Assembly (NCBI GenBank): GCA_965178125.1
Contig: OZ237756.1
Span: forward strand, 62,001-126,000
Source of the DNA: Bilabrum cf. latius
Lineage: Eukaryota
Direction: 5' to 3'
Length of the DNA: 64,000 nucleotides
In this document: positions 1-64,000 of the stretch, one piece after another
Position numbering within the stretch: the stretch's first letter is position 1
Layout of the letters: every line of letters starts with the position of its first letter
The notes under the pieces: model-generated
What the model was told of the DNA's origin: nothing
Databases searched by the model: none
What the model saw: only the letters and a program-made list of their open reading frames with translations
Program-made: the position numbers and the translations under genes

Positions 1-1759
1 ACGTGTCAAGAAAGCCGCGGCTCGGCAGCCCGCCCCTCCACTCCCAGCATACCTCCCCCCGCTACTGAAGGGCGCCGACTTCGCGCGGACTGCCATGCCA
101 GGCCTCGTCATCCCCCACGGGCAAAGGCAGGGACCCGGGTGCAAACCGCATGGCCCGTGCTACACCCAGCGATGCACCTGCACTGGCACCCGCACCCATG
201 CTCTGCTCAGCAGGCAGCAGCACCTCCTGCCCCGGCTTAGACAGTCCGTAGTAGGCAGCGTGCACGTCCTCCAACACGTCGAGAGCATCTGCTAGAGCCA
301 GCCTGGGCTCCTCTTGCACGTCCACGCTGCCCGCTCCCGCTCCCGCTCCCGGTCCTCTGGGGGCACCTCCCGCGGCGAAGGCCTGCTGCCCGGGGGCGTT
401 GTTCACGTCCCTGAACCCCCGGAAGAACACGTACCTGGCGATGACTAGGAGGTTCCGCGCCCCTCCCCACACCGCCTCCGTGTCGTCGAGGATGACCGTC
501 ATGGAATCGTCCTGGCGGTGCGAGTGCAGCCAGGCCTGGCTCTTGCTGCTGCCGTCCCCGCCCTCGTTGTCCGACCGAGATATGATGCGGTGCCCGAACA
601 GCTTCCTCTCTGGGTCGAGCAGCCGCGCGATCGCGTCCGCGTAATCCCTCGTGCCCGCCGTGTTGATGCCCAGCTCGAAGCGGCGGGAGGCGCGCCGCAG
701 GAAGGCCCGCACGCCCGGCCGCAGCTTCACGAAGTACGTGCCCCCACCGAACTGAACTATGTGCACGGGGCACCGAGGCACGCCCAGCGCCCTCGGGTCT
801 GCAGTGGCGTGCAGCAGCGTGTGGTCGATGTCCAGCACGAGCCTGAGCTTGCGGCGGGCCCTCAGCCGCTGGCTCGCCGCCTCATCGGAGGCCCGCGCCA
901 CGCGAGAGGAAAGAACAAGTTCATGGCCTCCTCTGGCCCGCAGCTTGAGCGTGCCTGCGGCCCCGCGCTGGCCCGCTCCACTTGCCCCAGCGGTTGCTGA
1001 TGCTTCTCGCGTACGTGCCGGTGCTCCTCCAGCCGCTTCCAGGGCCCGCTGCAGCGCATCAGCCGTTTCCAGCCGATCCCAGGGGTCTTTGCCAACTTCA
1101 TTCAAAGGACAACTGCGATGATGCCACCGGGATTCGTGCAGGCGCCAAATCGGGCCCCAATCGCGTGATTTGCTGGCAGCCGTTGACAGCGACCGCAGCT
1201 CGGGTTCGCTCGCATTTCTCCGAGTTGCCAAGTCCCAGGTCGTTAGCTCCTAAAGCTGAACCGCGGAATCTCTTACTAAATGAAATGTTCCCGGTGATGG
1301 TAGCTCGGAATCTACTTTACGGAGAGCCGCCATGTTCTAGCCGCACGATACGCATGCTCCCTTGAACTCACCGGGGTGAGAACACTCGGCTACCACAGCT
1401 AACCGTATGAATGCACCCATATTTTCATGCACTCCGGGCCTGTTTGATACTATGGGCACCCATGCCGGGCACTTCAATGGGACGCATGCTTTGGACTCGG
1501 GCACGAGCCAGGCAAGCAGCATGCCATCGACCGGGCTTCGAACCACAACCTTGTGTACTTCGCTATCAGGGGCGCTAGATGATGCCGCAGCCGCACTTGG
1601 GGAGGCTAGTGGCTACATCCACTTGATCTTGGCAAGGATATCGCCCCGCTTGACGACATCTTGCTGCTGTTTGATGGCCTTTACGTGGACGACTGGATCA
1701 GTGCTGCCGTGAGACACCTGCCGAAATCCGGCGCACACAACAGACACTATGTCATCCAT
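1..1759 (-). CDS. FCP1: RNA polymerase II CTD phosphatase FCP1/CTDP1-like (3' end runs off the window)
   Basis: One frame from ATG 1759 through TAGs at 1613, 1337, 1250 and 62. It has the N-terminal SPVDG and CSHP..G.C..CG motifs, the HAD DxDxT motif (LVLDIDHTLLH), FVKLRPGV and ILDDTEAVW. The frame stays open past TAG 62 to the window edge. Confidence 0.88.
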
Positions 1760-1943
1760 GCACGAAGATGTAATATATATGAAAACAAAATAGGAAACAG
1801 GATGATTCGAATGTACGGCCAGAGTGCGGTAGGAAAGCCTTAAAAAGCTCCGACGGTGTGACCGTAAATTGCACTGCACTGCCACGCCGCGACTCGCCGC
1901 AAAGCATACGCGTCCTGCACCACAACAACAATCAACGACTAGC

Positions 1944-2849
1944 ATGGCCAGCGAATCCAAATCAACTGAAACAGAAGACCGACCCGCACTCTCCGGTTTG
2001 CGCATGGCCTCCGACCGGCCAGTGGATGCCACGGAAAGTGCTTCCGCTGGCATCCCGCCGATGCAGGGCCTCCCGCCGCTGATAAGCAAGGTAGATACAT
2101 AGCTTCACATGGCCGCATTTGAGGGAAACATTGATATCCTTCGGGCCGCTCAAGCAGAAGGCCGAGACCTCGGTGCTCGTGATGGTGACAGACGCAGCTT
2201 GTTTCACTGGGCATCAAGCGGCGGTCGCGTGGCAGTTATGAGGTACCTTCTGGATGTACTTGTATCGAGCGCCAGCAAGCTGCTTGATGCGCAAGATTCT
2301 GCTGGCTGGACCCCACTCCTATCTGCCACGTCTGCGAATCGGCTGCCTGCAGTAAGGTTGTTGCTTGACCTTGGCGCCAGCCCAGATGTTTCGAATAGGA
2401 GGGGATAGCAGCCACTTCACCTTCACAAAGGCTCCGCTGCAGCGGTTCGAATGCTTCTATCGTGCACGAAAGACCCCGATGCTGGAGATGCGCTCGGAAT
2501 GACAGCGCTGCACCGCGCTGCTGTTGCTGGTTAGGTCGAAGCTGCGGCTGCGCTGCTTGATGGAGGCGTCGATGCGAATCGAAGGGACACATTCAGGCGC
2601 ACGGCCCTGCATCTCGCCTGTGAAGACGGGTAGATTGGCACGGCTGCGCTGCTGCTGGCTCGAGGAGCAGACGCTTCTGTGCCCAACGCAGATGGGAAGC
2701 GGGCCCTTGAGCTGTACCCTGCTGCTGCAGGCGGTGCCGAGGCAGTAAGAAAGGCAGCAAAGCGAGTTATGGACATGGAAAAATCGAGAGCAGGCGCAGG
2801 TGCAGGTACAGGCGCGGCCAGCGGGGGTGCCAGTGGGAGCACCTCGTGA
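1944..2849 (+). CDS. Ankyrin-repeat protein, gankyrin/PSMD10-like (~301 aa)
   Basis: Continuous ankyrin repeats (SLFHWASSGG, GWTPLLSA, G*QPLH, GMTALHRAAVAG*VE, RTALHLACEDG*IG) read through TAGs at 2100, 2406, 2532 and 2631. Ends TGA 2847-2849. Confidence 0.82.
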
Positions 2850-2989
2850 GCTCGCAATCAGAACTAGACAACAGGCGATGCGTGCCTTGATTCGAAAGTC
2901 AGATCGTCATTGAACCATCCAGAGGAAAAACAAGCCGCTTATGCAAGCTGTGGGCAGCCCCTCCATGCGTGCATGCATGCATGCGTGCG

Positions 2990-5206
2990 TCACTCGTACC
3001 CGATGTCCCAAGGCATTGGGTGTCGCTGGCTCGCACTCCCATGCAATGCACCCGCGTCATCGTCACGCACCATGGTGGGTGCTCTGGACACCATCAACCC
3101 CACTCTACCGCCTCCTCGCCGCCCTGCCACTTCCTCCTCCGTCGTGGCGATGTGCATGTGCCCCTCTGGCCCCTCGGACCTCCCGTGCCCCTCTGCACTC
3201 AACCCCACCCTCTACCTTCTCGTGCCGACACTCCCTCCCATATGTGCACCCGCGTCCTCGTCATACTCTACTCCCACCTCCTCCCACGGCATCGGGGCCC
3301 ACCCACCCCCCGCCGCTCCGGCACCCCTCCATGCACCCCTTCCCACTGGCACTCCCTCCATGTCCAGCGCATCGCTCTCGTCAAAGACAGAGCGAGGACC
3401 ACCTCCTAGTCCCGAGCCTCGCCTGGCAGCACCCATTGGGCTTCGCATGGTGCTTCTGCCTCCGCCGCTGTGGCCGCCCTCGGCCGCCCCACCATCCCCT
3501 GACTCCTGCACAATCTCCTCTGCAGCCCGACTCGACAGGCCAAGCATTCGAACCAAGCCGCGGAATCCGCCCGTGGATTGGCTCTCTGCAGCGGCTGCCC
3601 TCGCCGCCCGCAAGCCCGCCTCCACCCCCGCCGCAGTGGCTCGCGCCGCATCCACCCTCCCGCGCAGTACCTCCTGTTCTTGCGATAGCATCGCACTGCG
3701 GCGCGCCTCCAGCCTCTCCTCCGCCCTGCGCACAGCCCGCACCTCTCTTCCGTCCCCGCCGGTCAGCAGCACCCACGCGCGAGCTAGCCCAGGGTAGACG
3801 TCTCCCCGCGCCGCCGCCCGCACCTCGGCCGCTGTGCCCGCTGCCAGCGACACCCCCGCGAACCCGTGGCTCCCGCCGTCCGCCAGCGCGGCCCTGCGCC
3901 TCCAGGCGCTCCTCTCTCTCGCGCCCAGTCTGGAGGCGCGCGCCACCTCGGCACGGACCTCTGCCCTCAGCTTGAGGGTACGCATCAAGTGCCCGAAGCT
4001 GTCGATGCGGCCGACTCCCCTTGTCCGCTGCTCATGGTACCACCCGGCCCCCGCCCCTGTCCTTCCGCCCATGCCCCTGCCCCTGCCCCTGCTGGCCTCC
4101 TTGAGCTCTCTCGCAGCGGCCATGGCCTGGGCCAGCACCTCGCGACGGACTCCTTCCTCCTCCTCTTGGTCCCCTTTCACCTCATGCTCTTCGTCCTCAT
4201 TCTTATAATCGTCGGCACCGTGCTGCCTCTGCCTCTGCCTTCGTCTCTGCTTTTTTCTCCTCCGCTTGCCAGCCTGCCGCACCGCGATCAGCTCCCTGAT
4301 CCGATCCTTGAGACCCTCCAGAGGACTTCCTGCATCCGCACCATCGTGCGCTTCACCCTCCCTATCCCGCTCCAGTTCCTCCACGGCCCTCTCTAGCACG
4401 GCCATCACCTCGTCCTCGCTCACAGTCGCGTCCTCCTCCGCCATGATCGACCCCAGCACGCGCAGGTGCTCAGACCTGCTGGCACCGGCCCCCCTCCACC
4501 CCCCGTTCTCCACCTAGTACCCCCACACGGCCAGCAGTGCCAGCACCAGCATTGCGCACCCCGCCAGTTCCCACCCCCGCGGCATGGGCTTGCTTCGCCC
4601 TCGGAAAGCAGAGCCGGGCCCGGCGCGGGCCCCTTCCCCTCCCCCCCCCATGGCTGCCGCAGCCCACTCGGCACCGACCGCGCCCAACACCCCACCTGCT
4701 GCCGACAGGGCCAGCTAGTGCGGGAAGTGAGTGGCCCCGTACACTCTCGTGACAACTATCAGCACCACAATCAGTATCGCACTGGCGGTGACATCGGCCC
4801 GCTGCGACAGGCGGGCTGCCTCGGCTGCCATCACAACCGCAAGCCAAAGCTCCACGCATGGCAGCCCGTTCGGGGACACGCGACCTCTTGGATGCAGTGC
4901 AGCATCGTATGCTCGTGGAACCCTAGCTCGGAACACGGCAGCTATCAAGATGCAAACGAGCAAGTTAATGCTGACTGTGGCAAGCAGTCGCCAGGAGCGG
5001 AACCAAAGAGTCGCTATTGCTGCCAGGAGCCAAACTATGATCGACACATCGTGAACGACAAATTTTGACACCATCGACCCCATCAGAGCTCTGACACGCG
5101 TAGGAAGGCATGAGAACAACCAATACCGGGACTACCGCAGGCATTTAATCTCGTCCGCCACCCAGGGAGGCGTCCCTTGCACTAGCTCGATTCTCGCTGG
5201 GTCCAT
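2990..5206 (-). CDS. PAP2/glucose-6-phosphatase-like multi-pass membrane protein with long charged C-terminal tail (~738 aa)
   Basis: ATG 5206, TAGs at 5132, 4715, 4514 and 3212, TGA at 2990. Several hydrophobic helices and PAP2 motif 3 TRVYGATHFPH*LAL, compared with G6Pase SRIYLAAHFPHQV. Confidence 0.7.
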
Positions 5207-5473
5207 CTAGTCTGAACGGCTATACGGCTACTATGAATGCTGTCTTCGACTGCGCGTATTCGATCTACCACCTGGTGGCATTTTGCAGGCCCAAATTTCT
5301 GCCGACAACGCTCGATTATTAATATTCCGGATTACACTTGTCACATCATTAAATCACTCGAGCAACTGCAACAGCATTTATCTTCTCTCATACGGAGTCT
5401 TAGCACCGAAAGTGTCGACATTTTCAGGGGTCCTTTGTTTTAATACTACAGTAAAAGCGAAATTAGCACTGAT

Positions 5474-7489
5474 ATGTTCGCAAAACCTTCTGCAGCTTCG
5501 GTGGTGCACCTGCTGCAGGCGGCCAACACCTCTGGCCGGTGCGGCTAGTACAGGCGTTCTCATGACATCTTGCTCGTAGGAGAAGGGGATTTTTCTTTTG
5601 CTGCTGCATTAGCAGGGACTTTGAGTGGAAAACAGCTTGTTGCTACCTCTTTTGATGACGAGGCTACGGTTCGATTGAAGTACTCGGGCAGTGTGCACCA
5701 TTGTCTAGATACAGCAAGAGCAGCCAAGGCCCAGGTGCATTTCGGCGTAGACGCAACTCGACTTCATACCGATCAACGCATCACAGGGGATACTGAGCTC
5801 GATCCCGCAGGAGGGATATTCGATCGCGTAATCTTCAACTTCCCTCACGCCGGCGGTGCCACTCGCGCCGCCGTGGCGCGTAACCGAGCAGTGGTAGCGG
5901 GGTTTCTTGCCTCTGCTGCTGATGTGGTGCGGCCATGGCCCCACGGTGAGATCCACGTGACGATGCGGCTCAGTTCATTCTACGAGTCGTGGGGTGTGGG
6001 CGACATGGCACCCCCCCATGGCCATGGCACCGGTGACACTGCTGCCAGTGGGGCGGGAACCCTCGATAGAAAGGAAGGAGCCAGGAAAAAGCAAGCGGGG
6101 CAGAAGCGAAGGCACATGGAGGCGACTGATCCAGGCCGCGCTCCTGATGGTGCTGTGCTTGCCGTTGCACTAGCAGGCGGGGCTGAAGCAGACCTCATGG
6201 TGGAGCCCGTGGAGGAGGAGGAGGAGGAGGTGACCGGAGGGGCTAGACAGAGGGACCGACGGGGTCCCGGTGGCAAAGGCGACAGGAAAGGGTAGGCGAA
6301 GGGCAGAGACAGCAAGGGTAAGGACAAGGGGGACAGCAGGCAGAGGAAGGCCGAGGGCAGAGACAGCAAGGGTAAGGACAAGGGGGACAGCAGGCAGAGG
6401 AAAGCCGAGGGCAGGAGGAGACTAGCCATGCGGAGGGCGGGGCACGGGGCGGGCAAGGCCGAGAAGGAGAAAGAAGAGCCCTTCCAGTATGTGGCCCCAC
6501 CTCCCAGCCAGCGGGGGCCCATGCTGCGATTCGTGGGTCGCGTGCCCTTCGATGCATCGGCGTACCCGGGGTACAACCCCGTCAGGACGCACCCCGCCGC
6601 GAGGCAGGCCCCCGAGGCGGGAGAAGCTGTCACGCTCGTATTCACGGTGGTACCAGCAATGCACGATGGGGATGAGAGTAATGGAGCGGAAGAGGAAGGG
6701 GAAGAGGAAGAGGAGGATCAAGATGGGGAGGAGGGCAGTGCCGCCTCAGCGGCTCTCGCTCTTGCTGCAGCGGAAGAGGACAGGCTTGCTCGCAGGGCCG
6801 CCAAGAAGGCGAGGAAAGAGGCGAGAAGGAGAGAGAGGAGGGAAAGGGAAGGGGCGACCGTGGGCGAGGGGACAGAGGCTAGAGCTAGGGGGGGGCATTC
6901 TGGACAGACCGAAGGGAGTAGAATTGGCCAGAAACGAAGAAGGGATGCTGTTGAAACTGGCAATTCTGCTGGGAGTGGTGCTTCCGACGGCGGGGAGAAG
7001 GAATTCGAGAGGGGCGATGTGGATGGGGAGGGGGCTGGTGCGGCTCTCATAGCCATGGCAGCGCTGGGCCGGCGCAGGAGGGGACTCGCCGTCGGTAGCA
7101 CGGGCACGGGCGAGGCGCAGGGCGGTTCCCACTACATGACCGATGAAACCGATGGTCATGCTTGGCATAGATCGAGCCGGAAGCGGCGCAGAAAATCGAT
7201 GGGTGGTGGCAGCGGCGACTCGGACGAGGACGAGGCATCGGGTCCAGCCGATGGTGCAGGCATCGCTGGGGGCAATGGTTACGGGGGCAGTGCGATGATC
7301 GAGAAAGCGGAGAGGCGGTGGGCCGAGATGGCGATCGAGAGGGATAACAAAAATCAAAAGCAAAAAGGAAGGGAGGGGAATCAGCGAGAGCGTGCTGCTG
7401 ACGGCAAGGACTCGGTCCATGGTCAGGGCCAGGGCGCTGGTGGCGGAAAGGGCCGGAAGGGGCGAAAGCGGCGAACTGGGCAGAGGTGA
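5474..7489 (+). CDS. DUF2431 / Bmt5-like rRNA (uridine-N3) methyltransferase-domain protein with basic/acidic tail (~671 aa)
   Basis: ILLVGEGDFSFA, LVATSFD, FGVDATRL, FDRVIFNFPH and a downstream FDASAYPGYNPVRT. Joined through TAGs at 5546 and 6293; ends TGA. Confidence 0.8.
6302..6409 (+). repeat. 54-bp tandem duplication (GRDSKGKDKGDSRQRKAE x2) inside the DUF2431 gene
   Basis: Two adjacent 54-nt copies differing at one synonymous site. Confidence 0.9.
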
Positions 7490-7812
7490 ATATCTTCCAG
7501 TTTATCTTGGTTCGGCTCTAGCATTGCGGAGAGGCACGGTGATGCGGTGTCCCCGCGTGCCAGACGCTTGACTCCTACCTTTCTATTTGCGCGCGGCACG
7601 CGCTCAATTCACCGCAGCACACGAATCTCGACTACCGTCTACTATGGGTGCAATTGGCTTATGATGCATGCATTCACAACAGCACCAAGCAAGCAAGAGA
7701 GTCTTGTCAACATGACACCACGGGCCGAAAATGGATGACTCGGAGTCATTGAGCGGCCCAAGTCTCGGGCATTCTATGCACAGAGCGATTAGCGAAGGAT
7801 CAGCGGTTTCTG

Positions 7813-10800
7813 ATGACCACTCCGTCTGGCAAAGATAACTCGGTTAGTTTGCTTCGACGCCTGTTGGCGGCCTTCAAATTCGACAAGAACAAGGCCGATT
7901 AGGTGCGTGGAACCCGGCCGCCAAGACTCGCTCCAAGAGTGCCAGAATGGCAAGATCCGTTCGCGTTGATTGCTTGGTTGCAGCGTGTTTATTCACAACT
8001 AGTTCGGTGTGAGAGAAATAGGGCATTGTGGAGGGATTCTGATGGCGTATCTCGTTCGGCAGAATCGGCAGCTTCACTACCTTGCCTAATTCCCTTGATG
8101 TCTGCATTGCACCGGTCTTCCGCAGCGGAAACTCTTCGTGCTAGGCGTGATATTTAGATCCAACCGTAGTCATGCTCTGGGCAGGCTGTCATACTCGCGG
8201 GACGGCGCAGTCAATCCTCCGACGTGCGATGCTTCGGGATCATGTTGCCGCTTCTTACCCTCAGCTTGATTGCCAGCCCGTTTTTGTTGGGCGTGATGAA
8301 CTCATCAATAACCCCGTCACTCTTTCATTTCGGCGCGTACGACTCTTGGGGCCTTCACACCGTTGACCGGACAACCCTGGGCGATCCGCGTGCACAAATG
8401 GTCGACCTGGAACCGCGGGAATATGAGGGGTTTCGTGCCGCTTTCATTGTGTATCCTATGCTAGCCATCATGTGGATATGGTTAACCTTGATTTAGGTTC
8501 GTGTTCAGGTTGTGTCAGGCACAACTCGTGCTCTAGTGGCTGCCACGCGAACTCCAACCACAGCGACTGCCTAGCAGCTAGAGCGAGCTGCAATCGCAGG
8601 ACAGTCAAGTCCCGCGCGCGCTCTGTTGGAAACCCGTATTGCTACACGAGACGACAAAGTCAGCCCAGGCGTTCCTTACGAGCGGCCATTGATCATGCCA
8701 GTGTTCGGCACCGTTCCCGTGCTCCTCTACCGCCCGCGGAGAAGGGCCGCGGGTCAAACCGGGGACAGTAATGCCAGTGGCAGCATCGGATCATCGATTC
8801 TGGTCCCCACAGACCAGCGTCGGGCGGATCCTGGCGGGCGCAGCGTGATGGAGATGGGCAGCACATCCAGCGAGATGCACTCGGGGGAGGTGCACGGAGG
8901 GCAGGCGGGGGCTGGACCAGCCGGGCTGGGCGGGGGCTCCAATGTAGCCGGGAGATAGTCACAGCATGGTATGCATCAAATTCACGTGCTCAGGGCCCAT
9001 GCAGTGCGGCAGGGTACAGGCCCTTCCGTGGACCATGCGAGCAAGCCGGCGTCAATCGACCGCCAGACCCACGCCACGGACACAGCCCAGTTCCCCTCTC
9101 GAGCCAGCATGGGGGAAGACACCTCCAGCTCGGACCAGCAGAAGGGACTGGCGACGGACGGCGAACCAGTGTTGGACCCACCCCCGGGGCTTGAGCCCGT
9201 GGTGGCGGTAGTGGGCGCGGTGGCACCTGCCAGCGGCCCGGCCTCTGCCCCTGCCCCTGCTTCGACTGTGCCGGTGGGGCAGATGGCCCGACCTGAGGCA
9301 AGCAAGGAAACCCGCATGGATCTAGCTCGGGAGCGCATGACTCTTCGTGACCTGAGTCCATTCGCCATGCGCTTCACCAGCAAAGGTGACCTGCTGCGGT
9401 CCTCCCAGCGAGCCACGGACTGGTGCCCGAGGGAGACCTGCGGGGACTGCGGCTTTGAAAACTTGCTCTTTCGACCTATGCAACTCTGCGGGGTCACACT
9501 GTAGGCAGCGGCATGGGTCACTAACGTCGTGTTTGTGGCAGGCTGGCTCTCGGCAGTGGTTGTCGATCTGACGGAGGGGTACCCTGGCGCAGGGCTGTGG
9601 CTGCTCGCTTACATGGCCCCGACTGCCGCAGTTCCAGCTTCAATCACCGACCTGGGGATGGTTGTGGGCTTGTACCTCGTGTTGAGTGCGCTCTATCTTA
9701 TGTGGGGTATTGCATTTGGCCTGATGCGCGGCATGGGGGACGAGCTGCTCACGGCTGACGGTGCCAACATCGTCAGCATTGGAGCGGCCCTGCTGATCGA
9801 AACCACGCCGTACTTTACAGTGGCCTACATTTTCATCGTGGCCCGGTTCTACACCGGGCTTGTAGTGCGGAACCGAGTTGAGCAGTGCATGCACGCCGTG
9901 GCACAAATCGAGGCGGACCATGAGACGGCCATGCGTGCAGCCCGCGTGCAGATGCCACCCTTTGCTCTTAGGCTGCTGCACGGGGATACCACTGGAGTTG
10001 AGCTGGAGGACACTACGGCAGTCCTCGTGCTAAGGATTCACGTGAGGATCAGGCACCGCGAACGGAAGTCCAGAGACAGGAGCGTAGATACGGACAGGGT
10101 CGGTGCTGCTGACGCTCCCCTGAGCGTCAAGTCATCGAGGGGCAGGCACCAGGGCGAGCAGCGCACGCGGGCTCGAGGCAGGGCGAGGGGTCGTAGGCAC
10201 AAGAAGAAGAAGGCGTCCAGGAGTGGGCGGCGGGGTTACGACTCTGCCGTATCTTCTGGCTTCTCCACGGATGGATCTGAAGCAGGCTCGCAGCAGTACT
10301 GGAGAAAACCGTAGACTGCAGCCCGTGATGATATCTCGGGTTTGGACGAATCAGGTATGCAGTCTATAGGCGCATTGATCACCAGTGCAGCAGGAATGAC
10401 AACAACGAGCAAGACCTCCAGACTGGGTCAGAGCAGTCGGGAGGGGGGAGGGGATGGCAGAGAGAAGCAGTCTGCAGCGAATGATGCAGCCGCTGAGGAC
10501 CAGTCGCGAGAGAGCAAACTGGCCCGGGTGGTGCTGCTGTCAGTGGCACTCATCGAGCGGGTGCTCAGCTCGGGGCAGTTCAATCACAGGGCCACCTGCG
10601 TGTCCGTCGTGGGCCAGGACGTGGTGGTGGCGGTGCACGGGGCGGGCTCCAAGGTGTTCGGACTAAACTATGACGACGACCAGGAAGAAACAGTCCCAGG
10701 GCCCCCGGCACCAGGCACGCAGGATCCGCATGGTGACGCACTATCCGGTAGGACGGGGGGTGGGGTGAGGTCCAGGGGCAGTTAGTACCAGGTAAGAGGG

Positions 10801-13800
10801 GAGGGTGGGGCACAGTCCGGCAAGAGTCGGCAGCACACTTACAGCGGCAACATTAGGACGGGAGACTCATCACATCAAGATCAGGAGCAGGGAGGCGCAT
10901 CCGGTGGGATACCCTCGGCGTCCTCGTGGCAGCCAGATGATCCGCTGGACACTGGAAGAGGCTCCTATGAGACGGTGGAGGTGGATGGTCCCACGCAGGA
11001 CGGTTCTGGCAGCGGCTCTGGCTCGACCTCCAGCAGCCCAAGCAGCCGCGAAAGACCCATCACGAAGGACGCGGCCGGCTGCTTCAACATCACCACGGCT
11101 CTTGAAATCGCACTCAGGGCATCGTGGATCGTGCGAGACAGCGGCAGGCGAGCTGGGCTAGAGCCAGGAAGCAGCGTGCGAGTTGGAGCTGGGATTGCAT
11201 TCGGCAGCAAGACCGTGTGCGGGTTCATGTCAAGGGGATCTTCGGCCCATCGATGGAGCGTGTTTGGAGACGGGGCCACGGAGGCTCACCAACTAGCGGC
11301 ACAGGGGCCTGGGATCCACATCAGCTCACGCGCTTTGGAGCGGCTGCAGAGCCCTTCGTCATGGGGCATCGTGCACAGCGACACTCTCAGGAGGCTGCAG
11401 AGGGTGCAGGGCGGCTGCACGGCCCACCTTGTCATGCCGTGGATGCGCGGGGCAGGCGTGCACCGTCCTGACCCGAGGTACAACTTACAGAGGGAAGTGG
11501 AGCAGGCGGAGCGGCAGCTCGTGTCTGGGTGGAGGCAGAGGATGAGGGGAGAGGCGAAGCAGCTGCTTGAAATGTGCGAAAAGAGGCCGATGCCCGTGGA
11601 TGCGGTGGCGTTCGGGGCCACAGTGCCCGCGACCCACTACTACGAGGTGCCTCACGATCGGAGCGAGGAGGATGAAATGCGAGGCGCAGAGCACTCGGAG
11701 TCAGGTGCTGTCTTGTGGGGAGACAGGAGCATCCCGGGTGGCTTGGGACAAGTGAGACGGGCTGCTGGTGGCGAGGGGGGGCATCGGAGAGGTGGAAGAG
11801 CCAGGGTTGGCAGGGGTGGCCGACACGGAGGCAGGTCAAGATCGAGGGCAGGTGCCAGCATTGGTCACTCTCTATAGATGTCGCTTCAGGGCACTAGCGT
11901 GGTCCTAGACGTGCTGGATCGCATGCGTTCGCTTGCAACGGCGCGGACTGCTCCTGGCTCTGGTAGAGGCGACGGCAGCTCAGTCGGTGCCCGGGGCAGA
12001 GGGTCAGAACGCACTTGGAGCGGGAATAGTGGACGTAGTGCCGACGCATTTAGCCGCCGATCTCGACGGGGCGGGAGGAGGCGGCAGCAGAGGGGCGTGA
12101 CTGTGATGAGTGCTGACTCAGGGACCCTGTCCATGTCGCTCAGCAGCAGCGTGGACTCCAGGTGGGCAGCCACTAGGACCCTGCAGTTCGGAGAGGACTG
12201 GGTGCCCGTGGCCTCCCAGGTGCCTGAGGAGGTGGATGTGCCGCTGAGGGCGGCGGTGCGCAGCGCAGACGACACCGTGCGGCTGCAGCTAGGTCTGCCT
12301 CGGCTTCGTAGAGGGGCAGAGGAGGCCTTGGTGAGACTGATGCAGAGGCACGAGCCAGGCAAGGAGACGCAAGTCAGGTCCACTGGCAGGCGGGCCATTC
12401 CTCGGGAGCACAGTGACCCCACGAGTGCCACCACGGTAGGCTAGAGCTTCAGTCTAGCCCCCTCTCGCGGGCGTGGGAGAGGCATCTCTCCGCCTCACCC
12501 ACGTTCTCAGCACGTGGTGTCCGCCCGTGGTGGTCTGGTACAGGGTAGGGAAATTTCAAGTAGACAGATTCAGACTCAGAATAGGCAGGGGCTGCTAGTG
12601 CCAACCCGCGAGGGAATACGAGAAGAGGGCAGGCCCAAGGATAGGGGCAGGGGCAGGGGCAGGGGCAGGGGCAGGGGCAGAGATGGAGGAGGTAAGGGTA
12701 GAGCAGCAAGGACAGACTCGGAGAAACCCGCTCCCAAGTCATAGTCCAGAAGCAGCAGCCGATTGCGCGGCAGACAATCACCTGCGCCGACTCCAGAGCA
12801 TGCGCGTGCGAGCCGCACCCATGGGGGTCCCGCCCGCATGGCGCGCGACCAGGTGCACGCAGCCGGCCTGAGCACCGATGAGAGGCAGAAGGTCGTGAAG
12901 TCGCAAGCCTTCGACTACGTGCGGTCCCCGCCCACTCGGTTCGTGCAGCACCCCATCATCCTGCTGGTCGCGGGGCTGTTTGCCGGACTGGATGCTCTGC
13001 TTGTGGTGCTTCGACTGGCTTACACGGTGCCGCAGTTGAGTCCAGGGAGCATTGACACTTTCGAAGATGCTTTGGCAGCTGGCACTAGGGCGGTGCAATG
13101 GCAGCTTTTCTGCAGCATTAGTCTCATAGCAGCCACAGGCCTTATGCTCGGATGGCGGTACTTTCACCTGCACACGGGTACTGGTCCTATCCCCGAAGAA
13201 GACAGGAAAAAAGGGATCGTTAGGTACGTATGCATGACCAGCGACACTGAGAATGGGGCGGTGTATGGGGCCATCAATCTGGTGGCCCTCGTAGTCATGC
13301 GAGTCGCAATCCACATGACTCGTTCGGAACTACTGAGAGACTCCACCGTTGGCTGTGTCGCTTTTGCTGGCATGTACACGCTACCAGTGGCGCAGATGTG
13401 CACGCTCATGTTTGTGGTGGTGCTGCTCCGGAGCGCGGATCTACATGGAGTGTTTCGGCCGACGATCTGGATGCGCATCGGGGTGCTGCTCCTCGCGCTC
13501 ATGATTGCAGTCCCCGACGTGGTGATCATGGCAAGTGACTGGGGGCCGTACGTTCTCACATCCGGAACCATCCCAGTGGATGCAGCCGACGTGGGACACG
13601 CCGTCTTTGCGTGCAGACCCAATTTGAACCCTCGACACGACCCCAAACCAATCTATCGAGTGCTCATCGGACTGCGCGGGCTTGCCGCCGCCATTGCCAC
13701 CCTGATCCTGTAGGACGAGCGCGGGATCGTTGTGGTTAGCATGGGGGACCGCATCATGAGGGAACTGGAGGTCCTGTCTGCACGTATGCTCATGAGGAAG

Positions 13801-16800
13801 CAGGTCGTGTTTAGGGTCGTGAGGCATCTGATCCCGTCAGCTCTTCTTGGCGTGATTCAGCAGCAGATCGATGGCGAGGAAGAGGAGGCTAGTGGACAAG
13901 ACCAGGACAAAGGTCATGGGCGTCAAGATGGCGAGACTTCCAATCAAGATCGTGCCGATGCACAGAGCGGAGTGGACCACGCAACCGAGCAAATAGCAGT
14001 GAGGCAGTCCATCGAGAACTAGTCGACTCCTGGCGCAGCTTCGGCGGCAAGTGCTCACGCAGCTCCTGCAACAGAAAGGGTGCAAAATCACGACCTAAGT
14101 CAGACCTCGCCCGCGTTTGGAAGCTTGCATCACATGGGCCGGTAGTCAGACGATCGTTTTGCCCAGCGCGCTGCCCATCTACCACAGCGGTCCCAGATCC
14201 CAGCGGTGTTCCGACACCGACTGATTCTTGCCAAGCCGACCAGCTGCACAGTGCTAGCCGTTCGATTCCGTGTGGCCCAGATGCTGGACTCGCTGGTCTC
14301 GGCCGTCAATCTCTTTCGCCTGAGCCGCATGCTAGCCGCTGTGGTGGAGGACTGCTGCGGGATCAAGTACCCAGGGGGAAACCAGATCATCTGCGAGAAG
14401 CCAGATGGTAGCATCACTGTGGTGCAGCCCAAGGCCCGAAAGAAGAGCGCAAGCATCTTCTTAGGACTCAGGGTGCACGTACACAGCTATGGAATGACTG
14501 TGGTGTTCCGGGACAATTCCAGGCAGGCGTTCCTAAAGGCAAACAGCTCCCTTCGGCAGGTAGGGGGCTACTGCCCAGTGACCCACGCTTTGCTGTCTGC
14601 CTCTGCCGCCATTGCTCGAGTGGAGGCAATTCAGCGCCGGCTGGGGGCGATTCTCTCCATGTCTGCGGCTATCCATGTAGGCGAAGTGGTGCTGGGGACC
14701 ATCGGGGCGCAGGGACAAGCTTGGGATGCATATGGCAGAGGAATCAACAACGCGACGGCGCTGGCGGCAGGTGCCGCGGCAGTCATGTCTCCGGATAGAT
14801 CCTGCATTGCGTTGTCGCAGACCGCAGTGCAGACGGCCGTGCCTTCTAGCCAGTCGCTTTTATAGGGGTTCACAGTGTGTGTGGGGCCGCAAGGCGGAGA
14901 AGGTCCACTTGCATTGACTGCAGGCCGTGCAGGTCGAGACGCAGTGGTCAGAAGCTCCGCCAGCACTGAGACTGGGACGGAGAGTGGCAGCCGAGCTAGT
15001 GCCACGAATGTCAGAGCGGGTGGGTTCACGCCTTCAGCTGAGACTGTGGCATCGGCGCCAGGCCAGCGGCACGCAACTGCCTCTGCTCGTATCCAGCCAC
15101 AGCCAAAATCTTAGCCCCGTTCACTAGGCGTGCCTTAGACTCGGTTGGCTGGGATGCCCCATGGGGATACGAAGCGCATCCCAGTCCGAGGCGTGGGCCA
15201 GGGCACGGGCGCAGGTGACAGCGCACCACCTGGGTCCCCTCGTGGCGCTATCAACGTGGTAGGCGCGGGCGGCCTTCTGGTCCCTCGGCAGGCAGCGGCA
15301 CAACGACCCGGTGCTCTGCAGTCTGTTACTGCACGTGGTGGTGGTGGTGCGGGAGGTGAGCGCGACGCATCTGCAAATAGTGTGGATGTGGGCGGCAGCA
15401 CGGGCGAGGGCCACGATGCGCCCTCCTTGCGAGATGCAAGCGCCACCGGAAGCAGCAGCACTGCAGCGACGAGTTCAAGTCGGTCATCGCAGCAGAAGGA
15501 GGCCGCCGTTCCCGGTCAAGAGGAAGCCTAGGGAGCTGAATCGTTTGTGAAACCAACTGGCGATCAGACGTCCCAAGATTCTGGAGGCGTCTAGCTGTCT
15601 GCATCGCCGAAACGAAAGCGGGGCAGGCAAGTCAGATTGGAGGGGGCAGCAGGCGCCAAGACGAACGGCGGCACTTTAGCGGATAGTCCGCTGGGCGAGT
15701 CATCGGGTGACGAAGACGAAGACTCGGTGGAAATGAACGGCTCGTCCTCCTTCGAAGACATGGAGGAGGAGGATGAGGATGATGACGATGACGATGACGA
15801 TGAGGACGGGCTCGGCACGATGGAAGGCGATCTATCTCCCATGACCAGCTCCTCCAAACGCAGCGGAGGCAGCGGACAGGACTCTTTCCAGAGGTCTGGG
15901 ACCAGCGTCTCAGGGATGGCGGAGGAAGAGGATGGGTCAGCTGAGGGGCTGCTGGTCCAAGGCACAAAACTGAGGGTGCGTGCTGTGGTGGCCAAGTGGT
16001 CACCCAAGCTGCACAATCGTTGGTTGAGCCTTAGCTCGGGGAAGCCGTAGGTTAAAGATGGACAGGCCAGCAGATCCATACGGTCAAGCGGGCTGAAAAG
16101 TTCAGCCGAATGGACGGATCCGGCTCCTGGCGAATTGCCACCCGGGAGTGGCGCCTCAATATCCAGCTAGCTGCGGATCCACGCTCCAAACGGGTCGTCC
16201 CGCGGAGGGGGCATGCAAGCTCCTAGGAGCCCGTTCATGCGCAGCCGCGAGATGAGCGGGCCCAGGGGGCACGCCTAGTTGGCTTCCGGGAGCTCGACTG
16301 AAGTGCAGGCAGGTGCGCCGTCCGTCGCAGTCCTGGAGCGGTGGCTTCGCACTGGCACTGCCCCGGGGGCTTTCATCCGCGGGCAGATGGTGGCGTTCGA
16401 TAGCCAAAGCTTGGGCGGGGACGGCTCGCGCAGAACTGATGTAGACGATGGCTGGCCTGAAGTAGATGCCCCAACGCACCGTGGGAGGCGTGCAAGCGTC
16501 TCTGGCACGAGGTCCTTCGGCTCTGTAGCAATGACCGCCATGTCCACTCGCGACCTCCAGCAGGCTGCCTCCATGCTGAGGGGATACAAGGCCCACTGGG
16601 CGGGGGTGTTCCTTGCCAGACAGAAGCGGATGAGGCTGCTGGGTGCGGGTGCTTTCGGGCGCGTGTTCATGGTGCGGGACTCTGTATCGGGCGCACCAGC
16701 CGCCCTAAAGCTCTTTTAGAAGAAGCAGGCTCTGCGAGACGAGGTGCGGGGCGAGATCGTGGCCCTGGCCGCGCTCCCACCGCACCCTGGGATCATGCGA

Positions 16801-19800
16801 ATGGCGCTGTGCCTTGCCATGACCGACAAGGTTGCTCTGATCACCGAGTACATCAAGGGCACTACCCTGCAGGCCATCGTGTCGGGGGCTCATAGACTGA
16901 GGGCAGACGTGCTGCGCGTGGTGGTGGCCCAGCTGGTGTGTGCCGTCGGGGTGTGTCACGAGGCCGGTATCTTGCACCGGGACATCAAACCAGCGAACAT
17001 CCTGGTGGATTCAAGGACTGGGCACGTGAAGATTATTGACTTTGGACTGTCCGTGCCGATGCGGCGGCCCGGCAGAAGCCACGGCGGCTCCAAAGAAAGC
17101 ATGTCGGGTGGGTAGAACCTTTTCGGTCGTTCCGGTGCCGATGGCATGGGCCTCCCCGTGCCCCAGCTCCCCTCCAATGGCGAACATAGGGACGCGCGAT
17201 TTCGTAGGGCAGGTCTCGCATCTGCCGCCTCCTTGCTGAAAGAGACGCACGTGTCTTCCACCTCGACAAGGGCCATGCAGGCCCAGCTGGCAGCAGTCTC
17301 ACCGTGCATGACCATAGGATAGGCGCACCAAAATATGGCCAACCTCTAGCTCGTGTCTCAGGGGGCTCACGGGCAGATATCTGCCTCCTCATTGGGTTCC
17401 AGCCCTGGGAGCAGCACCCGGCAACAGCCCTCTCCGGGAAAGCAAGACCTAGGACAGACGACTGCCTTGACACGACAGCAATCCAGCACGGGCTCTGAAC
17501 CGGCGTACACTTCAAGCAGTGCGGTGGCGTATTCCAAGCATCACGACGCTATTGAGTCGAGTGAGCCGATGGAGCGCAAGGCACCTCTGAGACCGATGAC
17601 GCGGGAGGCTCCGAATGGAACCCGGATGCTGGCTGCTTTGACCATGCTCGTGTTTGACCAGTCCATCGCTGGGGACAAGCATGTCGAATACTTGCGACGG
17701 GCGGGGCGCAGGCACAGGCGCGCTAGGTCGAAATCGTCCAGCACTAGTGTGGGTGCCAGCAGCAGCTCGGGCTTGCGGTCGAACCATCAAAGTGGCAGCA
17801 GCATCGCTGGTTCAGGCTCCATTCGGGAGTTGTCCGGCGATTCCATTAACCGAAGCAACTCTGGAAACAGCAAAGCTAGCTCTGAGGGTCCACTCATGCG
17901 ACTATGGGAGGTGGAGGACTCGCTGCCTAGCGATGATCAGTACGGGTACAATGGATCGAGTGAGGGTGGCCGCAGGTCCGCCAGCTCGCCGCAGGGCGAG
18001 TTACAAAAAGAACGCAACGCAGCGTTCGCCGGAAGTCGGCTGGCATCGCGACCGCGCTCTCGATTCGTGCTAGCAACGGGAAGTAAGGCCACTGCCAGCG
18101 GGGGTTACACCAGCCCGGAAGATCGCAGCTCATCTGACAAAGCACCACCCACTGCAGCGGCAACTGCGACGGCAGGGAGCACCGTCGGCTCCAGCCGAAT
18201 TGGTCCCTCAAGCAAGTCATCAAGGGGCCGGCATCAAGCTCACTCCATGCTCGCGCCTCCAGTCCTCGACACGTATGCAGAGGCTATGGAGGCGGATCCG
18301 CGGCTGGTCCTGCCACTAGCAGATGAAGACACTGCAAGGCAACTGCTGCATGAGCCAGTGGACGCATTCGAGGCCATCGACGACGACGGCCGAATCGTGC
18401 CTTCGCTCGTGTGGAGCCCTTCCTAGATGCGAGGGGCCATTCTCAGCGACGGCCCTATTTTCGACTGCATCGTTCTGACTGATGTAGGTGATGTGGATGT
18501 TGCCATCGGGCTCCTTGTGCTTATCTCTGCCTTCATGCCGCCCACCCTGGAGAGCAGCCTGCAGGCGATGCAGGCCGCCACTCCCGTGGCAGAGGCAGCC
18601 GAAGGGCATGTACCAAGTCTTCGAGCGTATCAAAATCAGCCGCAAGGCGCCCAAGCTCCCAGCTTAGACTCCAATGCACTAGGCGGCACGCGACGCCCCG
18701 GGAGCTCCAAGGAGCCTAGCCATGTCTCCTCGGGCTCACCCGGGATCAGTCGTGGTGTCGACGGGTGGCCCAAAGGCAGTTCGCTGGCGGTGCCACTTTC
18801 TGTGCTGTTGCCGCGTATTGTGATCATGTTCGAGGCTGGCCTGCCACGTAGGCAGCAGGACCGCATCAGGTACTACGTGAATCGGCTGTGCCCTGGGGTA
18901 TCCTGTGTCCCGATGGAGACCACCGGGTTTGAGCTCTATGGGAAAATGGTGCTGCCTGCCTTTGCGCGAGCAGCGCGGTGGCAGGAGCTGGCCTGCCAGC
19001 ATGCGATGGGCGCTGACTACCTGCGGCCACAATTCAGCATGCCTGGGGCTGAGCGGGCCGGCTGGGAGCACATGCGCAAGCTGGCCTCCTCGGCGCGATT
19101 AGGTGCGATGGCAAACAGACCTCTACGCGAAGCGAATAGGCTGCTGGATGGCAGCCATCAAAACGATAAGAAAGCCGCCGAAGCTTATCCGGCTCAAGTC
19201 CAGTCGACTCGCTAGAATGCACCCGACCCATCGGCTGGCATGGCTATTGCGCTTCCGAGGGGGCGCAGGTCTGAGGCATCTGCCAGCTTCTCGGGGGAAA
19301 CAGCCGTGGCTCACGGCAGTGTGCTTGCCTCACCACGAGCTCCTCTAGCGGTGCATGGTCATCGCAGCGCTGCGGATCAGGCTGCAGACAGGGCTGTGAG
19401 AGGCGGTCAGCTGGCTCTACCCCCGGGGCATGCCGGTGGATGGTCTCAGCAACACGTGAGGGGAGTAGCTGCAGCACCAGGCCCCGTCGGTGGCAGCAGG
19501 GCTCCAGGCAGCAACCCAATGGCCCCGAGGGACCCTTAGAACGAGCAAAGAAAGGCCACGTCTTCGTCGTCGCAAAATACAACAGGTAGTGCTTCAGATG
19601 CACCCACTGGTGGGCCTGGCCTCTTTTCATCATCAGGCGGATCCGCCCTGTACGTGCTGCCCAACGCCAAGGACCAAGTAGACCGCCCCAGCAGCAGCAA
19701 GCTACCCGCACACTTCCATGAGGCGTCTGGTTCGTATGGGGCAAGCAAGAACAGCGACAGCGGCGGGACCCACTTGTCCAGCAGCCAGAAGGCAGGCGCT

Positions 19801-22545
19801 GCCCAGGGACAGCCCCGCCTCACTGGTTACCGTACCATCACGCAGCCTAGCTCCTCGTTGTCATCATCAGGCGCTGAAAGACGCGAGCCATTCTCTCTCG
19901 AGAGCCTAGGTGACGATGCAGCTGTCGGCTAGGCGGTGCAGTAGACCGCCACACCCATCCTCGAGCTTAAGCGCGAGTTCGCAAAGGGATTTGCGGGATC
20001 TCCCGCCTTCATCGCACCGGAGGTGATTCGGGGAGAGCCTGCAAAGGGTTTCGCAAGCGACTGGTACTCGCTGGGCGTGTGCATCTTTCGGCTGGCCAGC
20101 GGGAGGCTGCCATACGAGGCAAACTCGACGGACCAAGTACTGGTCAAGGGCAGAGACGGACGGGTATCCTGGGAGAGGCTTCCACGCACTGGTGATCCTT
20201 TGTTGCTCGACTTGATCGTGGGTCTGCTGGAGCAGGATGCTGGGAGGAGGTACGGCGCGCGGGGCGGAGCCAGGCACCTGATGCGGCACCCGTACTTCAG
20301 CGGAATGGACTTCGATTCTATTTACGCGGTGTCCAGCCCTCTGATTGATAGGGAGCTGTGCGTGGAGTCTGGGGGGCGAGATTGCTTTGCAGACCGGGGA
20401 TCAGCAGTGGATTTCATCAGCTATGCCAGAGGTCTTGTGGCGGGGATGCCTCTGGGGCCCAAACACGCCACGGTGGGCGGGTGGCGAGGCATGCCCGTGG
20501 AAGAGGACGCCTGGTGGGATGCGCCTGAACGGCCTGGAGATAGCAACAAGGAGCAAAAAACCTCGGGGCAGGAATCGAGTGGAGGGGGCGCAGGCGTAAA
20601 CTCCACGCACAGTCAGGGATTTGCAGATGCCAGTGAGGGCACGCCCGTGCCTCTGCCCTCCATCACAGGGCATGAGGGTACTGATCGCACCAGTCAGGCA
20701 ACAGCAGGCAAGCCTCAGGGTGATAACCTCGCTGCACCATTTGGCGGTATGCAGCTGCAGCCTGCCAAACTAGTCCAAGCAAGTGCGGGGCCGATGGGCG
20801 CACAAGGAGGCCGGGGCACAGATGGATCCCCAGTGCAGGGGGATGTCTGGGCGAGGGGCGTGGGTGGCTCTACGGAGGCCTGGGAGGAGAGCGAGGACTA
20901 GAGCACGTCCGTGCCAGCGGGCGGGGAGGATGCAGAGCCAGATGCACTAGAGGACAGGACTGGCGAGGTACATGGGGCATCGGGCACAGCAGAGCAGTCC
21001 AAGCACGAGGCTTCAAGTAGCGGCAGTACCCCAGGCAATTAGCAGGGGAGTTCACTCGAGACACTCACAGCGCAAGCTGATAAAGCCACCGTGGGGGCAG
21101 GCACAGGCACTTCACCCACTGCTGCGGGTACAGGCGCTTCTATAGCAGTACGATCGGCAAGCTTCAAGGGTGCTACCAGTGGGACTCTGACCGTCGCCGG
21201 CGAGGGGGCGCCGGGCGGACGGGGTACGGGAGCCGGGGGTGCACGTGCAGCATTGGCGGCGGCTCGCCCGCGTCATGATGTGCAGGTGCAAGGGGCAGGG
21301 TCGAAGCGTGGTGCAAGCGGGGGCTCCGTGCGCTGGATGGGTCAGCTGGGTAGCAGACGAGGGGGGGGGAGTCGGCTGAGTCGAAGGGGTGGTCGATCCC
21401 TGGAGGAGATGGACGCGGGGCAAGTGGAGTCACTGCGGCGGCAGGCGATCCAGGAGTCGCGGCACGGGGGCTCTAAGGGCCGACTCGAGCCGGGCACCTC
21501 TTTGGTTGCGGTTGACATGAAGACGGGTCGCATTCAGCATGCCGGAGGGATGCCAAGGAGGCCGCGGGGGAAGATGGGTGGAGAGGGCAGGGGTGGGCGG
21601 AGGCGATCAAGGCCCGACAAGAGCAAGAGCGGCCATGCAGGCACGAGCTACTACAACAGCAGCAGGGGTGTGGCCGGCGGGATCCTTGGGCCGCAAAGAA
21701 GTGGGAACAACCAGCAGTCGCAGCAACGTGACGGTGGTGGTGGTGGTAGTGGTGGTGGATCCTACGGGTATGGCGCCGCGCTGCATAGCCAGGAGGTGCC
21801 CGCAGGACAGGAGCATCACCTGGAGGCGATGGTGGCGGCGTCTGCATCGGGCAAGGGTGCGATGGTGGCGAGTCTTTCGGGCTAGGAGTCGCCTGGGCCT
21901 GAGGCAGTCAGCTCCCGACAAGCTGGAGGAAGAGGTTCAGTGTCGGGCACATCATCCACATCATCGCGTCGCTGGAAGTCGGCCGGGGGCAAGGAGGGCG
22001 CCTCCATCGGCGGGAGCAGGGGCACGGGCTCAAAGAAGCGGGGCCGGAAGAAGGGCAGAGGTGGGGCAAAGAACAAGACCCAGCTCAAGCCCAAGAAGAA
22101 GAGCAGCACACGAAGGCAGCAGGGCCAGAGGCAGGGCCAGGGAGAGCTGTGGGAGAGCTCCTCTGACGAGCACGAGCCCGAAGGACAAGCCACAGAGCAG
22201 CATGTTGGGGGTATCCGCGGGAGCCGTGGGGTCCAGCGGCAGCGACAGGACGCCAGTGCTCGCATGGCCCGCATCCTGGGGGAGGAGCCCTCGGAGGGTG
22301 ACCAGCGCGTGTCTCGGGAGCTGGCGGTGGCACTCAGGGAAGGGAGGGTCAGGTCACTGGCGATGGCGTCATCGGTGCACGGGCATGCCAATGCGGCGGA
22401 GGAGGCCGTGGCCTCCTCCGCGCAGGGCAGTGCGATGCACCGGAGTCGGCTGGCGGGCCTGCACGCGGCCTCCGGGGGCTCTTCCTCCTCTGCTGCCTCG
22501 GACCGGTCTGGGAGGGAGGGCAGGGGAGGTGGGCGGAGGATGTGA
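7813..22545 (+). CDS. Giant (~4910 aa) membrane protein: TM clusters, two class III nucleotidyl cyclase-like domains and a Ser/Thr kinase with a huge activation-loop insert
   Basis: Single frame with 35 in-frame TAG and no TAA/TGA until TGA 22543; every gap between track ORFs was translated by hand. Cyclase-like motifs: RVGAGIAFG..VCGFM...RWSVFGDGATEAHQL..QGPGIHISS (~11180-11330) and AAIHVGEVVLGTIG....WDAYGRGINNA (~14665-14760). Kinase motifs: LGAGAFGRV, ALK, HRDIKPANIL, DFG, then GSPAFIAPE and DWYSLG. Confidence 0.85.
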
Positions 22546-22924
22546 TGCGGGGTATTTGGAGCAAATTCGAGTTTCAAAACCGCCGTTGGTTCGCATCCGC
22601 ATAGACGGGGATGTCTAGCGACACCACGCTGTGCTCCGGCGTGAGAAGAGAGCTAGGCGTGCTTTCAACGCGTATCGTTTGTTGATCAAAGTGAAATAGT
22701 CGTTTGTGTCATACCACCAGACTGAATGCGGATTCTTCTGGCACTCACATGTCAGCCGACTGGTTTTGTTTCTTGGACAGATCGGATCCGGGTGATCCAG
22801 GATATTTGGTTCCGCTAGTGTGGATTCGGAGCCTCGATCCTCGTGCGCGGCGATGCGGCCAAATCACCGCCGCGTCATCCGCATTCAATCAGATCCCTCA
22901 CCGAAAAATACGTTTCCAGACGCT

Positions 22925-24068
22925 ATGGCAGCAGCTGCTGGATCGACACGACGAGCCTTTGTTGGTGGAAACTGGAAAGCCGTGAGTTCTCCTCTAGATT
23001 CATCATGATATCGCCACTTGATACGTGTCTCGAATTTGTCATTGTAGCGCACTTGAACCGAAGTTAACGCAAAGTAGCAACACGATTTACTTTCCTACTT
23101 CAAATTAGTACTTGTGTACGACTGAGCACGCATTGAATCATGTGCAAGCTCATCTTGCTTGCGAATGATTGATTAGACACTTGTGCACTGCAGTCAGCCA
23201 CCAAAGAGAAGATTGCCGCCGTCATTGAGGCTGTAAATAAGTGCGATATCCCTGAAACTACCGGTGAGCAATATTTTGGATCGGCGGGCCGTAGCACGGT
23301 CCTCTGGCGTTGTTCTGATCGGAACCAGCGCTTCGTACGACGAGCTCGGTCAAGCTAGTCTCAGCATTAAGCGATGCTTGGAGAGCGACACACGCATTGC
23401 TGCTATCTGTTCTTGACTGATACGCAGATGTCGTATTTGCCCCGTCTGGAATCCACATGGAGTCCACTCGCGCGGCCCTCCGCAAGGAGGCCTCTGTTGC
23501 GTGCCAGTCGATCCACTCGGCGGAGGGCCTGGGCGCCTACACTGGCGAGGTCACGGCTGCCATGCTCAAGGAGGCGGGCATTCAATGGACGCTGGTGGGC
23601 CACAGCGAGCGCCGCAACATCTTCGGTGAGACAGACGAGGCTGTCGCCGCCAAGGTCAAGGTGGCTATGAGCCAGGGCATCAAGGTGATCGCGTGTGTGG
23701 GCGAGACACTCGAGCAAAGGGAGGCCAACGACACCATGAAAGTCGTCAGCGCGCAGATCGAGGCGTTCATACCGTCCGTGGAGCGCTGGGCGGACGTGGT
23801 GATCGCCTACGAGCCCGTGTGGGCCATCGGCACTGGCAAGACAGCCACGGCGGACCAGGCCAACGATGTGCACAAGGCCATCCGCGCCCTCCTGGCCAGC
23901 AAGGTATCTGATGCAGTGGCGAGCAGCACCCGCATCGTGTACGGGGGCTCTGTGAAGGGTTCCAATTGCAAGGAGCTGATCGCTGAGCCCGACGTGGATG
24001 GCTTCCTGGTTGGCGGGGCATCGCTCAAGCCAGAGTTCGCCGACATCATCGCTAGCACTGCGAATTGA
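22925..24068 (+). CDS. TPI: Triosephosphate isomerase (exons 22925-22981, 23194-23263, 23428-24068; ~255 aa)
   Basis: FVGGNWK, GAYTGE, LVGHSERR, IAYEPVWAIGTG, YGGSV, DGFLVGGASLK. GT-AG splicing restores the frame; ends TGA. Confidence 0.96.
22982..23193 (+). other. Spliceosomal intron 1 of TPI
   Basis: GTGAGT donor and CTGCAG acceptor; phase 0; AT-richer than the exons. Confidence 0.8.
23264..23427 (+). other. Spliceosomal intron 2 of TPI
   Basis: GTGAGC donor and ACGCAG acceptor; splicing yields the conserved DVVFAP. Confidence 0.88.
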
Positions 24069-24226
24069 ACTGAGAATGCAATGCCTAGAGAATGCAAGAA
24101 TGTACATCTACCATCTGGATGCATGATCATTTGTGAGCTTCACCTCTACCCATTGGGTCGGATCCAGGGGGATCTGGATTCCGGATGAGTCTATCAGTAG
24201 GCATACCTAGCCTATCTGATTCCAGA

Positions 24227-27200
24227 TCAAGACCTGATGCTTCGAACACGCCCGGTGGCTTTGTCGAATACCAGCCCGGCCCGCGCACCGCCGCTCCGTG
24301 ATGCCTCCACCAGCGAGCCGTTGCTGCCCCCGCTGCCGTCGCTGTCGCCAGAGACAGACCCACTGGCAGGCGACCCTACACCTGAGACCCCTGAGACCCC
24401 TGTGTGCGCTACACCGGCCCTAGCGTGATCCCTCTAGCCAGTGGCCCGCCTCTGAGACCCGCCCGACGAGTGCACCACTGGCACTCCTGCTGAGGAGTTT
24501 GCCTTGATTCGCCCCCTGGATTCTTTGCTGCTCCGACTAGAGGAAGTTGCCTTGATCCGTCCCCTAGATTCCTTGCTGCTTCTACTAGAGGCCCGCTCCA
24601 GCAGCCTGAATGACTGGCTTTTGCTGTCACTGACGCTGTGCTAGCTTGCAGTGGCCAATACAACTCTACTGCCGGTAGGACTCTAGTTCTTGAATCCGAC
24701 TCTAGCCCGAGAGGATGCACGCGCACCAACCCTCTTGGTCTCCAGCTCCCTTCCTTGCCTCAGGATGGGCCTTGGTGGAGAATTGAGTCGTGACGAGTGA
24801 CCTGTCACTGACCTGCAGCTCTGACTCCTCCTGAATCGTCGAGACAACCTTCCCAGCGAGTCGCTCTTACCACCTTCCCCCTCGCCCCCCGACCTCTTCC
24901 TTCCTTCACTTTTACTGTCGCTGCGCTTGGATCCCGTGCTGCCTACTAGCTAGCTCCGTGGATGAGACCCGATGTCTCTGTCTATATACTGCCGCTCCCT
25001 GGAGACCGCTGCCAGCAACCCGTGCTCGCTGGCAGCACGGCGCCCCATTGACCGTTCTGTCCCTGCCATCGATGCTCCCGCTCGGGCCCCGTGAGACCAC
25101 GACTTGGCGTCAGGTCTGATGAGACTCATACTGCTCCCACCGTCCTACCGTATCACAAACACCATCGCATCGGGGGGATCACTGTCACTGGCCTCCCGCT
25201 GTCTCTGCCTTTGCCCCACAGCCCCGCCCGGCTGCTCACTGCCGTGGTCCTCGTCCTCCTCTATGGGGTGCACTCTCCCGTCTGACCCGCGGCTTCCGTG
25301 TGGTTTGCTACCCCCCGACCTGGCCCTCTCCCCCTCTGGATCCCCCGGGTGCTGGAACCAGCAGTCCCCAGCAAACATCATGTGCACACAGTACCCAATA
25401 GTGGCCCCCGCCGCCATAGACACGCCCACAACGCCGGCCTGGCGCAGGGCAGCCACCATCCCATCATCCAACTGCGGATCAGGGGTAGGCTCCACCGATG
25501 GATCAAAGAGGTCCCAGGCGGCTTGCACCACCCTGGCAGCAGCCTCAGGAACATCATTATCGAGGACCGCGTTGCAATACACAAAGTGACACAGCTCGGG
25601 CTACTGTGCCTGCAGCTGCACCGGTCGCTCCTCGCTGCTCCAGTCAAGCATGTGCCCAAAGTTCACAGACACGCGCGCAGACGATAGCCAGCGCCCCGGC
25701 CGCCAGCTCTTGGCCAGTCTCAGCTTCAGGTAGTCCGGGTGGCTGTCCCCGGGACTGCCTGGGGCATCGAGCATGGCCACGGGCCAGCTGGCGGGGTCAC
25801 CTGAGAGGGCACTAGAGGTGGACAGCTGGCCCGACACGACGGTGGCAGTGCTTATGGCTGCCTGCACTGCTGACTAAATGTCACTGGCAGCGTACATCCG
25901 CTCGTTGCTCTGCATTCCCGCAGACCTCGCCATCTCTATGCTCTCTAGGAGCCGATCCACCCCGTGCTCCACAAACCCGCCCTCGAAAGTGGTGGCCCGC
26001 GGCACCTCCCCAGGGAAGCCCCCCAGCACCATCGTCCTGGCCCCCAGCTGCCGCTCGATCGTGCTGTAGAACTATCCGCACATGGACCCGCACAGCCCAT
26101 CCGTGACCAGCAATAGGTTGGACCTGTTGAGAGGCACCTGCTACCGGATGACCTCTTCGATGGAGCGGTCCGTCCGCAAGGCGCGCAGGGCCGACGGGTC
26201 GACCACACGCACTGGGAGCGAAACGGGATGTGACGTGCTCGTGTTCCGGTAGGCCTGCTTCCTCCCCGAGTCGTAGTACCACCGGTAGTAGGGGCGAGAA
26301 GTGGCCCCGGAGCTCCATGCCTGCCTGCCGTCCCTCCAGAACATGGACAGGGGGAAGGTCTCGAGCTGGCTGCTGCTCACCAGCTGCGGATAGGCCGATT
26401 CCAGCCGTGCCGCCGCAGCTGCCAGACCGGCCGAGGGCCGCAGCGCGTAAAGCGGGGAGGCTTTCTCCGGTCTCCTCGCCAGGTCCGGAGAGAGCTGCAC
26501 CGCGGCCAGCTGCCCGAGCAGGACGTTGCCGCCCCTGTTGCCCACGAGATCCAGCACCATCCCAGAGGCGCCGTAGCCCCTGTAGGCGCGGTGCGCCACG
26601 TCCGTGGACCTCCTGAAGAACCGGTTGATTCCCTCTGCATAGCACGCAGCTGCCTGGTCCTCCTGTTCCGGGGTAGCACACGGATTCTTGCTCACCCCCT
26701 GAAAGCACTCATCCAAGTACCCAGGCCGGAACGTGCCGAGCCGCAATACGATGAACGCTCTGATCCCCGGCGGAGGGTGCCCGAGCGCCAGCACGTCGGC
26801 CTCGTCTCCATGCAGCAGCTGGTCCCAGAACACGGCCGGGTGCGTGCCCTGGCTCCTGGCAGTGGTGCTGTCCTGCCAGCCCTGTGCCTGCGATGTGTCT
26901 CTGTCGGCGTTACTCTGGCTGGCCCGCTGCAAGGAGGCAGGGTCTGCCACATGCACCACGTGCACGCAGATGCCGTCCTCCATCTGCGTGTCTGACAGCA
27001 CACGGGAATGCCAGAGCAGCTTAGTCGCAGAGTGAGATTGGGCATCTTCCAGTCTCCTGCCTCCGTTGCCAAGAGCAAGAGCAGGTGGCGTGATGCCCTC
27101 TGGCGGGGCGGCAGCGCCACCTTGACTACCACCGGCGCGCCCCGCCTTGCTCCCAGGTTTCTGGCGCCGTAGATGCAGACCAGCAAGCTGCTTGACACGT

Positions 27201-28393
27201 TTTACTGGATGAATGCGACCGTTGGTAGCTCTCAGACCGTCCACTGCGGCGTGATCCGGCACACGGCTGTGCCCGTAGCTGGGAATTGCCGCAACCATTG
27301 CATGCGGCGCATCTGAGCTGGTGAGCTGCATGGCGCCAATAGGGGCGAGTACCTTCCGCTCGCTTAGTCCGAGGCGCGAAATGTTTTGATCAGGCTTCAT
27401 GCTTCCATGGTGCAGTTGTCTGCCAGTGTCAGCTGAATAGCCAACGCCAGTCCTCCCACCTGACAGGCACTGTGCACCTGTGGCAGCGATTACCGGACTC
27501 TCTGCCGCGCAAGCGGCTCTAAAGTCATTCAAACCGTCTGATGTGTACATGGGAAGTGCCCACCACTGTACGAGAACCTGTCGCAGCCTTCCGCTCGCTT
27601 CGTGCCGCAGCTGCAGCCGGACCGAGTCTTTCGCTGGCATGGCTGTCAGCCTCAAATCACGCACTGAAAATGTCATGTCCCGAACAGCTGACGTAAACCT
27701 TGCCCCTGATGACAAACTGTTACTCTCCCATCGATGCTGTGGATCGCTAGCAAAGTCCAGCAGGGCTTGTTCAGCTCTCTGTCCATCAAGGGACACGACC
27801 GTCCACCCAATGTACGGCACCAGCTCCTGCGCAATGGCTGATGTTACAGAGCTGCCGCCCAAGCGAAGCTCCTACAACTCGACTCGTATGGAGTTCTACT
27901 GGTATGAAACCGAAGGCCACACCGGTAAGATGGCAGCGATGGCGTAGCACCTCGGCTTCAAATACCCGGTGTGCATGTCTAGGAGTGGCCGCAGCTTGCT
28001 CTGTAATTGCTCATGGAAGTCCCAGTCTGTCTTGTACTAGCGGCCACGCAGCGATTGCACGTCTTTTAAGACATTGACTGGTTTGCTGTACGGATGAGCC
28101 CCTTCGAGCACTGGGTCCTGCAGCGAGTATTGCCGGAGGGCAGCGTACGTGTTAATGATGGAGGCATTCGCAACGCTGCCATTGAAGGGGAGCTGGTTGA
28201 AGCAGCTGCGCACTTGATTCATTGAAATAAAGCTGGAAATGTGCCCAACATCCGCACTGGTGGCGCCAGCCTCGCTGTCAGGCACTGACAAACCACTGAC
28301 TGGACGGAATGTGCATGCGTCTTGCGCTGCTACGCTCTGATAGATGCAAAGCCCAACTGCTAGGAGGGCGCGTGCATGCCATAATGCTTGCAT
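24227..28393 (-). CDS. Secreted/membrane-anchored peptidase S41-like protein (~1388 aa)
   Basis: Signal peptide MQALWHARALLAVGLCIYQSVAA. Motifs YKTDWDFHEQL..L.PLLDMH, LRLGTF, VLDLVGNRGG and LLVTDGLCGSMCG*F. One TM helix near 25380-25450, then an S/R-rich tail. About 12 in-frame TAGs; ends TGA 24227. Confidence 0.72.
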
Positions 28394-28583
28394 CACTGAG
28401 GCGAATTTAATCCATACTTTATCCTAAACGAGTCGTCCGCTGTGGCGCGTGCTCCACTCTCCGCGTCAGACAGGTGGTTGCAACCGCCCACTGGCACTGG
28501 ATTCAAGTTGGCCGGCGGTTTAGTGGCATCCGGATGGGATAATGCTGCGTATGTTGGGGATCAAACTCAGCACGTGTCTCGCC

Positions 28584-30827
28584 TCAGTCATCCTCCTCTT
28601 CATCATCGAACAGACCCGAATCATCGATGGTCGAGCCCTTCTTGGAATTCCCTTGCGCTTGCCCTGGGCCCCTCTGCGACCCCCGACCATGTCCAGCCCC
28701 TGACCCTGACCCTAAACCTGTCCCTGTCCCATCTGCGGGCCCATTGCTTTCGCCTGCCGTCGCACTACTGTCTCCTAGCATTGCCCCAATATCATCTTCC
28801 CCATCCTCATCCTCATCCTCATCCTAGTCATCGTCATCGTCCGCCATGGTTGCGGTACCCCCGCTTCCACCACGTGCACCACCGTGCGCTGCATCCTTGC
28901 CCCGGATCCCCATGGCTACTTGAGCCGCCAGCGCATCCGCTTCGTCATCCCCCGTCAGCGCAGCGCCCGTGGGGCCCGTCACTGCCTGCCGAGCGGCCCT
29001 CGCGCGCGACATGGCTGCGTCCGCCTCCGCACTGGCCCTGGCCGCAGCCTCCTGCTGCAGCTCCAGCTGCCTCTGGGCAGGGTCCTCGTACAGCAGCTGC
29101 AGGGCCATGCCCTCCGCCTACTGCACCTCCTGAGGAGCGGGCGCCCGCCGTGCCACGAACACGGGTTCCACCACCTGATCCTCTGCCCCCACGCCCATGG
29201 CCGCCTGCGCCGCAGTAGAGGACGCCACCTTCCCGCAGGTCGCCTTGGTCCTCACTGGTGCGAACCGCACCACGCCGCGGTCGTCGTCCCACCGCAGCAC
29301 CAGTGTCCTCTGGTTGGCCTGGGAAGCCGCCCCGCCCAGCACCACGAAATCCATCTCCCTGGCAAATTCCCTGACGCCTCCTCTTGCCCGGTACCTCCTG
29401 CGCTTGGTCCCAGCCAGGGGAGCCACCTCCTCTTCCTCTCTCTCCCCATCGCTCAAACCAGCATCATCCTCCGAGGGGGCATCCCCTTCCGCCCGCCGGT
29501 CCACCTCCGCTTGTTCCCTGGCCGCGGTCCCCTCGTCGTCCTGCCTCGGTACGTACACCCAGGCCAGGTCCCCCAGCCCCATGTAGGCCTCCCCCGATCT
29601 GTCCGCCCTCTCCCTCGCTTCCTTGGGCGTGCGGATCAGCACGTTCTGCAGGCGGCGGCGCTTGGCGGCACGGCCCAAGGGCTCTAAGCCCTTGGCCGCT
29701 CGTGCCTCCTCGTCGTCCACGGGGGCATCGAAGTCCACGTGCACCAGGCCGTCCGACCATGCCTGCGCGTCGGGCACGAGGGCCCAGGCCCGCTTGGGCC
29801 TAAGGCGGCGCTTCTTGGGGTCCGGGTGTCGCATGGAGGCCAGGGCCTGGGCGCGGGCAGAGGACGAGGACGAGGACGAGGACGAGGAAGAGGACGAGGG
29901 GGCGGATGATGCTGAAGACGAGGACGAGGAAGAGGAAGAGGACGAAGCAGCAGCGGCCCGGGGGAGCTGCATCTGCCCCGCCGTGTCCGCCACCGCGTCG
30001 AATTCGAGAGCCACCCTCTGCCCAGGGGTGAGCCCTTCCACGCTGCGACCTCCCGCCGCTGCCGCCGCGCTCTCCGCCTCGATCTGCCTCCTGGTGGCCT
30101 CGGCCCGCCTGCGGATGGCGTCTGCCTGGCCCTTGCCCCCGCCAGAGGCATCTCCCGTGGTGGCCTGCACGTTCTCGGAGAGATCTGAGAAGAAGAGCTT
30201 CGAGTGCATCATCCAGTCCACCTGCGAGGCCAGCTCCGTGCCAGAGACCTTGTTGGCGCGCTCGGCCTCATCTGCGAACTCGTCCGATGTGATGGCCGCG
30301 TCCAGCTCGTGCAGCTCCGGCAGCTTGCCATCTGGTCGGGGCGGAACTGCGAGGGAAAACATGGTCACGTTGTGCAATTGCAGAGAGCTGGTTTGGCAAA
30401 GTGAGTGGTGAGTATGAGCAGCATAATGGGTTTGACGGTGCTCACGCTCGCGCAAGCTAGGATCGATAATCAGCGCGCTAAAGTTAATTCCCAAGTCTGG
30501 TTCTGGGCGGATATCCCATTGGTAGGACTGCTCCATCGTCGGTCCCTCCGCTTCACTGTATCCAAACAGGCGATCTCGAGGCATCGGGTAGTGCACGAGC
30601 CTCGCCTCCGTGGGGGGATCGGGCAACGGGATCTGGAACTCCACAGGGCAGATAAAGGTGGCAGAATTTTTCATCTGATGCAGCTTGCTCCACGCTTCCT
30701 AAATATTGTGGTTTCGAATCACTCGCTGCCGGTACTCTGATACCCTCATACTACGTTCCTACCTGCGGCGCTGCCGCTCGGCTTCCGTCTCCCCAGCAGT
30801 GCCACCAACCTACATTGCCTATGCCAT
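28584..30827 (-). CDS. PAF1: RNA polymerase II-associated factor Paf1-like (~714 aa after removal of one intron)
   Basis: FICPVEFQIPLPDPP, PEPDLGI, HPDPKK..LRP..AWALVPD, VDFDAP and an acidic tail. TAGs at 30819, 30810, 30759, 30699, 29118 and 28824; ends TGA 28584. The start could instead be 30749 or 30674. Confidence 0.8.
30347..30445 (-). other. Probable 99-nt, frame-preserving, stop-free intron in PAF1
   Basis: GTGAGC donor (same as TPI intron 2) and TTTTCCCTCGCAG acceptor. Removal gives DPSLRELPPRPDG. Confidence 0.7.
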
Positions 30828-31634
30828 CTTGCCTGATAGTCTGACGTACAGGCGAATACACCCACGTTCCAGCCGAACTCAGTGCGCGGCATCTCAGCAA
30901 CGGCGCCGCGCACGCCGTGGTTCCGTAACAGGCGTCCAGGCAACGGGCAAACACACCAATACGATACACACGCTATACGCTATTGACACACAATGGAAGC
31001 ATGTGCTTTCATGGTTCTTTCCGTTTGTGGCAGTGAGGGCCGATGGATCCCCGGAGCTGCCCAACTTGCCTGACAGTTAGTCAGGGAAAATCGAAAATGG
31101 TGCATGCAGCGTCTATGTTTTCGAACACCAAACTCCTCGGCATAATCTGGCATAATGCTCTCTCTGTGATCTGATGTGACCTTCGCTGCCCATGCCTTGT
31201 CGAGGCGTTGTTCTCATCTCCTGAGCACCTTGCGCTTTGTAGAGCCCAACTACCACGCAATAATGCACTATGGCATATTTCGGGGTCGATAAGCGACTCA
31301 GTGCTTTTTGTTGACGTTCTCCTGCCATCTTGATTCGGAGAAGGGGAAAACCCAGCGCCTGTTCTATTCATATGCCATGCAAGCCAGCATCTTACCTTTG
31401 GATTCTGCGTTGTGGCATTACACAGCCGTTGAAACGACCAACATGAGATGATCAAGCAGAGTGATGGACTAGGGTCCCGAATTTTCGAGCTGCTCCGGGT
31501 GGTTAAAAAATGAATTAGGCCCTAGCGATGTGGGCATCCCATCCGCCACTTTAAGGGATCCTCGACCACATATCTGCATCAAATAATGGTACAGCGCTTG
31601 TGATTGATTTGATTGCTACATTAGGCAGGGAAAC

Positions 31635-34600
31635 ATGGCAGCTACTAGCTATGATGATATGATTGTGGACGACGGCCCAGGATGGTTTGGTTCCTGCGAC
31701 AGCGCGAAAGGGTTCCACCCGCTCAAATATTCTGGAGCAGAGCCAGTTCAACCTGCAATTATAGCTGCAAGCGCCTATACTGACATGTTTGACGGCGCGC
31801 AGGCACCTAGCAATGGCGGCAGGATTAGTACCACCCAAAGACGGGCCAGCCCGAGTTCGCTAGCATGGGATTCTTACAAGGAGCTCAGCCAGATTCGACT
31901 TAAGTCTGTAGGAGATTACGATAAGCATAAGAGGAACTAGCTTTTGGAAACGTTTGCGAAAAAGTTCAAGGACGCAGCAGTTGAGGCAGCTTTCAGGATC
32001 CCATCTGCCCTGTCGCGAGCTGCTGCGGAATCGGCTGCGGCAGGCACCTCAGCAGAGATAAACTTGACACAAGGATCTGCGCCTGATGACGATGTTTGCC
32101 TGCTGCCTGGCGCGGGTGGTATTGCGGGCGGCTTAAAAGCGACCCACCGGAAAAACGGGCTGTTTCTCAAGACCCCGGATGCAGCGTCGCCAATTTACCC
32201 GAACGAGGTCATGGCGGCGAAAGCAACCAAGCTAGAAGTAAGCGCGGCAAAGTATATACATTCCATGCGCGATCCTAGCGTCAACGGGGTTCCAATGACG
32301 GTGGTGGACGTGCCGTACGGGGACGTGCGAGGGGGTGGCAGGCAGGTGCAGCGAGTGCTAGTGCAGGGCATCGTCCCCATCAGCGAGGGCACTCTTAGGG
32401 TGGGCTCACCAGACGGTGGGGCCACAGTTCATAGCGATAGAAGCCTGCTCGATGTGGTCGTAATGCCGTTGGCACGAAGGTTCGGGCTGCACGGGCTGGA
32501 CTTGCCCGCTGCTCCTTTCTGGACCGTTTAGGAGCACTCGCATGAAATCGTGTTCGGCGAGGTAGATGCAGGAAGTTCAGATACGGGAACATGTCGTGGG
32601 GATGGCGCCGTGGGTACTGCGAGTAGCTCACTGGTGTCTGCAGAACCCCCGGCTGCAGCCGAACCCCCTGCTATCACAGTACAGCTGCCATCGCCTGCAT
32701 CTGGTGCAGGAGCAGACTGTCCTGCACGGCTGGACCAGCTGGCACTGCGGGGGGAAGATGGGGCCAGGGATGGGTTGGGAGAAGCTCGCAGCTAGGCAGT
32801 CGAACCAAGTACGGCAGGCCGAATCCCCGCAACCGGCGGCTCCCTCTTCCCATGTGACGTCAGCGGACCTCTTGCTGTCGTAGGGGAAACCACGCTGTCG
32901 GTGGCACATGCCTGCACCAGGAGTGTGGCCGAATTCATCGCTGCGAAGTGCCTGAAGAATTTGCGCGGTGGCCATCTCGCAGACCACGTTCAGCTGAACG
33001 AAACCGACACTTTCTTCTGCCCTCTCGTCTTCCCCACCCGCCGAGTAATCCACAGTGTTCGAACGAAGCAGCCACGGGAAGTGTCACCACCGGTGCTTCC
33101 ATTCGACGTGGAGGTGCACCAGCTGCCCAGCGGTGACCGAGTTGTCCTGGACACGCACCGGCTGCTCCTCCCCGATGTTGCCTGGAGCGACTGGGTGCGA
33201 CGGGCGAGTGATGCTGCTCCATGGGTGTTCTGCACCTACCCCAAGTACGAGTGGGGGCCGGTAAAATAGAAAGCGACCAATATATATGGCCGCCATGTGC
33301 CGCGTAACGGGTCATCTGAACCGCCCCGGCACGCTCGTGAGATCAACCCACGCTGGAGCGGGCCTCTCGGAACGGATCTTCGGTTCCTACTCGAGGCTCC
33401 TCACGTGAACGGGGTCATACGACAACTTGGCGCAGGCACTAAGGTGCCACCCGGGCTACTCGGGGAGCTGGAGTATGCCGTTCAAGAGTGGTGGGACCGC
33501 TGGAAGATGCGGCCTCCGACCGACCCACCCCAAGAAGACGTCTCCACATCTGCAACAGCATCGAGGACGGCTTCGCGTAGCCAGGGGGCACCCAGCACGA
33601 GTGGCGTCGTGGCGCACATCCCAAAACACGCAGAGTATTGCCCCTTTGAGCTGGCAGATCTAGACCTCTGCGTGAGAGCAATGCATGTCTGCCTCGGCAC
33701 TGGTTGCGTCGTGCTCCGAGGCGAGCTGCCTATGGGGGGTGCTGCTGCTGCCGGAAGCACAGATGGCTGGACCGGGTGTTCGGAAGCTGTCAAGCGGATG
33801 CTACCGCATGGGTTACCAGTATTTGTCGTAGCGTGTCCCCGTTGGTATTTTGGGGCGAGTTGCCACCTGACTTGCATGCTTCGTCCCGATGCTGGCACCC
33901 AGTCGAATCTCACTGCAGCACCCGACAGCGTGATGCGAGGTAGATGTAGCAAGGAAACTCGGTTTAGGGAAAAATCCGCGCTGCAGGCTGTCCAAGCATC
34001 GTTGCTAGGAGACGTGGTACGCGAGAGAAGGTCACGTTTCTATAGGAACACTGAGGAGACAGTATCACGGCAACAGGTCGTTCTCGAATGTCTCGCGAAG
34101 AGCCACTCTTTCCGCGACCAGGACTCAGCGAATGCCTTTGATCTAAGAAATCGAGCAAAGCGTGCGCTGCATTCGGCGGGGCTCAATCTCCGCTACCTTG
34201 GAATCATCGCGTAGTCAGTCCAAGGATGCGGGCTGAGTCCGCTCTGCAAACCGCCCTCTGTAGCTACACCACGGCGGTCGCACCGAAGCGAGTCTGATCG
34301 TATTGGAGTAGTACTGGGCGGCCTGCTTCCGTCTCCAGGATCTGCAGCTGGAGCGGCATTCCACGACTTTATTTTATCAGCTGCAGCAGCACATTAGTAG
34401 CAAGGGTGGCAGGTGAGTGCGGCTGTGCTCCGCTGCTGCTTGCTGGCCAGGGGCTTTGCCTGTCGAGGGATCGCGTTGGAGCCACATCCGGAGCATCTAG
34501 AGCTATCACAGCGCATTGTTATCGATTGGAAGGTAGACCACGAGTATAGGGTGACAATGGCACACGCCTGGCGTGAGACACCGCTGCCAAGTCTGGTGGC

Positions 34601-36935
34601 GCTACCCGCCGCTGCAGGAGGGGACGAGCTCGAAGCACGCCTGCTGCTCCAGATAGATCTGGAAGGACAAGGTCAGGATCCGTTTGATGAAGATGTTTTG
34701 CAGGCAGAACGGAAGCAGCGCCGCATCGCGAGACGGAAAGCTCAGAAGGCAGCGGCGAGGCTGGCGAGGAGCATGGAGCGCATGAGGCGCGACAGTTCTG
34801 GGTATGGCACAGTAGTCACAGGCTCCAGAGTCGGTGATGAACAGCAGAAAATTGTCGGTGTAGGCGAAAATAGCAAGAGTGAGCATGATGCTTGGGCGCG
34901 TGGAATGCGAGAGCTCTAGCATCTGTCGGTGTTCAAGGGCAGCAACTAGCTCAACTGGGTCAGGCAATTCTCCGAGGTGGTGCGAGCCAACGATAACCGC
35001 ATCATGGTTGGGCTCAGCTTCGAAAATGAATGGGAAAAGACCGTGCGAGCCTTACTTGTTCAGACTGGGCGGATACTTCTAGAGTCTCGGGTAGTCCAGG
35101 TCGGCAGGCGCGGCGCACGCAGCACCCTCGAAGTGCGCCATCCGGAGGGTATCCTGCACAGCGACCTGGCTTTTATTCGAAAGCATGCCCCGTTTGAGGG
35201 GGCGTTGATCCCTGAGGGTGACACTGCTCGCGCCTGGTGGCTCGCAGCATACCTGCTGCAAGCCGGCAGGCTGCACGAGCAGTGCTGCAGGCTGATTGTG
35301 CACGCTCTCTCGAATGCCGGCGAGCTAGGTGTGCAGCAAGATCGCAATATCACTGCTTTTCTTAACTTGGGCTTCGAGGCACTGAATGCCATCCTCCATG
35401 GGTTGTCAGGGAATTCAAGCTGCCAAACTGAGGCCAGCAAGCTGCAGGCAAGTCGAGGAAAGCTCATGATGGCTGCCGCACTTGCGCAGGCATGGCGAGA
35501 GGACGAACTTGTTCGTGCTTTACAATCCAACTCGGCTTCCGATGCGCAAGAATAGCCTAAGAGTGCTTCTCAGGGACTTGTGGACTTCGAATTCGATTCG
35601 GACTTCTCTATTGATAGCAGCCTAGACCTCCTAATGTCGGACATCAGCATCGACTTGGGCCCCGAGTTCGAACCATCCGAATCAGTAAAATTTGGCTATC
35701 CTTCTGGCGAGTCCGAAGAAGAGGAGACATTCGTTGCGCGGATATCACATAGGCATGCATTAGGGGAGAGAATTAATGTCAAGCAGAATGGTAGCGTCAT
35801 TACACCGCCGTACACACTTGCAAAGGAGAGCAAGGCTCTGCTGGCCGCTGTCCGGGATGCCGTAAGTGGCACGGATGTCAGAGAGAATAATTTGAATGTA
35901 GTAGCCATCATGTGGTACACCAGCCAGTAGGATGGGCTGAGTGTACCCCGTGATTCTGCTGCTTAGGCAGTAGCACTCGTGCGCCGCCTCGTCGATTAAT
36001 TGTGCAGCAAGCCTACGGACAATGACCGCTTTCCGTTGCTGAGGTGCTTGGCAGAGCTGGTGTTGAGGCTGTATGGCCGAAGATCGCCCGAGTACTACAA
36101 GGCAGTTGTAGCACTGATCAAGTGCTGTGAGCCATACATGCCTAGCGCATGCGGGACAAAGCTGCTAGCTAAGCTGAAACAAGATCGATACGCCCTGGCG
36201 ATCTCAGTGTTCGGAGAAGGCAGCCTGCAGATGATCGAGACCTTGCAGGCGAGTGGGGTCTCTGACTTGGACTGCTTTGGAGCAGTGGAAGGTACAAAGT
36301 TTGAGGGCATGCCGCACCACATTGAGATCCTCGTGCGACTGGCGCGTCAATACCTTAGGGATAGCAGCGATCTCGACGAGGCCATTCGAGCGGCATGGTG
36401 CGCGGTGAGGATGGCCGACAGGTACTGGAAGGAACCGTCATTAGGGTGGCTGGACGCGGCGCTATGCTTGTCCAGGTCCCTCTGCAAAGCATGGATGCCC
36501 TCATGCCGCAGCCCGGAGCCGGACTAGGCCTATGACGCTGTTTGGGAATCAGAACCGGTGGATCTCCCCGATCTGGACTACCCGAGTCTTTGCATTCCAT
36601 TGCAACGGAGAATAGTCAAAGTTGCTGCGGTGGTGCACGGCGAGGAAAGTAAATGCTGCTTGCATTCGATGCACATTCTTGCTGAGCAGCTGTGGATGGC
36701 GGGCGAGCTCCCAGCGGCGATAGATGTGTTGCGCAATCTTATCCGCATCCGAAAGTCTAGTGATCACAGATGGGGGGCTGACTGGGAATGGGATGAAGAT
36801 TTGCAGGCGTATTGGACAGACGAAGAAAAGCTCGATTGCATGGAGAAGCAGTTGCAACAACAGCAGCAGGAACGAGCCAGTGCTTCTAGCAGTTTGGAGG
36901 AGGTGCAATCGTGCGAAGTAGGACCACCGACCTGA
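31635..36935 (+). CDS. CLU (clustered mitochondria) central-domain-like protein with helical/TPR-like C-terminus (~1766 codons)
   Basis: Single frame with 13 TAGs and one TAA (35997). Motifs GDRVVLDTHRLLLPD and LHSAGLNLRYLG resemble CLU DGRxYxLDxxRxxPxD and HxxGINxRYLG. Ends TGA. Confidence 0.6.
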
Positions 36936-37586
36936 TTAAGCAAAACAATCAACTTTGAGAGATGCTTTCATTGAACAGCTTAAGTTTGTTGTGTCATTTT
37001 TCGCTAATCAGGCTGTTGAATCCGGAATCAGCTGGCGGCAGGGCTAGGCCGCTAGCGTCTCTGCATAAGCTTGGTCCGATGAGTCATTCGCATCAGTCAC
37101 GCTCGCGCACAACAATACAATGAGTGCAAAGCGAGTGCGGTTTAGGGCTAGACAGGCCTTGTTGGCCGCTCGCATGAAATCGTCTTGGGCAACCACTGGA
37201 GAGGGCAGAGTTTTGGCACAGCGGGCTACCTAGTGTTCCTTCACGTCGCCGTTCCACATAGATTCGGAAAAAGGCAAGCAGCAGCGTTAGTTTTACACGT
37301 ACGCTATGCTGCCGTGCGTAGTGGTAACTTTTGGGTGCGGCGTTGTGGCACTGGAATAGACTCGATAGCTTTTCAACACAGCTGTCGAAGAGGGAAAGAG
37401 AAGGTAAATTTGATGAAACGGGATCTGCATGTGCGAATAGCAATGCACGATGTGCTTGCTCTGATGGGACTTTGGCAATGGCGTACGTCACTACTGCCCA
37501 CGTCGTCAGGTATGTTGAAAGCCTCGACCACCCATGAATTGAATCAATATGGAGCGGTTATGGTATACTCGCATAGTCCAATCAAA

Positions 37587-38751
37587 TCAGTCTCCGGCTC
37601 CGCCAGTGGCAGCCCCGGCCAACAAATCCACCTCGTCGTCCCCGTCCCCCTCTCCAGCACCTGCTCCGCTCTCTCCGCCCGCCTTGGCGCGGGCGATGGC
37701 CTTCTCGATGGCGGGGCCGATCGAAAACTCCGTCGCCGGGAACAGGGCAGCGCGAATCACTGGCTGTGCTCCGTGCAGCACCCCTTCCAGCCGCGACAGC
37801 AAGCGGTTGTCGCACTCCACCAGCCGGTCCACGCTGGTTGCAACCACTCCCAGGTCGGGCAGCTCCCCGGGGACCTAGTCCCCCCCGGGTTTCCCCACCC
37901 CACCCTCCTCCTCCTCCTCCACGGCCTCCACCTCGGTCAGGTCGGAGGCTCGCCTCTAGCCCAGCGATGCGTGGGGGTCCAGACCCACAGAGGGCACGAA
38001 GTCGTCCAGCACAGGGGCGCTTCCACCGTGCTCGCCCTCCCCGCCCCCGTCCTTCCAAGCCTGCATCGCACGGTCGTGCGCCCGCCTGCGCTGCTCCATG
38101 ACGAGTGCCCGTACCCTCTCGAGGTCCTTGGGGCTCCCGAAGTGCTGCCTGTCGTCGGGGTGCACCACGAGGAGCACCTCGCGGACGAACGATGACACGT
38201 CCTCTGCCGCGCGGCGGTCGTCCTCCCGCTCCCTGCTCGTCAATCGCACGATAGCCTGAGCGGCCAGGCGATCTAGCAGCCGGCCGTATGCTGACGGATC
38301 TCTGCGTTTCAGCTCAATTGCTTGCATTGCGCTCTGTTTCTGCAACTCCAGCAGGTGCTTGTTCATCGCATCCAGCATAGTCTTTCGAGCTGACCGTTTC
38401 AAGTCAGCTTCATCGCTGCGTAACGGCCGGGTGCAATCAGTCGAAACACCATGAGACAAATGGCATGCACAGAGACACGAGTGATCCGACATGGATCCTT
38501 CTTGTGCCGCTCGGGACAATAGCTTACACTTTCGACTTTGTTAGTAATCTATTAAGTTCATCTTGTCTTAATGCCGCAAGCCTGTCGTCTTCCTCCTTCT
38601 TTAGGGTTGCCCTGCGTGTGCTCAATTCACGGCTGGTCCTCATCTGCAATTCCTTGATTTTTTGTGCAGCCTCAAGCCTGATAAATCGCACCATCTGGTC
38701 AATTTGAAACTAAGCATCGGAATCAGAGAGGCCACGCTGCACAGCTGACAT
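37587..38751 (-). CDS. V-type ATPase subunit E-like, divergent (~350 aa; intron 38416-38527)
   Basis: LSDSDA*FQIDQMVRFIRLEAAQKIKE matches the V-ATPase E N-terminus, and the C-terminal GVVATSVDRLVECDNRLLSRL matches GGV....GKI.V.NTL.SRL. GTAAGC...ACGCAG intron; TAGs at 38710, 37956 and 37875; ends TGA. Confidence 0.78.
38416..38527 (-). other. Spliceosomal intron in the V-ATPase E-like gene
   Basis: GTAAGC donor and ACGCAG acceptor. Needed to join two frames, and it removes an in-frame TAA. Confidence 0.8.
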
Positions 38752-38855
38752 GATTGTGAGCGCGATCGAGCAGCCGCCATACAGTGCCAGTTGCGTGCAC
38801 TTCGGCGACCGACCGGAATTCGTCTTTGTATCGATCTCATGCCACTGCAGCAGGC

Positions 38856-40395
38856 ATGGATGGGGCTAGAAGCCTGTTTAGGTCTGTATTCGAAGCAGTT
38901 GGTAGCAGTTGGTGCCCCGGACGGAAGCGTCAGCGCGAAGCAAGCAACGATATCGAACCGATTGCTGTGTCTCAAGCTCTAGACCAGAGCGAGCACAGAT
39001 CCCGAAAAAAGCGAAGGAAGGACACGTTATCATCACAGGACTCTCTCAGTAATAGTTCAAGTAGCGAAGTCTCGCGTAGGGCGCTAGCTTCCTCGGGTCG
39101 CAGCGTAGACCAGTCACCAGCGCTGTCGCCTGTGAGTGCGAATACCCCTTTGGACGTTGGAGGGCTGGTCAAGGACATTTCAGGGTCTTAGGACCGCATT
39201 TAGTCGTCTTAGTTACGTATCATGGACAAGAAGCGCCGACTGACCGACACCCAAGCGAGCGTGATGCGAATGGCAAAGATGGTGGCTCAAATGGACAAGC
39301 TTGTCAAGCAGCGAGAATCCAATTAGACATACTTACGACAGACACAGTAGGACCTGGAGAAGCTTGTTCCATCGAACCAACCAGGCACAGCCTCCTAGCA
39401 GGGTGCTCTCCGCCGCGAGGTGCAGGAGGCCTTGCAGCTGGACGCCAGGCTGCAGCAGGAGGTGCACCGCCTCATGCAGGACATTGAGGAAGAGGGGCCC
39501 AGGGCAGGAGTGCGCACTCCCACCCGGAGCACCCCTGCCAAGCCCAGCATTAGAAGGGCGGCAAAAGAGGCAGGGGGGCCCTCGGGTCGAGGTGGACGCG
39601 CGTCAGGCAGAAGGCCCAGCGCCACGAAGGCCTCCGGCAGCTCCATGGTGCATCGCACTGTCGCACCCACCCCGAGGCGACCATCAACAGGTGCAGCACA
39701 GGCACTGGCAGTGGCACCCAGCCCGCCCAGCGACGGTGCAGGTGCTGGCTCGCCGTCCTCGTCCCCGTCTCCGCCCTTGCCTGGTGCGGTCGGTCTCGGC
39801 GCGATCTACGGCTCCTCCATGCGGGGCATGACCACGGCCCAGAAAGTGGACGCCCTGAGGAACAGAGCGAGGGCGCTGGTGGGGCGGGGTGGGGGTGAAC
39901 GTGTGGATGTGGGTGCACGGCACGATGGTGCTGGGCGAGGCATGCGGGAAACAGCGAAAGACGCATCGAGCCACCGTGGGGGTGCAGGGCACGATGGTGC
40001 ACGACAGAAGGCTGGGAAACAGCTGACCAACTCACGCGACCCTGTGGCCTGGATGCTTAGCCAATCGTCTTCCTCCTCGTCCTCTGCGTCCGCGTCTAAG
40101 CCAAGCGCGGCCGCTGCCCGGCCGCCCAAGCAGGCCCGCTCTGCTGCTGCCCCGAGGCTGAGGTCGCCGCTGCGACTCAATCGAGGGCGCCTGGGTAGCC
40201 GAAAGCAGCGCAGTGCAGTGCATCAAGCACCTGCAGCACGGGCCACGGTTACTGCCACCACCCCTCCGCGCGGCCTCTCGCAGGGCCCCTCCATTGAGAC
40301 GCTGGAGGAGAGCCTCATCGCTGCAGTGGCCGGGGGTGCGGCGGGGGCAGGAGCCAGGCCAAGGGAGGGAACAAGCAGGGCAGGCAAAGCACCTG

Positions 40396-40426
<31 letters not shown>

Positions 40427-43400
40427 CTCGACGCAGGACAAAGTGCGTCGGCTAGAGGCGCTGCTGGACAGCATGGACACCGCCCTGCGCGGCATCACCG
40501 CAGACGGGATCGACATAGGCACCTCGGATCGCGAGGTGCAGGCCGCGGAGCTGGGAGGGGGCTTGCTGCTGGCCCCTGCCCCTGGAGACATCGAGAGGGG
40601 CGGCATGCCTGCGAGCAGGAGGCTGGGGGACTCGATGCCCCAGAACTCCAAGCAGCTGCAGAGGATGCTGCTGATGGCCGAGCAAAGGGCCGTGCACAGG
40701 CTCCAGGCGAGTGCGAGAGATGACGGGGCGCTGTGGTCGCAAGGCAGAGGCAGGGACAGAAGCAGGGGCAGTGGTAGTGCGGGCAAGCCCATGAGGTCTG
40801 CACCCGGCTCGATTGCTAGGAATGGTGCGAGGACCACTGAGGGCTCTGGCGCAGATGGAGCCGGAAGGGGTTTGGGGGCCGGTGAGAACGGGTACGATAA
40901 TGCACTCTGGGGCGGGAGTGCGGTCTCGTTTGGTGATAACGAAGGTACTTCTGGGATTCTAGATGGGGTTGTGGATAGGCACGGGCCTCTGGATGGGGAT
41001 CTGGACGGCGGCAGAGGCGGCAGCAGGTCGGGTAGGAGGAAGACTTCGCCGCTGGGCCATGCCGCAGCACAGGCCAGGCGAGCCTCTCAGTCGCTGTCCC
41101 CTCGAGTGATCAAGGAGCATGCGGGGGCCGAGACTGCGGCAGCCGCAGACAAAGACGACGGGCACCGTCACAGGCTGGAGCATGAAGAGGATGGCCGGAA
41201 GAACGAGGTGGAGGAGGAGGAAGAGGAGGAGGTGGAGGTGCTGAGCCGCGGGAGTGGGGATGAAGATGAAGAGAGCGTCTAGGAGGACGAAGATGATGAT
41301 GAGGACGAGCACGAGGTGGTGGACGTGGTCGATCCGCCTGAAGAGGGCGACAGTCATGATCCCAGCGCGGGTTCGTCTGGCCTCAAGGAGGACAACGGAG
41401 TGGTGCTGGTGCTGTCCTCGGACAGCGACGAGGACAGCGACAGCGAGGACAACAGTGACGATGACAGCGACGCAGACGACAGCACGCACCCAGGGCGCGC
41501 TCCCTCCTCCCGGAGAACTGGCGCTCCAGCGCAGCAGCAGCAGCAGCCCCCGATGGACGCACATAGGGAGTCCCAGGCACTTGCACTCGTCAGCGGCATG
41601 ATGGCTTTCAGGGGAGGGCACGACGATGCGAGCGGTGTAGAGGCATCTATCGATGCCGCGGCAGCCAGCGCTCGAGAGGGCGAGGAGGAGGACGAGAACT
41701 CGCAGGCCACTCGAGACCTCACCGGGGAAAGGGAGAGCGAAGGTGCGCTTGATCTGGCCTGCGGGCCCGAGGGACCGGTCGTGTGCGAGGGAGATGAAGT
41801 GTTCGGGGGACCCCCCGAGCTGGACAATGCCGTGCTGGGGCACATGGACGCGGAGGACGTGGCTGGTGCACAGGCCCCCACCGATGCAGAGGCAGCTGCC
41901 AGGCGGCAGGCCGTGGTGGATGCGGCGCTCGCAGCACTCCGCGGCTCCGGTGCGCTGACTGCCCACCAGCTGTCTCAGGCCCGCCCTTTCCTGGAGTCCA
42001 TCCGAGGGGGCAGGCCACCGATGTGCCCGCTGCCCACGGCTGGCGAGATGGCAGCTCTAGCCTTCGCCATGTTCGCGCCGCTGGCCTCGGTGAGCCCCAA
42101 GAATATCAGCGAGGAGGACTTGGTGGGGCGGGTGGATGGTACAGCGGTGAAGATCAGGGACTTCAGGCGACTGGTGGACGGGGAGTGGACCACGGATGAG
42201 ACGATCAACTTCTGCATGCGGCTCTTGATCCACGAGTGCAAAGGGGGGTCTCAGTTTACGAGGACGGTCCGCCTGGGCTACAGGAGGGCGAGGGCTGTGT
42301 ATGCCCGGGGGCAGGCTTTGAGGGACGCCGATGCCGCTGCTGCCGCTGCTGCGCGAGACGAGGGCTTAGGTAGGGGTGCCGCAGCCGCTGCGCCTCGGTT
42401 GGACGGGTACAGGGAGCTCCCGGAGGAAGTGGTTGTCATGAAGCGCCCTGCCGTGAGGGTGAGAGGTCCCTTCGGCACAGCAGGACGGAGGGCGCAGACA
42501 ATGACCAGCTTCCTAGCAGAGAGGATGGTGACTGCGGGGGCGGGGCCGGACCAGGCCTTCACCGCCAAGGCCGCCGCGCTGCTGCCCCGCGCCGTGTACG
42601 GAAGGCCTCTCTCCGACCGGAGGGCGCGGCTGCCTCCCGAGGGGCTCCTGTACAGGTACGACAACGTGAGGAGGTGGCTGTACAAGCGGAACTGCGCCCA
42701 ACTCGCCCACTTGGACGTGGTTTTGGTGCCCATCAACCTGCTCAACACGCACTGGGCATTCTTTGGGATCGACGCGCGGCCGCACGCGCGACTTTTGGCC
42801 TACCACGACAGTCTGCCTGGGTCTGGAGACCCTCTGGGCCCCCATCGGCGCGCCTTCCACCTAGGGGCCGTGCTCTGGCAGTGGGTCCAGGACGAGGGGA
42901 GGAGGGCGGTCGAAGACGGCCACAGTAGCCGCATGCCGGGTGCTCCCATCCCAGCGGCGGGGGCGCGCCGCATGCCCCTCAGCGAGCGCGGGAGAGCGGC
43001 ACTGTGCGCGGGGGGGCTGGGGGACGGGAGCGGGGATGCGGGTGAGATAGCTGCAGCTGCAGCTGCCCGAGGCAAGGAGAAGGGAGGAACCGGGGCATGG
43101 TCCTCTGCGGGTCGGGTGCAGCGCGCTGCGGTGCACGCCACCAGCACGGAGGACGTGCCCTTCCGCATGGTGCGGGCCCGGAACAGCGCGAGGCAGCACA
43201 ACGGGTTCGACTGCGGTCTCTTCACGGTGGAGTATGCCCGTTGCTTCCTGCGGTATGATGCCTGCGACCCTGGGAGCTACCCCAGGGGCCCAGCCATTGA
43301 CGAGCAGGGCAAGATCGGTGCGGCCCCCGCGGATTTCTCGCAGGCGGACATGCGTGCCATTCGCCGGCGGGTGGCGATGGAGATAGTCAGGTCGGGCGCC

Positions 43401-44360
43401 AAGGGAGACGGTCGAGGAGTGCGGAGGATGCTGCGTCTGGCTGGCCTCAGGGAAGCACAAGGCGGCAGGGTGATCAGAGCGATCGATGGGGTGCAGGAGT
43501 GGGTCGTGGGAGAGGCCCCTCCTGGCGGCGATAGCGATGGCAAGGGAGATGGAGATGGAGTGGGTGCACCCTAGGCTTCATCTGCGTTGTTCCCTGCTCG
43601 CGGCGGCATGGGTATGGGGGCGAGTGCAATGCACGGTGGTGCATCCGGTGGGGATGACGGCAGCACGGACGGAAGCAGTGGCAGTGGCGAGGGGAGGTCC
43701 AGCCAGGGATCTCCCGAGCCCGATGCAGCTGGAGGTTCAGGTGGGCAGAGCGTTCGAGTGCAGCCGAGTGCGAGGAAGCAAGGGGGGAGAAGAGAGGAGG
43801 AGGAGGAGGATGGGTCCAGCAGCAGCGATGATGATGGAGATATTGGCGACGAAGAGGGTGACGATGATGATGATGATGACGATGACAGCGATCTTGAGAT
43901 CGTGGGGATGCTGGACGAGGACGGTGTGGCGCAGCCTATCCCCGGCAGCTCCGCAGGCGCAGCAGGTGCAACAGGTCAAGAGGGGCAGGAGGACCAGGAC
44001 GAGGAGCTGGAGCTGCAGGCCGCCCTGGTGGCGAGCCTGCATCAGGGCAAGGGCAATGGTCACGGGCAAGGGCGCGGGCACGGGCACGGGCACGGGCACG
44101 GGCGCGGTGATGCTGACGGCGGGCGGAGGGATACTGGATTTGATGCCGGGGGGTGGGGGCGGGATGGGATGGCTGGCACTGGGCAGGGACTCGCAGTGAG
44201 CAGCTCGCAGGCTGCCATGGTGGCAGCAGAGGCGGCGCGGCGGGCGGCTGGACAGCAGCCCATGGACTGGAGCCTTGGGGGAGTCAGGGATGAGGAAGGG
44301 GAGGAGGAGGAGGAGGAGGAGGAGGAGGACGGTGATGATGCAGAGATGCACTGGCTTTGA
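38856..44360 (+). CDS. Ulp1/SENP (peptidase C48) SUMO protease with long disordered flanks (~1834 aa)
   Basis: GEWTTDETINF, YDNVRRW, VLVPINLLNTHW (His), YHDSL (Asp), RQHNGFDCGLF (Gln/Cys), DFSQADM..IRRR. Eight in-frame TAGs; ends TGA. Confidence 0.85.
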
Positions 44361-44595
44361 TTGAGGATTGAAGCAGAAGGGGTGTAATCATGAGTACATT
44401 CTTGTTTATTGCAGCTTGTCAACGGCGCTTGTCCTTTGCACCTGCCAGTGGTCAGAAAGAAGCTAGCAGCTGGCCATGGTGGTTGGATCCTGCGGCCACC
44501 AGTGGAGAGCGCCACAATCCAGCGATGATCACGCAGAGAGCTTTGACCGTCGCTTCAAGCTAAGCAAGGATCCACGACAAAGGCTACTCCATCCA

Positions 44596-45237
44596 TCAGT
44601 AGGTGCCCTCCTTCGCAAATAGGTTGCCGGGGTTCGTCATCGCCTTGAACTCAAGCGAGTTGCCGCTCGGGTCCTTAAAGAACATTGTGTACTGCTCTCC
44701 TGCCTATCCTTTGAATCGTAAATGTGGCTCTATGATGAAATCGATGCCAGCATCTTGAAGACGACCGGCAAGCGTCTTGAACTCGGGGACGGACAGGCAG
44801 ACGCCGAAATGAGGGACTGGCACATCATCGGAATCCACGGGGTTGTAGAAGTCCCTTGCGCGATAATCTGATCCAACGCAATGTGCCACGAGCTGGTGAC
44901 CGAACAACGAATAATCTTGCCACGAAGTGGAGCTGCGACCCTCCATGAGCTGCATTGTACCGCCGTAGAACGCTTTTGCCTCGTCGAGATCGTGGACAGG
45001 AATGGCCAAGTGAAATGGCCGGACTTCTTCAGTAGTGTCGCTGCTCATTGACCTAACCTAGCCGCGTGCTGCGCATGCTGAGACTGAAGATCCAGCAAGA
45101 ATACCAGCAAAGGCGGAACCAACTGCCACCGAGCTTGCTGTGCTACGAAGCAAGCACGGGGCTGACCGAATAGCATGATACGGCTGGATTACACGCTTTG
45201 AGGCGTTCAGCAACCGTGCGATAGCTCGCACGCGCAT
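44596..45237 (-). CDS. VOC/glyoxalase-bleomycin-resistance family protein with probable mitochondrial presequence (~213 aa)
   Basis: [59 protein letters not shown]. TAGs at 45058 and 44704; ends TGA 44596. Confidence 0.88.
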
Positions 45238-45335
45238 GGTAGACAAGTATAAACCGAAGCCGATCCACAAGCGATTTGCACTCGTCATCATCCACACCAC
45301 TGCGGTCCAAAAAATAAGCTCTTCCTTTTTTAATC

Positions 45336-46070
45336 ATGCGGGGAAGAATCAATAGTTTGCGAGTGTCAGGCAACGGGGATATGTAGCGTATGTTGAAACG
45401 TCTGGTGTCTCTGAATTCGAAGCCGATCGCATGGAGTTCATTTAAGATGAGGTACCTCGGAGACATGTCAGTGCAGTGTGTTCAAAATGGTTTCCGGACA
45501 TTGCACGTATCTGCATGCGCCTCGGATGACTAGGATTTACCGTGGATCAACGAAGATCACGCTAGCGTTGCGGCTCAGCTGAAGGCATTGTCTGAGCGAG
45601 GCCTTGTAGATGCCGCGCTATCTAATGAGACCAGGAAGGTTAAAGGCAAGCGTGCACTTAAGAAAACCGCTCTCCAAGCTGTTGTTGCTGTCAAAGATGG
45701 AAACAAGCCCCCTTCAAAGCTGTCAATCGACGAGCTTCTGTCTCGAGCTCTGCGTGCTGCCCCAGAAGTCGACACTCCGTGGGGAAGTACGGACTTGACA
45801 CAAGGCGAATCTGCACAGGCTGGATCGCAAGGCCAAGACCAACAGCAAACCGTGCCAGCTGCAAGTAGCCATGCGAGTTAGAGTGCTCCTAAGGCGGACA
45901 AAGCTGCGCTTGCACATACCCCAGGCACGCCCGATCAGGGCAAGGTGTCTGGCACTGGCAGGGAGGCTGCAGGCGATGAATCCAGTGGCAGTGGTTCCGG
46001 TGAAGCGAGCCAAGACGACGCCAGCCTTGATCTTGCAGGTTATTTGCTCCGCCAGACCGGTCGTAGATGA
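45336..46070 (+). CDS. Hypothetical protein (~244 aa; start may be 45381 or 45390), possibly mitochondrial
   Basis: Open frame with three TAGs, ending in TGA 46068. Basic, acid-poor N-terminus. No family recognised. Confidence 0.5.
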
Positions 46071-46373
46071 TGCTGCGCAATGGTGGGCGCGTGCAGCCAG
46101 CATCGCTTGAAGAGGTGGCCTGACTAATTGTTGTCTACAGTGTCTCTACACTTGATGCATGCTGGGGCAGGCACAAGGCAAGCTGAACAGATCCCGTGAC
46201 TGTATTAATGTACGAACTGCGAAAGATCTACGCATATCTATTCCTGTTCAATCACATTCCCAGCCAGCGTGCAGCGGCGCCCCCGCCTCCACCTGGCAGT
46301 TGCCGAGCCAACCGCCTAGCTGACTAGATCTACTGCAGCCACCCAGCCAACCGCCCCGCCGGCGTTTACACCC

Positions 46374-48299
46374 TCACGGAGTCTCAGTAGTCAAGAAAGC
46401 CAGCTTGGCCGCTTCATAGCTAGAGATCATCACGGCGCACGCCGGCGCCACTTTGGCCAGCCTCGCGCCCAGCCCCGCGAAGATTGCCCTGGGCCCCTCC
46501 TCTCTCACGATGTCCACCAGCATGCGCCACGTGCTCTCCGAGCCCCACACCCACCCGGAGGCGGCGTCGGGCCTGCACCGCGCCACGGCCGCCACCTGCA
46601 TGGCAAGCGCCCTCGTGCCGGCCCTGCACAGGGGAGGGACTTGCGGGTTGTGGGCGAGCGCAGCTGCACCCAGGCGAGCGTCTGCCCCGGCCAGGGAAGA
46701 CGATGCCGCCGAGGAGGCGCCTCCGCGCGCGAGTCCACGGGTAGCCTGACCCCCCAAACTCGAGCCAGAGCCCGCCGCCACGCTTCCGCCACCGCCTCCT
46801 GCCCCTCCTTTCTGCACCGCGGCCCCCTGCCCCTGGTCCAGGTGCAGCTGCACCTGCCTCCTAGTCTTGACCACATCGAATGGTGTGGTCACCGTGGCAG
46901 CCACTGCCCCTGAAGTGGCCCCTGCTGAGAAGGCCACGGCGAAGTTCTGCTGCCACGTGGCGTCCTCTAGCCGCTGCAGGCCCAGCGACCTCATCCCCCT
47001 AGCCTTGAGGGACTCGTAGCCCAGCCAATATATGGCGGAGAACGGCACATCCCGCAGCAGCGTGGGGCCCAGCCCCCTCCACAGAGACAGCAGCCCCTGA
47101 GACGAGGCCACCTCCTCCTGCAGCACCCGGAAGACCCCCAGCTTGCTTGCACCCGCGCTGGCCTGCATCCTCGTCCTCACCAGCTCAAGCGGGGCGATCA
47201 CAGTGGCGGCCATCGTCCTGGCACCAGCACCCGCCAGCAGGGGGGCCCAGGCGTGCAGCACGGCGCCCAGCCCCCTGGCATCGGGGCCCCCTGCCGCCCT
47301 CTGCAGCGACTGCCTGGTCTCGTCGTACGCGGTAAAGTACAGCGTGGTGCTCGGGACCGCCATGACGAGCGCAGGACTCAGCCCGCTCCACAGCGCCAGG
47401 GCGCCCTCGCCCCTGACGATCTGGGCCGCCGTGGCCCACAAGGACAGGGCCGCGGGCCGCACCACGCGGGCGGCGGCAGCCTCTGCAGCAGCCCGTGCGG
47501 CGGCCCTGGCCTGCTCCGCGGCGGCGTGCGCTGCAGTGCCCTGCGCCCCCACGCCGCCCGAGGCCCATGCCACGGAGAGGCCCCGAGCGCCACCAGACGA
47601 CCGCAGCATGATCCGGCTGGCACCGGCGCCCGGCCACCGCCCTCCCCCGGTGCCCCGCTCAACGCCACGGAAACTTGCCGTCGTCCGTCCGCCGGAACGG
47701 CGAGGTCCTCGACTGGTCGTGCCGCAAGCGCCTCGGATAAATTCGCCGGGCACCGCCCCGGTACGACTAGCTATTAAAACTATGGGGCTTCTGGCCTGGT
47801 GATGGATCGGTGCGTGCGCTGCTGCCACGCTTCCAGCGAAACGATGACGGTTCCGGTGCACAGAGCGTTTCGCTTGTCTCGCCCACTCTGACCACCGCTA
47901 CGCCCAGTGAAGACCCGTGGAGCGGCTTGGCACAGCCAAATAATGACGTCTGGCAGACTGCTGCTGCAGTGCCGTGTAGCCAGGCCTGCTAAGTTGTGGT
48001 GGGAGCTGTCGCCACGCACCCGTGCTGAACGGTCGCCCCTTCTGAGGCTTGCTTAAGGCGCTGCTGTCTGGAACTCGCGAAGTGTTCAATTTAGTTGGAG
48101 TAGAAGAGCTGCCTCGTGGCTCGCTGGCTTTTTCTTCCCGGCCAGTCCAATTGGTCATCTGCCTAGTCTTGATCACATCAAGCGGTGTGGTAAACAAGTT
48201 TGTCACAACTGCGCCGACACTTGCGGCCATAGCTTTCTGCCAAGGCAGAATATCTTGCCTATTCTTATCAGACGCGCATCCATTGTCATTGCAAGACAT
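46374..48299 (-). CDS. Mitochondrial carrier SLC25A39/40 (Mtm1)-like (~641 aa, long loop inserts)
   Basis: TPLDVIKTR, LWSGLSPALVMAVPSTTLYFTAYD, PLELVRTRMQ, SLWRGLGPTLLRDVPFSAIYW, TPFDVVKTRRQ, KVAPACAVMISSYE. One TAG (47898) links repeat 1 to the rest; ends TGA. Alternative ATG at 48374. Confidence 0.88.
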
Positions 48300-48472
48300 C
48301 GATACGAAAGATGCGGCAGCGACGGAGCAAGCGACGTGTTCTGTATTTTCGTCGGCCGAGACAAAAACGCACATTACAATTTTCAGATCTGGGTGTTCAG
48401 TGAAATTGGGCCTACGTTCAAAATTGATTGATCATATTCCTACCACTTTCGTTAAAATACGTTATACGTGGT

Positions 48473-51400
48473 ATGAGTGATCCGCGGCGTGACGTGCATG
48501 TGCTACTTTTGAGGCGTGTGTGCCTGCTGCTGACATCTTAGCTTTGTAGTTGCAAAGAGCGTGGATGCGACCCCTAGGTAAAAGCGCCCGATGGTAGCGT
48601 CGCAGGAATAACATGTGTTGTACAGGGTTTAAGCGAGCTTGCCTAGGTCCAGCGCAGCACTGACCTCGCAAAGGTACCAGCGGACTCGACGAGTCTGCCC
48701 GACACAACGGGCGAGGCCTCGATAGCAGCGATTGAAACCGTATCGTAGATTGCCGACACTACGGATGGACACGGAATGCGCTCATTTGAAGATCCATCAT
48801 GGCTCGCGCGGGGCTTGGCCGTGGAGCTTGTGCTCAGCGTTGTGGACGAGTGCGCAGCCGAAGGGCGAGCGATGCTGGCTGGGCTACATGCTCAGGCTGA
48901 AGCCGGAGACATCGACGAGTCCCCCTCGATCGAGTCGCTGAAACGGCGACTGGGTCTTCTTGCTCGTCTGAGATTTGACGCCCTATCACGCCGAGAGGTG
49001 CTCCTCTCAGCCGGCGGCTGCACCACTGCTCCGGCCCGGGCCGGATACGCGCAGGTGAGCCGCGGATGGCAGCTCGCACTCAGGGGTGCACTGCACGACA
49101 GTGCGCTCCCCGACCACTCAGCTCGATCACCCATGCCCTCTCTGCAGGACATGCTGGATTCGCGCTCGCATTCGTCACAGGGGCAGCCCGACCAAGCTGA
49201 CAGCACTGGCAGGAGGTATCCGCAAGTCGACGATGCAGCTGCACGTGGCGCGCGGGCGGCTGCCAACTTCCGAGCCGGCCACGGTGAACACGGTGCGCGT
49301 GTTGGAAAAATTGATGCAGTGGGGGTCCTCTCCCCGGATGGTCGAACCATGCGACACCTGTTCGAGGGTGGCACTGGCGCTGGCACCGGCGCTGGCACTG
49401 GCACTGGCAGTGACAGTGCCGGGCTGGTACTAGGTAGCACGAGCGATCGAACGAGTCCTGTTGCTAGCGAGCCAGGGCCACATGCACGGCAGGTCACCCA
49501 TCGCGAGCCAGGGCCACATGCACGGCAGGTCACCCATCGCGAGGCGCACGCTCTGGAACGGGCTCGCAGTCAAGTAGAGCAGGTGGTGCGCGACAGGCTG
49601 GAGATGGCAGAGCTGTCCATCCTGGAAATGGCCGGTCAGCATGAAGGGCGGGTCGATCCAGGGGTGCGGCACGGGGCTCTTGCCGGACAACGAACTGCCA
49701 AGGAATCTACCCAAGGCGCTCCGATCGGACCTAGGGGTGCCTTGGCTGTGCTCCCCTCCCTTCCAGCGAGCAGCGCCAGCACAGATGCCGACGGTGAAGC
49801 CACCACCACGGATGGCACTCGGCGGCCTGCCCCTATGGCCACTAGCACAGATGCCGACGGTGAAGCCACCCCCACGGATGGCACTCGGCGGGCTGCCCCG
49901 ATGGCCCCTAGCGTCGTATTGTCGGAGGCATACCCCACCATGCGTGCGGACAAGCTCAAAAGCAGAGCGGACCATCATGGCGCTAGTGTTGTTGATGACG
50001 CAGGCACTCGAGCAGCGCTTGGGACGGACCTCGATGTCAGCCTCGTCAGCACGCAGCCTACGTAGTTTACCCATGTGGGACGTGCTATCACCGGTGGTTC
50101 GCAGTCGCGTTCCTTTCTGCAGCATCAGGCGTGGGAACAGGATACAATGAGGTCGTTTGCAGTTGCTTCTGGCAAGCAGGTTGCCTCTTGCTCTGATGAT
50201 TCGATCGTGGGCCAGGCTTCGCTGCAACCGCTGCCCCAGCCGCAGCGTGCTCCCAGCGGACCGACTGACATGCTGGGCAACCGGGCATCGATAGCAGGCT
50301 CTTGTGATTGTGTTTCAATCCCAGGTGCGGCTGTCCCACCGCAACATCGTGGCACTGCTGCTGGCCGAGCTGGCGCACCTGGGATTGAAACGAGCGAGGC
50401 TTCCGCACTGCGGCGTCGAGTGGTAGAGCTGGAGGCCAATCTGCAGCGAGGGCAAAGAGCGAGGACCAGCCTTGTAGCGCGACTAGAGTCTGCCTAGCGA
50501 GACCTGGAGCGATCAGAGGCACGCGCCGAAGAGGCAAATCGTGCATGCCAGTAGCTGCGCTCAACGCACAAGAAGACGTTGGATCGTCTGTAGCACGAGT
50601 GGAAAGCAGACTCAATTGCTGCCGAGAGGCTGCACAATGCAGAGAATGACGGCGCCTTGTGGAGACAGCGAAGTGAAGTTTCAACAGACCGCGCTGACAG
50701 CCTGCAGCGACAGCTAGCCCAGGCCGAAGCGAGGCAGACTGACCTGTAGGCCGCACTCAAAGCCCACCTTGTCACCCTGAGGCATGAAGCAGCTGTGTGC
50801 AGGCAGGATGCACTCGATTAGGTTGAGGCGATCAAGAAAACTGCTGGGGAACGCTTCGCATTTCTCAAGCAATAGGTCGCGACCCAAGCGCAGCAAGAGG
50901 CCCAGGCGCAGCTTGCACTTCGGATGAGTCGTGATGAAGCCATACAGGAGCAGCGCAAGCTCTAGGTGCAACGGGGGGACCTGAATCGGAAACTGAGGGA
51001 CACGCAAACAGCAAATAAGGACTTGCAATAGACCAATGAAGATCTCCAGAAGGCTCTTGTCGTGGCAAAGAGCCAACGCGACGAAGTACAAGCCAGCTTT
51101 GACCATCTTGCTGAAGAACTCAAGGCTGCTCGAAAAGATATCTAGTCAAGAGACCTGGAGATCAAGAGGCAGACAGCGGTTCTGACGAACTCCGGCGGAA
51201 GGACAGAGGAGCTGGCCAGGCAACTAAACGTGGCAATGTCGGCCAAACATTTGCTGCAGCAACAACTGTCCGAAAGCCAGGCAGAAATGAAACAATTGCA
51301 AGACCAACAAGAGGAAGCAGCTGCAAACTTCAGAGAGATAAAGGAAGAGATGGCCACACTGCAAGGCACATTACAGCAGGCTCAAATTCAGCAAGGGTCT

Positions 51401-54400
51401 GTGCAGGGCCAGCTGCAGGAGGCCGAGGCTGAGCGAGCGGCTGTGCAGGGCAAGCTGCAGGAGGCCGAGGCTGAGCGAGCGGCTGTGCAGGGCCAGCTGC
51501 AGGAGGCCGAGGCTGAGCGAGCGGCTATGCAGGGCCAGCTGCAGGAGGCCGAGGCTGAGCGAGCGGCTATGCAGGGCAAGCTGCAGGAGGCCGAGGCTGA
51601 GCGAGCGGCTATGCAGGGCAAGCTGCAGGAGGCCGAGGCTGAGCGAGCGGCTGTGCAGGGCCAGCTGCAGGAGGCCGAGGCTGAGCGAGCGGCTATGCAG
51701 GGCAAGCTGCAGGAGGCCGAGGCTGAGCGAGCGGCTGTGCAGGGCAAGCTGCAGGAGGCCGAGGCTGAGCGAGCGGCTGTGCAGGGCAAGCTGCAGGAGG
51801 CCGAGGCTGAGCGAGCGGCTGTGCAGGGCCAGCTGCAGGAGGCCGAGGCTGAGCGAGCGGCTGTGCAGGGCCAGCTGCAGGAGGCCGAGGCTGAGCGAGC
51901 GGCTGTGCAGGGCAAGCTGCAGGAGGCCGAGGCTGAGCGAGCGGCTGTGCAGGGCAAGCTGCAGGAGGCCGAGGCTGAGCGAGCGGCTGTGCAGGGCCAG
52001 CTGCAGGAGGCCGAGGCTGAGCGAGCGGCTGTGCAGGGCCAGCTGCAGGAGGCCGAGGCTGAGCGAGCGGCTGTGCAGGGCAAGCTGCAGGAGGCCGAGG
52101 CTGAGCGAGCGGCTGTGCAGGGCAAGCTGCAGGAGGCCGAGGCTGAGCGAGCGGCTGTGCAGGGCCAGCTGCAGGAGGCCGAGGCTGAGCGAGCGGCTGT
52201 GCAGGGCCAGCTGCAGGAGGCCGAGGCTGAGCGAGCGGCTGTGCAGGGCCAGCTGCAGGAGGCCGAGGCTGAGCGAGCGGCTGTGCAGGGCCAGCTGCAG
52301 GAGGCCGAGGCTGAGCGAGCGGCTGTGCAGGGCCAGCTGCAGGAGGCCGAGGCTGAGCGAGCGGCTGTGCAGGGCCAGCTGCAGGAGGCCGAGGCTGAGC
52401 GAGCGGCTGTGCAGGGCAAGCTGCAGGAGGCCGAGTCTGAGCGAGCGGCTGTGCAGGGCCAGCTGCAGGAGGCCGAGTCTGAGCGAGCGGCTGTGCAGGG
52501 CAAGCTGCAGGAGGCCGAGGCTGAGCGAGCGGCTGTGCAGGGCAAGCTGCAGGAGGCCGAGGCTGAGCGAGCGGCTGTGCAGGGCCAGCTGCAGGAGGCC
52601 GAGGCTGAGCGAGCGGCTGTGCAGGGCAAGCTGCAGGAGGCCGAGGCTGAGCGAGCGGCTGTGCAGGGCCAGCTGCAGGAGGCCGAGTCTGAGCGAGCGG
52701 CTGTGCAGGGCAAGCTGCAGGAGGCCGAGGCTGAGCGAGCGGCTGTGCAGGGCCAGCTGCAGGAGGCCGAGGCTGAGCGAGCGGCTGTGCAGGGCCAGCT
52801 GCAGGAGGCCGAGGCTGAGCGAGCGGTTGTGCAGGGCAAGCTGCAGGAGGCCGAGGCTGAGCGAGCGGCTGTGCAGGGCAAGCTGCAGGAGGCCGAGGCT
52901 GAGCGAGCGGCTGTGCAGGGCAAGCTGCAGGAGGCCGAGGCTGAGCGAGCGGCTGTACAGGGCCAGCTGCAGGAGGCCGAGGCTGAGCGAGCGGCTGTGC
53001 AGGGCCAGCTGCAGGAGGCCGAGGCTGAGCGAGCGGCTGTGCAGGGCAAGCTGCATGACGCCATGACATAGCTTGATAGTTTTCGAGATTTGAGTAGGTA
53101 GACTTGTTCCCAGCAATGGTAGGTCGTGCCGGCAGTTGCTGTCCATGCCGGGCCCAGATCGCGGCAGGGTAAGGACGCCCTTCCGGATCAGCTCTCAAGT
53201 CTAAAGAAGCAGAGGAATGCTGCGGTTCGGCAGGTTTCAATGCTGCTCGGGGCTGGGGATGCTGGCATTGACCCGTCATCCGTGAATGTTGCGTCAAGGG
53301 AGTCGAGGAAGCGCGTGAAGCGAGAGTTTATGAATGAGTTCGGGTACAGGCTGGGGGCAGTGGCTGCGGTTTCAACGATGCGGGGCGGGTCGTAGGCGGT
53401 TGGTTGTGCAACTGTACGATCATGGTCCAGCTGCGCGCAGATAGCTCTGGCTGGCATTGCCCCTGTGCGTGCAGGCAGTCTCGCTGCAGATCTCCATGCG
53501 GCACACATGCATATACATTAGCTGGAGGGATAGAATGCGGCTGTTAGTGGCAAGCTTGACCGACTCAGGTCTCGCGCCTAGACCATGTTCGATGCGAGCC
53601 GGAAGCAGCAAGAGCAGCATAGGTCCGAGATGGCGCAGCTCAGGAAGGATGGAGCTAGGCTACAAACCCTTCTTGACACCAGCACCCGACAGTAGGCAAA
53701 ATGGATGCACGAGCGCAGTGACAAAGTCAACCAGTTGCAGGGCCAGACCAACCGTGCTGTGATTGACCCGATCTCACTTGATGCAGCAGTACGTCAGCTG
53801 GAGGTCGCCGTGGTGCGGAGTGCCCGGGAGGAGCTTGAGACAAAATCATCCTATGAAAAAGCTTCTGGCTCAGGTCAGGAGAGGCTATCACAAGGGTAGG
53901 CTCGGGCATGCACGTCTGGATGGCAGGTGGTGAGCCTGCACTGCTCGTCCATACAGCCTCGCGCAGTTGAAATAAGGCCCGCTAACCTGACAGATGGGAC
54001 CACGCTTGCTCAGTCACAAGCAGCTGCTCCGAGCAGCGAGTCTGTCGGCGGTCACCAAGCCGATTCTTTGCCGTTTTCGCCTGCTGCTCAGACTAAGATC
54101 GAATCCCGGGATCAACTTCGAGCGGTGCAGTACCGCTGCATACGGCTCGAGTAGGAGAGCGAGGCACTGAGAGACCAACTGGAGCAGACTCTCGCAAGGG
54201 TGCAGCTCGTGCAGGCGCAACCTAGTGCCAGCGTGCGTGCAATCGGAGTGCAGGCCACGAGCAGCAACAAGGACGAGGGAAGCGATGACACCAGAAGATT
54301 CGCCACCACGAATGATGGCGAATGCGACGAATGGTTGTCAGAGCTACATCCCTCGGTGCGAGCCAGTGTGGACAACAGGCGGCTCCAAGAGAAGGCTCGT

Positions 54401-56716
54401 TCTGACAAGCAGCACAAGGCCAATAGCGGTACGAAGGGCTTAAATTCGATGTCGAAACCGCAGGACGCATGGATAGCAGACCTGCACGCAGCCTCGGATT
54501 CTCTCAGGGTGACGGAGACGCGCCTCGGCGAAAAGGTGGTACACAGCTTAAGCGGCGGGAGTGGCTCGAGCCCCTCGGGCGATGCAGTGGCAGTGGCCCG
54601 CGTTAGACATGACGGTTTCAGCGGCTCCCTGCTGGCTGGTCTACCGGTGGAGGAGGCCGGTCTGGTGCGAGCCTTGCACGGGCAGATCTTGCGATTGGGA
54701 CGGGAGCTCCAGTCTAGAGACAGGCAGCTGGAGGCGGTGCACGGCAGGATCGAACAAGTGCGGCGATCTGTGACAGAGCTGGCCGAGCAGAGGGCACATC
54801 GAGCGCCTGCATCTGCATTTGCGCACGAAGGAGCGCGCGATGGTTCTGCTCCACCTGGCCAGCGCGACCGGAGCGCTCCCCTTGAAGCCGAGAAGCGAGA
54901 CGGTCGTCGCATGTCTCAACGTGCTATTAATTCGGAATCACTCTCACCGTTTGTAGTAGAGGTCAGTGAAATCAGCGCAGGGAACAGCAGCGCACTGGAT
55001 GGACAGGACACGGCCGAGCACGATGTCGCTTTCCCAAGCAGAGGGATGGTTCTTGACGGCCTCATGGAGGCCGAGGACAACGACGCGGACACAGGGCCTT
55101 CTGTGCTATATGCCAGGCAGCACAGTGCCGTGCACCGTCTGTTCGATGAGAGGGCAGAGTTAGAGGAGACCCATGCGCGGGAGCTGCGGGAAAGGGATCG
55201 CCGGATTGCCTCTCTGATGAGGGAGCGGCTAGGCCTTGAGATCGCGGTGCTGCGGCTGAGGACGCAGATGGACAGGGCCGGCATGTACCAGCATAACCTG
55301 CCAAGGGTACCCAAGAGGGCTCTTGTCGATGATAAGGAGCAGCCACACGTAGAAATCTCGGCGCTGACAGGTGATGCCTCGCAGTCGAAGGCGAATGGAT
55401 CCAAGGACAGGAACTAGTCTCGAGTACACCTTGGAGTGCTGCGCCCTAGTGACGTGCCGCGGCTCAGCTGGCCTGTGGCCCAGTCTGCGCTGCGAGAGAT
55501 GCAGGCCGGCCTGCCAGCAATCGAGGATGGTGCACGAACAGGATCGGTCGAGCGCGGCAGTGCCAAGGCTGGTGGCACATTGCCTGCAGCGGTATAGTCA
55601 GAAGCAGTGCTACAGAACGGCACACGGCTAGTGGACGATAGCGATTCAGATTCGGTTCAGCAGGCGCAGGCTGAGCTTCGGGCCTCTGTGCAGCTCGGTG
55701 TGCCCGAGGAACCGCCCAGCCAGGCTTCCGTCGAGGTTGAGTTTGGCGCCGCACGTGATGCCAGAGGGGATCCTGAAGATGAAGATCCTGAGACTTCGTT
55801 CGATTTCGAGACAGACGTGGGCAGGGGAGCTGCCCTAAACGGATTCAATGGGGCTGTCACGCTTGGTAGTCCTCATGCGCCGGGTGGACGCAAGATACGA
55901 GACTCTCAGCTAGGGCCACATGCGCAAGAACACGATCTGTGGCTCGATAGTGCAGATGCCAGGAGTCCTCGTGATGCGCTGAGAGGGCTAGTCCAGCCAG
56001 GCCGGGCGGGTCACGCCACCGGCGGCAGCAGCAGGAACACCAACAAGAGGAGGGGTATGCCGGTGCCGGTCAGCACGTTTGCAGAGACCCCGAGGAGAGC
56101 GGCGGTGCGAGTTGCCCTGGGGTCTGCCGGTCCGCACGAGACCCACTCTAGGCGGTTCTGGGAGGAGTCGCCTTCGGGGCACAGAGAGGATGCAGTAGCT
56201 CTGGGATCACCGTTCATGGGTGCTGGTGTGCATGTACCATCGCCAAGACGCACCTAGGCAAGTCAAGGCAGCGATGGAGTTGGCTAGGGAGATGGAGCCT
56301 CCTCCCCTGGTCCAAGGTTAGATAGCCAGAGCACAAGAGAAGGCGCCGAGACTGTGAGCTCTATCCTGGCGCGATTGAAGAGCAAGACTAGGCGGGGGTA
56401 GTCTGGCGCTGGGCCAGTGGGGATCGGCCGTGAATCTTCATCCGCAGACGGATCACCGGCTTGGAGAGGCGAGAGTGCGAGTGGCAGTGCCGATGGCAAG
56501 GAGGCCGTGCAGAGGGAAAGAGAAGTGCGCTTCGTGACACCCCCATAGACCCCATAGGTGCCCCCTAGGGGTGACGCTCACAGCAAGGCACACGAGCAGG
56601 GCTCCATGGCAACCAGCAGAGCAGGAACCCCAAGGACAGGGGGCAAGATGGGGTCACTGTACTCGCAAGGGGCCATCACACCAGGTGGACAGGGGTGGCT
56701 GGGCATCGGCATTTGA
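48473..56716 (+). CDS. Large coiled-coil protein with internal 14-aa repeat array (~2747 aa)
   Basis: Single frame from ATG 48473 with about 31 TAGs and no TAA/TGA until TGA 56714. Heptad-rich E/Q/A/R/L segment at ~50400-54200. Confidence 0.75.
49469..49540 (+). repeat. 36-bp tandem duplication (EPGPHARQVTHR x2)
   Basis: Two exact adjacent copies. Confidence 0.9.
49778..49909 (+). repeat. 66-bp imperfect tandem duplication (STDADGEAT.TDGTRR.APMA. x2)
   Basis: Two adjacent near-identical copies. Confidence 0.85.
51401..53055 (+). repeat. Coding minisatellite: ~39 copies of a 42-bp unit encoding VQG[Q/K]LQEAEAERAA
   Basis: GTGCAGGGC(C/A)AGCTGCAGGAGGCCGAGGCTGAGCGAGCGGCT repeated head to tail with few variants. 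Confidence 0.97.
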
Positions 56717-59700
56717 TGCAACCCTGGCTGACACCAACCACCATCCAAATATATTGCGACTGATAATTGGCCCATTTAGACTCATCACATGCTATGCACA
56801 GTCTCATATTGGACCACGATTAAACGGCGCCGCGATTCAATCCACCGATGGCAACGGAACCAACGCATCCGCGAGGTCAATCAATCCAAACATAACTCGG
56901 CCAAGCCAAAAACCAACTCGTGCTTTCCGGCTTGTTGCAGCCATGCAGCTATCTACATGCTGTGTGTCCGGGTGGCTTCTCATGTTGATACTTCTTCTGG
57001 CGGGCGGCACGGTCGAGGCTAGAGTTGTGAGCCGCGCTGGTGGCCCGGGACAACCTTCGGGCCACGAGCTCTTTTCATGTGTTGTCGATGTAGTGTCTGC
57101 CCTTTGCAAAGACCAGTTGCATCGAGCTGCGCGTGTCAGTGATGAGCATGCCAACACCCGAACACAAGATGTGACAAGGCGACTGCAACAGCCTGAGACA
57201 ATAAGTAGCCCAGAACTGGATCTGTTTGGGCTGCCTCTCAGACTTCTCAGTCCGCCGTACAGCAAGGATCCGTGTTATGACTCAGAGCAAGGCGCGTACC
57301 GTCGCTGGGATCAGATCAGCTCAGGCCTTCTGACGGCAGCCGAAGCAGACCGGCATGCATAGCCTGGTTTTGAATCAGTTTAGGCCGATCCTTTGTACGG
57401 CAGCACAAGCGCGATTCGGCAGTACTGGATGGACCGTGTGCTGCCGCCGCCTCCCTCGGATGACGGCCTGGGCGGGGGCATGCAGATGGGCTCAGGTCTC
57501 CCCGTGGCGCGACCGACGTGGGTGGACCTGCGGCGGGCTGCGCTGGCAGCGGAATGCATCGGGGGCGCGGGTGACGCAGCTGCAGCAAGTGCATGCGCAG
57601 TGCACCACGCCACGAGATACATGCCCGGGATGGGCGGCGCATCGTTGAGTCAAGAGTAGGCTGGGTGGAGAGGGGGCGGTGGGCATGACGAGGCCAAGCC
57701 ACGAGAGGCAGTGGACCCGCTGTTCACATCAGAGAGGAGCCCAGGGGCGGGCTGTGCCCCCATGGAAGAGCATGGAGTGGACGCAGACGGGCCGCTGGAG
57801 GGTCCTGCGGATGGCTGGGTGTTTGCGGGGGCTTAGAGCAAGAGCCAGAGCGAGGCAGGGTCAGGGGCAGGGTCAGGCTCAGGCTCAGGCTCAGGCTCAG
57901 GGTCAGGGTCAGGGTCAGGGTCAAGCAGCAGGTGCCTGGGTGCTTCCTCGGTGACTAGAGACATGGGGCACATGCTGGACGTGGCGGCAGATGCCCGCAT
58001 TCGGCACGTGGCTCTGCAATGGAATGCTTCCGTATTCCTGGCACGGGGCGACATTGTGAATCTGGCTCAGCGGGCTCGCCTGCTGCCGCCAGCTGGCGTG
58101 GTGCTGGAGGTGGGCAGCTTCCACGGCATGAGCGCGATGACGATGCTCATTGCACTGCGGCGCAGGGGCAACTGGGCAGCACGGGTCCTATCGGTGGACC
58201 TGTGGATGGACCCGGATGATGCGCAGAGCGCAGCCGCATCGGATTCCAGCCAGCAGTGGTACGCTTTCTAGCCCGCATGGCACAGGGCCCGGCACGTGGA
58301 TGCATACACCGGGATGGTGGCTTCTTCAGGTGCGGGTCACCAGGCGTACATGCTGAGGATGCACTCGGTGCAGGCGGCCTCGTTTGTTCCCCGGGGAACA
58401 GTGGATCTGCTGTTCATCGACGGTGACCACTCCAAGGCGGGGGCCTACGCAGACATGGCTGCGTGGATGCCCACGGTGGACAGGAGGACGGTTGTGGCCG
58501 GCGGGGCGGCGGATGGTGATGGTGGGAGGGACGGCCCGAAGCCCAACGAGCTGCTCATGGGGGGCCGGGTGCTGCTGCACGATGGCTCGCCCAGTCTGCA
58601 CCTTCGCTGTGGGCGTGGGCGGGAGAGGCCATGTGCTGGACACGTGAGGGAGAAGATGGCAATTTGGAAGCTATCTGGCACCGGAGAGTAGGAGTTCGGT
58701 GTGATTGCTGCCGCATCGCAGCTGTGCTCGTTGCACCAGCAGTGCTCAGTGATCACCACGCAGAATACGTAGGTGTACGGGCATCGAGCTGTTCGGTTTT
58801 CATCAGCGGCAGGTGATGCAGCGATGCGGTCCATTGGATGGAACTCGACCCAGCTGGCCTTGGATCTTGCTGGGGCTGGCGAGCCTCGCGCGTTCTGGCC
58901 GTTGTCGCCTGTGGCAAGTGCGGCCGGCCAGCTCACAGAACCTTCGCGACAGCTTACATTACGCATACCTCTCAACAGCAGCGCGATGTCAGAGATTGTG
59001 TCGCCGGCATGGACCATGCGAGCCTGTGTGGAGGACCTTGAAGCATCCGGAGGCGGCGCAACTCCTAGCAGCAAGAACGGCTTGCCCCCTGGCACATCCG
59101 GTATCATCCGCTACCGCACCTCGCATCAGGCGCTTGCAGGTCCGTACAGGAGTATCGCTGCAGCGCTCGCCATGGTGTCCGTCGCTGCATCGACAGAGCG
59201 GGGAGCGGAGGACGGCCCCAGTGTCAGCAGGGACAGCGCACAGTCGATCATGCTGGAAGGGTGCAACTGCCCGTTGACCTCATCGGAGAACGTGGTGGCG
59301 TCTGTGGTTGCTGCTGTTGGCGCTGAGTCTGTCGCAGATGGATCCACCGGGGCAGCTGGCGCAGGGTCAGACCCGAGGCACCTTGTGAATGAAGTATTGA
59401 GCCAGCTGATGGGCTTCAAGGGGTCATCTCCAGCGGACTGGTCCGAAGCGGTGCAAGCCATGGGGCAAATCGCGTCCAGAGTAGCGCGGCGAGCGGCGGA
59501 CATGTGCTGCAGGATGCCCATCGAGTACGACAGAGCGGCACGAGCATACGTTGGAACAGAGGACTCGGCTGAAACCACTATATTGGATGAGAATCGGCAC
59601 CCAGTACACAAGTGGATCACTTTGACGTCAGGTGTGCCGCGGATGAAAGCCATGTATCTGGCAAGATGCAGTATCGCAAATTCCCGCGAACCACCCTCAG

Positions 59701-60028
59701 GGTCAGGGAATGGTATACATGAATACGATCATAGTATACCACTGGCTGTACCAAGCCAATCAAATTTAGCTTCAAATGTAGTAGAGACTGCGGACGGTAA
59801 GGGTATGTCACGTCGGTTGAAACCGGGGCAGTCATCATTGTGGGGCTCTCGGTCGGCTCTGAAGGCTGTCTTGCAGTCCCAGCGGTTCGCGCTCCAGGAT
59901 CACGACGAGCCGATCATGTGGAGCTTGCGGGACAGCCCTCTGACTGCGTGGGCAGAGGCATGCGGTGTGCATGGGAGCGGCCCTGAGAGCATGAGTGAGG
60001 CTGGAGGCAGTGCAATGTGGGGTGCATG
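56704..60028 (+). repeat. Tandem segmental duplication, copy 1 (period ~3.97 kb)
   Basis: Near-identical to 60671-64000, starting at CATCGGCATTTGATGCA. Confidence 0.95.
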
Positions 60029-60143
60029 TGCTGCTTTGAGAGGGCGGCAGATTGAAGGTGCTGGCAAGCAGCCTATGGTGGATCGGGTTGCGTCACACCC
60101 TTCTCTGCCAGCTTACGTGATCCCTGAACGTTGGCGACAGTGA
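56943..60143 (+). CDS. Signal-peptide-bearing class I SAM-dependent methyltransferase (Methyltransf_24-like), copy 1 (~1066 aa)
   Basis: Signal MQLSTCCVSGWLLMLILLLAGGTVEA. Motifs VVLEVGSFHGMS, VLSVDLW, VDLLFIDGDHS, GGRVLLHD. Six in-frame TAGs; ends TGA. Confidence 0.8.
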
Positions 60144-60670
60144 GTCAGCCTTGAAGTCCCTTGGATTCTTCGTTGGTGAGGCCAGCAGGTTCTCTGAGAT
60201 TGAGATCACGCGTTGGGTACAGTAACAGTCCGAGGTGCCGGATCAGATGCGAAGCAGCGAAGCGGAGGAGAGAACGGTCGAAGAGGCCAGTCCAGCGACG
60301 CACGAGGCAGGAGGGCAGTCATGATGGGTGAGAAGGACGAGGGCCTAGGAGAGAAGGATGGTGGAGGAGATAGGGATGATGGAACAACAGGCAGGAGGAG
60401 GGTAAATAGAAAAGATGACTGGTGAGGTCCTCTGGTTGCTACGAGGGATAGGAAGTGGGAGACTTGAAGTGTAGCGTGTGGGTGACGGGTGGTCCGGATT
60501 GGGTGCGGCTCTGAGTGATTGGAGTGGCCCCGGATCGGATCACCCGAGCATTTGCAGGTGGGAAACAAGGGAGGTCACAATGAGACTTGAGCCAGTCGAG
60601 CCGTGTGCTGTTCGGGTGGTGAGCAGCAGCGCTCGCCAGATCTTTTCAAACGCGGAGACGTGTAGCTGGA

Positions 60671-63600
60671 CATCGGCATTTGATGCAGCCCTGGCTGACA
60701 CCAACCACCATCCAAACATGTTGCGACTGATAATCGGCCCATTTAGCCTCATCATAAATGCTGCAGAGACATAACACACACAATCTACATGCGTTGGCGC
60801 CGCGCCGAATCCGCATCCACCGATGGCAACGGAACCAACGCACACGCGAGGTCAATCAATCCAAACATAACTCGGCCAAGCCAAAAACCAACTCGTGCTT
60901 TCCGGCTTGTTGCAGCTATGCAGCTATCTACATGCTGCGTGTCCGGGTGGCTTCTCATGTTGATACTCCTTCTGGCGGGCGGCACGGTCGAGGCTAGAGT
61001 TGTGAGCCGCGCTGGTGGCCCGGGACAACCTTCGGGCCACGAGCTCTTTTCATGTGTTGTTGATGTAGTGTCTGCCCTTTGCAAAGACCAGTTGCATCGA
61101 GCTGCGCGTGTCAGTGAGCATGCCAACACCCTAGCACAAGATGTGACAAGGCGACTGCAACAGCCTGAGACAATAAGTAGCCCAGAACTGGATCTGTTTG
61201 GGCTGCCTCTCAGACTTCTTAGTCCGCCGTACAGCAAGGATCCGTGTTATGACTCAGCGCAAGGCGCGTACCGTCGCTGGGATCAGATCAGCTCAGGCCT
61301 TCTGACGGCAGCCGCGGCAGACCGGCATGCATAGCCTGGTTTTGAATCAGTTTAGGCCGATCCTTTGTACGGCAGCACAAGCGCGATTCGGCAGTACTGG
61401 ATGGACCGTGTGCTGCCGCCGCCTCCCTCGGATGACGGCCTGGGCGGGGGCATGCAGATGGGCTCAGGTCTCCCCGTGGCGCGACCCACGTGGGTGGACC
61501 TGCGGCGGGCTGCGCTGGCAGCGGAATGCATTGGGGGCGCGGGTGACGCAGCTGCAGCAAGTGCATGCGCAGTGCACCACGCCACGAGATACATGCCCGG
61601 GATGGGCGGCGCATCGTTGAGTCAAGAGTAGGCTGGGTGGAGAGGGGGCGGTGGGCATGACGAGGCCAAGCCACGAGAGGCAGTGGACCCGCTGTTCACA
61701 TCAGAGAGGAGCCCAGGGGCGGGCTGTGCCCCCATGGAAGAGCATGGAGTGGACGCAGACGGGCCACTGGAGGGTCCTGCGGATGGCTGGGTGTTTGCGG
61801 GGGCTTAGAGCAAGAGCCAGAGCCAGAGCCAGAGCGAGGCAGGGTCAGGGGCAGGGTCAGGGTCAGGGTCAGGGTCAGGGTCAGGGTCAGCGGCAGGGTC
61901 AAGCAGCAGGTGCCTGGGTGCTTCCTCGGTGACTAGAGACATGGGGCTCATGCTGGACGTGGCGGCAGATGCCCGCATTCGGCGCGTGGCCCTTCACCCC
62001 AATGCATCGATATACATCCTACGCGGCGACATTGTGAATCTGGCTCAGCGGGCTCGCCTGCTGCCGCCAGCTGGCGTGGTGCTGGAGGTGGGCAGCTTCC
62101 ACGGCATGAGCGCGATGACGATGCTCATTGCACTGCGACGTAGGGGCAACTGGGCAGCACGGGTCCTATCGGTGGACCTGTGGATGGACCCGGATGATGC
62201 GCAGAGCGCAGCCGCATCGGATTCCAGCCAGCAGTGGTACGCTTTCTAGCCCGCATGGCACAGGGCCCGGCACGTGGATGCATACACCGGCATGGTGGCT
62301 TCTTCAGGTGCGGGTCACCAGGCGTACATGCTGAGGATGCACTCGGTGCAGGCGGCCTCGTTTGTTCCCCGGGGAACAGTGGATCTGCTGTTCATCGACG
62401 GTGACCACTCCAAGGCGGGGGCCTACGCAGACATGGCTGCGTGGATGCCCACGGTGGACAGAAGGACGGTTGTGGCCGGCGGGGCGGCGGATGGTGATGG
62501 TGGGAGGGACGACCCGAAGCCCAACGAGCTGCTCATGGGGGGCCGGGTGCTGCTGCACGATGGCTCGCCCAGTCTGCATCTTCGCTGTGGGCGTGGGCGG
62601 GAGAGGCCATGTGCTGGACACGTGAGGGAGCAAATGGAGGCAGGGCAGTTGTCTGGCACCGGAGAGTAGGAGTTCGGTGTGATTGCTGCCGCATCGCAGC
62701 TGTGCTCGTTGCACCAGCAGTGCTCAGTGATCACCACGCAGAATACGTAGGTGTACGGGCATCGAGCTATTCGGTTCTCATCAGCGGCAGGTGATGCAGC
62801 GATGCGGTCCATTGGATGGAACTCGACCCAGCTAGCCTTGGATCTTGCTGGGGCTGGCGAGCCTCGCACGTTCTGGCCGTTGTCGCCTGTGGCAAGTGCG
62901 GCCGGCCAGCTCACAGAACCTTCGCGACAGCTTACCTTGCAATTTCCACTGGAAAGCAGCGCGATGTCAGAGATCGTGTCACCGGCATGGACCATGCGAG
63001 CCTGTGTGGAGGACCTTGATGCATCCGGAGGCGGCGCAACTCCTAGCAGCAAGAACGGCTTGCCCCCTGGCACATCCGGTATCATCCGCTACCGCACCTC
63101 GCATCAGGCGCTTGCAGGTCCGTACAGGAGTATCGCTGCAGCGCTCGCCATGGTGTCCGTCGCTGCATCGACAGAGCGGGGAGCGGAGGACGGCCCCAGT
63201 GTCAGCAGGGACAGCGCACAGTCGATCATGCTGGAAGGGTGCAACTGCCCGTTGACCTCATCGGAGAACGTGATGGCGTCTGTGGTTGCTGCTGCTGGCG
63301 CTGAGTCTGTCGCAGATGGATCCACCGGGGCAGCTGGCGCAGGGTCAGACCCGAGGCACCTTGTGAATGAAGTATTGAGGCAGCTGATGGGCTTCAAGGG
63401 GTCATATCCCGCGGACTGGTCCGAAGCGGTGCAAGCCATGGGGCAAATCGCGTCCAGAGTAGCGGGGCGAGCGGCGGACATGTGCTGCAGGATGCCCATC
63501 GAGTACGACAGAGCAGCTAGCGCACCTGTCGGGCCGGTGGGTGCAGCTGAGGCCAATGTGTTGGACATGGACGGGCAGCCTATCCATGGGTGGCACAGCC

Positions 63601-64000
63601 TAGCATCCACTGTGCCACTGAGTAAGACGACAGGAATTCCTAGGTGCAACAAGATTGAGATAGCTGAGAGCGCTGTTGTGGACATCGCTGCCAGTGCAGG
63701 GAGGCCCAACCAAGGCATGCCACTGGCTCTGCCCAGCGAGTCGCAAGGTGCACTGAAGACTGAATCTGCGAGTGATGTGGGTCATGCGCGCACGACGACT
63801 GTACAGTCTGTGTGGGGCTCTCGGTCGGCTCTGAAGGGTGTCTTGCAGTCCCAGCGGTTCGCGCTTCAGGATCACGACGAGCCGATCATGTGGAGCTTGC
63901 GGGACAGCCCTCTAACCGCGTGGGCAGAGGCATGCGGTGTGCATGGGAGCGGCCCTGAGAGCATAAGTGAGGCTGGAGACAGTGCAATGTTGGGCGCATG
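60671..64000 (+). repeat. Tandem segmental duplication, copy 2 (truncated by the window)
   Basis: Near-identical to 56704-60028 except for localized divergent patches. Confidence 0.95.
60918..64000 (+). CDS. SAM-dependent methyltransferase, copy 2 (3' end beyond the window)
   Basis: Same frame structure and the same six TAG positions as copy 1; open to the window edge. Confidence 0.8.

Follow-up and report, generated by a model that had tools for sequence, protein, structure and literature searches.

TAG is confirmed as an in-frame sense codon in the nuclear, intron-bearing genes of the window, the whole 64-kb stretch of DNA that was analyzed. The full picture that we consider probable is that the DNA comes from the nucleus of a microbial eukaryote, GC-rich and poor in introns, in which UAG specifies glutamine, UGA serves as the main stop codon and UAA as a rare one, and that its relatives use the same code.

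Long reading frames of the window contain TAG

When stop-to-stop frames were drawn with TAG read as a residue, the longest (positions 7753 to 22545, plus strand) comprised 4,930 codons with 35 TAG and neither TAA nor TGA. Its first ATG lies at 7813, upstream of all 35 TAG, as stated for the 14.7-kb frame from 7813 to 22545 in a preliminary description of this DNA. The standard code allows no frame of more than 763 codons in the window. For 20 mononucleotide shuffles, again with TAG as sense, the mean length of the longest frame was 463 codons and the maximum 694, and the window's trinucleotide frequencies give a probability of 1e-35 for 4,930 codons without TAA or TGA. Frames of at least 500 codons held 22,669 codons if TAG was sense, compared with 6,109 for TAA and 12,902 for TGA. 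The genes and frames of the window are as follows.

2..2104, minus strand: FCP1-like phosphatase with NIF domain (Pfam NIF, E 3.9e-22); 4 TAG; open at the window edge
1806..2849, plus strand: ankyrin-repeat protein, aligned over its full length to PSMD10/gankyrin chains; 5 TAG, four of them within repeats (2100, 2406, 2532, 2631); TGA end
2990..5353, minus strand: membrane protein frame with no family match; 7 TAG; TGA end
5444..7489, plus strand: BMT5-like rRNA methyltransferase with a low-complexity tail (Pfam BMT5-like, E 1.6e-35); 2 TAG; TGA end
7753..22545, plus strand: giant protein in which a protein kinase domain is split and one stretch is weakly cyclase-like; 35 TAG, one of them between the beta-3 lysine and the HRD/DFG motifs of the kinase; TGA end
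22925..24068, plus strand: triosephosphate isomerase, TPI (Pfam TIM, E 6.8e-78); no TAG; GC3 0.81; TGA end
TPI exons, plus strand: the first ends at 22981, followed by 23194-23262 and 23427-24068; GT..AG introns 22982-23193 and 23263-23426, with joints in RNA-like contigs
24227..28465, minus strand: 1,412-codon frame, no family assigned; 13 TAG; TGA end; spanned by one 5,790-base contig of run X5 with zero differences
28584..30878, minus strand: Paf1 homologue (Pfam Paf1, E 1.5e-14); intron 30347-30445 (99 bases); 6 TAG
31608..35999, plus strand: highly divergent CLU-like gene with a CLU domain and a weak eIF3_p135 match; 12 TAG; closed by TAA
36000..36935, plus strand: open frame past that TAA, separate from or part of the CLU-like gene; 1 TAG; weak TPR_12 match (E 0.0045); TGA end
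37587..38749, minus strand: V-ATPase subunit E-like gene (weak Pfam match, 21.5 bits against a cut-off of 24.2); intron 38416-38527 (112 bases), joint found in three runs
38760..44360, plus strand: Ulp1/SENP-type protease with long low-complexity regions (Pfam Peptidase_C48, E 1.4e-11); 8 TAG; TGA end
44596..45333, minus strand: VOC/glyoxalase-fold protein; 2 TAG, that at 44706 within the domain and preceding its conserved C-terminal strand; TGA end
46374..48431, minus strand: mitochondrial carrier (SLC25) with inserts (Pfam Mito_carr, E 1.4e-57); 1 TAG; TGA end
48428..56716, plus strand: long coiled-coil protein; 31 TAG; TGA end; contains a TAG-free array (51399-53062) in which a 42-base unit is repeated 39.6 times
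56538..60143, plus strand: Methyltransf_24-domain protein, first tandem paralogue; 7 TAG; TGA end
60699..63998, plus strand: second Methyltransf_24 paralogue; 8 TAG, seven at positions matching the first paralogue; open at the window edge

Pfam families matched were NIF/FCP1, ankyrin, Pkinase, Glyoxalase/VOC, Mito_carr, TIM, BMT5-like, Paf1, CLU, Peptidase_C48, and Methyltransf_24. The preliminary description had named FCP1, ankyrin, kinase, VOC, SLC25, and V-ATPase E domains; Pfam supports the first five, while the last falls short of its cut-off. Within Paf1 and Ulp1, TAG was found in acidic runs. Pfam envelopes enclose at least 10 TAG: four in ankyrin and one each in the kinase, VOC, CLU, Paf1, and the two Methyltransf_24 paralogues.

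The 18 gene frames (20,053 codons) contain 147 in-frame TAG and a single TAA. TAG occurred in 17 of the 18 frames, the sole exception being the last TPI exon, and 144 of the 147 lie downstream of the first ATG. The preliminary description, which held TAG to be sense throughout the segment and put its number at about 140 in 16 of 17 genes, is borne out in substance. Window genes carry about 7 TAG per 1,000 codons, and the 147 observed compare with 247 expected from position-wise base frequencies. No TGA occurs inside the gene frames, whereas these stretches, when read in the +1 and +2 frames, contain 309 and 431 TGA and 61 and 74 TAA, respectively. The base following TAG (G 0.40, C 0.24, A 0.21, T 0.15) mirrors that following any codon (0.42, 0.24, 0.21, 0.13), and TAG occupies every decile of frame length, with 9 to 28 per decile and 11 in the last. 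In both respects TAG behaves as an ordinary sense codon. The window has a GC content of 61% (0.58 to 0.67 per 4-kb bin; GC3 about 0.65), in agreement with the earlier view of a GC-rich genome.

UAG is retained in spliced RNA

GT..AG joints of TPI (plus strand), Paf1 (minus strand), and the V-ATPase E-like gene (minus strand) were present in contigs of runs X5, X6, and X8, which come from two studies, and were absent from the DNA-like run X1. These three runs are taken as RNA from an automated guess together with the spliced joints, although X5 itself was marked "probably DNA." The spliced TPI frame encodes an intact TPI. Spliced Paf1 contigs of three runs retain the TAG at 30701, 30761, and 30812. 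It is shown here that UAG is retained in spliced RNA.

Letter-level comparison gave the same picture. The listed pieces of X5 spanned 37 of the 41 TAG sites between 22600 and 42500, with no other letter at any of them. Only two letter differences were listed across 19.9 kb, at 33716 and 35807 (both in X6), neither at a TAG. No contig among those of four runs from three studies had CAG in place of TAG. The preliminary description had proposed looking for TAGs that are spliced out or edited and for CAG in reads; the spliced contigs of X5, X6, and X8 keep their TAGs, and one DNA run as well as three RNA-like runs match the window. The a priori rarity of code changes is all that speaks for an artifact or decay, be it assembly errors, UAG editing, TAG-removing introns, or pseudogenes. 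Against such an origin stand the matching contigs of the four runs, the survival of TAGs through splicing, the 147 in-frame TAG with no TGA within frames, and the presence of TAG in conserved domains of 19 independent environmental contigs. We regard its probability as negligible.

TAA and TGA keep their stop function

The reassignment is restricted to TAG, and TAA is not a sense codon. In window frames, codons ending in AG outnumber their AA counterparts about 3:1 (CAG:CAA, 699:220; GAG:GAA, 886:306; AAG:AAA, 386:150), so about 50 in-frame TAA would be predicted if TAA shared the meaning of TAG; one was observed. The TAG-only change proposed earlier therefore holds. Fifteen of the 18 frames are closed by TGA, one (the CLU-like frame) by TAA at 35997-35999, and two are open at window edges. 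TGA, which closes 15 of 16 closed frames, is thus the usual terminator, as the preliminary description had held, but its claim that all 15 visible ends are TGA overlooked the TAA end.

That TAA, which is kept in contigs of X5 and X8, is one reason to consider a code in which UAA as well as UAG means Gln (NCBI table 6), with TAA scarce through high GC. It is followed by a TTG codon and a frame that stays open for 311 codons with the weak TPR match, which gives it a gene-internal look; moreover, every other closed frame ends in TGA only. The shortfall of TAA at a GC3 of about 0.65 argues against this code, as do the environmental relatives described below. Their frames reach 1,989 codons and 22 TAG without a TAA, even though CAA is nearly as frequent as CAG in them (215 versus 284 sites), and TAA closes 5 of 14 tallied gene ends. 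Sense use of TAA is therefore very improbable.

An ambiguous UAG, read as sense within genes yet also terminating close to the 3′ end of mRNAs, a dual use that all three stops have in Condylostoma and karyorelict ciliates, was also considered. Because each frame was extended through all of its TAG codons, a terminal TAG just before TGA would escape notice, and some TAG do lie near frame ends (22 and 10 codons from the end of the CLU-like frame; 55 and 52 in the coiled-coil gene). However, TAG is spread evenly over the deciles and has the +4 context of sense codons, DNA becomes AT-richer, like untranslated regions, 3′ of the closing TGA, and no gene needs a TAG end. Dual use of UAG is accordingly improbable.

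Environmental relatives share the TAG-only pattern

An exhaustive HMMER search with the CLU-like gene returned only three proteins, which led to the retrieval of 19 metagenome loci (L001 to L019; GC content, 52 to 60%). All encode CLU-like relatives with 1 to 22 in-frame TAG per frame, and the frames are closed by TGA or TAA. In 18 loci the matching frame has 516 to 1,989 codons with 3 to 22 TAG and no TAA or TGA; the remaining locus, L016, has a 379-codon frame with one TAG. Uncultured relatives in environmental metagenomes thus share the TAG-only pattern of the window, a result that is new in this analysis.

UAG most likely specifies glutamine

In the relatives' alignment (115 columns), Gln opposite TAG was enriched 3.3-fold, the highest of 20 residues. 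BLOSUM62 scores at 142 TAG sites favored Gln (31.0) over Ser (−16.5), Glu (−24.0), Leu (−177.6), and Trp (−361.5), by a method that assigns the correct residue to 57 of 61 sense codons. Masked column-wise controls also ranked Gln first (18.9; Ser, −1.4; Glu, −13.0) but gave the right residue for only 6 of 11 codons, since Ser is a generic attractor. Among 62 conserved-flank cases, the partner of TAG is CAG or CAA in 15 (binomial P of 4e-9 against a Gln share of 0.036), compared with 12 of 72 and 12 of 101 for true Gln codons (CAA and CAG, respectively) facing Gln. At the bracketed position of the motif FDVEVH[Q]LPSG, Gln is present in 12 rows, the window among them, and TAG in L007 and L010; another column has Gln in seven rows and TAG in three. 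The presence of TAG at conserved Gln positions, in columns that do not otherwise vary, indicates a code in the relatives with UAG as Gln and UAA and UGA as stops. For the relatives, equivalence of UAG with Gln is shown here, on evidence from one gene family.

Pfam bit sums over seven families for the window plus relatives were 972.0 for Gln, 969.8 for Ser, 968.6 for Glu, 968.1 for Lys, and 953.1 for Leu. UAG as Leu was rejected: Leu lies 19 bits below Gln in these sums and scores −177.6 in the alignment, and it stands opposite TAG at 2 of 62 conserved-flank sites, compared with 53 of 109 for control TTG codons. In PDB homologues of a relative's amidase, the residues opposite its three TAG are G, E/T, and M/N, not Gln.

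The window's own TAG sites exclude only Leu, Trp, and similar residues. The window organism most likely reads UAG as Gln, a conclusion that rests mainly on the relatives. With the window row only 16 to 30% identical to theirs, we infer the same meaning from membership in the same clade; the one direct support is that, of 93 columns in which TAG occurs in a relative, the window has Gln in 8 (P of 0.016; Gln share, 0.035). Neither the common code of the relatives nor the likely Gln meaning was part of the preliminary description.

Another polar residue (Ser, Lys, Glu, or Arg) would be possible if the relatives differ or mislead. At the window's 10 alignable CLU-like TAG sites the scores were 1.2 for Ser, 0.4 for Ala, 0.1 for Arg, −1.9 for Lys, −2.9 for Thr, and −3.2 for Gln, and window-only Pfam sums, which span less than 3 bits, placed Ser (264.3) ahead of Gln (263.3), Lys (262.0), and Glu (261.8). 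TAG also lies in the acidic runs of Paf1 and Ulp1, and both UAG as Glu and UAG as Leu are described elsewhere (PMC5304391; PMC10553269). Ser, however, is a known false attractor of the scoring method, and Glu does not cluster around TAG in the way it does around its own codons (0.88, versus 1.27 for GAA and 1.66 for GAG). Relatives with the same peculiar gene and the same TAG-only pattern yield Gln with calibrated controls, and the window itself has Gln at relative-TAG columns. A different polar residue is unlikely, and Gln remains the preferred assignment.

Proposed decoding of UAG

In the proposed scheme, UAG no longer acts as a stop and is read like any other sense codon. Decoding would presumably be by a tRNA-Gln with anticodon CUA, which the C:A mismatch prevents from reading UAA. 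The release factor eRF1 would no longer recognize UAG efficiently. Neither tRNA genes nor an eRF1 gene were found in the 64-kb window or in the 19 loci.

Comparison with known code variants

Fornicates are anaerobes with reduced mitochondria, whereas genes for a mitochondrial carrier and a CLU protein are present in the window; no relatedness to Iotanema was shown. For the fornicate Iotanema spirale, a nuclear code is described in which UAG means Gln and the stops are UAA and UGA (Panek et al. 2017, PMC5304391). The window resembles it in that UAG alone is reassigned, apparently to Gln, and UAA remains a stop, and the logic of a CUA anticodon that does not read UAA carries over. The dominant stop reported for Iotanema is UAA (PMC5304391), whereas TGA closes 15 of 16 frames here, at 61% GC.

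Among phyllopharyngean ciliates, Hartmannula sinica and Trochilia petrani are reported to read UAG as Gln, and three TARA MAGs to read it as Leu (McGowan et al. 2024, PMC11687900). As in the account of these ciliates, the change affects UAG only, is present in most genes, and is inferred from conserved positions; the GC content of 52 to 61% found here is a difference from them. The window's genes, which are long, rich in low-complexity sequence, and intron bearing and lie on a 64-kb stretch, do not have the look of ciliate genes. In a TPI tree the window fell weakly near ciliate and Blastocystis-like sequences (SH-aLRT, 61 to 81) on long branches.

For the rhizarian exLh, Panek et al. (2017, PMC5304391) report UAG as Leu, 56 UAA and 15 UGA stops, and a rarity of UAG in highly expressed genes. 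The restriction to UAG is shared, and the window TPI with 0 TAG is reminiscent of that rarity, but Leu is disfavored here (−177.6 versus +31.0 for Gln in the family alignment). Codes with both UAA and UAG as Gln (NCBI table 6; many ciliates, hexamitid diplomonads, and some green algae) have Gln and the TGA terminator in common with the window, whereas TAA is not sense here (1 versus about 50 expected) and serves as a stop in genes of the relatives. "Genetic code 15" of crAss-like and Lak phages, with TAG as Gln and a code switch during infection as described in PMC9523058, has the same codon table; the window, with its spliceosomal introns, belongs to a cellular nuclear genome, not a bacteriophage. 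In the literature searched, no report of a comparable GC-rich UAG-only case was found.

Origin and significance

Reassignment of UAG alone to sense, with UGA and UAA still terminating, is among the rare alterations of the genetic code. An independent origin was already suggested as a possibility in the preliminary description. Evenly balanced, in our judgment, is the proposal that an undescribed, species-rich, GC-rich lineage, comprising the window organism and at least 12 distinct environmental relatives, changed UAG to Gln independently of Iotanema and ciliates. If this is true, an origin through codon disappearance under AT pressure would be impossible; UAG would have switched in genomes where it should be a common stop, and the main terminator would now be UGA, the leakiest stop.

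Reading frames and genes in the window

Under the standard code the window was split into many reading frames, the longest of 763 codons. When TAG was read through, a single frame at positions 7753-22545 (+ strand) extended over 4,930 codons with 35 TAG, no TAA and no TGA, in agreement with the 14.7-kb frame pointed out in a preliminary description made from the sequence alone. In 20 shuffles of the window that were read in the same way, the longest frame had a mean of 463 codons and a maximum of 694, and the probability of 4,930 codons without TAA or TGA is approximately 1e-35. Frames of at least 500 codons contained 22,669 codons with TAG as sense, 12,902 with TGA as sense, and 6,109 with TAA as sense; reading TAA or TGA through gave no gain comparable to that from TAG.

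Eighteen frames, amounting to 20,053 codons, were taken as genes or gene parts. They contained 147 in-frame TAG and one in-frame TAA, bearing out the claim that TAG is a sense codon throughout the segment. Fifteen of the frames were closed by TGA and one by TAA (35997-35999), while two were open at the window edge. The description had all visible gene ends as TGA, which is correct for 15 of them and incorrect for one. Because frames are delimited by the absence of TAA and TGA, the zero counts inside them arise by construction; the weight of this evidence was therefore placed on frame length and on the load of TGA (309 to 431) and TAA (61 to 74) that the same DNA carries when read in its other two frames.

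Matches to Pfam identified ordinary eukaryotic housekeeping genes in the window.

Genes identified by Pfam
FCP1-type phosphatase
Gankyrin-like ankyrin protein
BMT5-like methyltransferase
7753-22545, + strand: giant kinase
Triosephosphate isomerase (TPI)
Minus strand: Paf1
CLU protein
Ulp1 protease
VOC protein
Mitochondrial carrier
56538-60143 and 60699-63998: two Methyltransf_24 paralogues
Minus strand: V-ATPase subunit E (weak match)

TAG sites were found inside domains as well as in linkers. The ankyrin repeats contain four, the kinase has one between the ATP-binding lysine and the catalytic motifs, and in the VOC domain one precedes the conserved last strand. Translation therefore has to continue through these codons.

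Several genes had further features. The giant protein encoded at 7753-22545 has two membrane-helix blocks, a weak cyclase-like stretch (Guanylate_cyc, E 0.01), and about 950 low-complexity residues between the kinase N-lobe (near residues 2959-3106) and C-lobe (near residue 4075). A coiled-coil gene includes, at 51399-53062, 39.6 copies of a 42-base unit (14 residues, Q/E/A-rich) that are 97% uniform; this array has no TAG, and the rest of the gene has 31. The tandem Methyltransf_24 paralogues look secreted and share seven TAG at matching places, so the duplication was later than the code change. A scan of metagenomes with the Methyltransf_24 protein gave no match, nor did a PDB search with an unknown membrane protein and an unknown protein of 1,412 residues, and no Rfam family was found.

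TAG codons are retained in spliced contigs

Contigs of sequencing runs were compared with window positions 22600-42500. None of the listed runs is recorded as RNA; X5, X6, and X8, regarded as RNA from an automated guess and their spliced contigs, skipped introns at four joints.

Intron joints skipped in contigs
22981 to 23194, + strand: TPI (X6 and X8)
23262 to 23427, + strand: TPI (X5, X6, and X8)
30346 to 30446, minus strand: Paf1 (in the set X5, X6, and X8)
38415 to 38528, minus strand: V-ATPase subunit E (in the set X5, X6, and X8)

The skipped introns are canonical; those of Paf1 and V-ATPase E read CT..AC on the + strand, as expected for genes on the minus strand. None of the four joints was present in contigs of X1, a DNA-like run, across 22600-42500. 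Joining the TPI exons at the observed junctions produced an intact TPI from start to TGA. Only two letter differences were listed in 19.9 kb, neither of them at a TAG. Spliced Paf1 contigs retained the TAG codons at 30701, 30761, and 30812, and comparison of the site list with contig pieces showed that X5 covers 37 of the 41 TAG sites of 22600-42500 with no other letter. Since the TAG codons were kept in spliced contigs without differences, they are not assembly errors and are neither edited nor spliced out. These three alternatives, raised in the preliminary description, thus fail in contigs of runs judged to be RNA by the guess and the joints.

The stretch 22600-32500 was nearly whole (share, 0.99) in runs X1 to X4, which carry one organism label (A), and partly present in runs under three other labels from three further studies. 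With almost no differences, the stretch thus occurs under four labels in four studies, and a single run's label need not identify the organism of origin. That organism could be a symbiont, parasite, prey, or contaminant of other cultures, or it could have been entered under several names.

The change is limited to UAG

GC3 of the frames is only about 0.65, and the ratio of NAG to NAA codons is near 3:1 (CAG 699 and CAA 220; GAG 886 and GAA 306; AAG 386 and AAA 150). At this ratio, a TAA with the same meaning as TAG should occur in frame about 50 times; it occurs once, consistent with the earlier claim that the change does not include TAA. Translation takes place at UAG but not at UAA or UGA, and mRNA contains the UAG codons.

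TAG acts like any sense codon. The distribution of the base following TAG is the same as that after all codons, and TAG positions are spread along the whole length of the frames. TAG is commoner in low-GC3 frames and reaches its highest density there (for example, 14.4 per 1,000 in the ankyrin frame, with a GC3 of 0.53), while the TPI exon frame (23421-24068), with the highest GC3 of all frames (0.81), has none. TAG resembles a non-preferred codon that is kept out of highly expressed genes, as reported for UAG in exLh, a rhizarian in which it means Leu.

Environmental relatives use the same code

The window's proteins are unusually divergent. A search with TPI found no near relative (best, 60 to 62% identity), and a word-index search with the CLU-like protein (31608-35999, + strand) found no match. 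An exhaustive search of 1.84 billion representatives with the last 1,199 residues of the latter gave only three proteins with E values of 0.001 or below. These are short, unnamed metagenome proteins (fragments of 157 to 482 residues) that have long identical blocks in common with the window's protein, and they are probably gene calls cut at TAG.

An alignment of these proteins was used to scan metagenome contigs, yielding 19 loci (L001 to L019), all GC-rich (0.52 to 0.60). In 18 of the 19, the matching frame had 516 to 1,989 codons with 3 to 22 in-frame TAG and no TAA or TGA; L016 had a frame of 379 codons with one TAG. Some loci were duplicates (L006, L007, and L013; L008 and L009; L017 and L018; L015 and L019 over their overlap), leaving about 13 distinct sequences that are 23 to 81% identical to each other and 16 to 30% identical to the window. 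Their flanking genes showed no synteny with the window. In-frame TAG was also present in neighboring genes, which encode P450, penicillin-amidase-family (E 1e-127), PLD-like, AAT-family, and cNMP-binding proteins and a Pan3 pseudokinase. The penicillin-amidase-family, AAT-family, PLD-like, and P450 genes, all with in-frame TAG, lie at L007 1-7531 and L010 3526-5388; the penicillin-amidase and AAT families are better known from bacteria and fungi. Of 14 gene ends tallied in the relatives, 9 were TGA and 5 were TAA, indicating that TAA is a working stop there.

UAG probably specifies glutamine

Substituting residues at TAG sites in the window's own Pfam domains gave the following scores.

Domain scores (bits) by residue assigned to TAG
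Ank: Y 90.9, N 90.9, S 90.4, H 88.2, Q 87.3, E 86.9, D 86.5, L 85.5, W 85.5, K 85.2
Glyoxalase: Q 29.7 down to W 28.5
Pkinase: K 114.8, E 114.1, Q 114.0, S 113.6, Y 113.0, L 112.3, W 111.7
CLU: K 32.5, Q 32.3, E 31.7, S 30.9, L 29.8, W 29.5

These sites accommodate polar residues, Leu and Trp were about 7 to 8 bits worse, and Q, S, K, and E were inseparable. The window alone thus gives a weak indication of the amino acid. The 10 alignable TAG sites in its CLU-like row likewise did not single out Q. Residue enrichment around TAG mostly follows local AT content and was kept as a weak point against Glu. A crude test of coiled-coil heptad register was left with seven TAG sites and had no power. 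Two other approaches were discarded: naive-Bayes classification from neighboring residues, which was right for only 16 of 59 control codons, and whole-protein Ank_2 scores, which swing (103 to 147 bits) with the number of domains called.

The decision came from the relatives. In a first alignment of 19 rows, including four duplicate rows, Q was the residue most enriched opposite TAG (3.3-fold, 115 columns). A further alignment took in 15 rows (the window plus 14 loci), each TAG being written as X; the duplicates L006, L013, L009, and L018 were omitted, and so was L016, whose frame is short. BLOSUM62 means over 142 TAG sites placed Q first (31.0), followed by S (-16.5), E (-24.0), R (-27.9), and K (-31.5), with poor fits for L (-177.6), Y (-210.3), and W (-361.5). 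In the control, 57 of 61 sense codons were named correctly, the four misses being Thr called Ser and Ile called Val. Because these controls had their own residue in the alignment, the scoring was repeated per column with 11 control codons masked as X. Only 6 of the 11 were then named correctly, and Ser was a generic attractor; for TAG, Q (18.9) still came ahead of S (-1.4) and of E (-13.0), a result not reached even for CAA, a genuine codon for Gln.

Sites with conserved flanks (four of six flanking residues in agreement, each column-codon pair counted once) gave further evidence. TAG stood opposite CAG 8 times and CAA 7 times, or 15 of 62 (binomial P of 4e-9 against a Q share of 0.036); the other residues were A 7, S 6, D 5, R 5, E 3, K 2, L 2, Y 0, and W 0. 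For control codons, Gln was opposite CAA in 12 of 72 cases and CAG in 12 of 101. In the invariant motif FDVEVH[Q]LPSG, Q is present in 12 rows, including the window (33120), and TAG in L007 and L010; a second motif column has Q in 7 rows and TAG in L001, L017, and L019. Pfam sums over three families of the relatives agreed weakly (Q 708.7, E 706.8, K 706.1, S 705.5, R 704.9, L 696.7), and PDB homologues of a relative's amidase were too distant to inform on TAG sites. Of 93 columns with TAG in a relative, 8 have Q in the window itself (Q share, 0.035; P, 0.016). From these comparisons, UAG very probably encodes Gln in the relatives. The same assignment is likely for the window's organism, with somewhat less confidence because its own row gives indirect evidence.

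A possible mechanism and the lone TAA

From what is established for codes of this kind (PMC5304391, PMC11687900), UAG would be read by a CUA-anticodon tRNA, in the simplest case a tRNA-Gln(CUG) altered at a single base; this anticodon should be unable to read UAA owing to a C:A mismatch, and a UUA anticodon would instead draw UAA along. UAG recognition by eRF1 would have been lost or weakened. Neither tRNA genes nor eRF1 were found within the window or the 19 loci.

The sole in-frame TAA in the gene set closes the CLU-like frame and is followed by TTG, not ATG. Behind it, up to 36935, lies an open stretch of 311 codons of coding-like composition, which contains a single TAG and matches TPR_12 weakly; the sequence becomes AT-richer behind each of the TGA ends. 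The TAA is present in X5 and X8 contigs. Neither the frame behind it nor the last 500 CLU-like residues had a significant match in the relatives, and both global alignment of the C-termini and the exhaustive protein search were uninformative on this codon. Possible readings of the TAA are a genuine stop, a nonsense change of recent date, and a read-through site.

Lineage and significance

Window introns are GT..AG and 99 to 212 bases long; together with the mitochondrial carrier and CLU protein, they indicate the nucleus of an aerobic eukaryote. In a quick TPI tree, a placement proposed earlier, the window came out apart from the plant, fungal, and animal groups. It fell among long branches with ciliate sequences and a cluster with a Blastocystis member; support was weak (SH-aLRT, 61 to 81), and long-branch joins are possible. 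An FCP1 search gave nine matches, the best a green alga at 38%, and was of no use for placement.

Very few nuclear codes give UAG and UAA different meanings; the cases are a single fornicate, a single rhizarian, and a handful of ciliates (PMC5304391, PMC11687900, PMC10553269). The window's code joins this known kind. The codon table of the fornicate, Iotanema spirale, is identical to the window's, but UAA is the dominant stop there, as in the rhizarian (PMC5304391), in contrast with TGA here. Two phyllopharyngean ciliates also have the same table; this group, at 27 to 54% GC, uses UAA most and UGA least (PMC11687900), whereas GC here is 52 to 61% with TGA dominant. Full-text searches, which leave out most subscription journals, returned no account of UAG-only reassignment in any GC-rich eukaryote; the genome data are recent, and such an account may have appeared elsewhere. 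There is a fair chance that the code marks an independent origin, in a diverse lineage that has yet to be described.

Ordinary gene callers cut such genes wherever a TAG occurs. Given this and the short lengths of the database relatives, a large part of the lineage is probably mis-annotated in public metagenomes. If the case holds, it adds a clade at 52 to 61% GC with TGA as the main stop and bears on how stop codons are reassigned: "codon capture" needs a codon made rare by compositional bias, and rarity of TAG is not expected in a GC-rich genome.

What the first reader, a model, noticed from the sequence alone, without database searches (positions are those of the whole stretch)
7813..22545. 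Hidden ~4910-aa fusion: TM-cyclase-TM-cyclase followed by a protein kinase
Seen only under TAG read-through: TM clusters (~8230-8500, ~9500-9870, ~12950-13710), two class III cyclase-like domains (~9950-11340, ~14230-14830) and a kinase (~16630-20330), in one apparently intronless ORF. Established: TM-C1-TM-C2 is the topology of membrane adenylyl cyclases and alveolate guanylyl cyclases; I do not know it fused to a C-terminal kinase. Inference: a self-contained membrane signalling module that standard-code annotation would shatter into about 25 pieces.
Basis: partly seen in the sequence, partly recalled or inferred. Interest (0 to 1): 0.75.

Follow-up and report, generated by a model that had tools for sequence, protein, structure and literature searches.

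The report
Dead membrane cyclase fused to kinase
A giant protist membrane protein keeps the twelve-helix body of an adenylyl cyclase but lacks the residues that make cyclic AMP and instead ends in an intact-looking protein kinase, so it may be an undescribed kind of receptor kinase.

Summary
The ORF is real: 4910 codons, 35 TAG, no TAA or TGA inside. TAG is read as sense, most likely Gln, and a CUA tRNA exists. It is not intronless: an RNA-like contig removes an in-frame 117-nt GT..AG intron, leaving 4871 aa. Both cyclase-like domains have profile support, and C1 folds like rat adenylyl cyclase (Z 13.7). But both halves lack the catalytic set: first metal Asp and Arg are absent in 10 of 10 aligned paralogs. 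The kinase motifs are intact. The genome has 11 such genes, plus one probable. Standard-code homologs share the layout, one a complete transcript ORF. Best reading: a pseudo-cyclase receptor kinase that signals by phosphorylation, not cAMP or cGMP. The mechanism is inferred. My literature searches found no description.

The parts
7813..8008 (+). exon 1 (ATG at 7813; 65 codons + 1 nt)
   Evidence: X5 contig begins at 7790 and splices at 8008; the start codon is inferred as the first ATG of the frame
8009..8125 (+). 117-nt GT..AG intron, in frame, with no TAA/TGA in the reading frame
   Evidence: joint 8008>8126 in X5 only; sequence; intron at the same site in paralog C16a
8126..22545 (+). exon 2, ending in TGA; holds 32+ of the in-frame TAG codons; spliced product 4871 aa
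   Evidence: listed X5 pieces cover 8126-8998, 8974-10747, 10819-12632, 12724-14899, 14929-21311, 21565-22505 with no further joint
8230..8499 (+). TM helices 1-2 of the first six-helix set (aa 140-229 of the unspliced frame)
   Evidence: hydropathy; conserved in paralogs
9484..9867 (+). TM helices 3-6 (three pass the hydropathy threshold here, the fourth is placed by alignment to paralogs that show six)
9868..10008 (+). helical stalk and cyclase-transducer-like element (Pro at 9955)
   Evidence: helix 2-24 and MPP motif in model and alignment; element described in PMC13466520
10009..11367 (+). pseudo-cyclase C1, in three blocks split by low-complexity inserts; metal Asp sites are Arg (10033) and Gln (10615), Asn/Arg sites are Thr (11278) and Gln (11290)
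   Evidence: HHalign P 92.6, E 4.5e-7; model matches rat AC2 C2 at Z 13.7, rmsd 4.7, 160 aligned; residues; no Pfam hit
12940..13716 (+). second six-helix TM set
   Evidence: six hydropathy peaks; alignment
13717..13860 (+). second helical stalk and transducer-like element (invariant Pro at 13834)
14215..14847 (+). pseudo-cyclase C2; metal Asp sites are Arg (14263) and Tyr (14488), Arg site is Ala (14758), Asn kept only in this paralog
   Evidence: HHalign P 63.9, E 6.6e-5 over 160 columns; Pfam PF00211 E 0.001, under cut-off; residues; not modelled
16609..17052 (+). kinase subdomains I-VII: GxGxFG (16642), Lys (16708), Glu (16753), HRDIKPxN (Asp 16981), DFG (17038)
   Evidence: Pfam Pkinase E 1e-32; motifs kept in paralogs
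17629..17712 (+). first strand and helix of the receiver-like domain (Asp at 17656)
   Evidence: conserved VFD block in 10 of 10 aligned; assignment by alignment and by the N-terminal part left unmatched; not modelled
18355..18978 (+). rest of the receiver-like domain, with one insert; Asp at the phospho-acceptor position (18481) invariant, conserved Thr/Ser and Lys absent
   Evidence: model pLDDT 85-96 over most of the core; best Z 9.1, rmsd 3.2, 116 aligned, list dominated by receiver domains
19978..20307 (+). kinase subdomains VIII-XI (GSPAFIAPE at 19996), AGC-like
   Evidence: Pfam E 3e-13; best PDB matches GRK, Akt, PKC, PKA
20308..22542 (+). low-complexity C-terminal tail with two short motifs shared by close paralogs

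Best explanation
One gene encodes a membrane receptor-type Ser/Thr kinase built on the body of a 12-helix class III cyclase. Shown by computation: the layout 6TM-stalk-C1-6TM-stalk-C2-kinase(I-VII)-receiver fold-kinase(VIII-XI), loss of the cyclase catalytic set, intact kinase motifs, and an 11-gene family conserved block by block. Inferred: the membrane helices sense a cue (ligand, lipid or membrane state), the stalk moves the C1:C2 pseudo-dimer as in a working cyclase, and that change is passed to the attached kinase instead of making cAMP/cGMP. The atypical receiver sits in the activation segment and probably gates the kinase by contact rather than by ordinary phosphorelay. Paralogs with diverged membrane parts would form a small receptor repertoire.
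For: Open frame and code. C1 fold Z 13.7 to rat AC2; C1 and C2 profile matches. First metal Asp 0 of 10 and Arg 0 of 10 in both domains; second metal Asp position D in 0 of 10 in either domain (E in 2 of 10 C2); controls from the same genome keep D..D or N..R. Kinase motifs intact in the 10 aligned N-lobes apart from small DFG variants. Pseudo-cyclase blocks are about as conserved as the kinase: C22 vs C16a 70% over TM1/C1 columns, 49% TM2/C2, 70% and 71% kinase halves, while linkers barely align. Same order in 11 loci, 10 in one frame. Standard-code homologs P0060, P0037 and P0047 carry two PF00211 stretches plus a split kinase; P0060 is labelled a complete ORF of one transcript. Mammalian cyclase membrane domains were reported to act as receptors (PMC11606603, abstract).
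Against: No experiment shows sensing, kinase activity or coupling. Foldseek found no match at E 0.001 for either model. C2 was not modelled and its profile probability is only 64%. The C1 model has mean pLDDT 56 because of the inserts. Hydropathy gives 5+6 helices in this protein, not 6+6. An Asp (6 of 10) or Glu (1 of 10) lies one place after the second metal site of C1. No listed RNA contig bridges C2 and the kinase (pieces end at 14899 and restart at 14929), and the tool tagged X5 'probably DNA' despite its spliced joints. Receiver Z 9.1 is only a little above the 7-8 typical of chance best hits.
Confidence: 0.6

Rival explanations
1. The cyclase body is only an anchor or scaffold that places the kinase at a membrane site (for example a flagellum or feeding apparatus); regulation comes through the receiver-like insert or phosphorylation of the linkers.
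For: C1/C2 are 1700+ and about 590 residues from the kinase, separated by low-complexity linkers, so direct coupling is not obvious. Activation-segment inserts regulate Rim15-type kinases by partner binding (PMC1479807 passages).
Against: Stalk prolines and C1/C2 surface motifs are invariant across paralogs at about 22-25% overall identity, more than a plain anchor needs.
Confidence: 0.2
2. The pseudo-cyclase pair is an intracellular nucleotide sensor: it binds ATP, GTP or a cyclic nucleotide without turnover and reports to the kinase.
For: Standard-code homologs keep an adenine-type Lys and an acidic residue in C1 (P0060, P0047). C2 keeps the acidic purine-site residue in 10 of 10 (9 D, 1 E) and has Arg at the first metal site in 8 of 10. 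A cyclase-like ATP-binding protein (6yii) ranks second in the fold search (entry title only).
Against: In this genome's family the C1 purine-site residues are lost (Ser/Thr/Cys/Asn/Gln).
Confidence: 0.12
3. It is an active but highly diverged cyclase fused to its effector kinase.
For: Fold and layout are those of membrane cyclases; an acidic residue lies one place after the second metal site in 7 of 10 C1 domains.
Against: Neither the normal nor the swapped arrangement of halves gives a full catalytic set in any of 10 aligned paralogs or 2 homologs; the kinase has no cyclic-nucleotide-binding domain in Pfam.
Confidence: 0.05
4. The long frame is misleading: TAG acts as a leaky stop, or cyclase and kinase are separate genes in one frame.
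For: No single listed RNA piece spans the junction; Gln opposite TAG is 40% against 64% opposite CAR.
Against: Every long ORF of the window carries in-frame TAG; CUA tRNA; same fused order in 11 loci; standard-code homologs are single ORFs; no other letters at TAG in the contigs laid.
Confidence: 0.03

Closest known systems
12-TM class IIIa adenylyl/guanylyl cyclases (mammalian AC1-9; cyclase module of alveolate and stramenopile P4-ATPase-GC; two-domain membrane GCs of Halocafeteria in PMC5447177)
   Same: Two six-helix sets, stalk helices with a conserved Pro element, two class III cyclase folds in one chain.
   Different: Catalytic Asp pair and Arg absent; large inserts inside C1; C-terminal kinase and receiver fold; no flippase part.
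Metazoan receptor guanylyl cyclases (recalled; PMC3019232 passage calls them metazoan-specific)
   Same: Kinase fold and class III cyclase fold in one membrane protein.
   Different: Mirror image: there one TM helix, a kinase-like domain first and a live cyclase last (recalled); here 12 helices, two dead cyclases first and an intact kinase last.
Rim15 / Greatwall / NDR-type AGC kinases
   Same: Insert between subdomains VII and VIII; Rim15 also has an atypical receiver.
   Different: Rim15 is soluble, with N-terminal PAS, a 188-aa insert and the receiver after the kinase; here the receiver lies inside a 624-1293 aa insert and the N-terminus is a membrane pseudo-cyclase.
Dictyostelium adenylate cyclase R (PMC3009899, abstract)
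   Same: Multi-pass membrane protein joining cyclase, kinase-type and receiver modules, with one module defunct and reused.
   Different: ACR has 7 helices, a histidine kinase and one active cyclase; here a Ser/Thr kinase and two inactive cyclases.

Membership tests
12-TM class IIIa nucleotide cyclase | two sets of six TM helices | tested here: met
   Hydropathy gives 5+6 here; six first-set peaks in paralogs C8, C16b, C27, C1, C15 and in P0060; sixth helix by alignment. No dedicated TM predictor was available.
12-TM class IIIa nucleotide cyclase | stalk helix and transducer element with conserved Pro before each catalytic domain | tested here: met
   Pro 715 in 9 of 10 or more, Pro 2008 invariant; feature from PMC13466520
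12-TM class IIIa nucleotide cyclase | two class III cyclase folds | tested here: met
   C1: Z 13.7, rmsd 4.7, 160 aligned, HHalign P 92.6. C2: HHalign P 63.9 over 160 columns, Pfam E 0.001; homologs pass the Pfam cut-off with two stretches
12-TM class IIIa nucleotide cyclase | two metal-binding Asp in one half (feature recalled) | tested here: not met
   first Asp 0 of 10 in C1 and 0 of 10 in C2; second Asp 0 of 10 in each, E in 2 of 10 C2; controls L003 and L007 keep both
12-TM class IIIa nucleotide cyclase | catalytic Asn and Arg in the other half (PMC5447177 Fig. 4 legend) | tested here: not met
   Arg 0 of 10 in both domains; Asn 0 of 10 in C1, 1 of 10 in C2; 5 of 7 controls keep both
12-TM class IIIa nucleotide cyclase | cAMP or cGMP synthesis | not testable with these tools
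   needs an assay
eukaryotic protein kinase, active type | GxGxxG, beta3 Lys, alphaC Glu, HRDxKxxN, DFG, APE | tested here: met
   all present in the window protein
AGC kinase group | sequence closest to AGC kinases | tested here: inconclusive
   C-lobe: the 60 shown PDB matches are GRK, Akt, PKC, PKA; N-lobe: CIPK, Snf1, PKA, RSK, CDPK mixed; no tree with reference kinases
Rim15/Greatwall/NDR | insert between subdomains VII and VIII | tested here: met
   983 aa here, 624-1293 aa in 10 of 10 measured
Rim15/Greatwall/NDR | Rim15 layout: N-terminal PAS, receiver C-terminal to the kinase, soluble | tested here: not met
   receiver fold lies inside the insert; no PAS in Pfam; membrane helices
receiver (REC) domain | (beta/alpha)5 CheY-like fold | tested here: met
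   best Z 9.1, rmsd 3.2, 116 aligned; most of the 50 rows are receiver or response-regulator entries; first strand was outside the model; Foldseek gave nothing
receiver (REC) domain | five conserved residues DD, D, T/S, K (PMC8510515 passage) | tested here: not met
   beta1 Asp and beta3 Asp conserved in 10 of 10; Thr/Ser and Lys positions not conserved, so atypical
receptor guanylyl cyclase | single TM helix, kinase-homology domain before an active cyclase (recalled) | tested here: not met
   opposite order, 11-12 helices, cyclase residues absent

The most novel reading that the evidence does not exclude
An undescribed class of eukaryotic receptor: the 12-helix cyclase body, stripped of catalysis, works as a ligand- or lipid-sensing receptor wired in cis to a Ser/Thr kinase whose activation segment carries a receiver fold. 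It predates and outlasts a UAG-to-Gln recoding in a probable bicosoecid lineage, where it expanded to about a dozen paralogs invisible to standard annotation. It would be a natural experiment showing that cyclase membrane anchors are receptors independent of cAMP.
Probability: 0.45. Interest if true: 0.85.

Novelty: new variant of a known kind. Interest (0 to 1): 0.72.

Why it matters
What the two six-helix anchors of membrane adenylyl cyclases do is an old question; a receptor role was proposed for the mammalian enzymes (PMC11606603, abstract). A family that kept the anchors, stalks and C1/C2 folds under conservation, dropped catalysis and gained a kinase gives a direct test: if kinase output follows the membrane part, the anchor is a receptor. 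It is also the mirror image of receptor guanylyl cyclases. The family is hidden in this lineage by a UAG-only recoding: database relatives from it appear as fragments.

Tried and rejected
Word-index homolog search with residues 1700-2350 found nothing among 1140 scored candidates; P0047 residues 200-620 found only itself among 7995. Pfam gave no hit for C1, TM2 or the insert. PDB sequence searches with the C1 and insert profiles gave nothing useful, and TM2-C2 only E 1.7 to AC2; whole-protein searches at strict thresholds gave none. Foldseek had no match at E 0.001. C1 vs C2 profiles barely match each other (P 3.9). The PF00211 search of the own genome missed this whole family (26 matches, none on C22). 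A pattern for the CUA tRNA gave 4 matches, none a tRNA. The 39-unit repeat protein has no TAG at its Gln positions, so it could not test the code. Locus C10 (E 0.025) showed no module and was dropped. No RNA holder on record was listed. The kinase N-lobe tree resolves only the close paralogs and gives no origin. The ESM Atlas gave no result for this protein. No complex was predicted. No earlier finding of the scan matched. PAS-like stretch of P0060 has no Pfam support. Editing at TAG: no other letters in the contigs laid.
Full report
1. Observation. Under TAG=Q the + frame from 7813 to 22545 is open for 4910 codons with 35 TAG, no internal TAA or TGA, and a TGA stop; the five other frames hold 76-104 TAA+TGA each. 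The standard code gives 36 segments, 25 of at least 50 aa. The window is G000:C22:62001-126000 of a 48.6-Mb, 111-contig eukaryote. The claim 'intronless' is wrong: a contig of run X5 skips 8009-8125 (117 nt, GT..AG), and runs X1 and X2 do not. The intron is in frame, and removing it leaves 4871 aa. Paralog C16a has an intron with a stop codon at the same site. Residue numbers below are for the unspliced frame.

2. The code. All 12 long ORFs counted carry in-frame TAG; 10 end in TGA, one in TAA, one runs off the window. Among locally conserved paralog positions, 74 faced a TAG: 27 TAG, 19 Gln, 28 others; Gln is thus 19 of 47 against a 3.3% background, though below the 312 of 490 seen opposite CAA/CAG; reciprocal pairs count twice. 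Metagenome relatives gave 10 Gln of 31 and database relatives 11 of 28; Tyr appeared once in each of those two. A tRNA with a CUA anticodon lies at G000:C23:907607-907679 (69.8 bits; only 63 of 780 candidates were scored). Against a simple story, its closest sampled tRNA is Tyr(GTA) at 0.68, with both Gln tRNAs at 0.59. The five metagenome loci also read through TAG. I take TAG=Gln as likely, about 0.85, and TAG as sense as near certain.

3. Anatomy. Hydropathy gives five helices in the first set and six in the second; five paralogs and P0060 show six in the first, and the sixth is placed here by alignment. A 330-residue loop splits helices 2 and 3. Each set is followed by a long helix and a conserved Pro, the stalk and transducer element of 12-TM cyclases as described in PMC13466520 (introduction and passages read). 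C1 has no Pfam hit, but its profile matches the genome's ordinary cyclases (P 92.6, E 4.5e-7) and its model matches rat AC2 C2 (Z 13.7, rmsd 4.7, 160 aligned). C2 matches over 160 columns (P 63.9) and Pfam weakly (E 0.001); it was not modelled. Foldseek gave no significant match for either model. The kinase is split: subdomains I-VII at aa 2933-3080 and VIII-XI at about 4056-4165, 983 aa apart. All catalytic motifs are present. The C-lobe is closest to GRK, Akt, PKC and PKA; the N-lobe is mixed. Inside the insert is a conserved alpha/beta domain; its model (mean pLDDT 73) best matches receiver domains (Z 9.1), and a conserved block at aa 3273-3300 fits the missing first strand and helix. It keeps both Asp positions but not the Thr/Ser and Lys, so it is atypical by the criteria in PMC8510515 (passages).

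4. The cyclase halves look dead. In 10 aligned paralogs the first metal Asp is absent from 10 of 10 C1 and 10 of 10 C2 domains, the second is never Asp (Glu in 2 C2), and the catalytic Arg is absent from all 20; Asn survives in one C2. The role of Asn and Arg is from the legend of Fig. 4 of PMC5447177 (passages); the role of the Asp pair is recalled. Controls from the same genome keep D..D (2 of 7 domains) or N..R (5 of 7), and P0053 shows N..R in its first half and D..D in its second. Homologs P0060 and P0047 keep an adenine-type Lys and an acidic residue in C1 but lack Asn/Arg, which suggests descent from an adenylyl cyclase with that swapped arrangement (inference). A caveat: an Asp or Glu stands one place after the second metal site in 7 of 10 C1 domains. 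The dead domains remain conserved: C22 vs C16a is 70% identical over TM1/C1 columns and 70-71% over the kinase halves.

5. A family. Searches with C1, C2 and the kinase hit the same loci in the same order. Of 11 other candidate loci fetched plus C10, nine paralogs align with all modules, C4b (not used to build the profiles) hits all five, C4 has membrane sets, a split kinase and a weak C1, and C10 has none. That is 11 full members with this gene, 10 in a single frame of 3415-5288 codons; C5 is broken by a GT..AG intron in the kinase. No kinase profile hit appeared in the frames of the ordinary cyclases, but those were fetched only in part. A profile search of 1.84 billion representatives gave 58 hits, mostly fragments 40-100% identical to single paralogs. 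Two, P0037 (2831 aa) and P0047 (2570 aa), are standard-code proteins with two PF00211 stretches and a split kinase. P0060 (3224 aa, EukProt, labelled a complete ORF of transcript GECG01011050.1) has the same layout. I recall that prefix as the Halocafeteria seosinensis transcriptome, a bicosoecid; I could not confirm it in the passages searched. The lineage of this genome as bicosoecid-like is therefore an inference, about 0.7; its mitochondrial contig reads with TGA=Trp.

6. One transcript? Listed X5 pieces cover most of the gene; one runs 14929-21311 across both kinase halves, another 12724-14899 across TM2 and C2. None listed bridges the 29 nt between them, 132 pieces were not shown, and the tool marked X5 'probably DNA' although it has spliced joints here and in the neighbouring gene. 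So a single mRNA is not shown for this gene; it rests on the unbroken frame, the paralogs and P0060.

7. Mechanism. Most likely (0.6): a receptor-type kinase in which the membrane sets and stalks move a catalytically dead C1:C2 pair, and this controls the attached kinase, with the receiver fold in the activation segment as a gate or second input. Shown: parts, residue losses, conservation. Inferred: sensing, C1:C2 pairing, coupling, kinase activity. Rivals: plain anchor or scaffold (0.2), nucleotide sensor (0.12), active cyclase (0.05), artefact of the code or two genes (0.03).

8. What is known. It works from the body of a class IIIa cyclase but fails membership on catalytic residues. It shares the subdomain VII-VIII insert and an atypical receiver with Rim15 (PMC1479807 and PMC8510515, passages) but not the layout. 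Dictyostelium ACR joins other modules (PMC3009899, abstract). The Phytophthora kinome has transmembrane kinases only among TKLs (PMC3019232, passages). PMC5447177 reports about ten two-domain membrane cyclases in Halocafeteria with no kinase fusion in the passages read; 7 of its 19 supplements were not searched. Searches for this architecture (listings only) and for UAG recoding in bicosoecids or stramenopiles (listings) found no description; PMC11687900 (passages) lists UAG-only Gln in ciliates and Iotanema. The library lacks most subscription journals, so absence is not proof.

9. Verdict. A real, conserved, apparently undescribed family: 12-TM pseudo-cyclase fused to a split kinase with an embedded receiver fold. 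New variant of a known kind on present evidence; a new receptor class if coupling is shown. Interest 0.72.

Noticed in passing
whole window and G000; metagenome loci L138-L142: UAG-only recoding, most likely to Gln, with TAA and TGA as stops, in a probable bicosoecid-like stramenopile lineage; three literature searches listed no such case. May deserve its own study.
   Followed up: partly
G000:C23:907607-907679 (L109:1500-1574, -): tRNA with CUA anticodon; closest sampled tRNA is Tyr(GTA) (0.68) rather than Gln (0.59), with a Tyr-like acceptor stem. Origin and charging are open.
   Followed up: partly
window about 22920-24070 (+): Triosephosphate-isomerase-like gene (recognised by eye) with two GT..AG introns joined in contigs of X5/X6 (22981>23194, 23262>23427).
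   Followed up: partly
window 31608-35999 and 36000-36935 (+): CLU-domain ORF ends in TAA directly followed by an in-frame ATG and a 311-aa ORF with a weak TPR hit; one gene with an intron or readthrough, or two genes.
   Followed up: no
window 56538-60143 and 60699-64000 (+): Tandem near-identical genes with a Methyltransf_24 domain; TAG codons are shared at 7 of 7 aligned conserved positions.
   Followed up: no
window about 51330-53190 (+): 39 copies of a 14-aa coiled-coil repeat inside a 2762-aa ORF; Gln positions use CAG only.
   Followed up: partly
window 28584-30878 (-): Paf1-like ORF with a stretch near aa 145-175 that looks like another in-frame intron (by eye).
   Followed up: no
P0060 aa about 1640-1800; P0037: A PAS-like motif between C2 and the kinase in the standard-code homologs (by eye; no Pfam hit), which would bring them closer to the Rim15 domain set.
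   Followed up: no
G000:C26:154003-172284 (L042, L043) and other loci: Ordinary two-domain cyclase genes are also very long; one frame runs at least 6094 codons with a cyclase domain near its end.
   Followed up: no
G000:C111 (L158-L161): 38.4-kb mitochondrial contig; genes in the first 10 kb read through with TGA=Trp.
   Followed up: partly
G000:C4:473489-483028 (-): Probable twelfth, more degenerate family member: membrane sets, a weak C1 motif and a split kinase on a long branch.
   Followed up: partly

Follow-up and report, generated by a model that had tools for sequence, protein, structure and literature searches.

The locus described here lies in a window of 64 kb (the whole stretch of DNA that was analysed, about 61% G+C), in which the standard or bacterial code yields ORFs of moderate size only, and translation of TAG as a residue yields very long frames. 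The DNA is eukaryotic and nuclear, and introns are few in it; the genes placed on it by coordinates, together with one intron that serves as a control for splicing, are as follows:

7753-22545: protein kinase gene (Pfam), 4930 aa
24227-28465: long ORF
28584-30878: Paf1 gene (Pfam)
31608-36935, plus strand: CLU-domain gene (Pfam)
38416-38527, minus strand: control intron of the V-ATPase subunit E-like gene, 112 nt (GTAAGC..CGCAG), spliced in sequencing runs X5, X6 and X7 and not in X1
38760-44360: Ulp1 protease gene (Pfam)
45318-46070: uncharacterised ORF, one of the 14 counted gene ends
46374-48431: mitochondrial carrier gene (Pfam)
48428-56716: coiled-coil gene, 2762 aa

The window also holds two tandem Methyltransf_24 genes, a BMT5-like gene and an NIF phosphatase gene (all by Pfam), as well as a triosephosphate isomerase (TPI) gene with two introns, which was found by eye and is backed in its identity by PF00121 homologues. 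Two further small genes, likewise located by eye, are the V-ATPase subunit E-like gene (minus strand, one intron) and a glyoxalase/VOC-like gene, which owe their names solely to a reading of their translations. A tRNA scan of the 64-kb window returned no tRNA genes.

The subject of this analysis is the CLU-family gene, a long open frame that is interrupted by a single in-frame TAA at the letters ...CGC CTC GTC GAT TAA TTG TGC AGC AAG... and that consists of the following parts:

31635-35996, plus strand: upstream part of the CLU-family ORF, counted from its first ATG (31635), with 12 in-frame TAGs
35997-35999, plus strand: the in-frame TAA, the only one among the 19,399 codons of 15 genes
36000-36932, plus strand: downstream part, 311 codons in the same frame, with one TAG and no TAA or TGA
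36933-36935, plus strand: the TGA that closes the frame, followed by in-frame TGA, TAA, TAA and TGA within 28 codons

Counted from stop to stop, with TAG as sense, the ORF that ends at the TAA (31608-35999) comprises 1463 aa, and the whole interrupted frame comprises 1775 codons.

Codon counts over the 15 genes separate the three standard stop codons sharply. The reading frames contain 139 TAGs, one TAA and no TGA, as compared with 172 and 177 TAGs, 57 and 66 TAAs, and 301 and 412 TGAs in the two off frames; TAA is thereby depleted about 60-fold in the reading frame relative to the off frames, and TAG is barely avoided in frame. TAG occurs at the frequency of a sense codon, the Pfam domains Pkinase, CLU, Paf1 and Methyltransf_24 run across TAGs, and the RNA-like contigs introduced below cross TAGs unspliced: in the nuclear genes of this window TAG is a sense codon. 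As to the residue it encodes, the summed Pfam scores over four domain segments fit Q (245.5 bits), K (245.6) and E (244.8) equally, and S (242.4), Y (239.8) and L (238.9) are worse by 3-7 bits; the TAG of the kinase aligns to a variable column, and the translation of TAG as Q used throughout is for convenience only.

The behavior of TAA is entirely different. Other purine-ending codon pairs of these genes show ratios of the A-ending to the G-ending codon between 0.22 and 0.38 (0.30 for CAA/CAG, from 205 and 691 codons, 0.34 for GAA/GAG and 0.38 for AAA/AAG), as compared with 1/139 for TAA/TAG. If TAA were used like CAA, approximately 32 of the 140 TAA and TAG codons would be expected to be TAA, vs. 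the single one observed (binomial P(<=1) 6.8e-15). Therefore TAA is clearly not equivalent to TAG and is no routine sense or Gln codon; judged against the off-frame counts, the reading frame excludes it no less strictly than it would a stop. A preceding sequence-only reading of this DNA had pointed to the sole in-frame TAA, to the commonness of CAA, and to a very different treatment of TAG and TAA, and all three of these observations are borne out by the counts.

The same reading had remarked that no gene clearly ends in TAA, which also holds: TGA closes 14 of the 14 genes whose ends can be determined (two further genes run off the window), so that TAA as a terminator stands at 0/14 in what is a small sample. 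At the level of trinucleotides, TGA at the same time greatly outnumbers TAA, with a TAA:TGA ratio of 39:127 in 5,983 noncoding bases and of 57:301 and 66:412 off frame. The lack of TAA at gene ends is therefore only weakly unusual (for a composition-based TAA share of stops of 14-23%, the probability of 0/14 is 0.026-0.12), and it provides a hint of little stop use rather than a proof. In some GC-rich eukaryotes TAA accounts for 28-60% of stops; measured against such shares, 0/14 would be significant (P 0.01 or less).

Beyond the TAA, where about 310 plausible codons had been suggested from the letters, the 311 codons of the downstream part indeed carry a coding signature. Reading on in frame past the 14 real TGA stops, one meets 5 TAA and 11 TGA in 420 codons, and at this post-stop rate the chance of 311 codons free of both is about 6e-6. 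Scored with codon usage learned from the other genes of the window, 36000-36932 reaches +0.115 bits/codon in the CLU frame (vs. -0.32 and -0.25 in the other two frames), close in kind to the +0.092 bits/codon of the rest of the CLU-family gene, with UTR and intergenic pieces scoring at or below 0; the score is positive already in 36000-36299. The GC1>GC2<GC3 pattern likewise carries on past the TAA through 36000-36932. Given a stop-free run of this length together with a gene-like coding score, the frame beyond the TAA is therefore maintained coding sequence.

Seven sequencing runs are listed with this stretch, and they were compared as assembled contigs, which show presence, not absence, and which may conceal a minor spliced form or a second allele. 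None of the listed runs is recorded as RNA, and the automatic labels read "probably DNA" for X5 and "RNA?" for X6 and X7. Run X1 is DNA-like, with flat depth and a contig over 32528-39000 that lacks the joint 38415->38528. Runs X5, X6 and X7, which come from two other studies, are RNA-like, and we infer that they are RNA in nature because they have this splice joint in common, because their contigs break at gene borders and because their depth varies gene by gene (from 12 to 73 in X5). The ends of the joint, CT..AC, correspond to a GT..AG intron on the minus strand, and reading the joint restores the V-ATPase E-like frame. Two features matter for what follows:

32518-37003, plus strand: RNA-like X5 contig (record 12), 4493 nt, with 0 gaps, 0 other letters and a depth of 22.3
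35927-36007, plus strand: candidate 81-nt intron (GTAGGA..TGTGCAG) put forward by the sequence-only reading, rejected here as the main mRNA form

Record 12 of X5 unites the TAA with the downstream ORF in a single molecule and ends 68 nt past the TGA at 36933, and record 26 of X7 covers 35936-36640 without gaps, through the TAA; in X6 no listed contig lies over 35997. The TAA is thus carried by X1, X5 and X7, with no other letter at 35997 listed in any run. Run X6 has letters that depart from the window at 33716 and at 35807, each a synonymous third position.

At the protein level, the gene belongs to the CLU family by a Pfam CLU match (PF13236) at residues 103-296, which scores 31.8 bits against a cut-off of 24 (E 1.6e-7) and 35.9 bits on the N-terminal piece alone. 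Two weak matches follow in the order of the CLU/TIF31 family: eIF3_p135 near residue 851 (16.7 bits vs. a cut-off of 22, E 0.0079), and, downstream of the TAA, TPR_12 (17.6-19.7 bits vs. a cut-off of 30.1, E 0.004 to 0.001), the sole TPR match of the protein. Members of the CLU family have a C-terminal TPR region, and because that sole match lies downstream of the TAA, the family's usual domain order requires the 311 codons to be part of the CLU protein. Unlike the rest of the family, the protein encoded here is much longer (1775 codons), contains long low-complexity inserts, has its frame broken by a TAA, and ends in 811 residues for which a HMMER search against 1.84 billion representatives gave 0 matches. 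The comparison of residues 1200-1775 with near-length proteins likewise gave 0 relatives among 8000 candidates scored, a 186-aa fragment around the TAA gave 0 matches among 749 near-length candidates, and a PDB sequence search of the C-terminal region at E up to 10 gave 0 matches. The one locus that a metagenome scan yielded was rejected as a chance hit, being bacterial (with SecA-like and carboxypeptidase-like ORFs) and sharing only a WGADWEWD motif. A single-sequence AF2 model of 35745-36932 is all-helical and of low confidence (mean pLDDT 51.9); the TAA corresponds to residue 85 of the model, within a helix predicted at 69-88 with a local pLDDT of about 73. A stop at this position may accordingly, as far as such a low-confidence model goes, cut a helical repeat unit rather than end a domain.

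An interpretation of this TAA has to account for its presence in DNA-like and RNA-like contigs alike, for the coding-like frame behind it, and for the strong avoidance of TAA in frame elsewhere. One way of disposing of it would be a spliceosomal intron, either the 81-nt candidate or another one. The local sequence offers some encouragement, as three "stops" (TAG 35928, TAG 35964 and TAA 35997) fall within 24 codons, both TAGs lie inside the 81-nt stretch, and GT..AG ends exist (GTAGGA at 35927, TGTGCAG at 36001-36007). The acceptor GCAG fits, but the donor, which the sequence-only reading had itself called weak, departs from the GTRAGY pattern of the donors of the three introns of the window, namely the RNA-confirmed GTAAGC and, by eye in the TPI gene, GTGAGT and GTGAGC. 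RNA evidence across the TAA, which had been proposed as a check, speaks against splicing: the X5 and X7 contigs run unbroken through the proposed splice sites, and no splice joint near the TAA is listed in the contigs of X5, X6 and X7, while the same runs splice the 112-nt intron of the neighbouring gene. The 81-nt intron is therefore refuted for the main mRNA form, and the TAA stays in the mature mRNA. Of two other candidates starting at 35862, the 146-nt one (35862-36007, GTAAGT..GCAG) would cause a frameshift with an early TGA, and the 150-nt one (35862-36011, GTAAGT..CAAG) preserves the frame but lacks a joint. Removal of the TAA by any intron, be it 35927-36007 or one such as 35862-36011, is thus left with a very small probability. 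The same holds for a sequencing or assembly error, or for a collapsed heterozygous site with a sense codon on the other allele: contigs do drop minor variants, but identical letters in the DNA-like X1 and in the RNA-like X5 and X7 from two other studies, as well as the lack of any other listed letter at 35997, make such an origin highly improbable. Quite unlikely, if less so than either of these, is a division of the locus into two genes, with the CLU gene ending at the TAA and the 311-codon frame forming a separate TPR-like gene with its own start. The first in-frame ATG comes 45 codons past the TAA; against such a division stand the shared frame, the unbroken RNA contig common to both parts, the coding score that holds already in 36000-36299, the C-terminal TPRs known from the family together with the downstream position of the only TPR match, and the mere 135 nt that would have to accommodate a UTR, a promoter and a leader.

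The account that we favor, and to which we give an even chance of being right, is that of a UAG-only code, in which TAA is still a stop and the TAA at 35997 is a premature stop, most likely a young nonsense allele. It is the simplest of the readings and has precedents among the variant codes named below. According to this account, only TAG would have become sense in the nuclear code and TAA most likely still terminates, with TGA as the usual stop of a GC-rich genome in which base composition would favor it. The TAA would cut the CLU-family protein at residue 1463 of 1775, in its C-terminal helical-repeat region, and the last 311 codons would be made only by chance readthrough of ribosomes. The lesion would most likely be young because the downstream frame contains no second lesion. 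The sequence-only reading had combined a real stop and an error into one option, of which the stop fits best and the error is unlikely for the agreement between X1, X5 and X7. Some points count against the premature stop, nevertheless. Such a stop in an otherwise intact frame of 1775 codons is an improbable find, none of the 14 gene ends is a TAA, and the mRNA is not visibly depleted, with a depth of 22.3 vs. 12-73 for its neighbours, even though contig depth is a poor measure. A less probable alternative, for which we would allow roughly one part in seven, is that TAA is nearly unassigned, with TGA as the sole efficient stop and the TAA of the CLU-family gene decoded slowly by a near-cognate tRNA. 

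The mechanism of such a near-unassigned state would be a lost or weakened recognition of UAR by the release factor, combined with a tRNA of anticodon CUA only, so that UAA would have been purged from both of its roles. In its favor, TAA is rare in both roles (0/14 gene ends and 1 in 19,399 codons), the TAA stays in the mature mRNA in front of a maintained frame, and UAG and UAA usually change their meaning together, according to the available text of PMC5304391. On the other hand, 0/14 is expected at P 0.026-0.12 from base composition alone, and one instance cannot separate a rare sense codon from a nonsense allele. The related option of the sequence-only reading, TAA as a very rare Gln with TGA as the sole stop, is a possible reading of low probability: in frame TAA is shunned like a stop, a CAA-like use, with its approximately 32 expected codons, does not occur, and the 0/14 gene ends are only weakly unusual.

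Selected readthrough, in which a leaky stop would be kept for the sake of two isoforms (a short CLU protein lacking the last repeats and a long one), appears to us similarly doubtful. The downstream frame is intact and coding-like, and one mRNA carries both parts, as such a mechanism would have it. Against it, the TAA lies inside a predicted helix of the low-confidence model and not between domains, and the RNA that follows the TAA shows no structure beyond chance (three stretches, z 0.19-0.64; in 110-145 of 200 shuffles the fold was as good). UAA is, moreover, generally the least leaky of the stops, and we know of no readthrough-promoting context of the form TAA-TTG-TGC. A premature stop in a UAG-only code, our preferred reading, shares with premature stops and readthrough under the standard code an in-frame stop in a maintained ORF and a normal-looking mRNA. 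It differs from standard-code readthrough in the lack of a known readthrough context and of structure, and from standard-code hosts in that the host here decodes the former stop TAG, which may change its handling of UAA.

Among known variant codes, those that have reassigned UAG but retain UAA as a stop include, in the available text of PMC5304391, Iotanema spirale (UAG=Gln) and the rhizarian exLh (UAG=Leu), and, in that of PMC11687900, Protocruzia tuzeti and phyllopharyngean ciliates (UAG=Gln) as well as Scotinosphaera (UAG=Ser). The window resembles these UAG-only codes in its frequent in-frame TAG (139/19,399) and its purged TAA (1). Unlike the amino acids given for them in these texts (Gln, Leu, Ser), that of TAG here fits Q, K and E equally; and unlike Iotanema, for which the same text of PMC5304391 gives UAA as the predominant terminator, 14/14 genes here end in TGA. 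The UAR-to-Gln code (NCBI table 6) is attributed in the available texts of PMC5304391 and PMC11687900 to many ciliates, some Ulvophyceae, Hexamita, Streblomastix and Amoeboaphelidium protococcarum. Like this code, the window has TAG as a sense codon and TGA at the end of all genes seen; unlike it, the window has 1 TAA vs. 139 TAGs, where table 6 predicts approximately 30-40 in-frame TAAs. In the aphelid literature, a search by terms showed PMC10608142 to be silent on the genetic code and gave 0 codon-term matches in PMC3975115. Our literature search brought up no report of a GC-rich eukaryote in which TAG is sense and TGA the only stop.

Few lineages split UAA and UAG, and it is still debated which step comes first in such changes, the tRNA, the release factor or the disuse of the codon. 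In the window, TAG serves heavily as a sense codon, TAA is almost completely avoided and all gene ends seen are TGA, and the one TAA is demonstrably part of the mRNA, within an ORF that is maintained. If TAA has indeed fallen out of both roles, a GC-rich eukaryote outside the ciliates would provide a living intermediate on the way from UAG-only to UAR reassignment, and, should TAA be nearly unassigned, the TAA of the CLU-family gene would be among its first sense uses or a tolerated site of slow decoding. If TAA is not a stop genome-wide, the organism would represent a rare and bench-testable intermediate stage in the evolution of the code; if, on the contrary, many genes elsewhere terminate in TAA, the locus would carry an ordinary nonsense allele, and the variant code would be of a known type.

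As a minor observation on the gene content of the window, the best matches of its TPI are 54-62% identical and are scattered over plants, fungi and animals.

TAG is a sense codon across the whole window (1-64000), in which 139 in-frame TAGs were counted across 15 genes. The highest single-gene count, up to 35, is observed in a 4930-codon kinase ORF (7753-22545). In a tandem pair of long genes, the first copy carries seven in-frame TAGs, each of which is also TAG at the corresponding site in the second. As to the amino acid specified, Q, K and E fit TAG equally well in the window, and S, Y and L fit more poorly. The features referred to here and below are:

16570-17142 and about 19800-20400, plus strand: kinase catalytic domain in two Pfam-matched halves, within the 4930-codon ORF
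22930-24068, plus strand: triosephosphate isomerase gene with two short introns
37587-38749, minus strand: V-ATPase subunit E-like gene with one 112-nt intron
51146-53071, plus strand: run of near-identical units QLQEAEAERAAVQG within a 2762-codon coiled-coil ORF
56538-60143 and 60699-63998, plus strand: long gene with a Methyltransf_24 domain, tandem duplicate

Within the CLU-family ORF, the stretch surrounding the in-frame TAA seems to be under weaker constraint than the sequence on either side: in 35553-36000, G+C dips locally, an acidic low-complexity insert is present, and 3 of the 13 TAGs of this gene, as well as the TAA, fall inside ~150 codons. Contigs from all runs diverge into other sequence at short stretches inside or near the same gene (32331-32573, 33096-33133 and 37895-37934), which are dispersed repeats or low-complexity DNA; DNA depth at 32335-32601 reaches ~124 vs. 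~17-20 in the surroundings.

The intron of the V-ATPase subunit E-like gene (38416-38527) is confirmed by splice joints in three runs. Because the RNA contig contains no in-frame ATG 5' of the conserved N-terminal motif, this gene may start at a codon other than ATG or have an extra 5' exon. Its 3' end (37077) and the end of the CLU mRNA (37003) face each other, with 73 nt in between. The triosephosphate isomerase gene, just 54-62% identical to its best database matches, ends in TGA; its introns (GTGAGT..TGCAG and GTGAGC..CGCAG) were positioned by eye, guided by the protein sequence.

In the kinase ORF, an insert of roughly 900 residues separates the two halves of the catalytic domain, and a weak guanylate-cyclase match (residues 2298-2340) lies upstream. 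The QLQEAEAERAAVQG units of the coiled-coil ORF show K/Q alternation, and the repeat run is open in all six frames.
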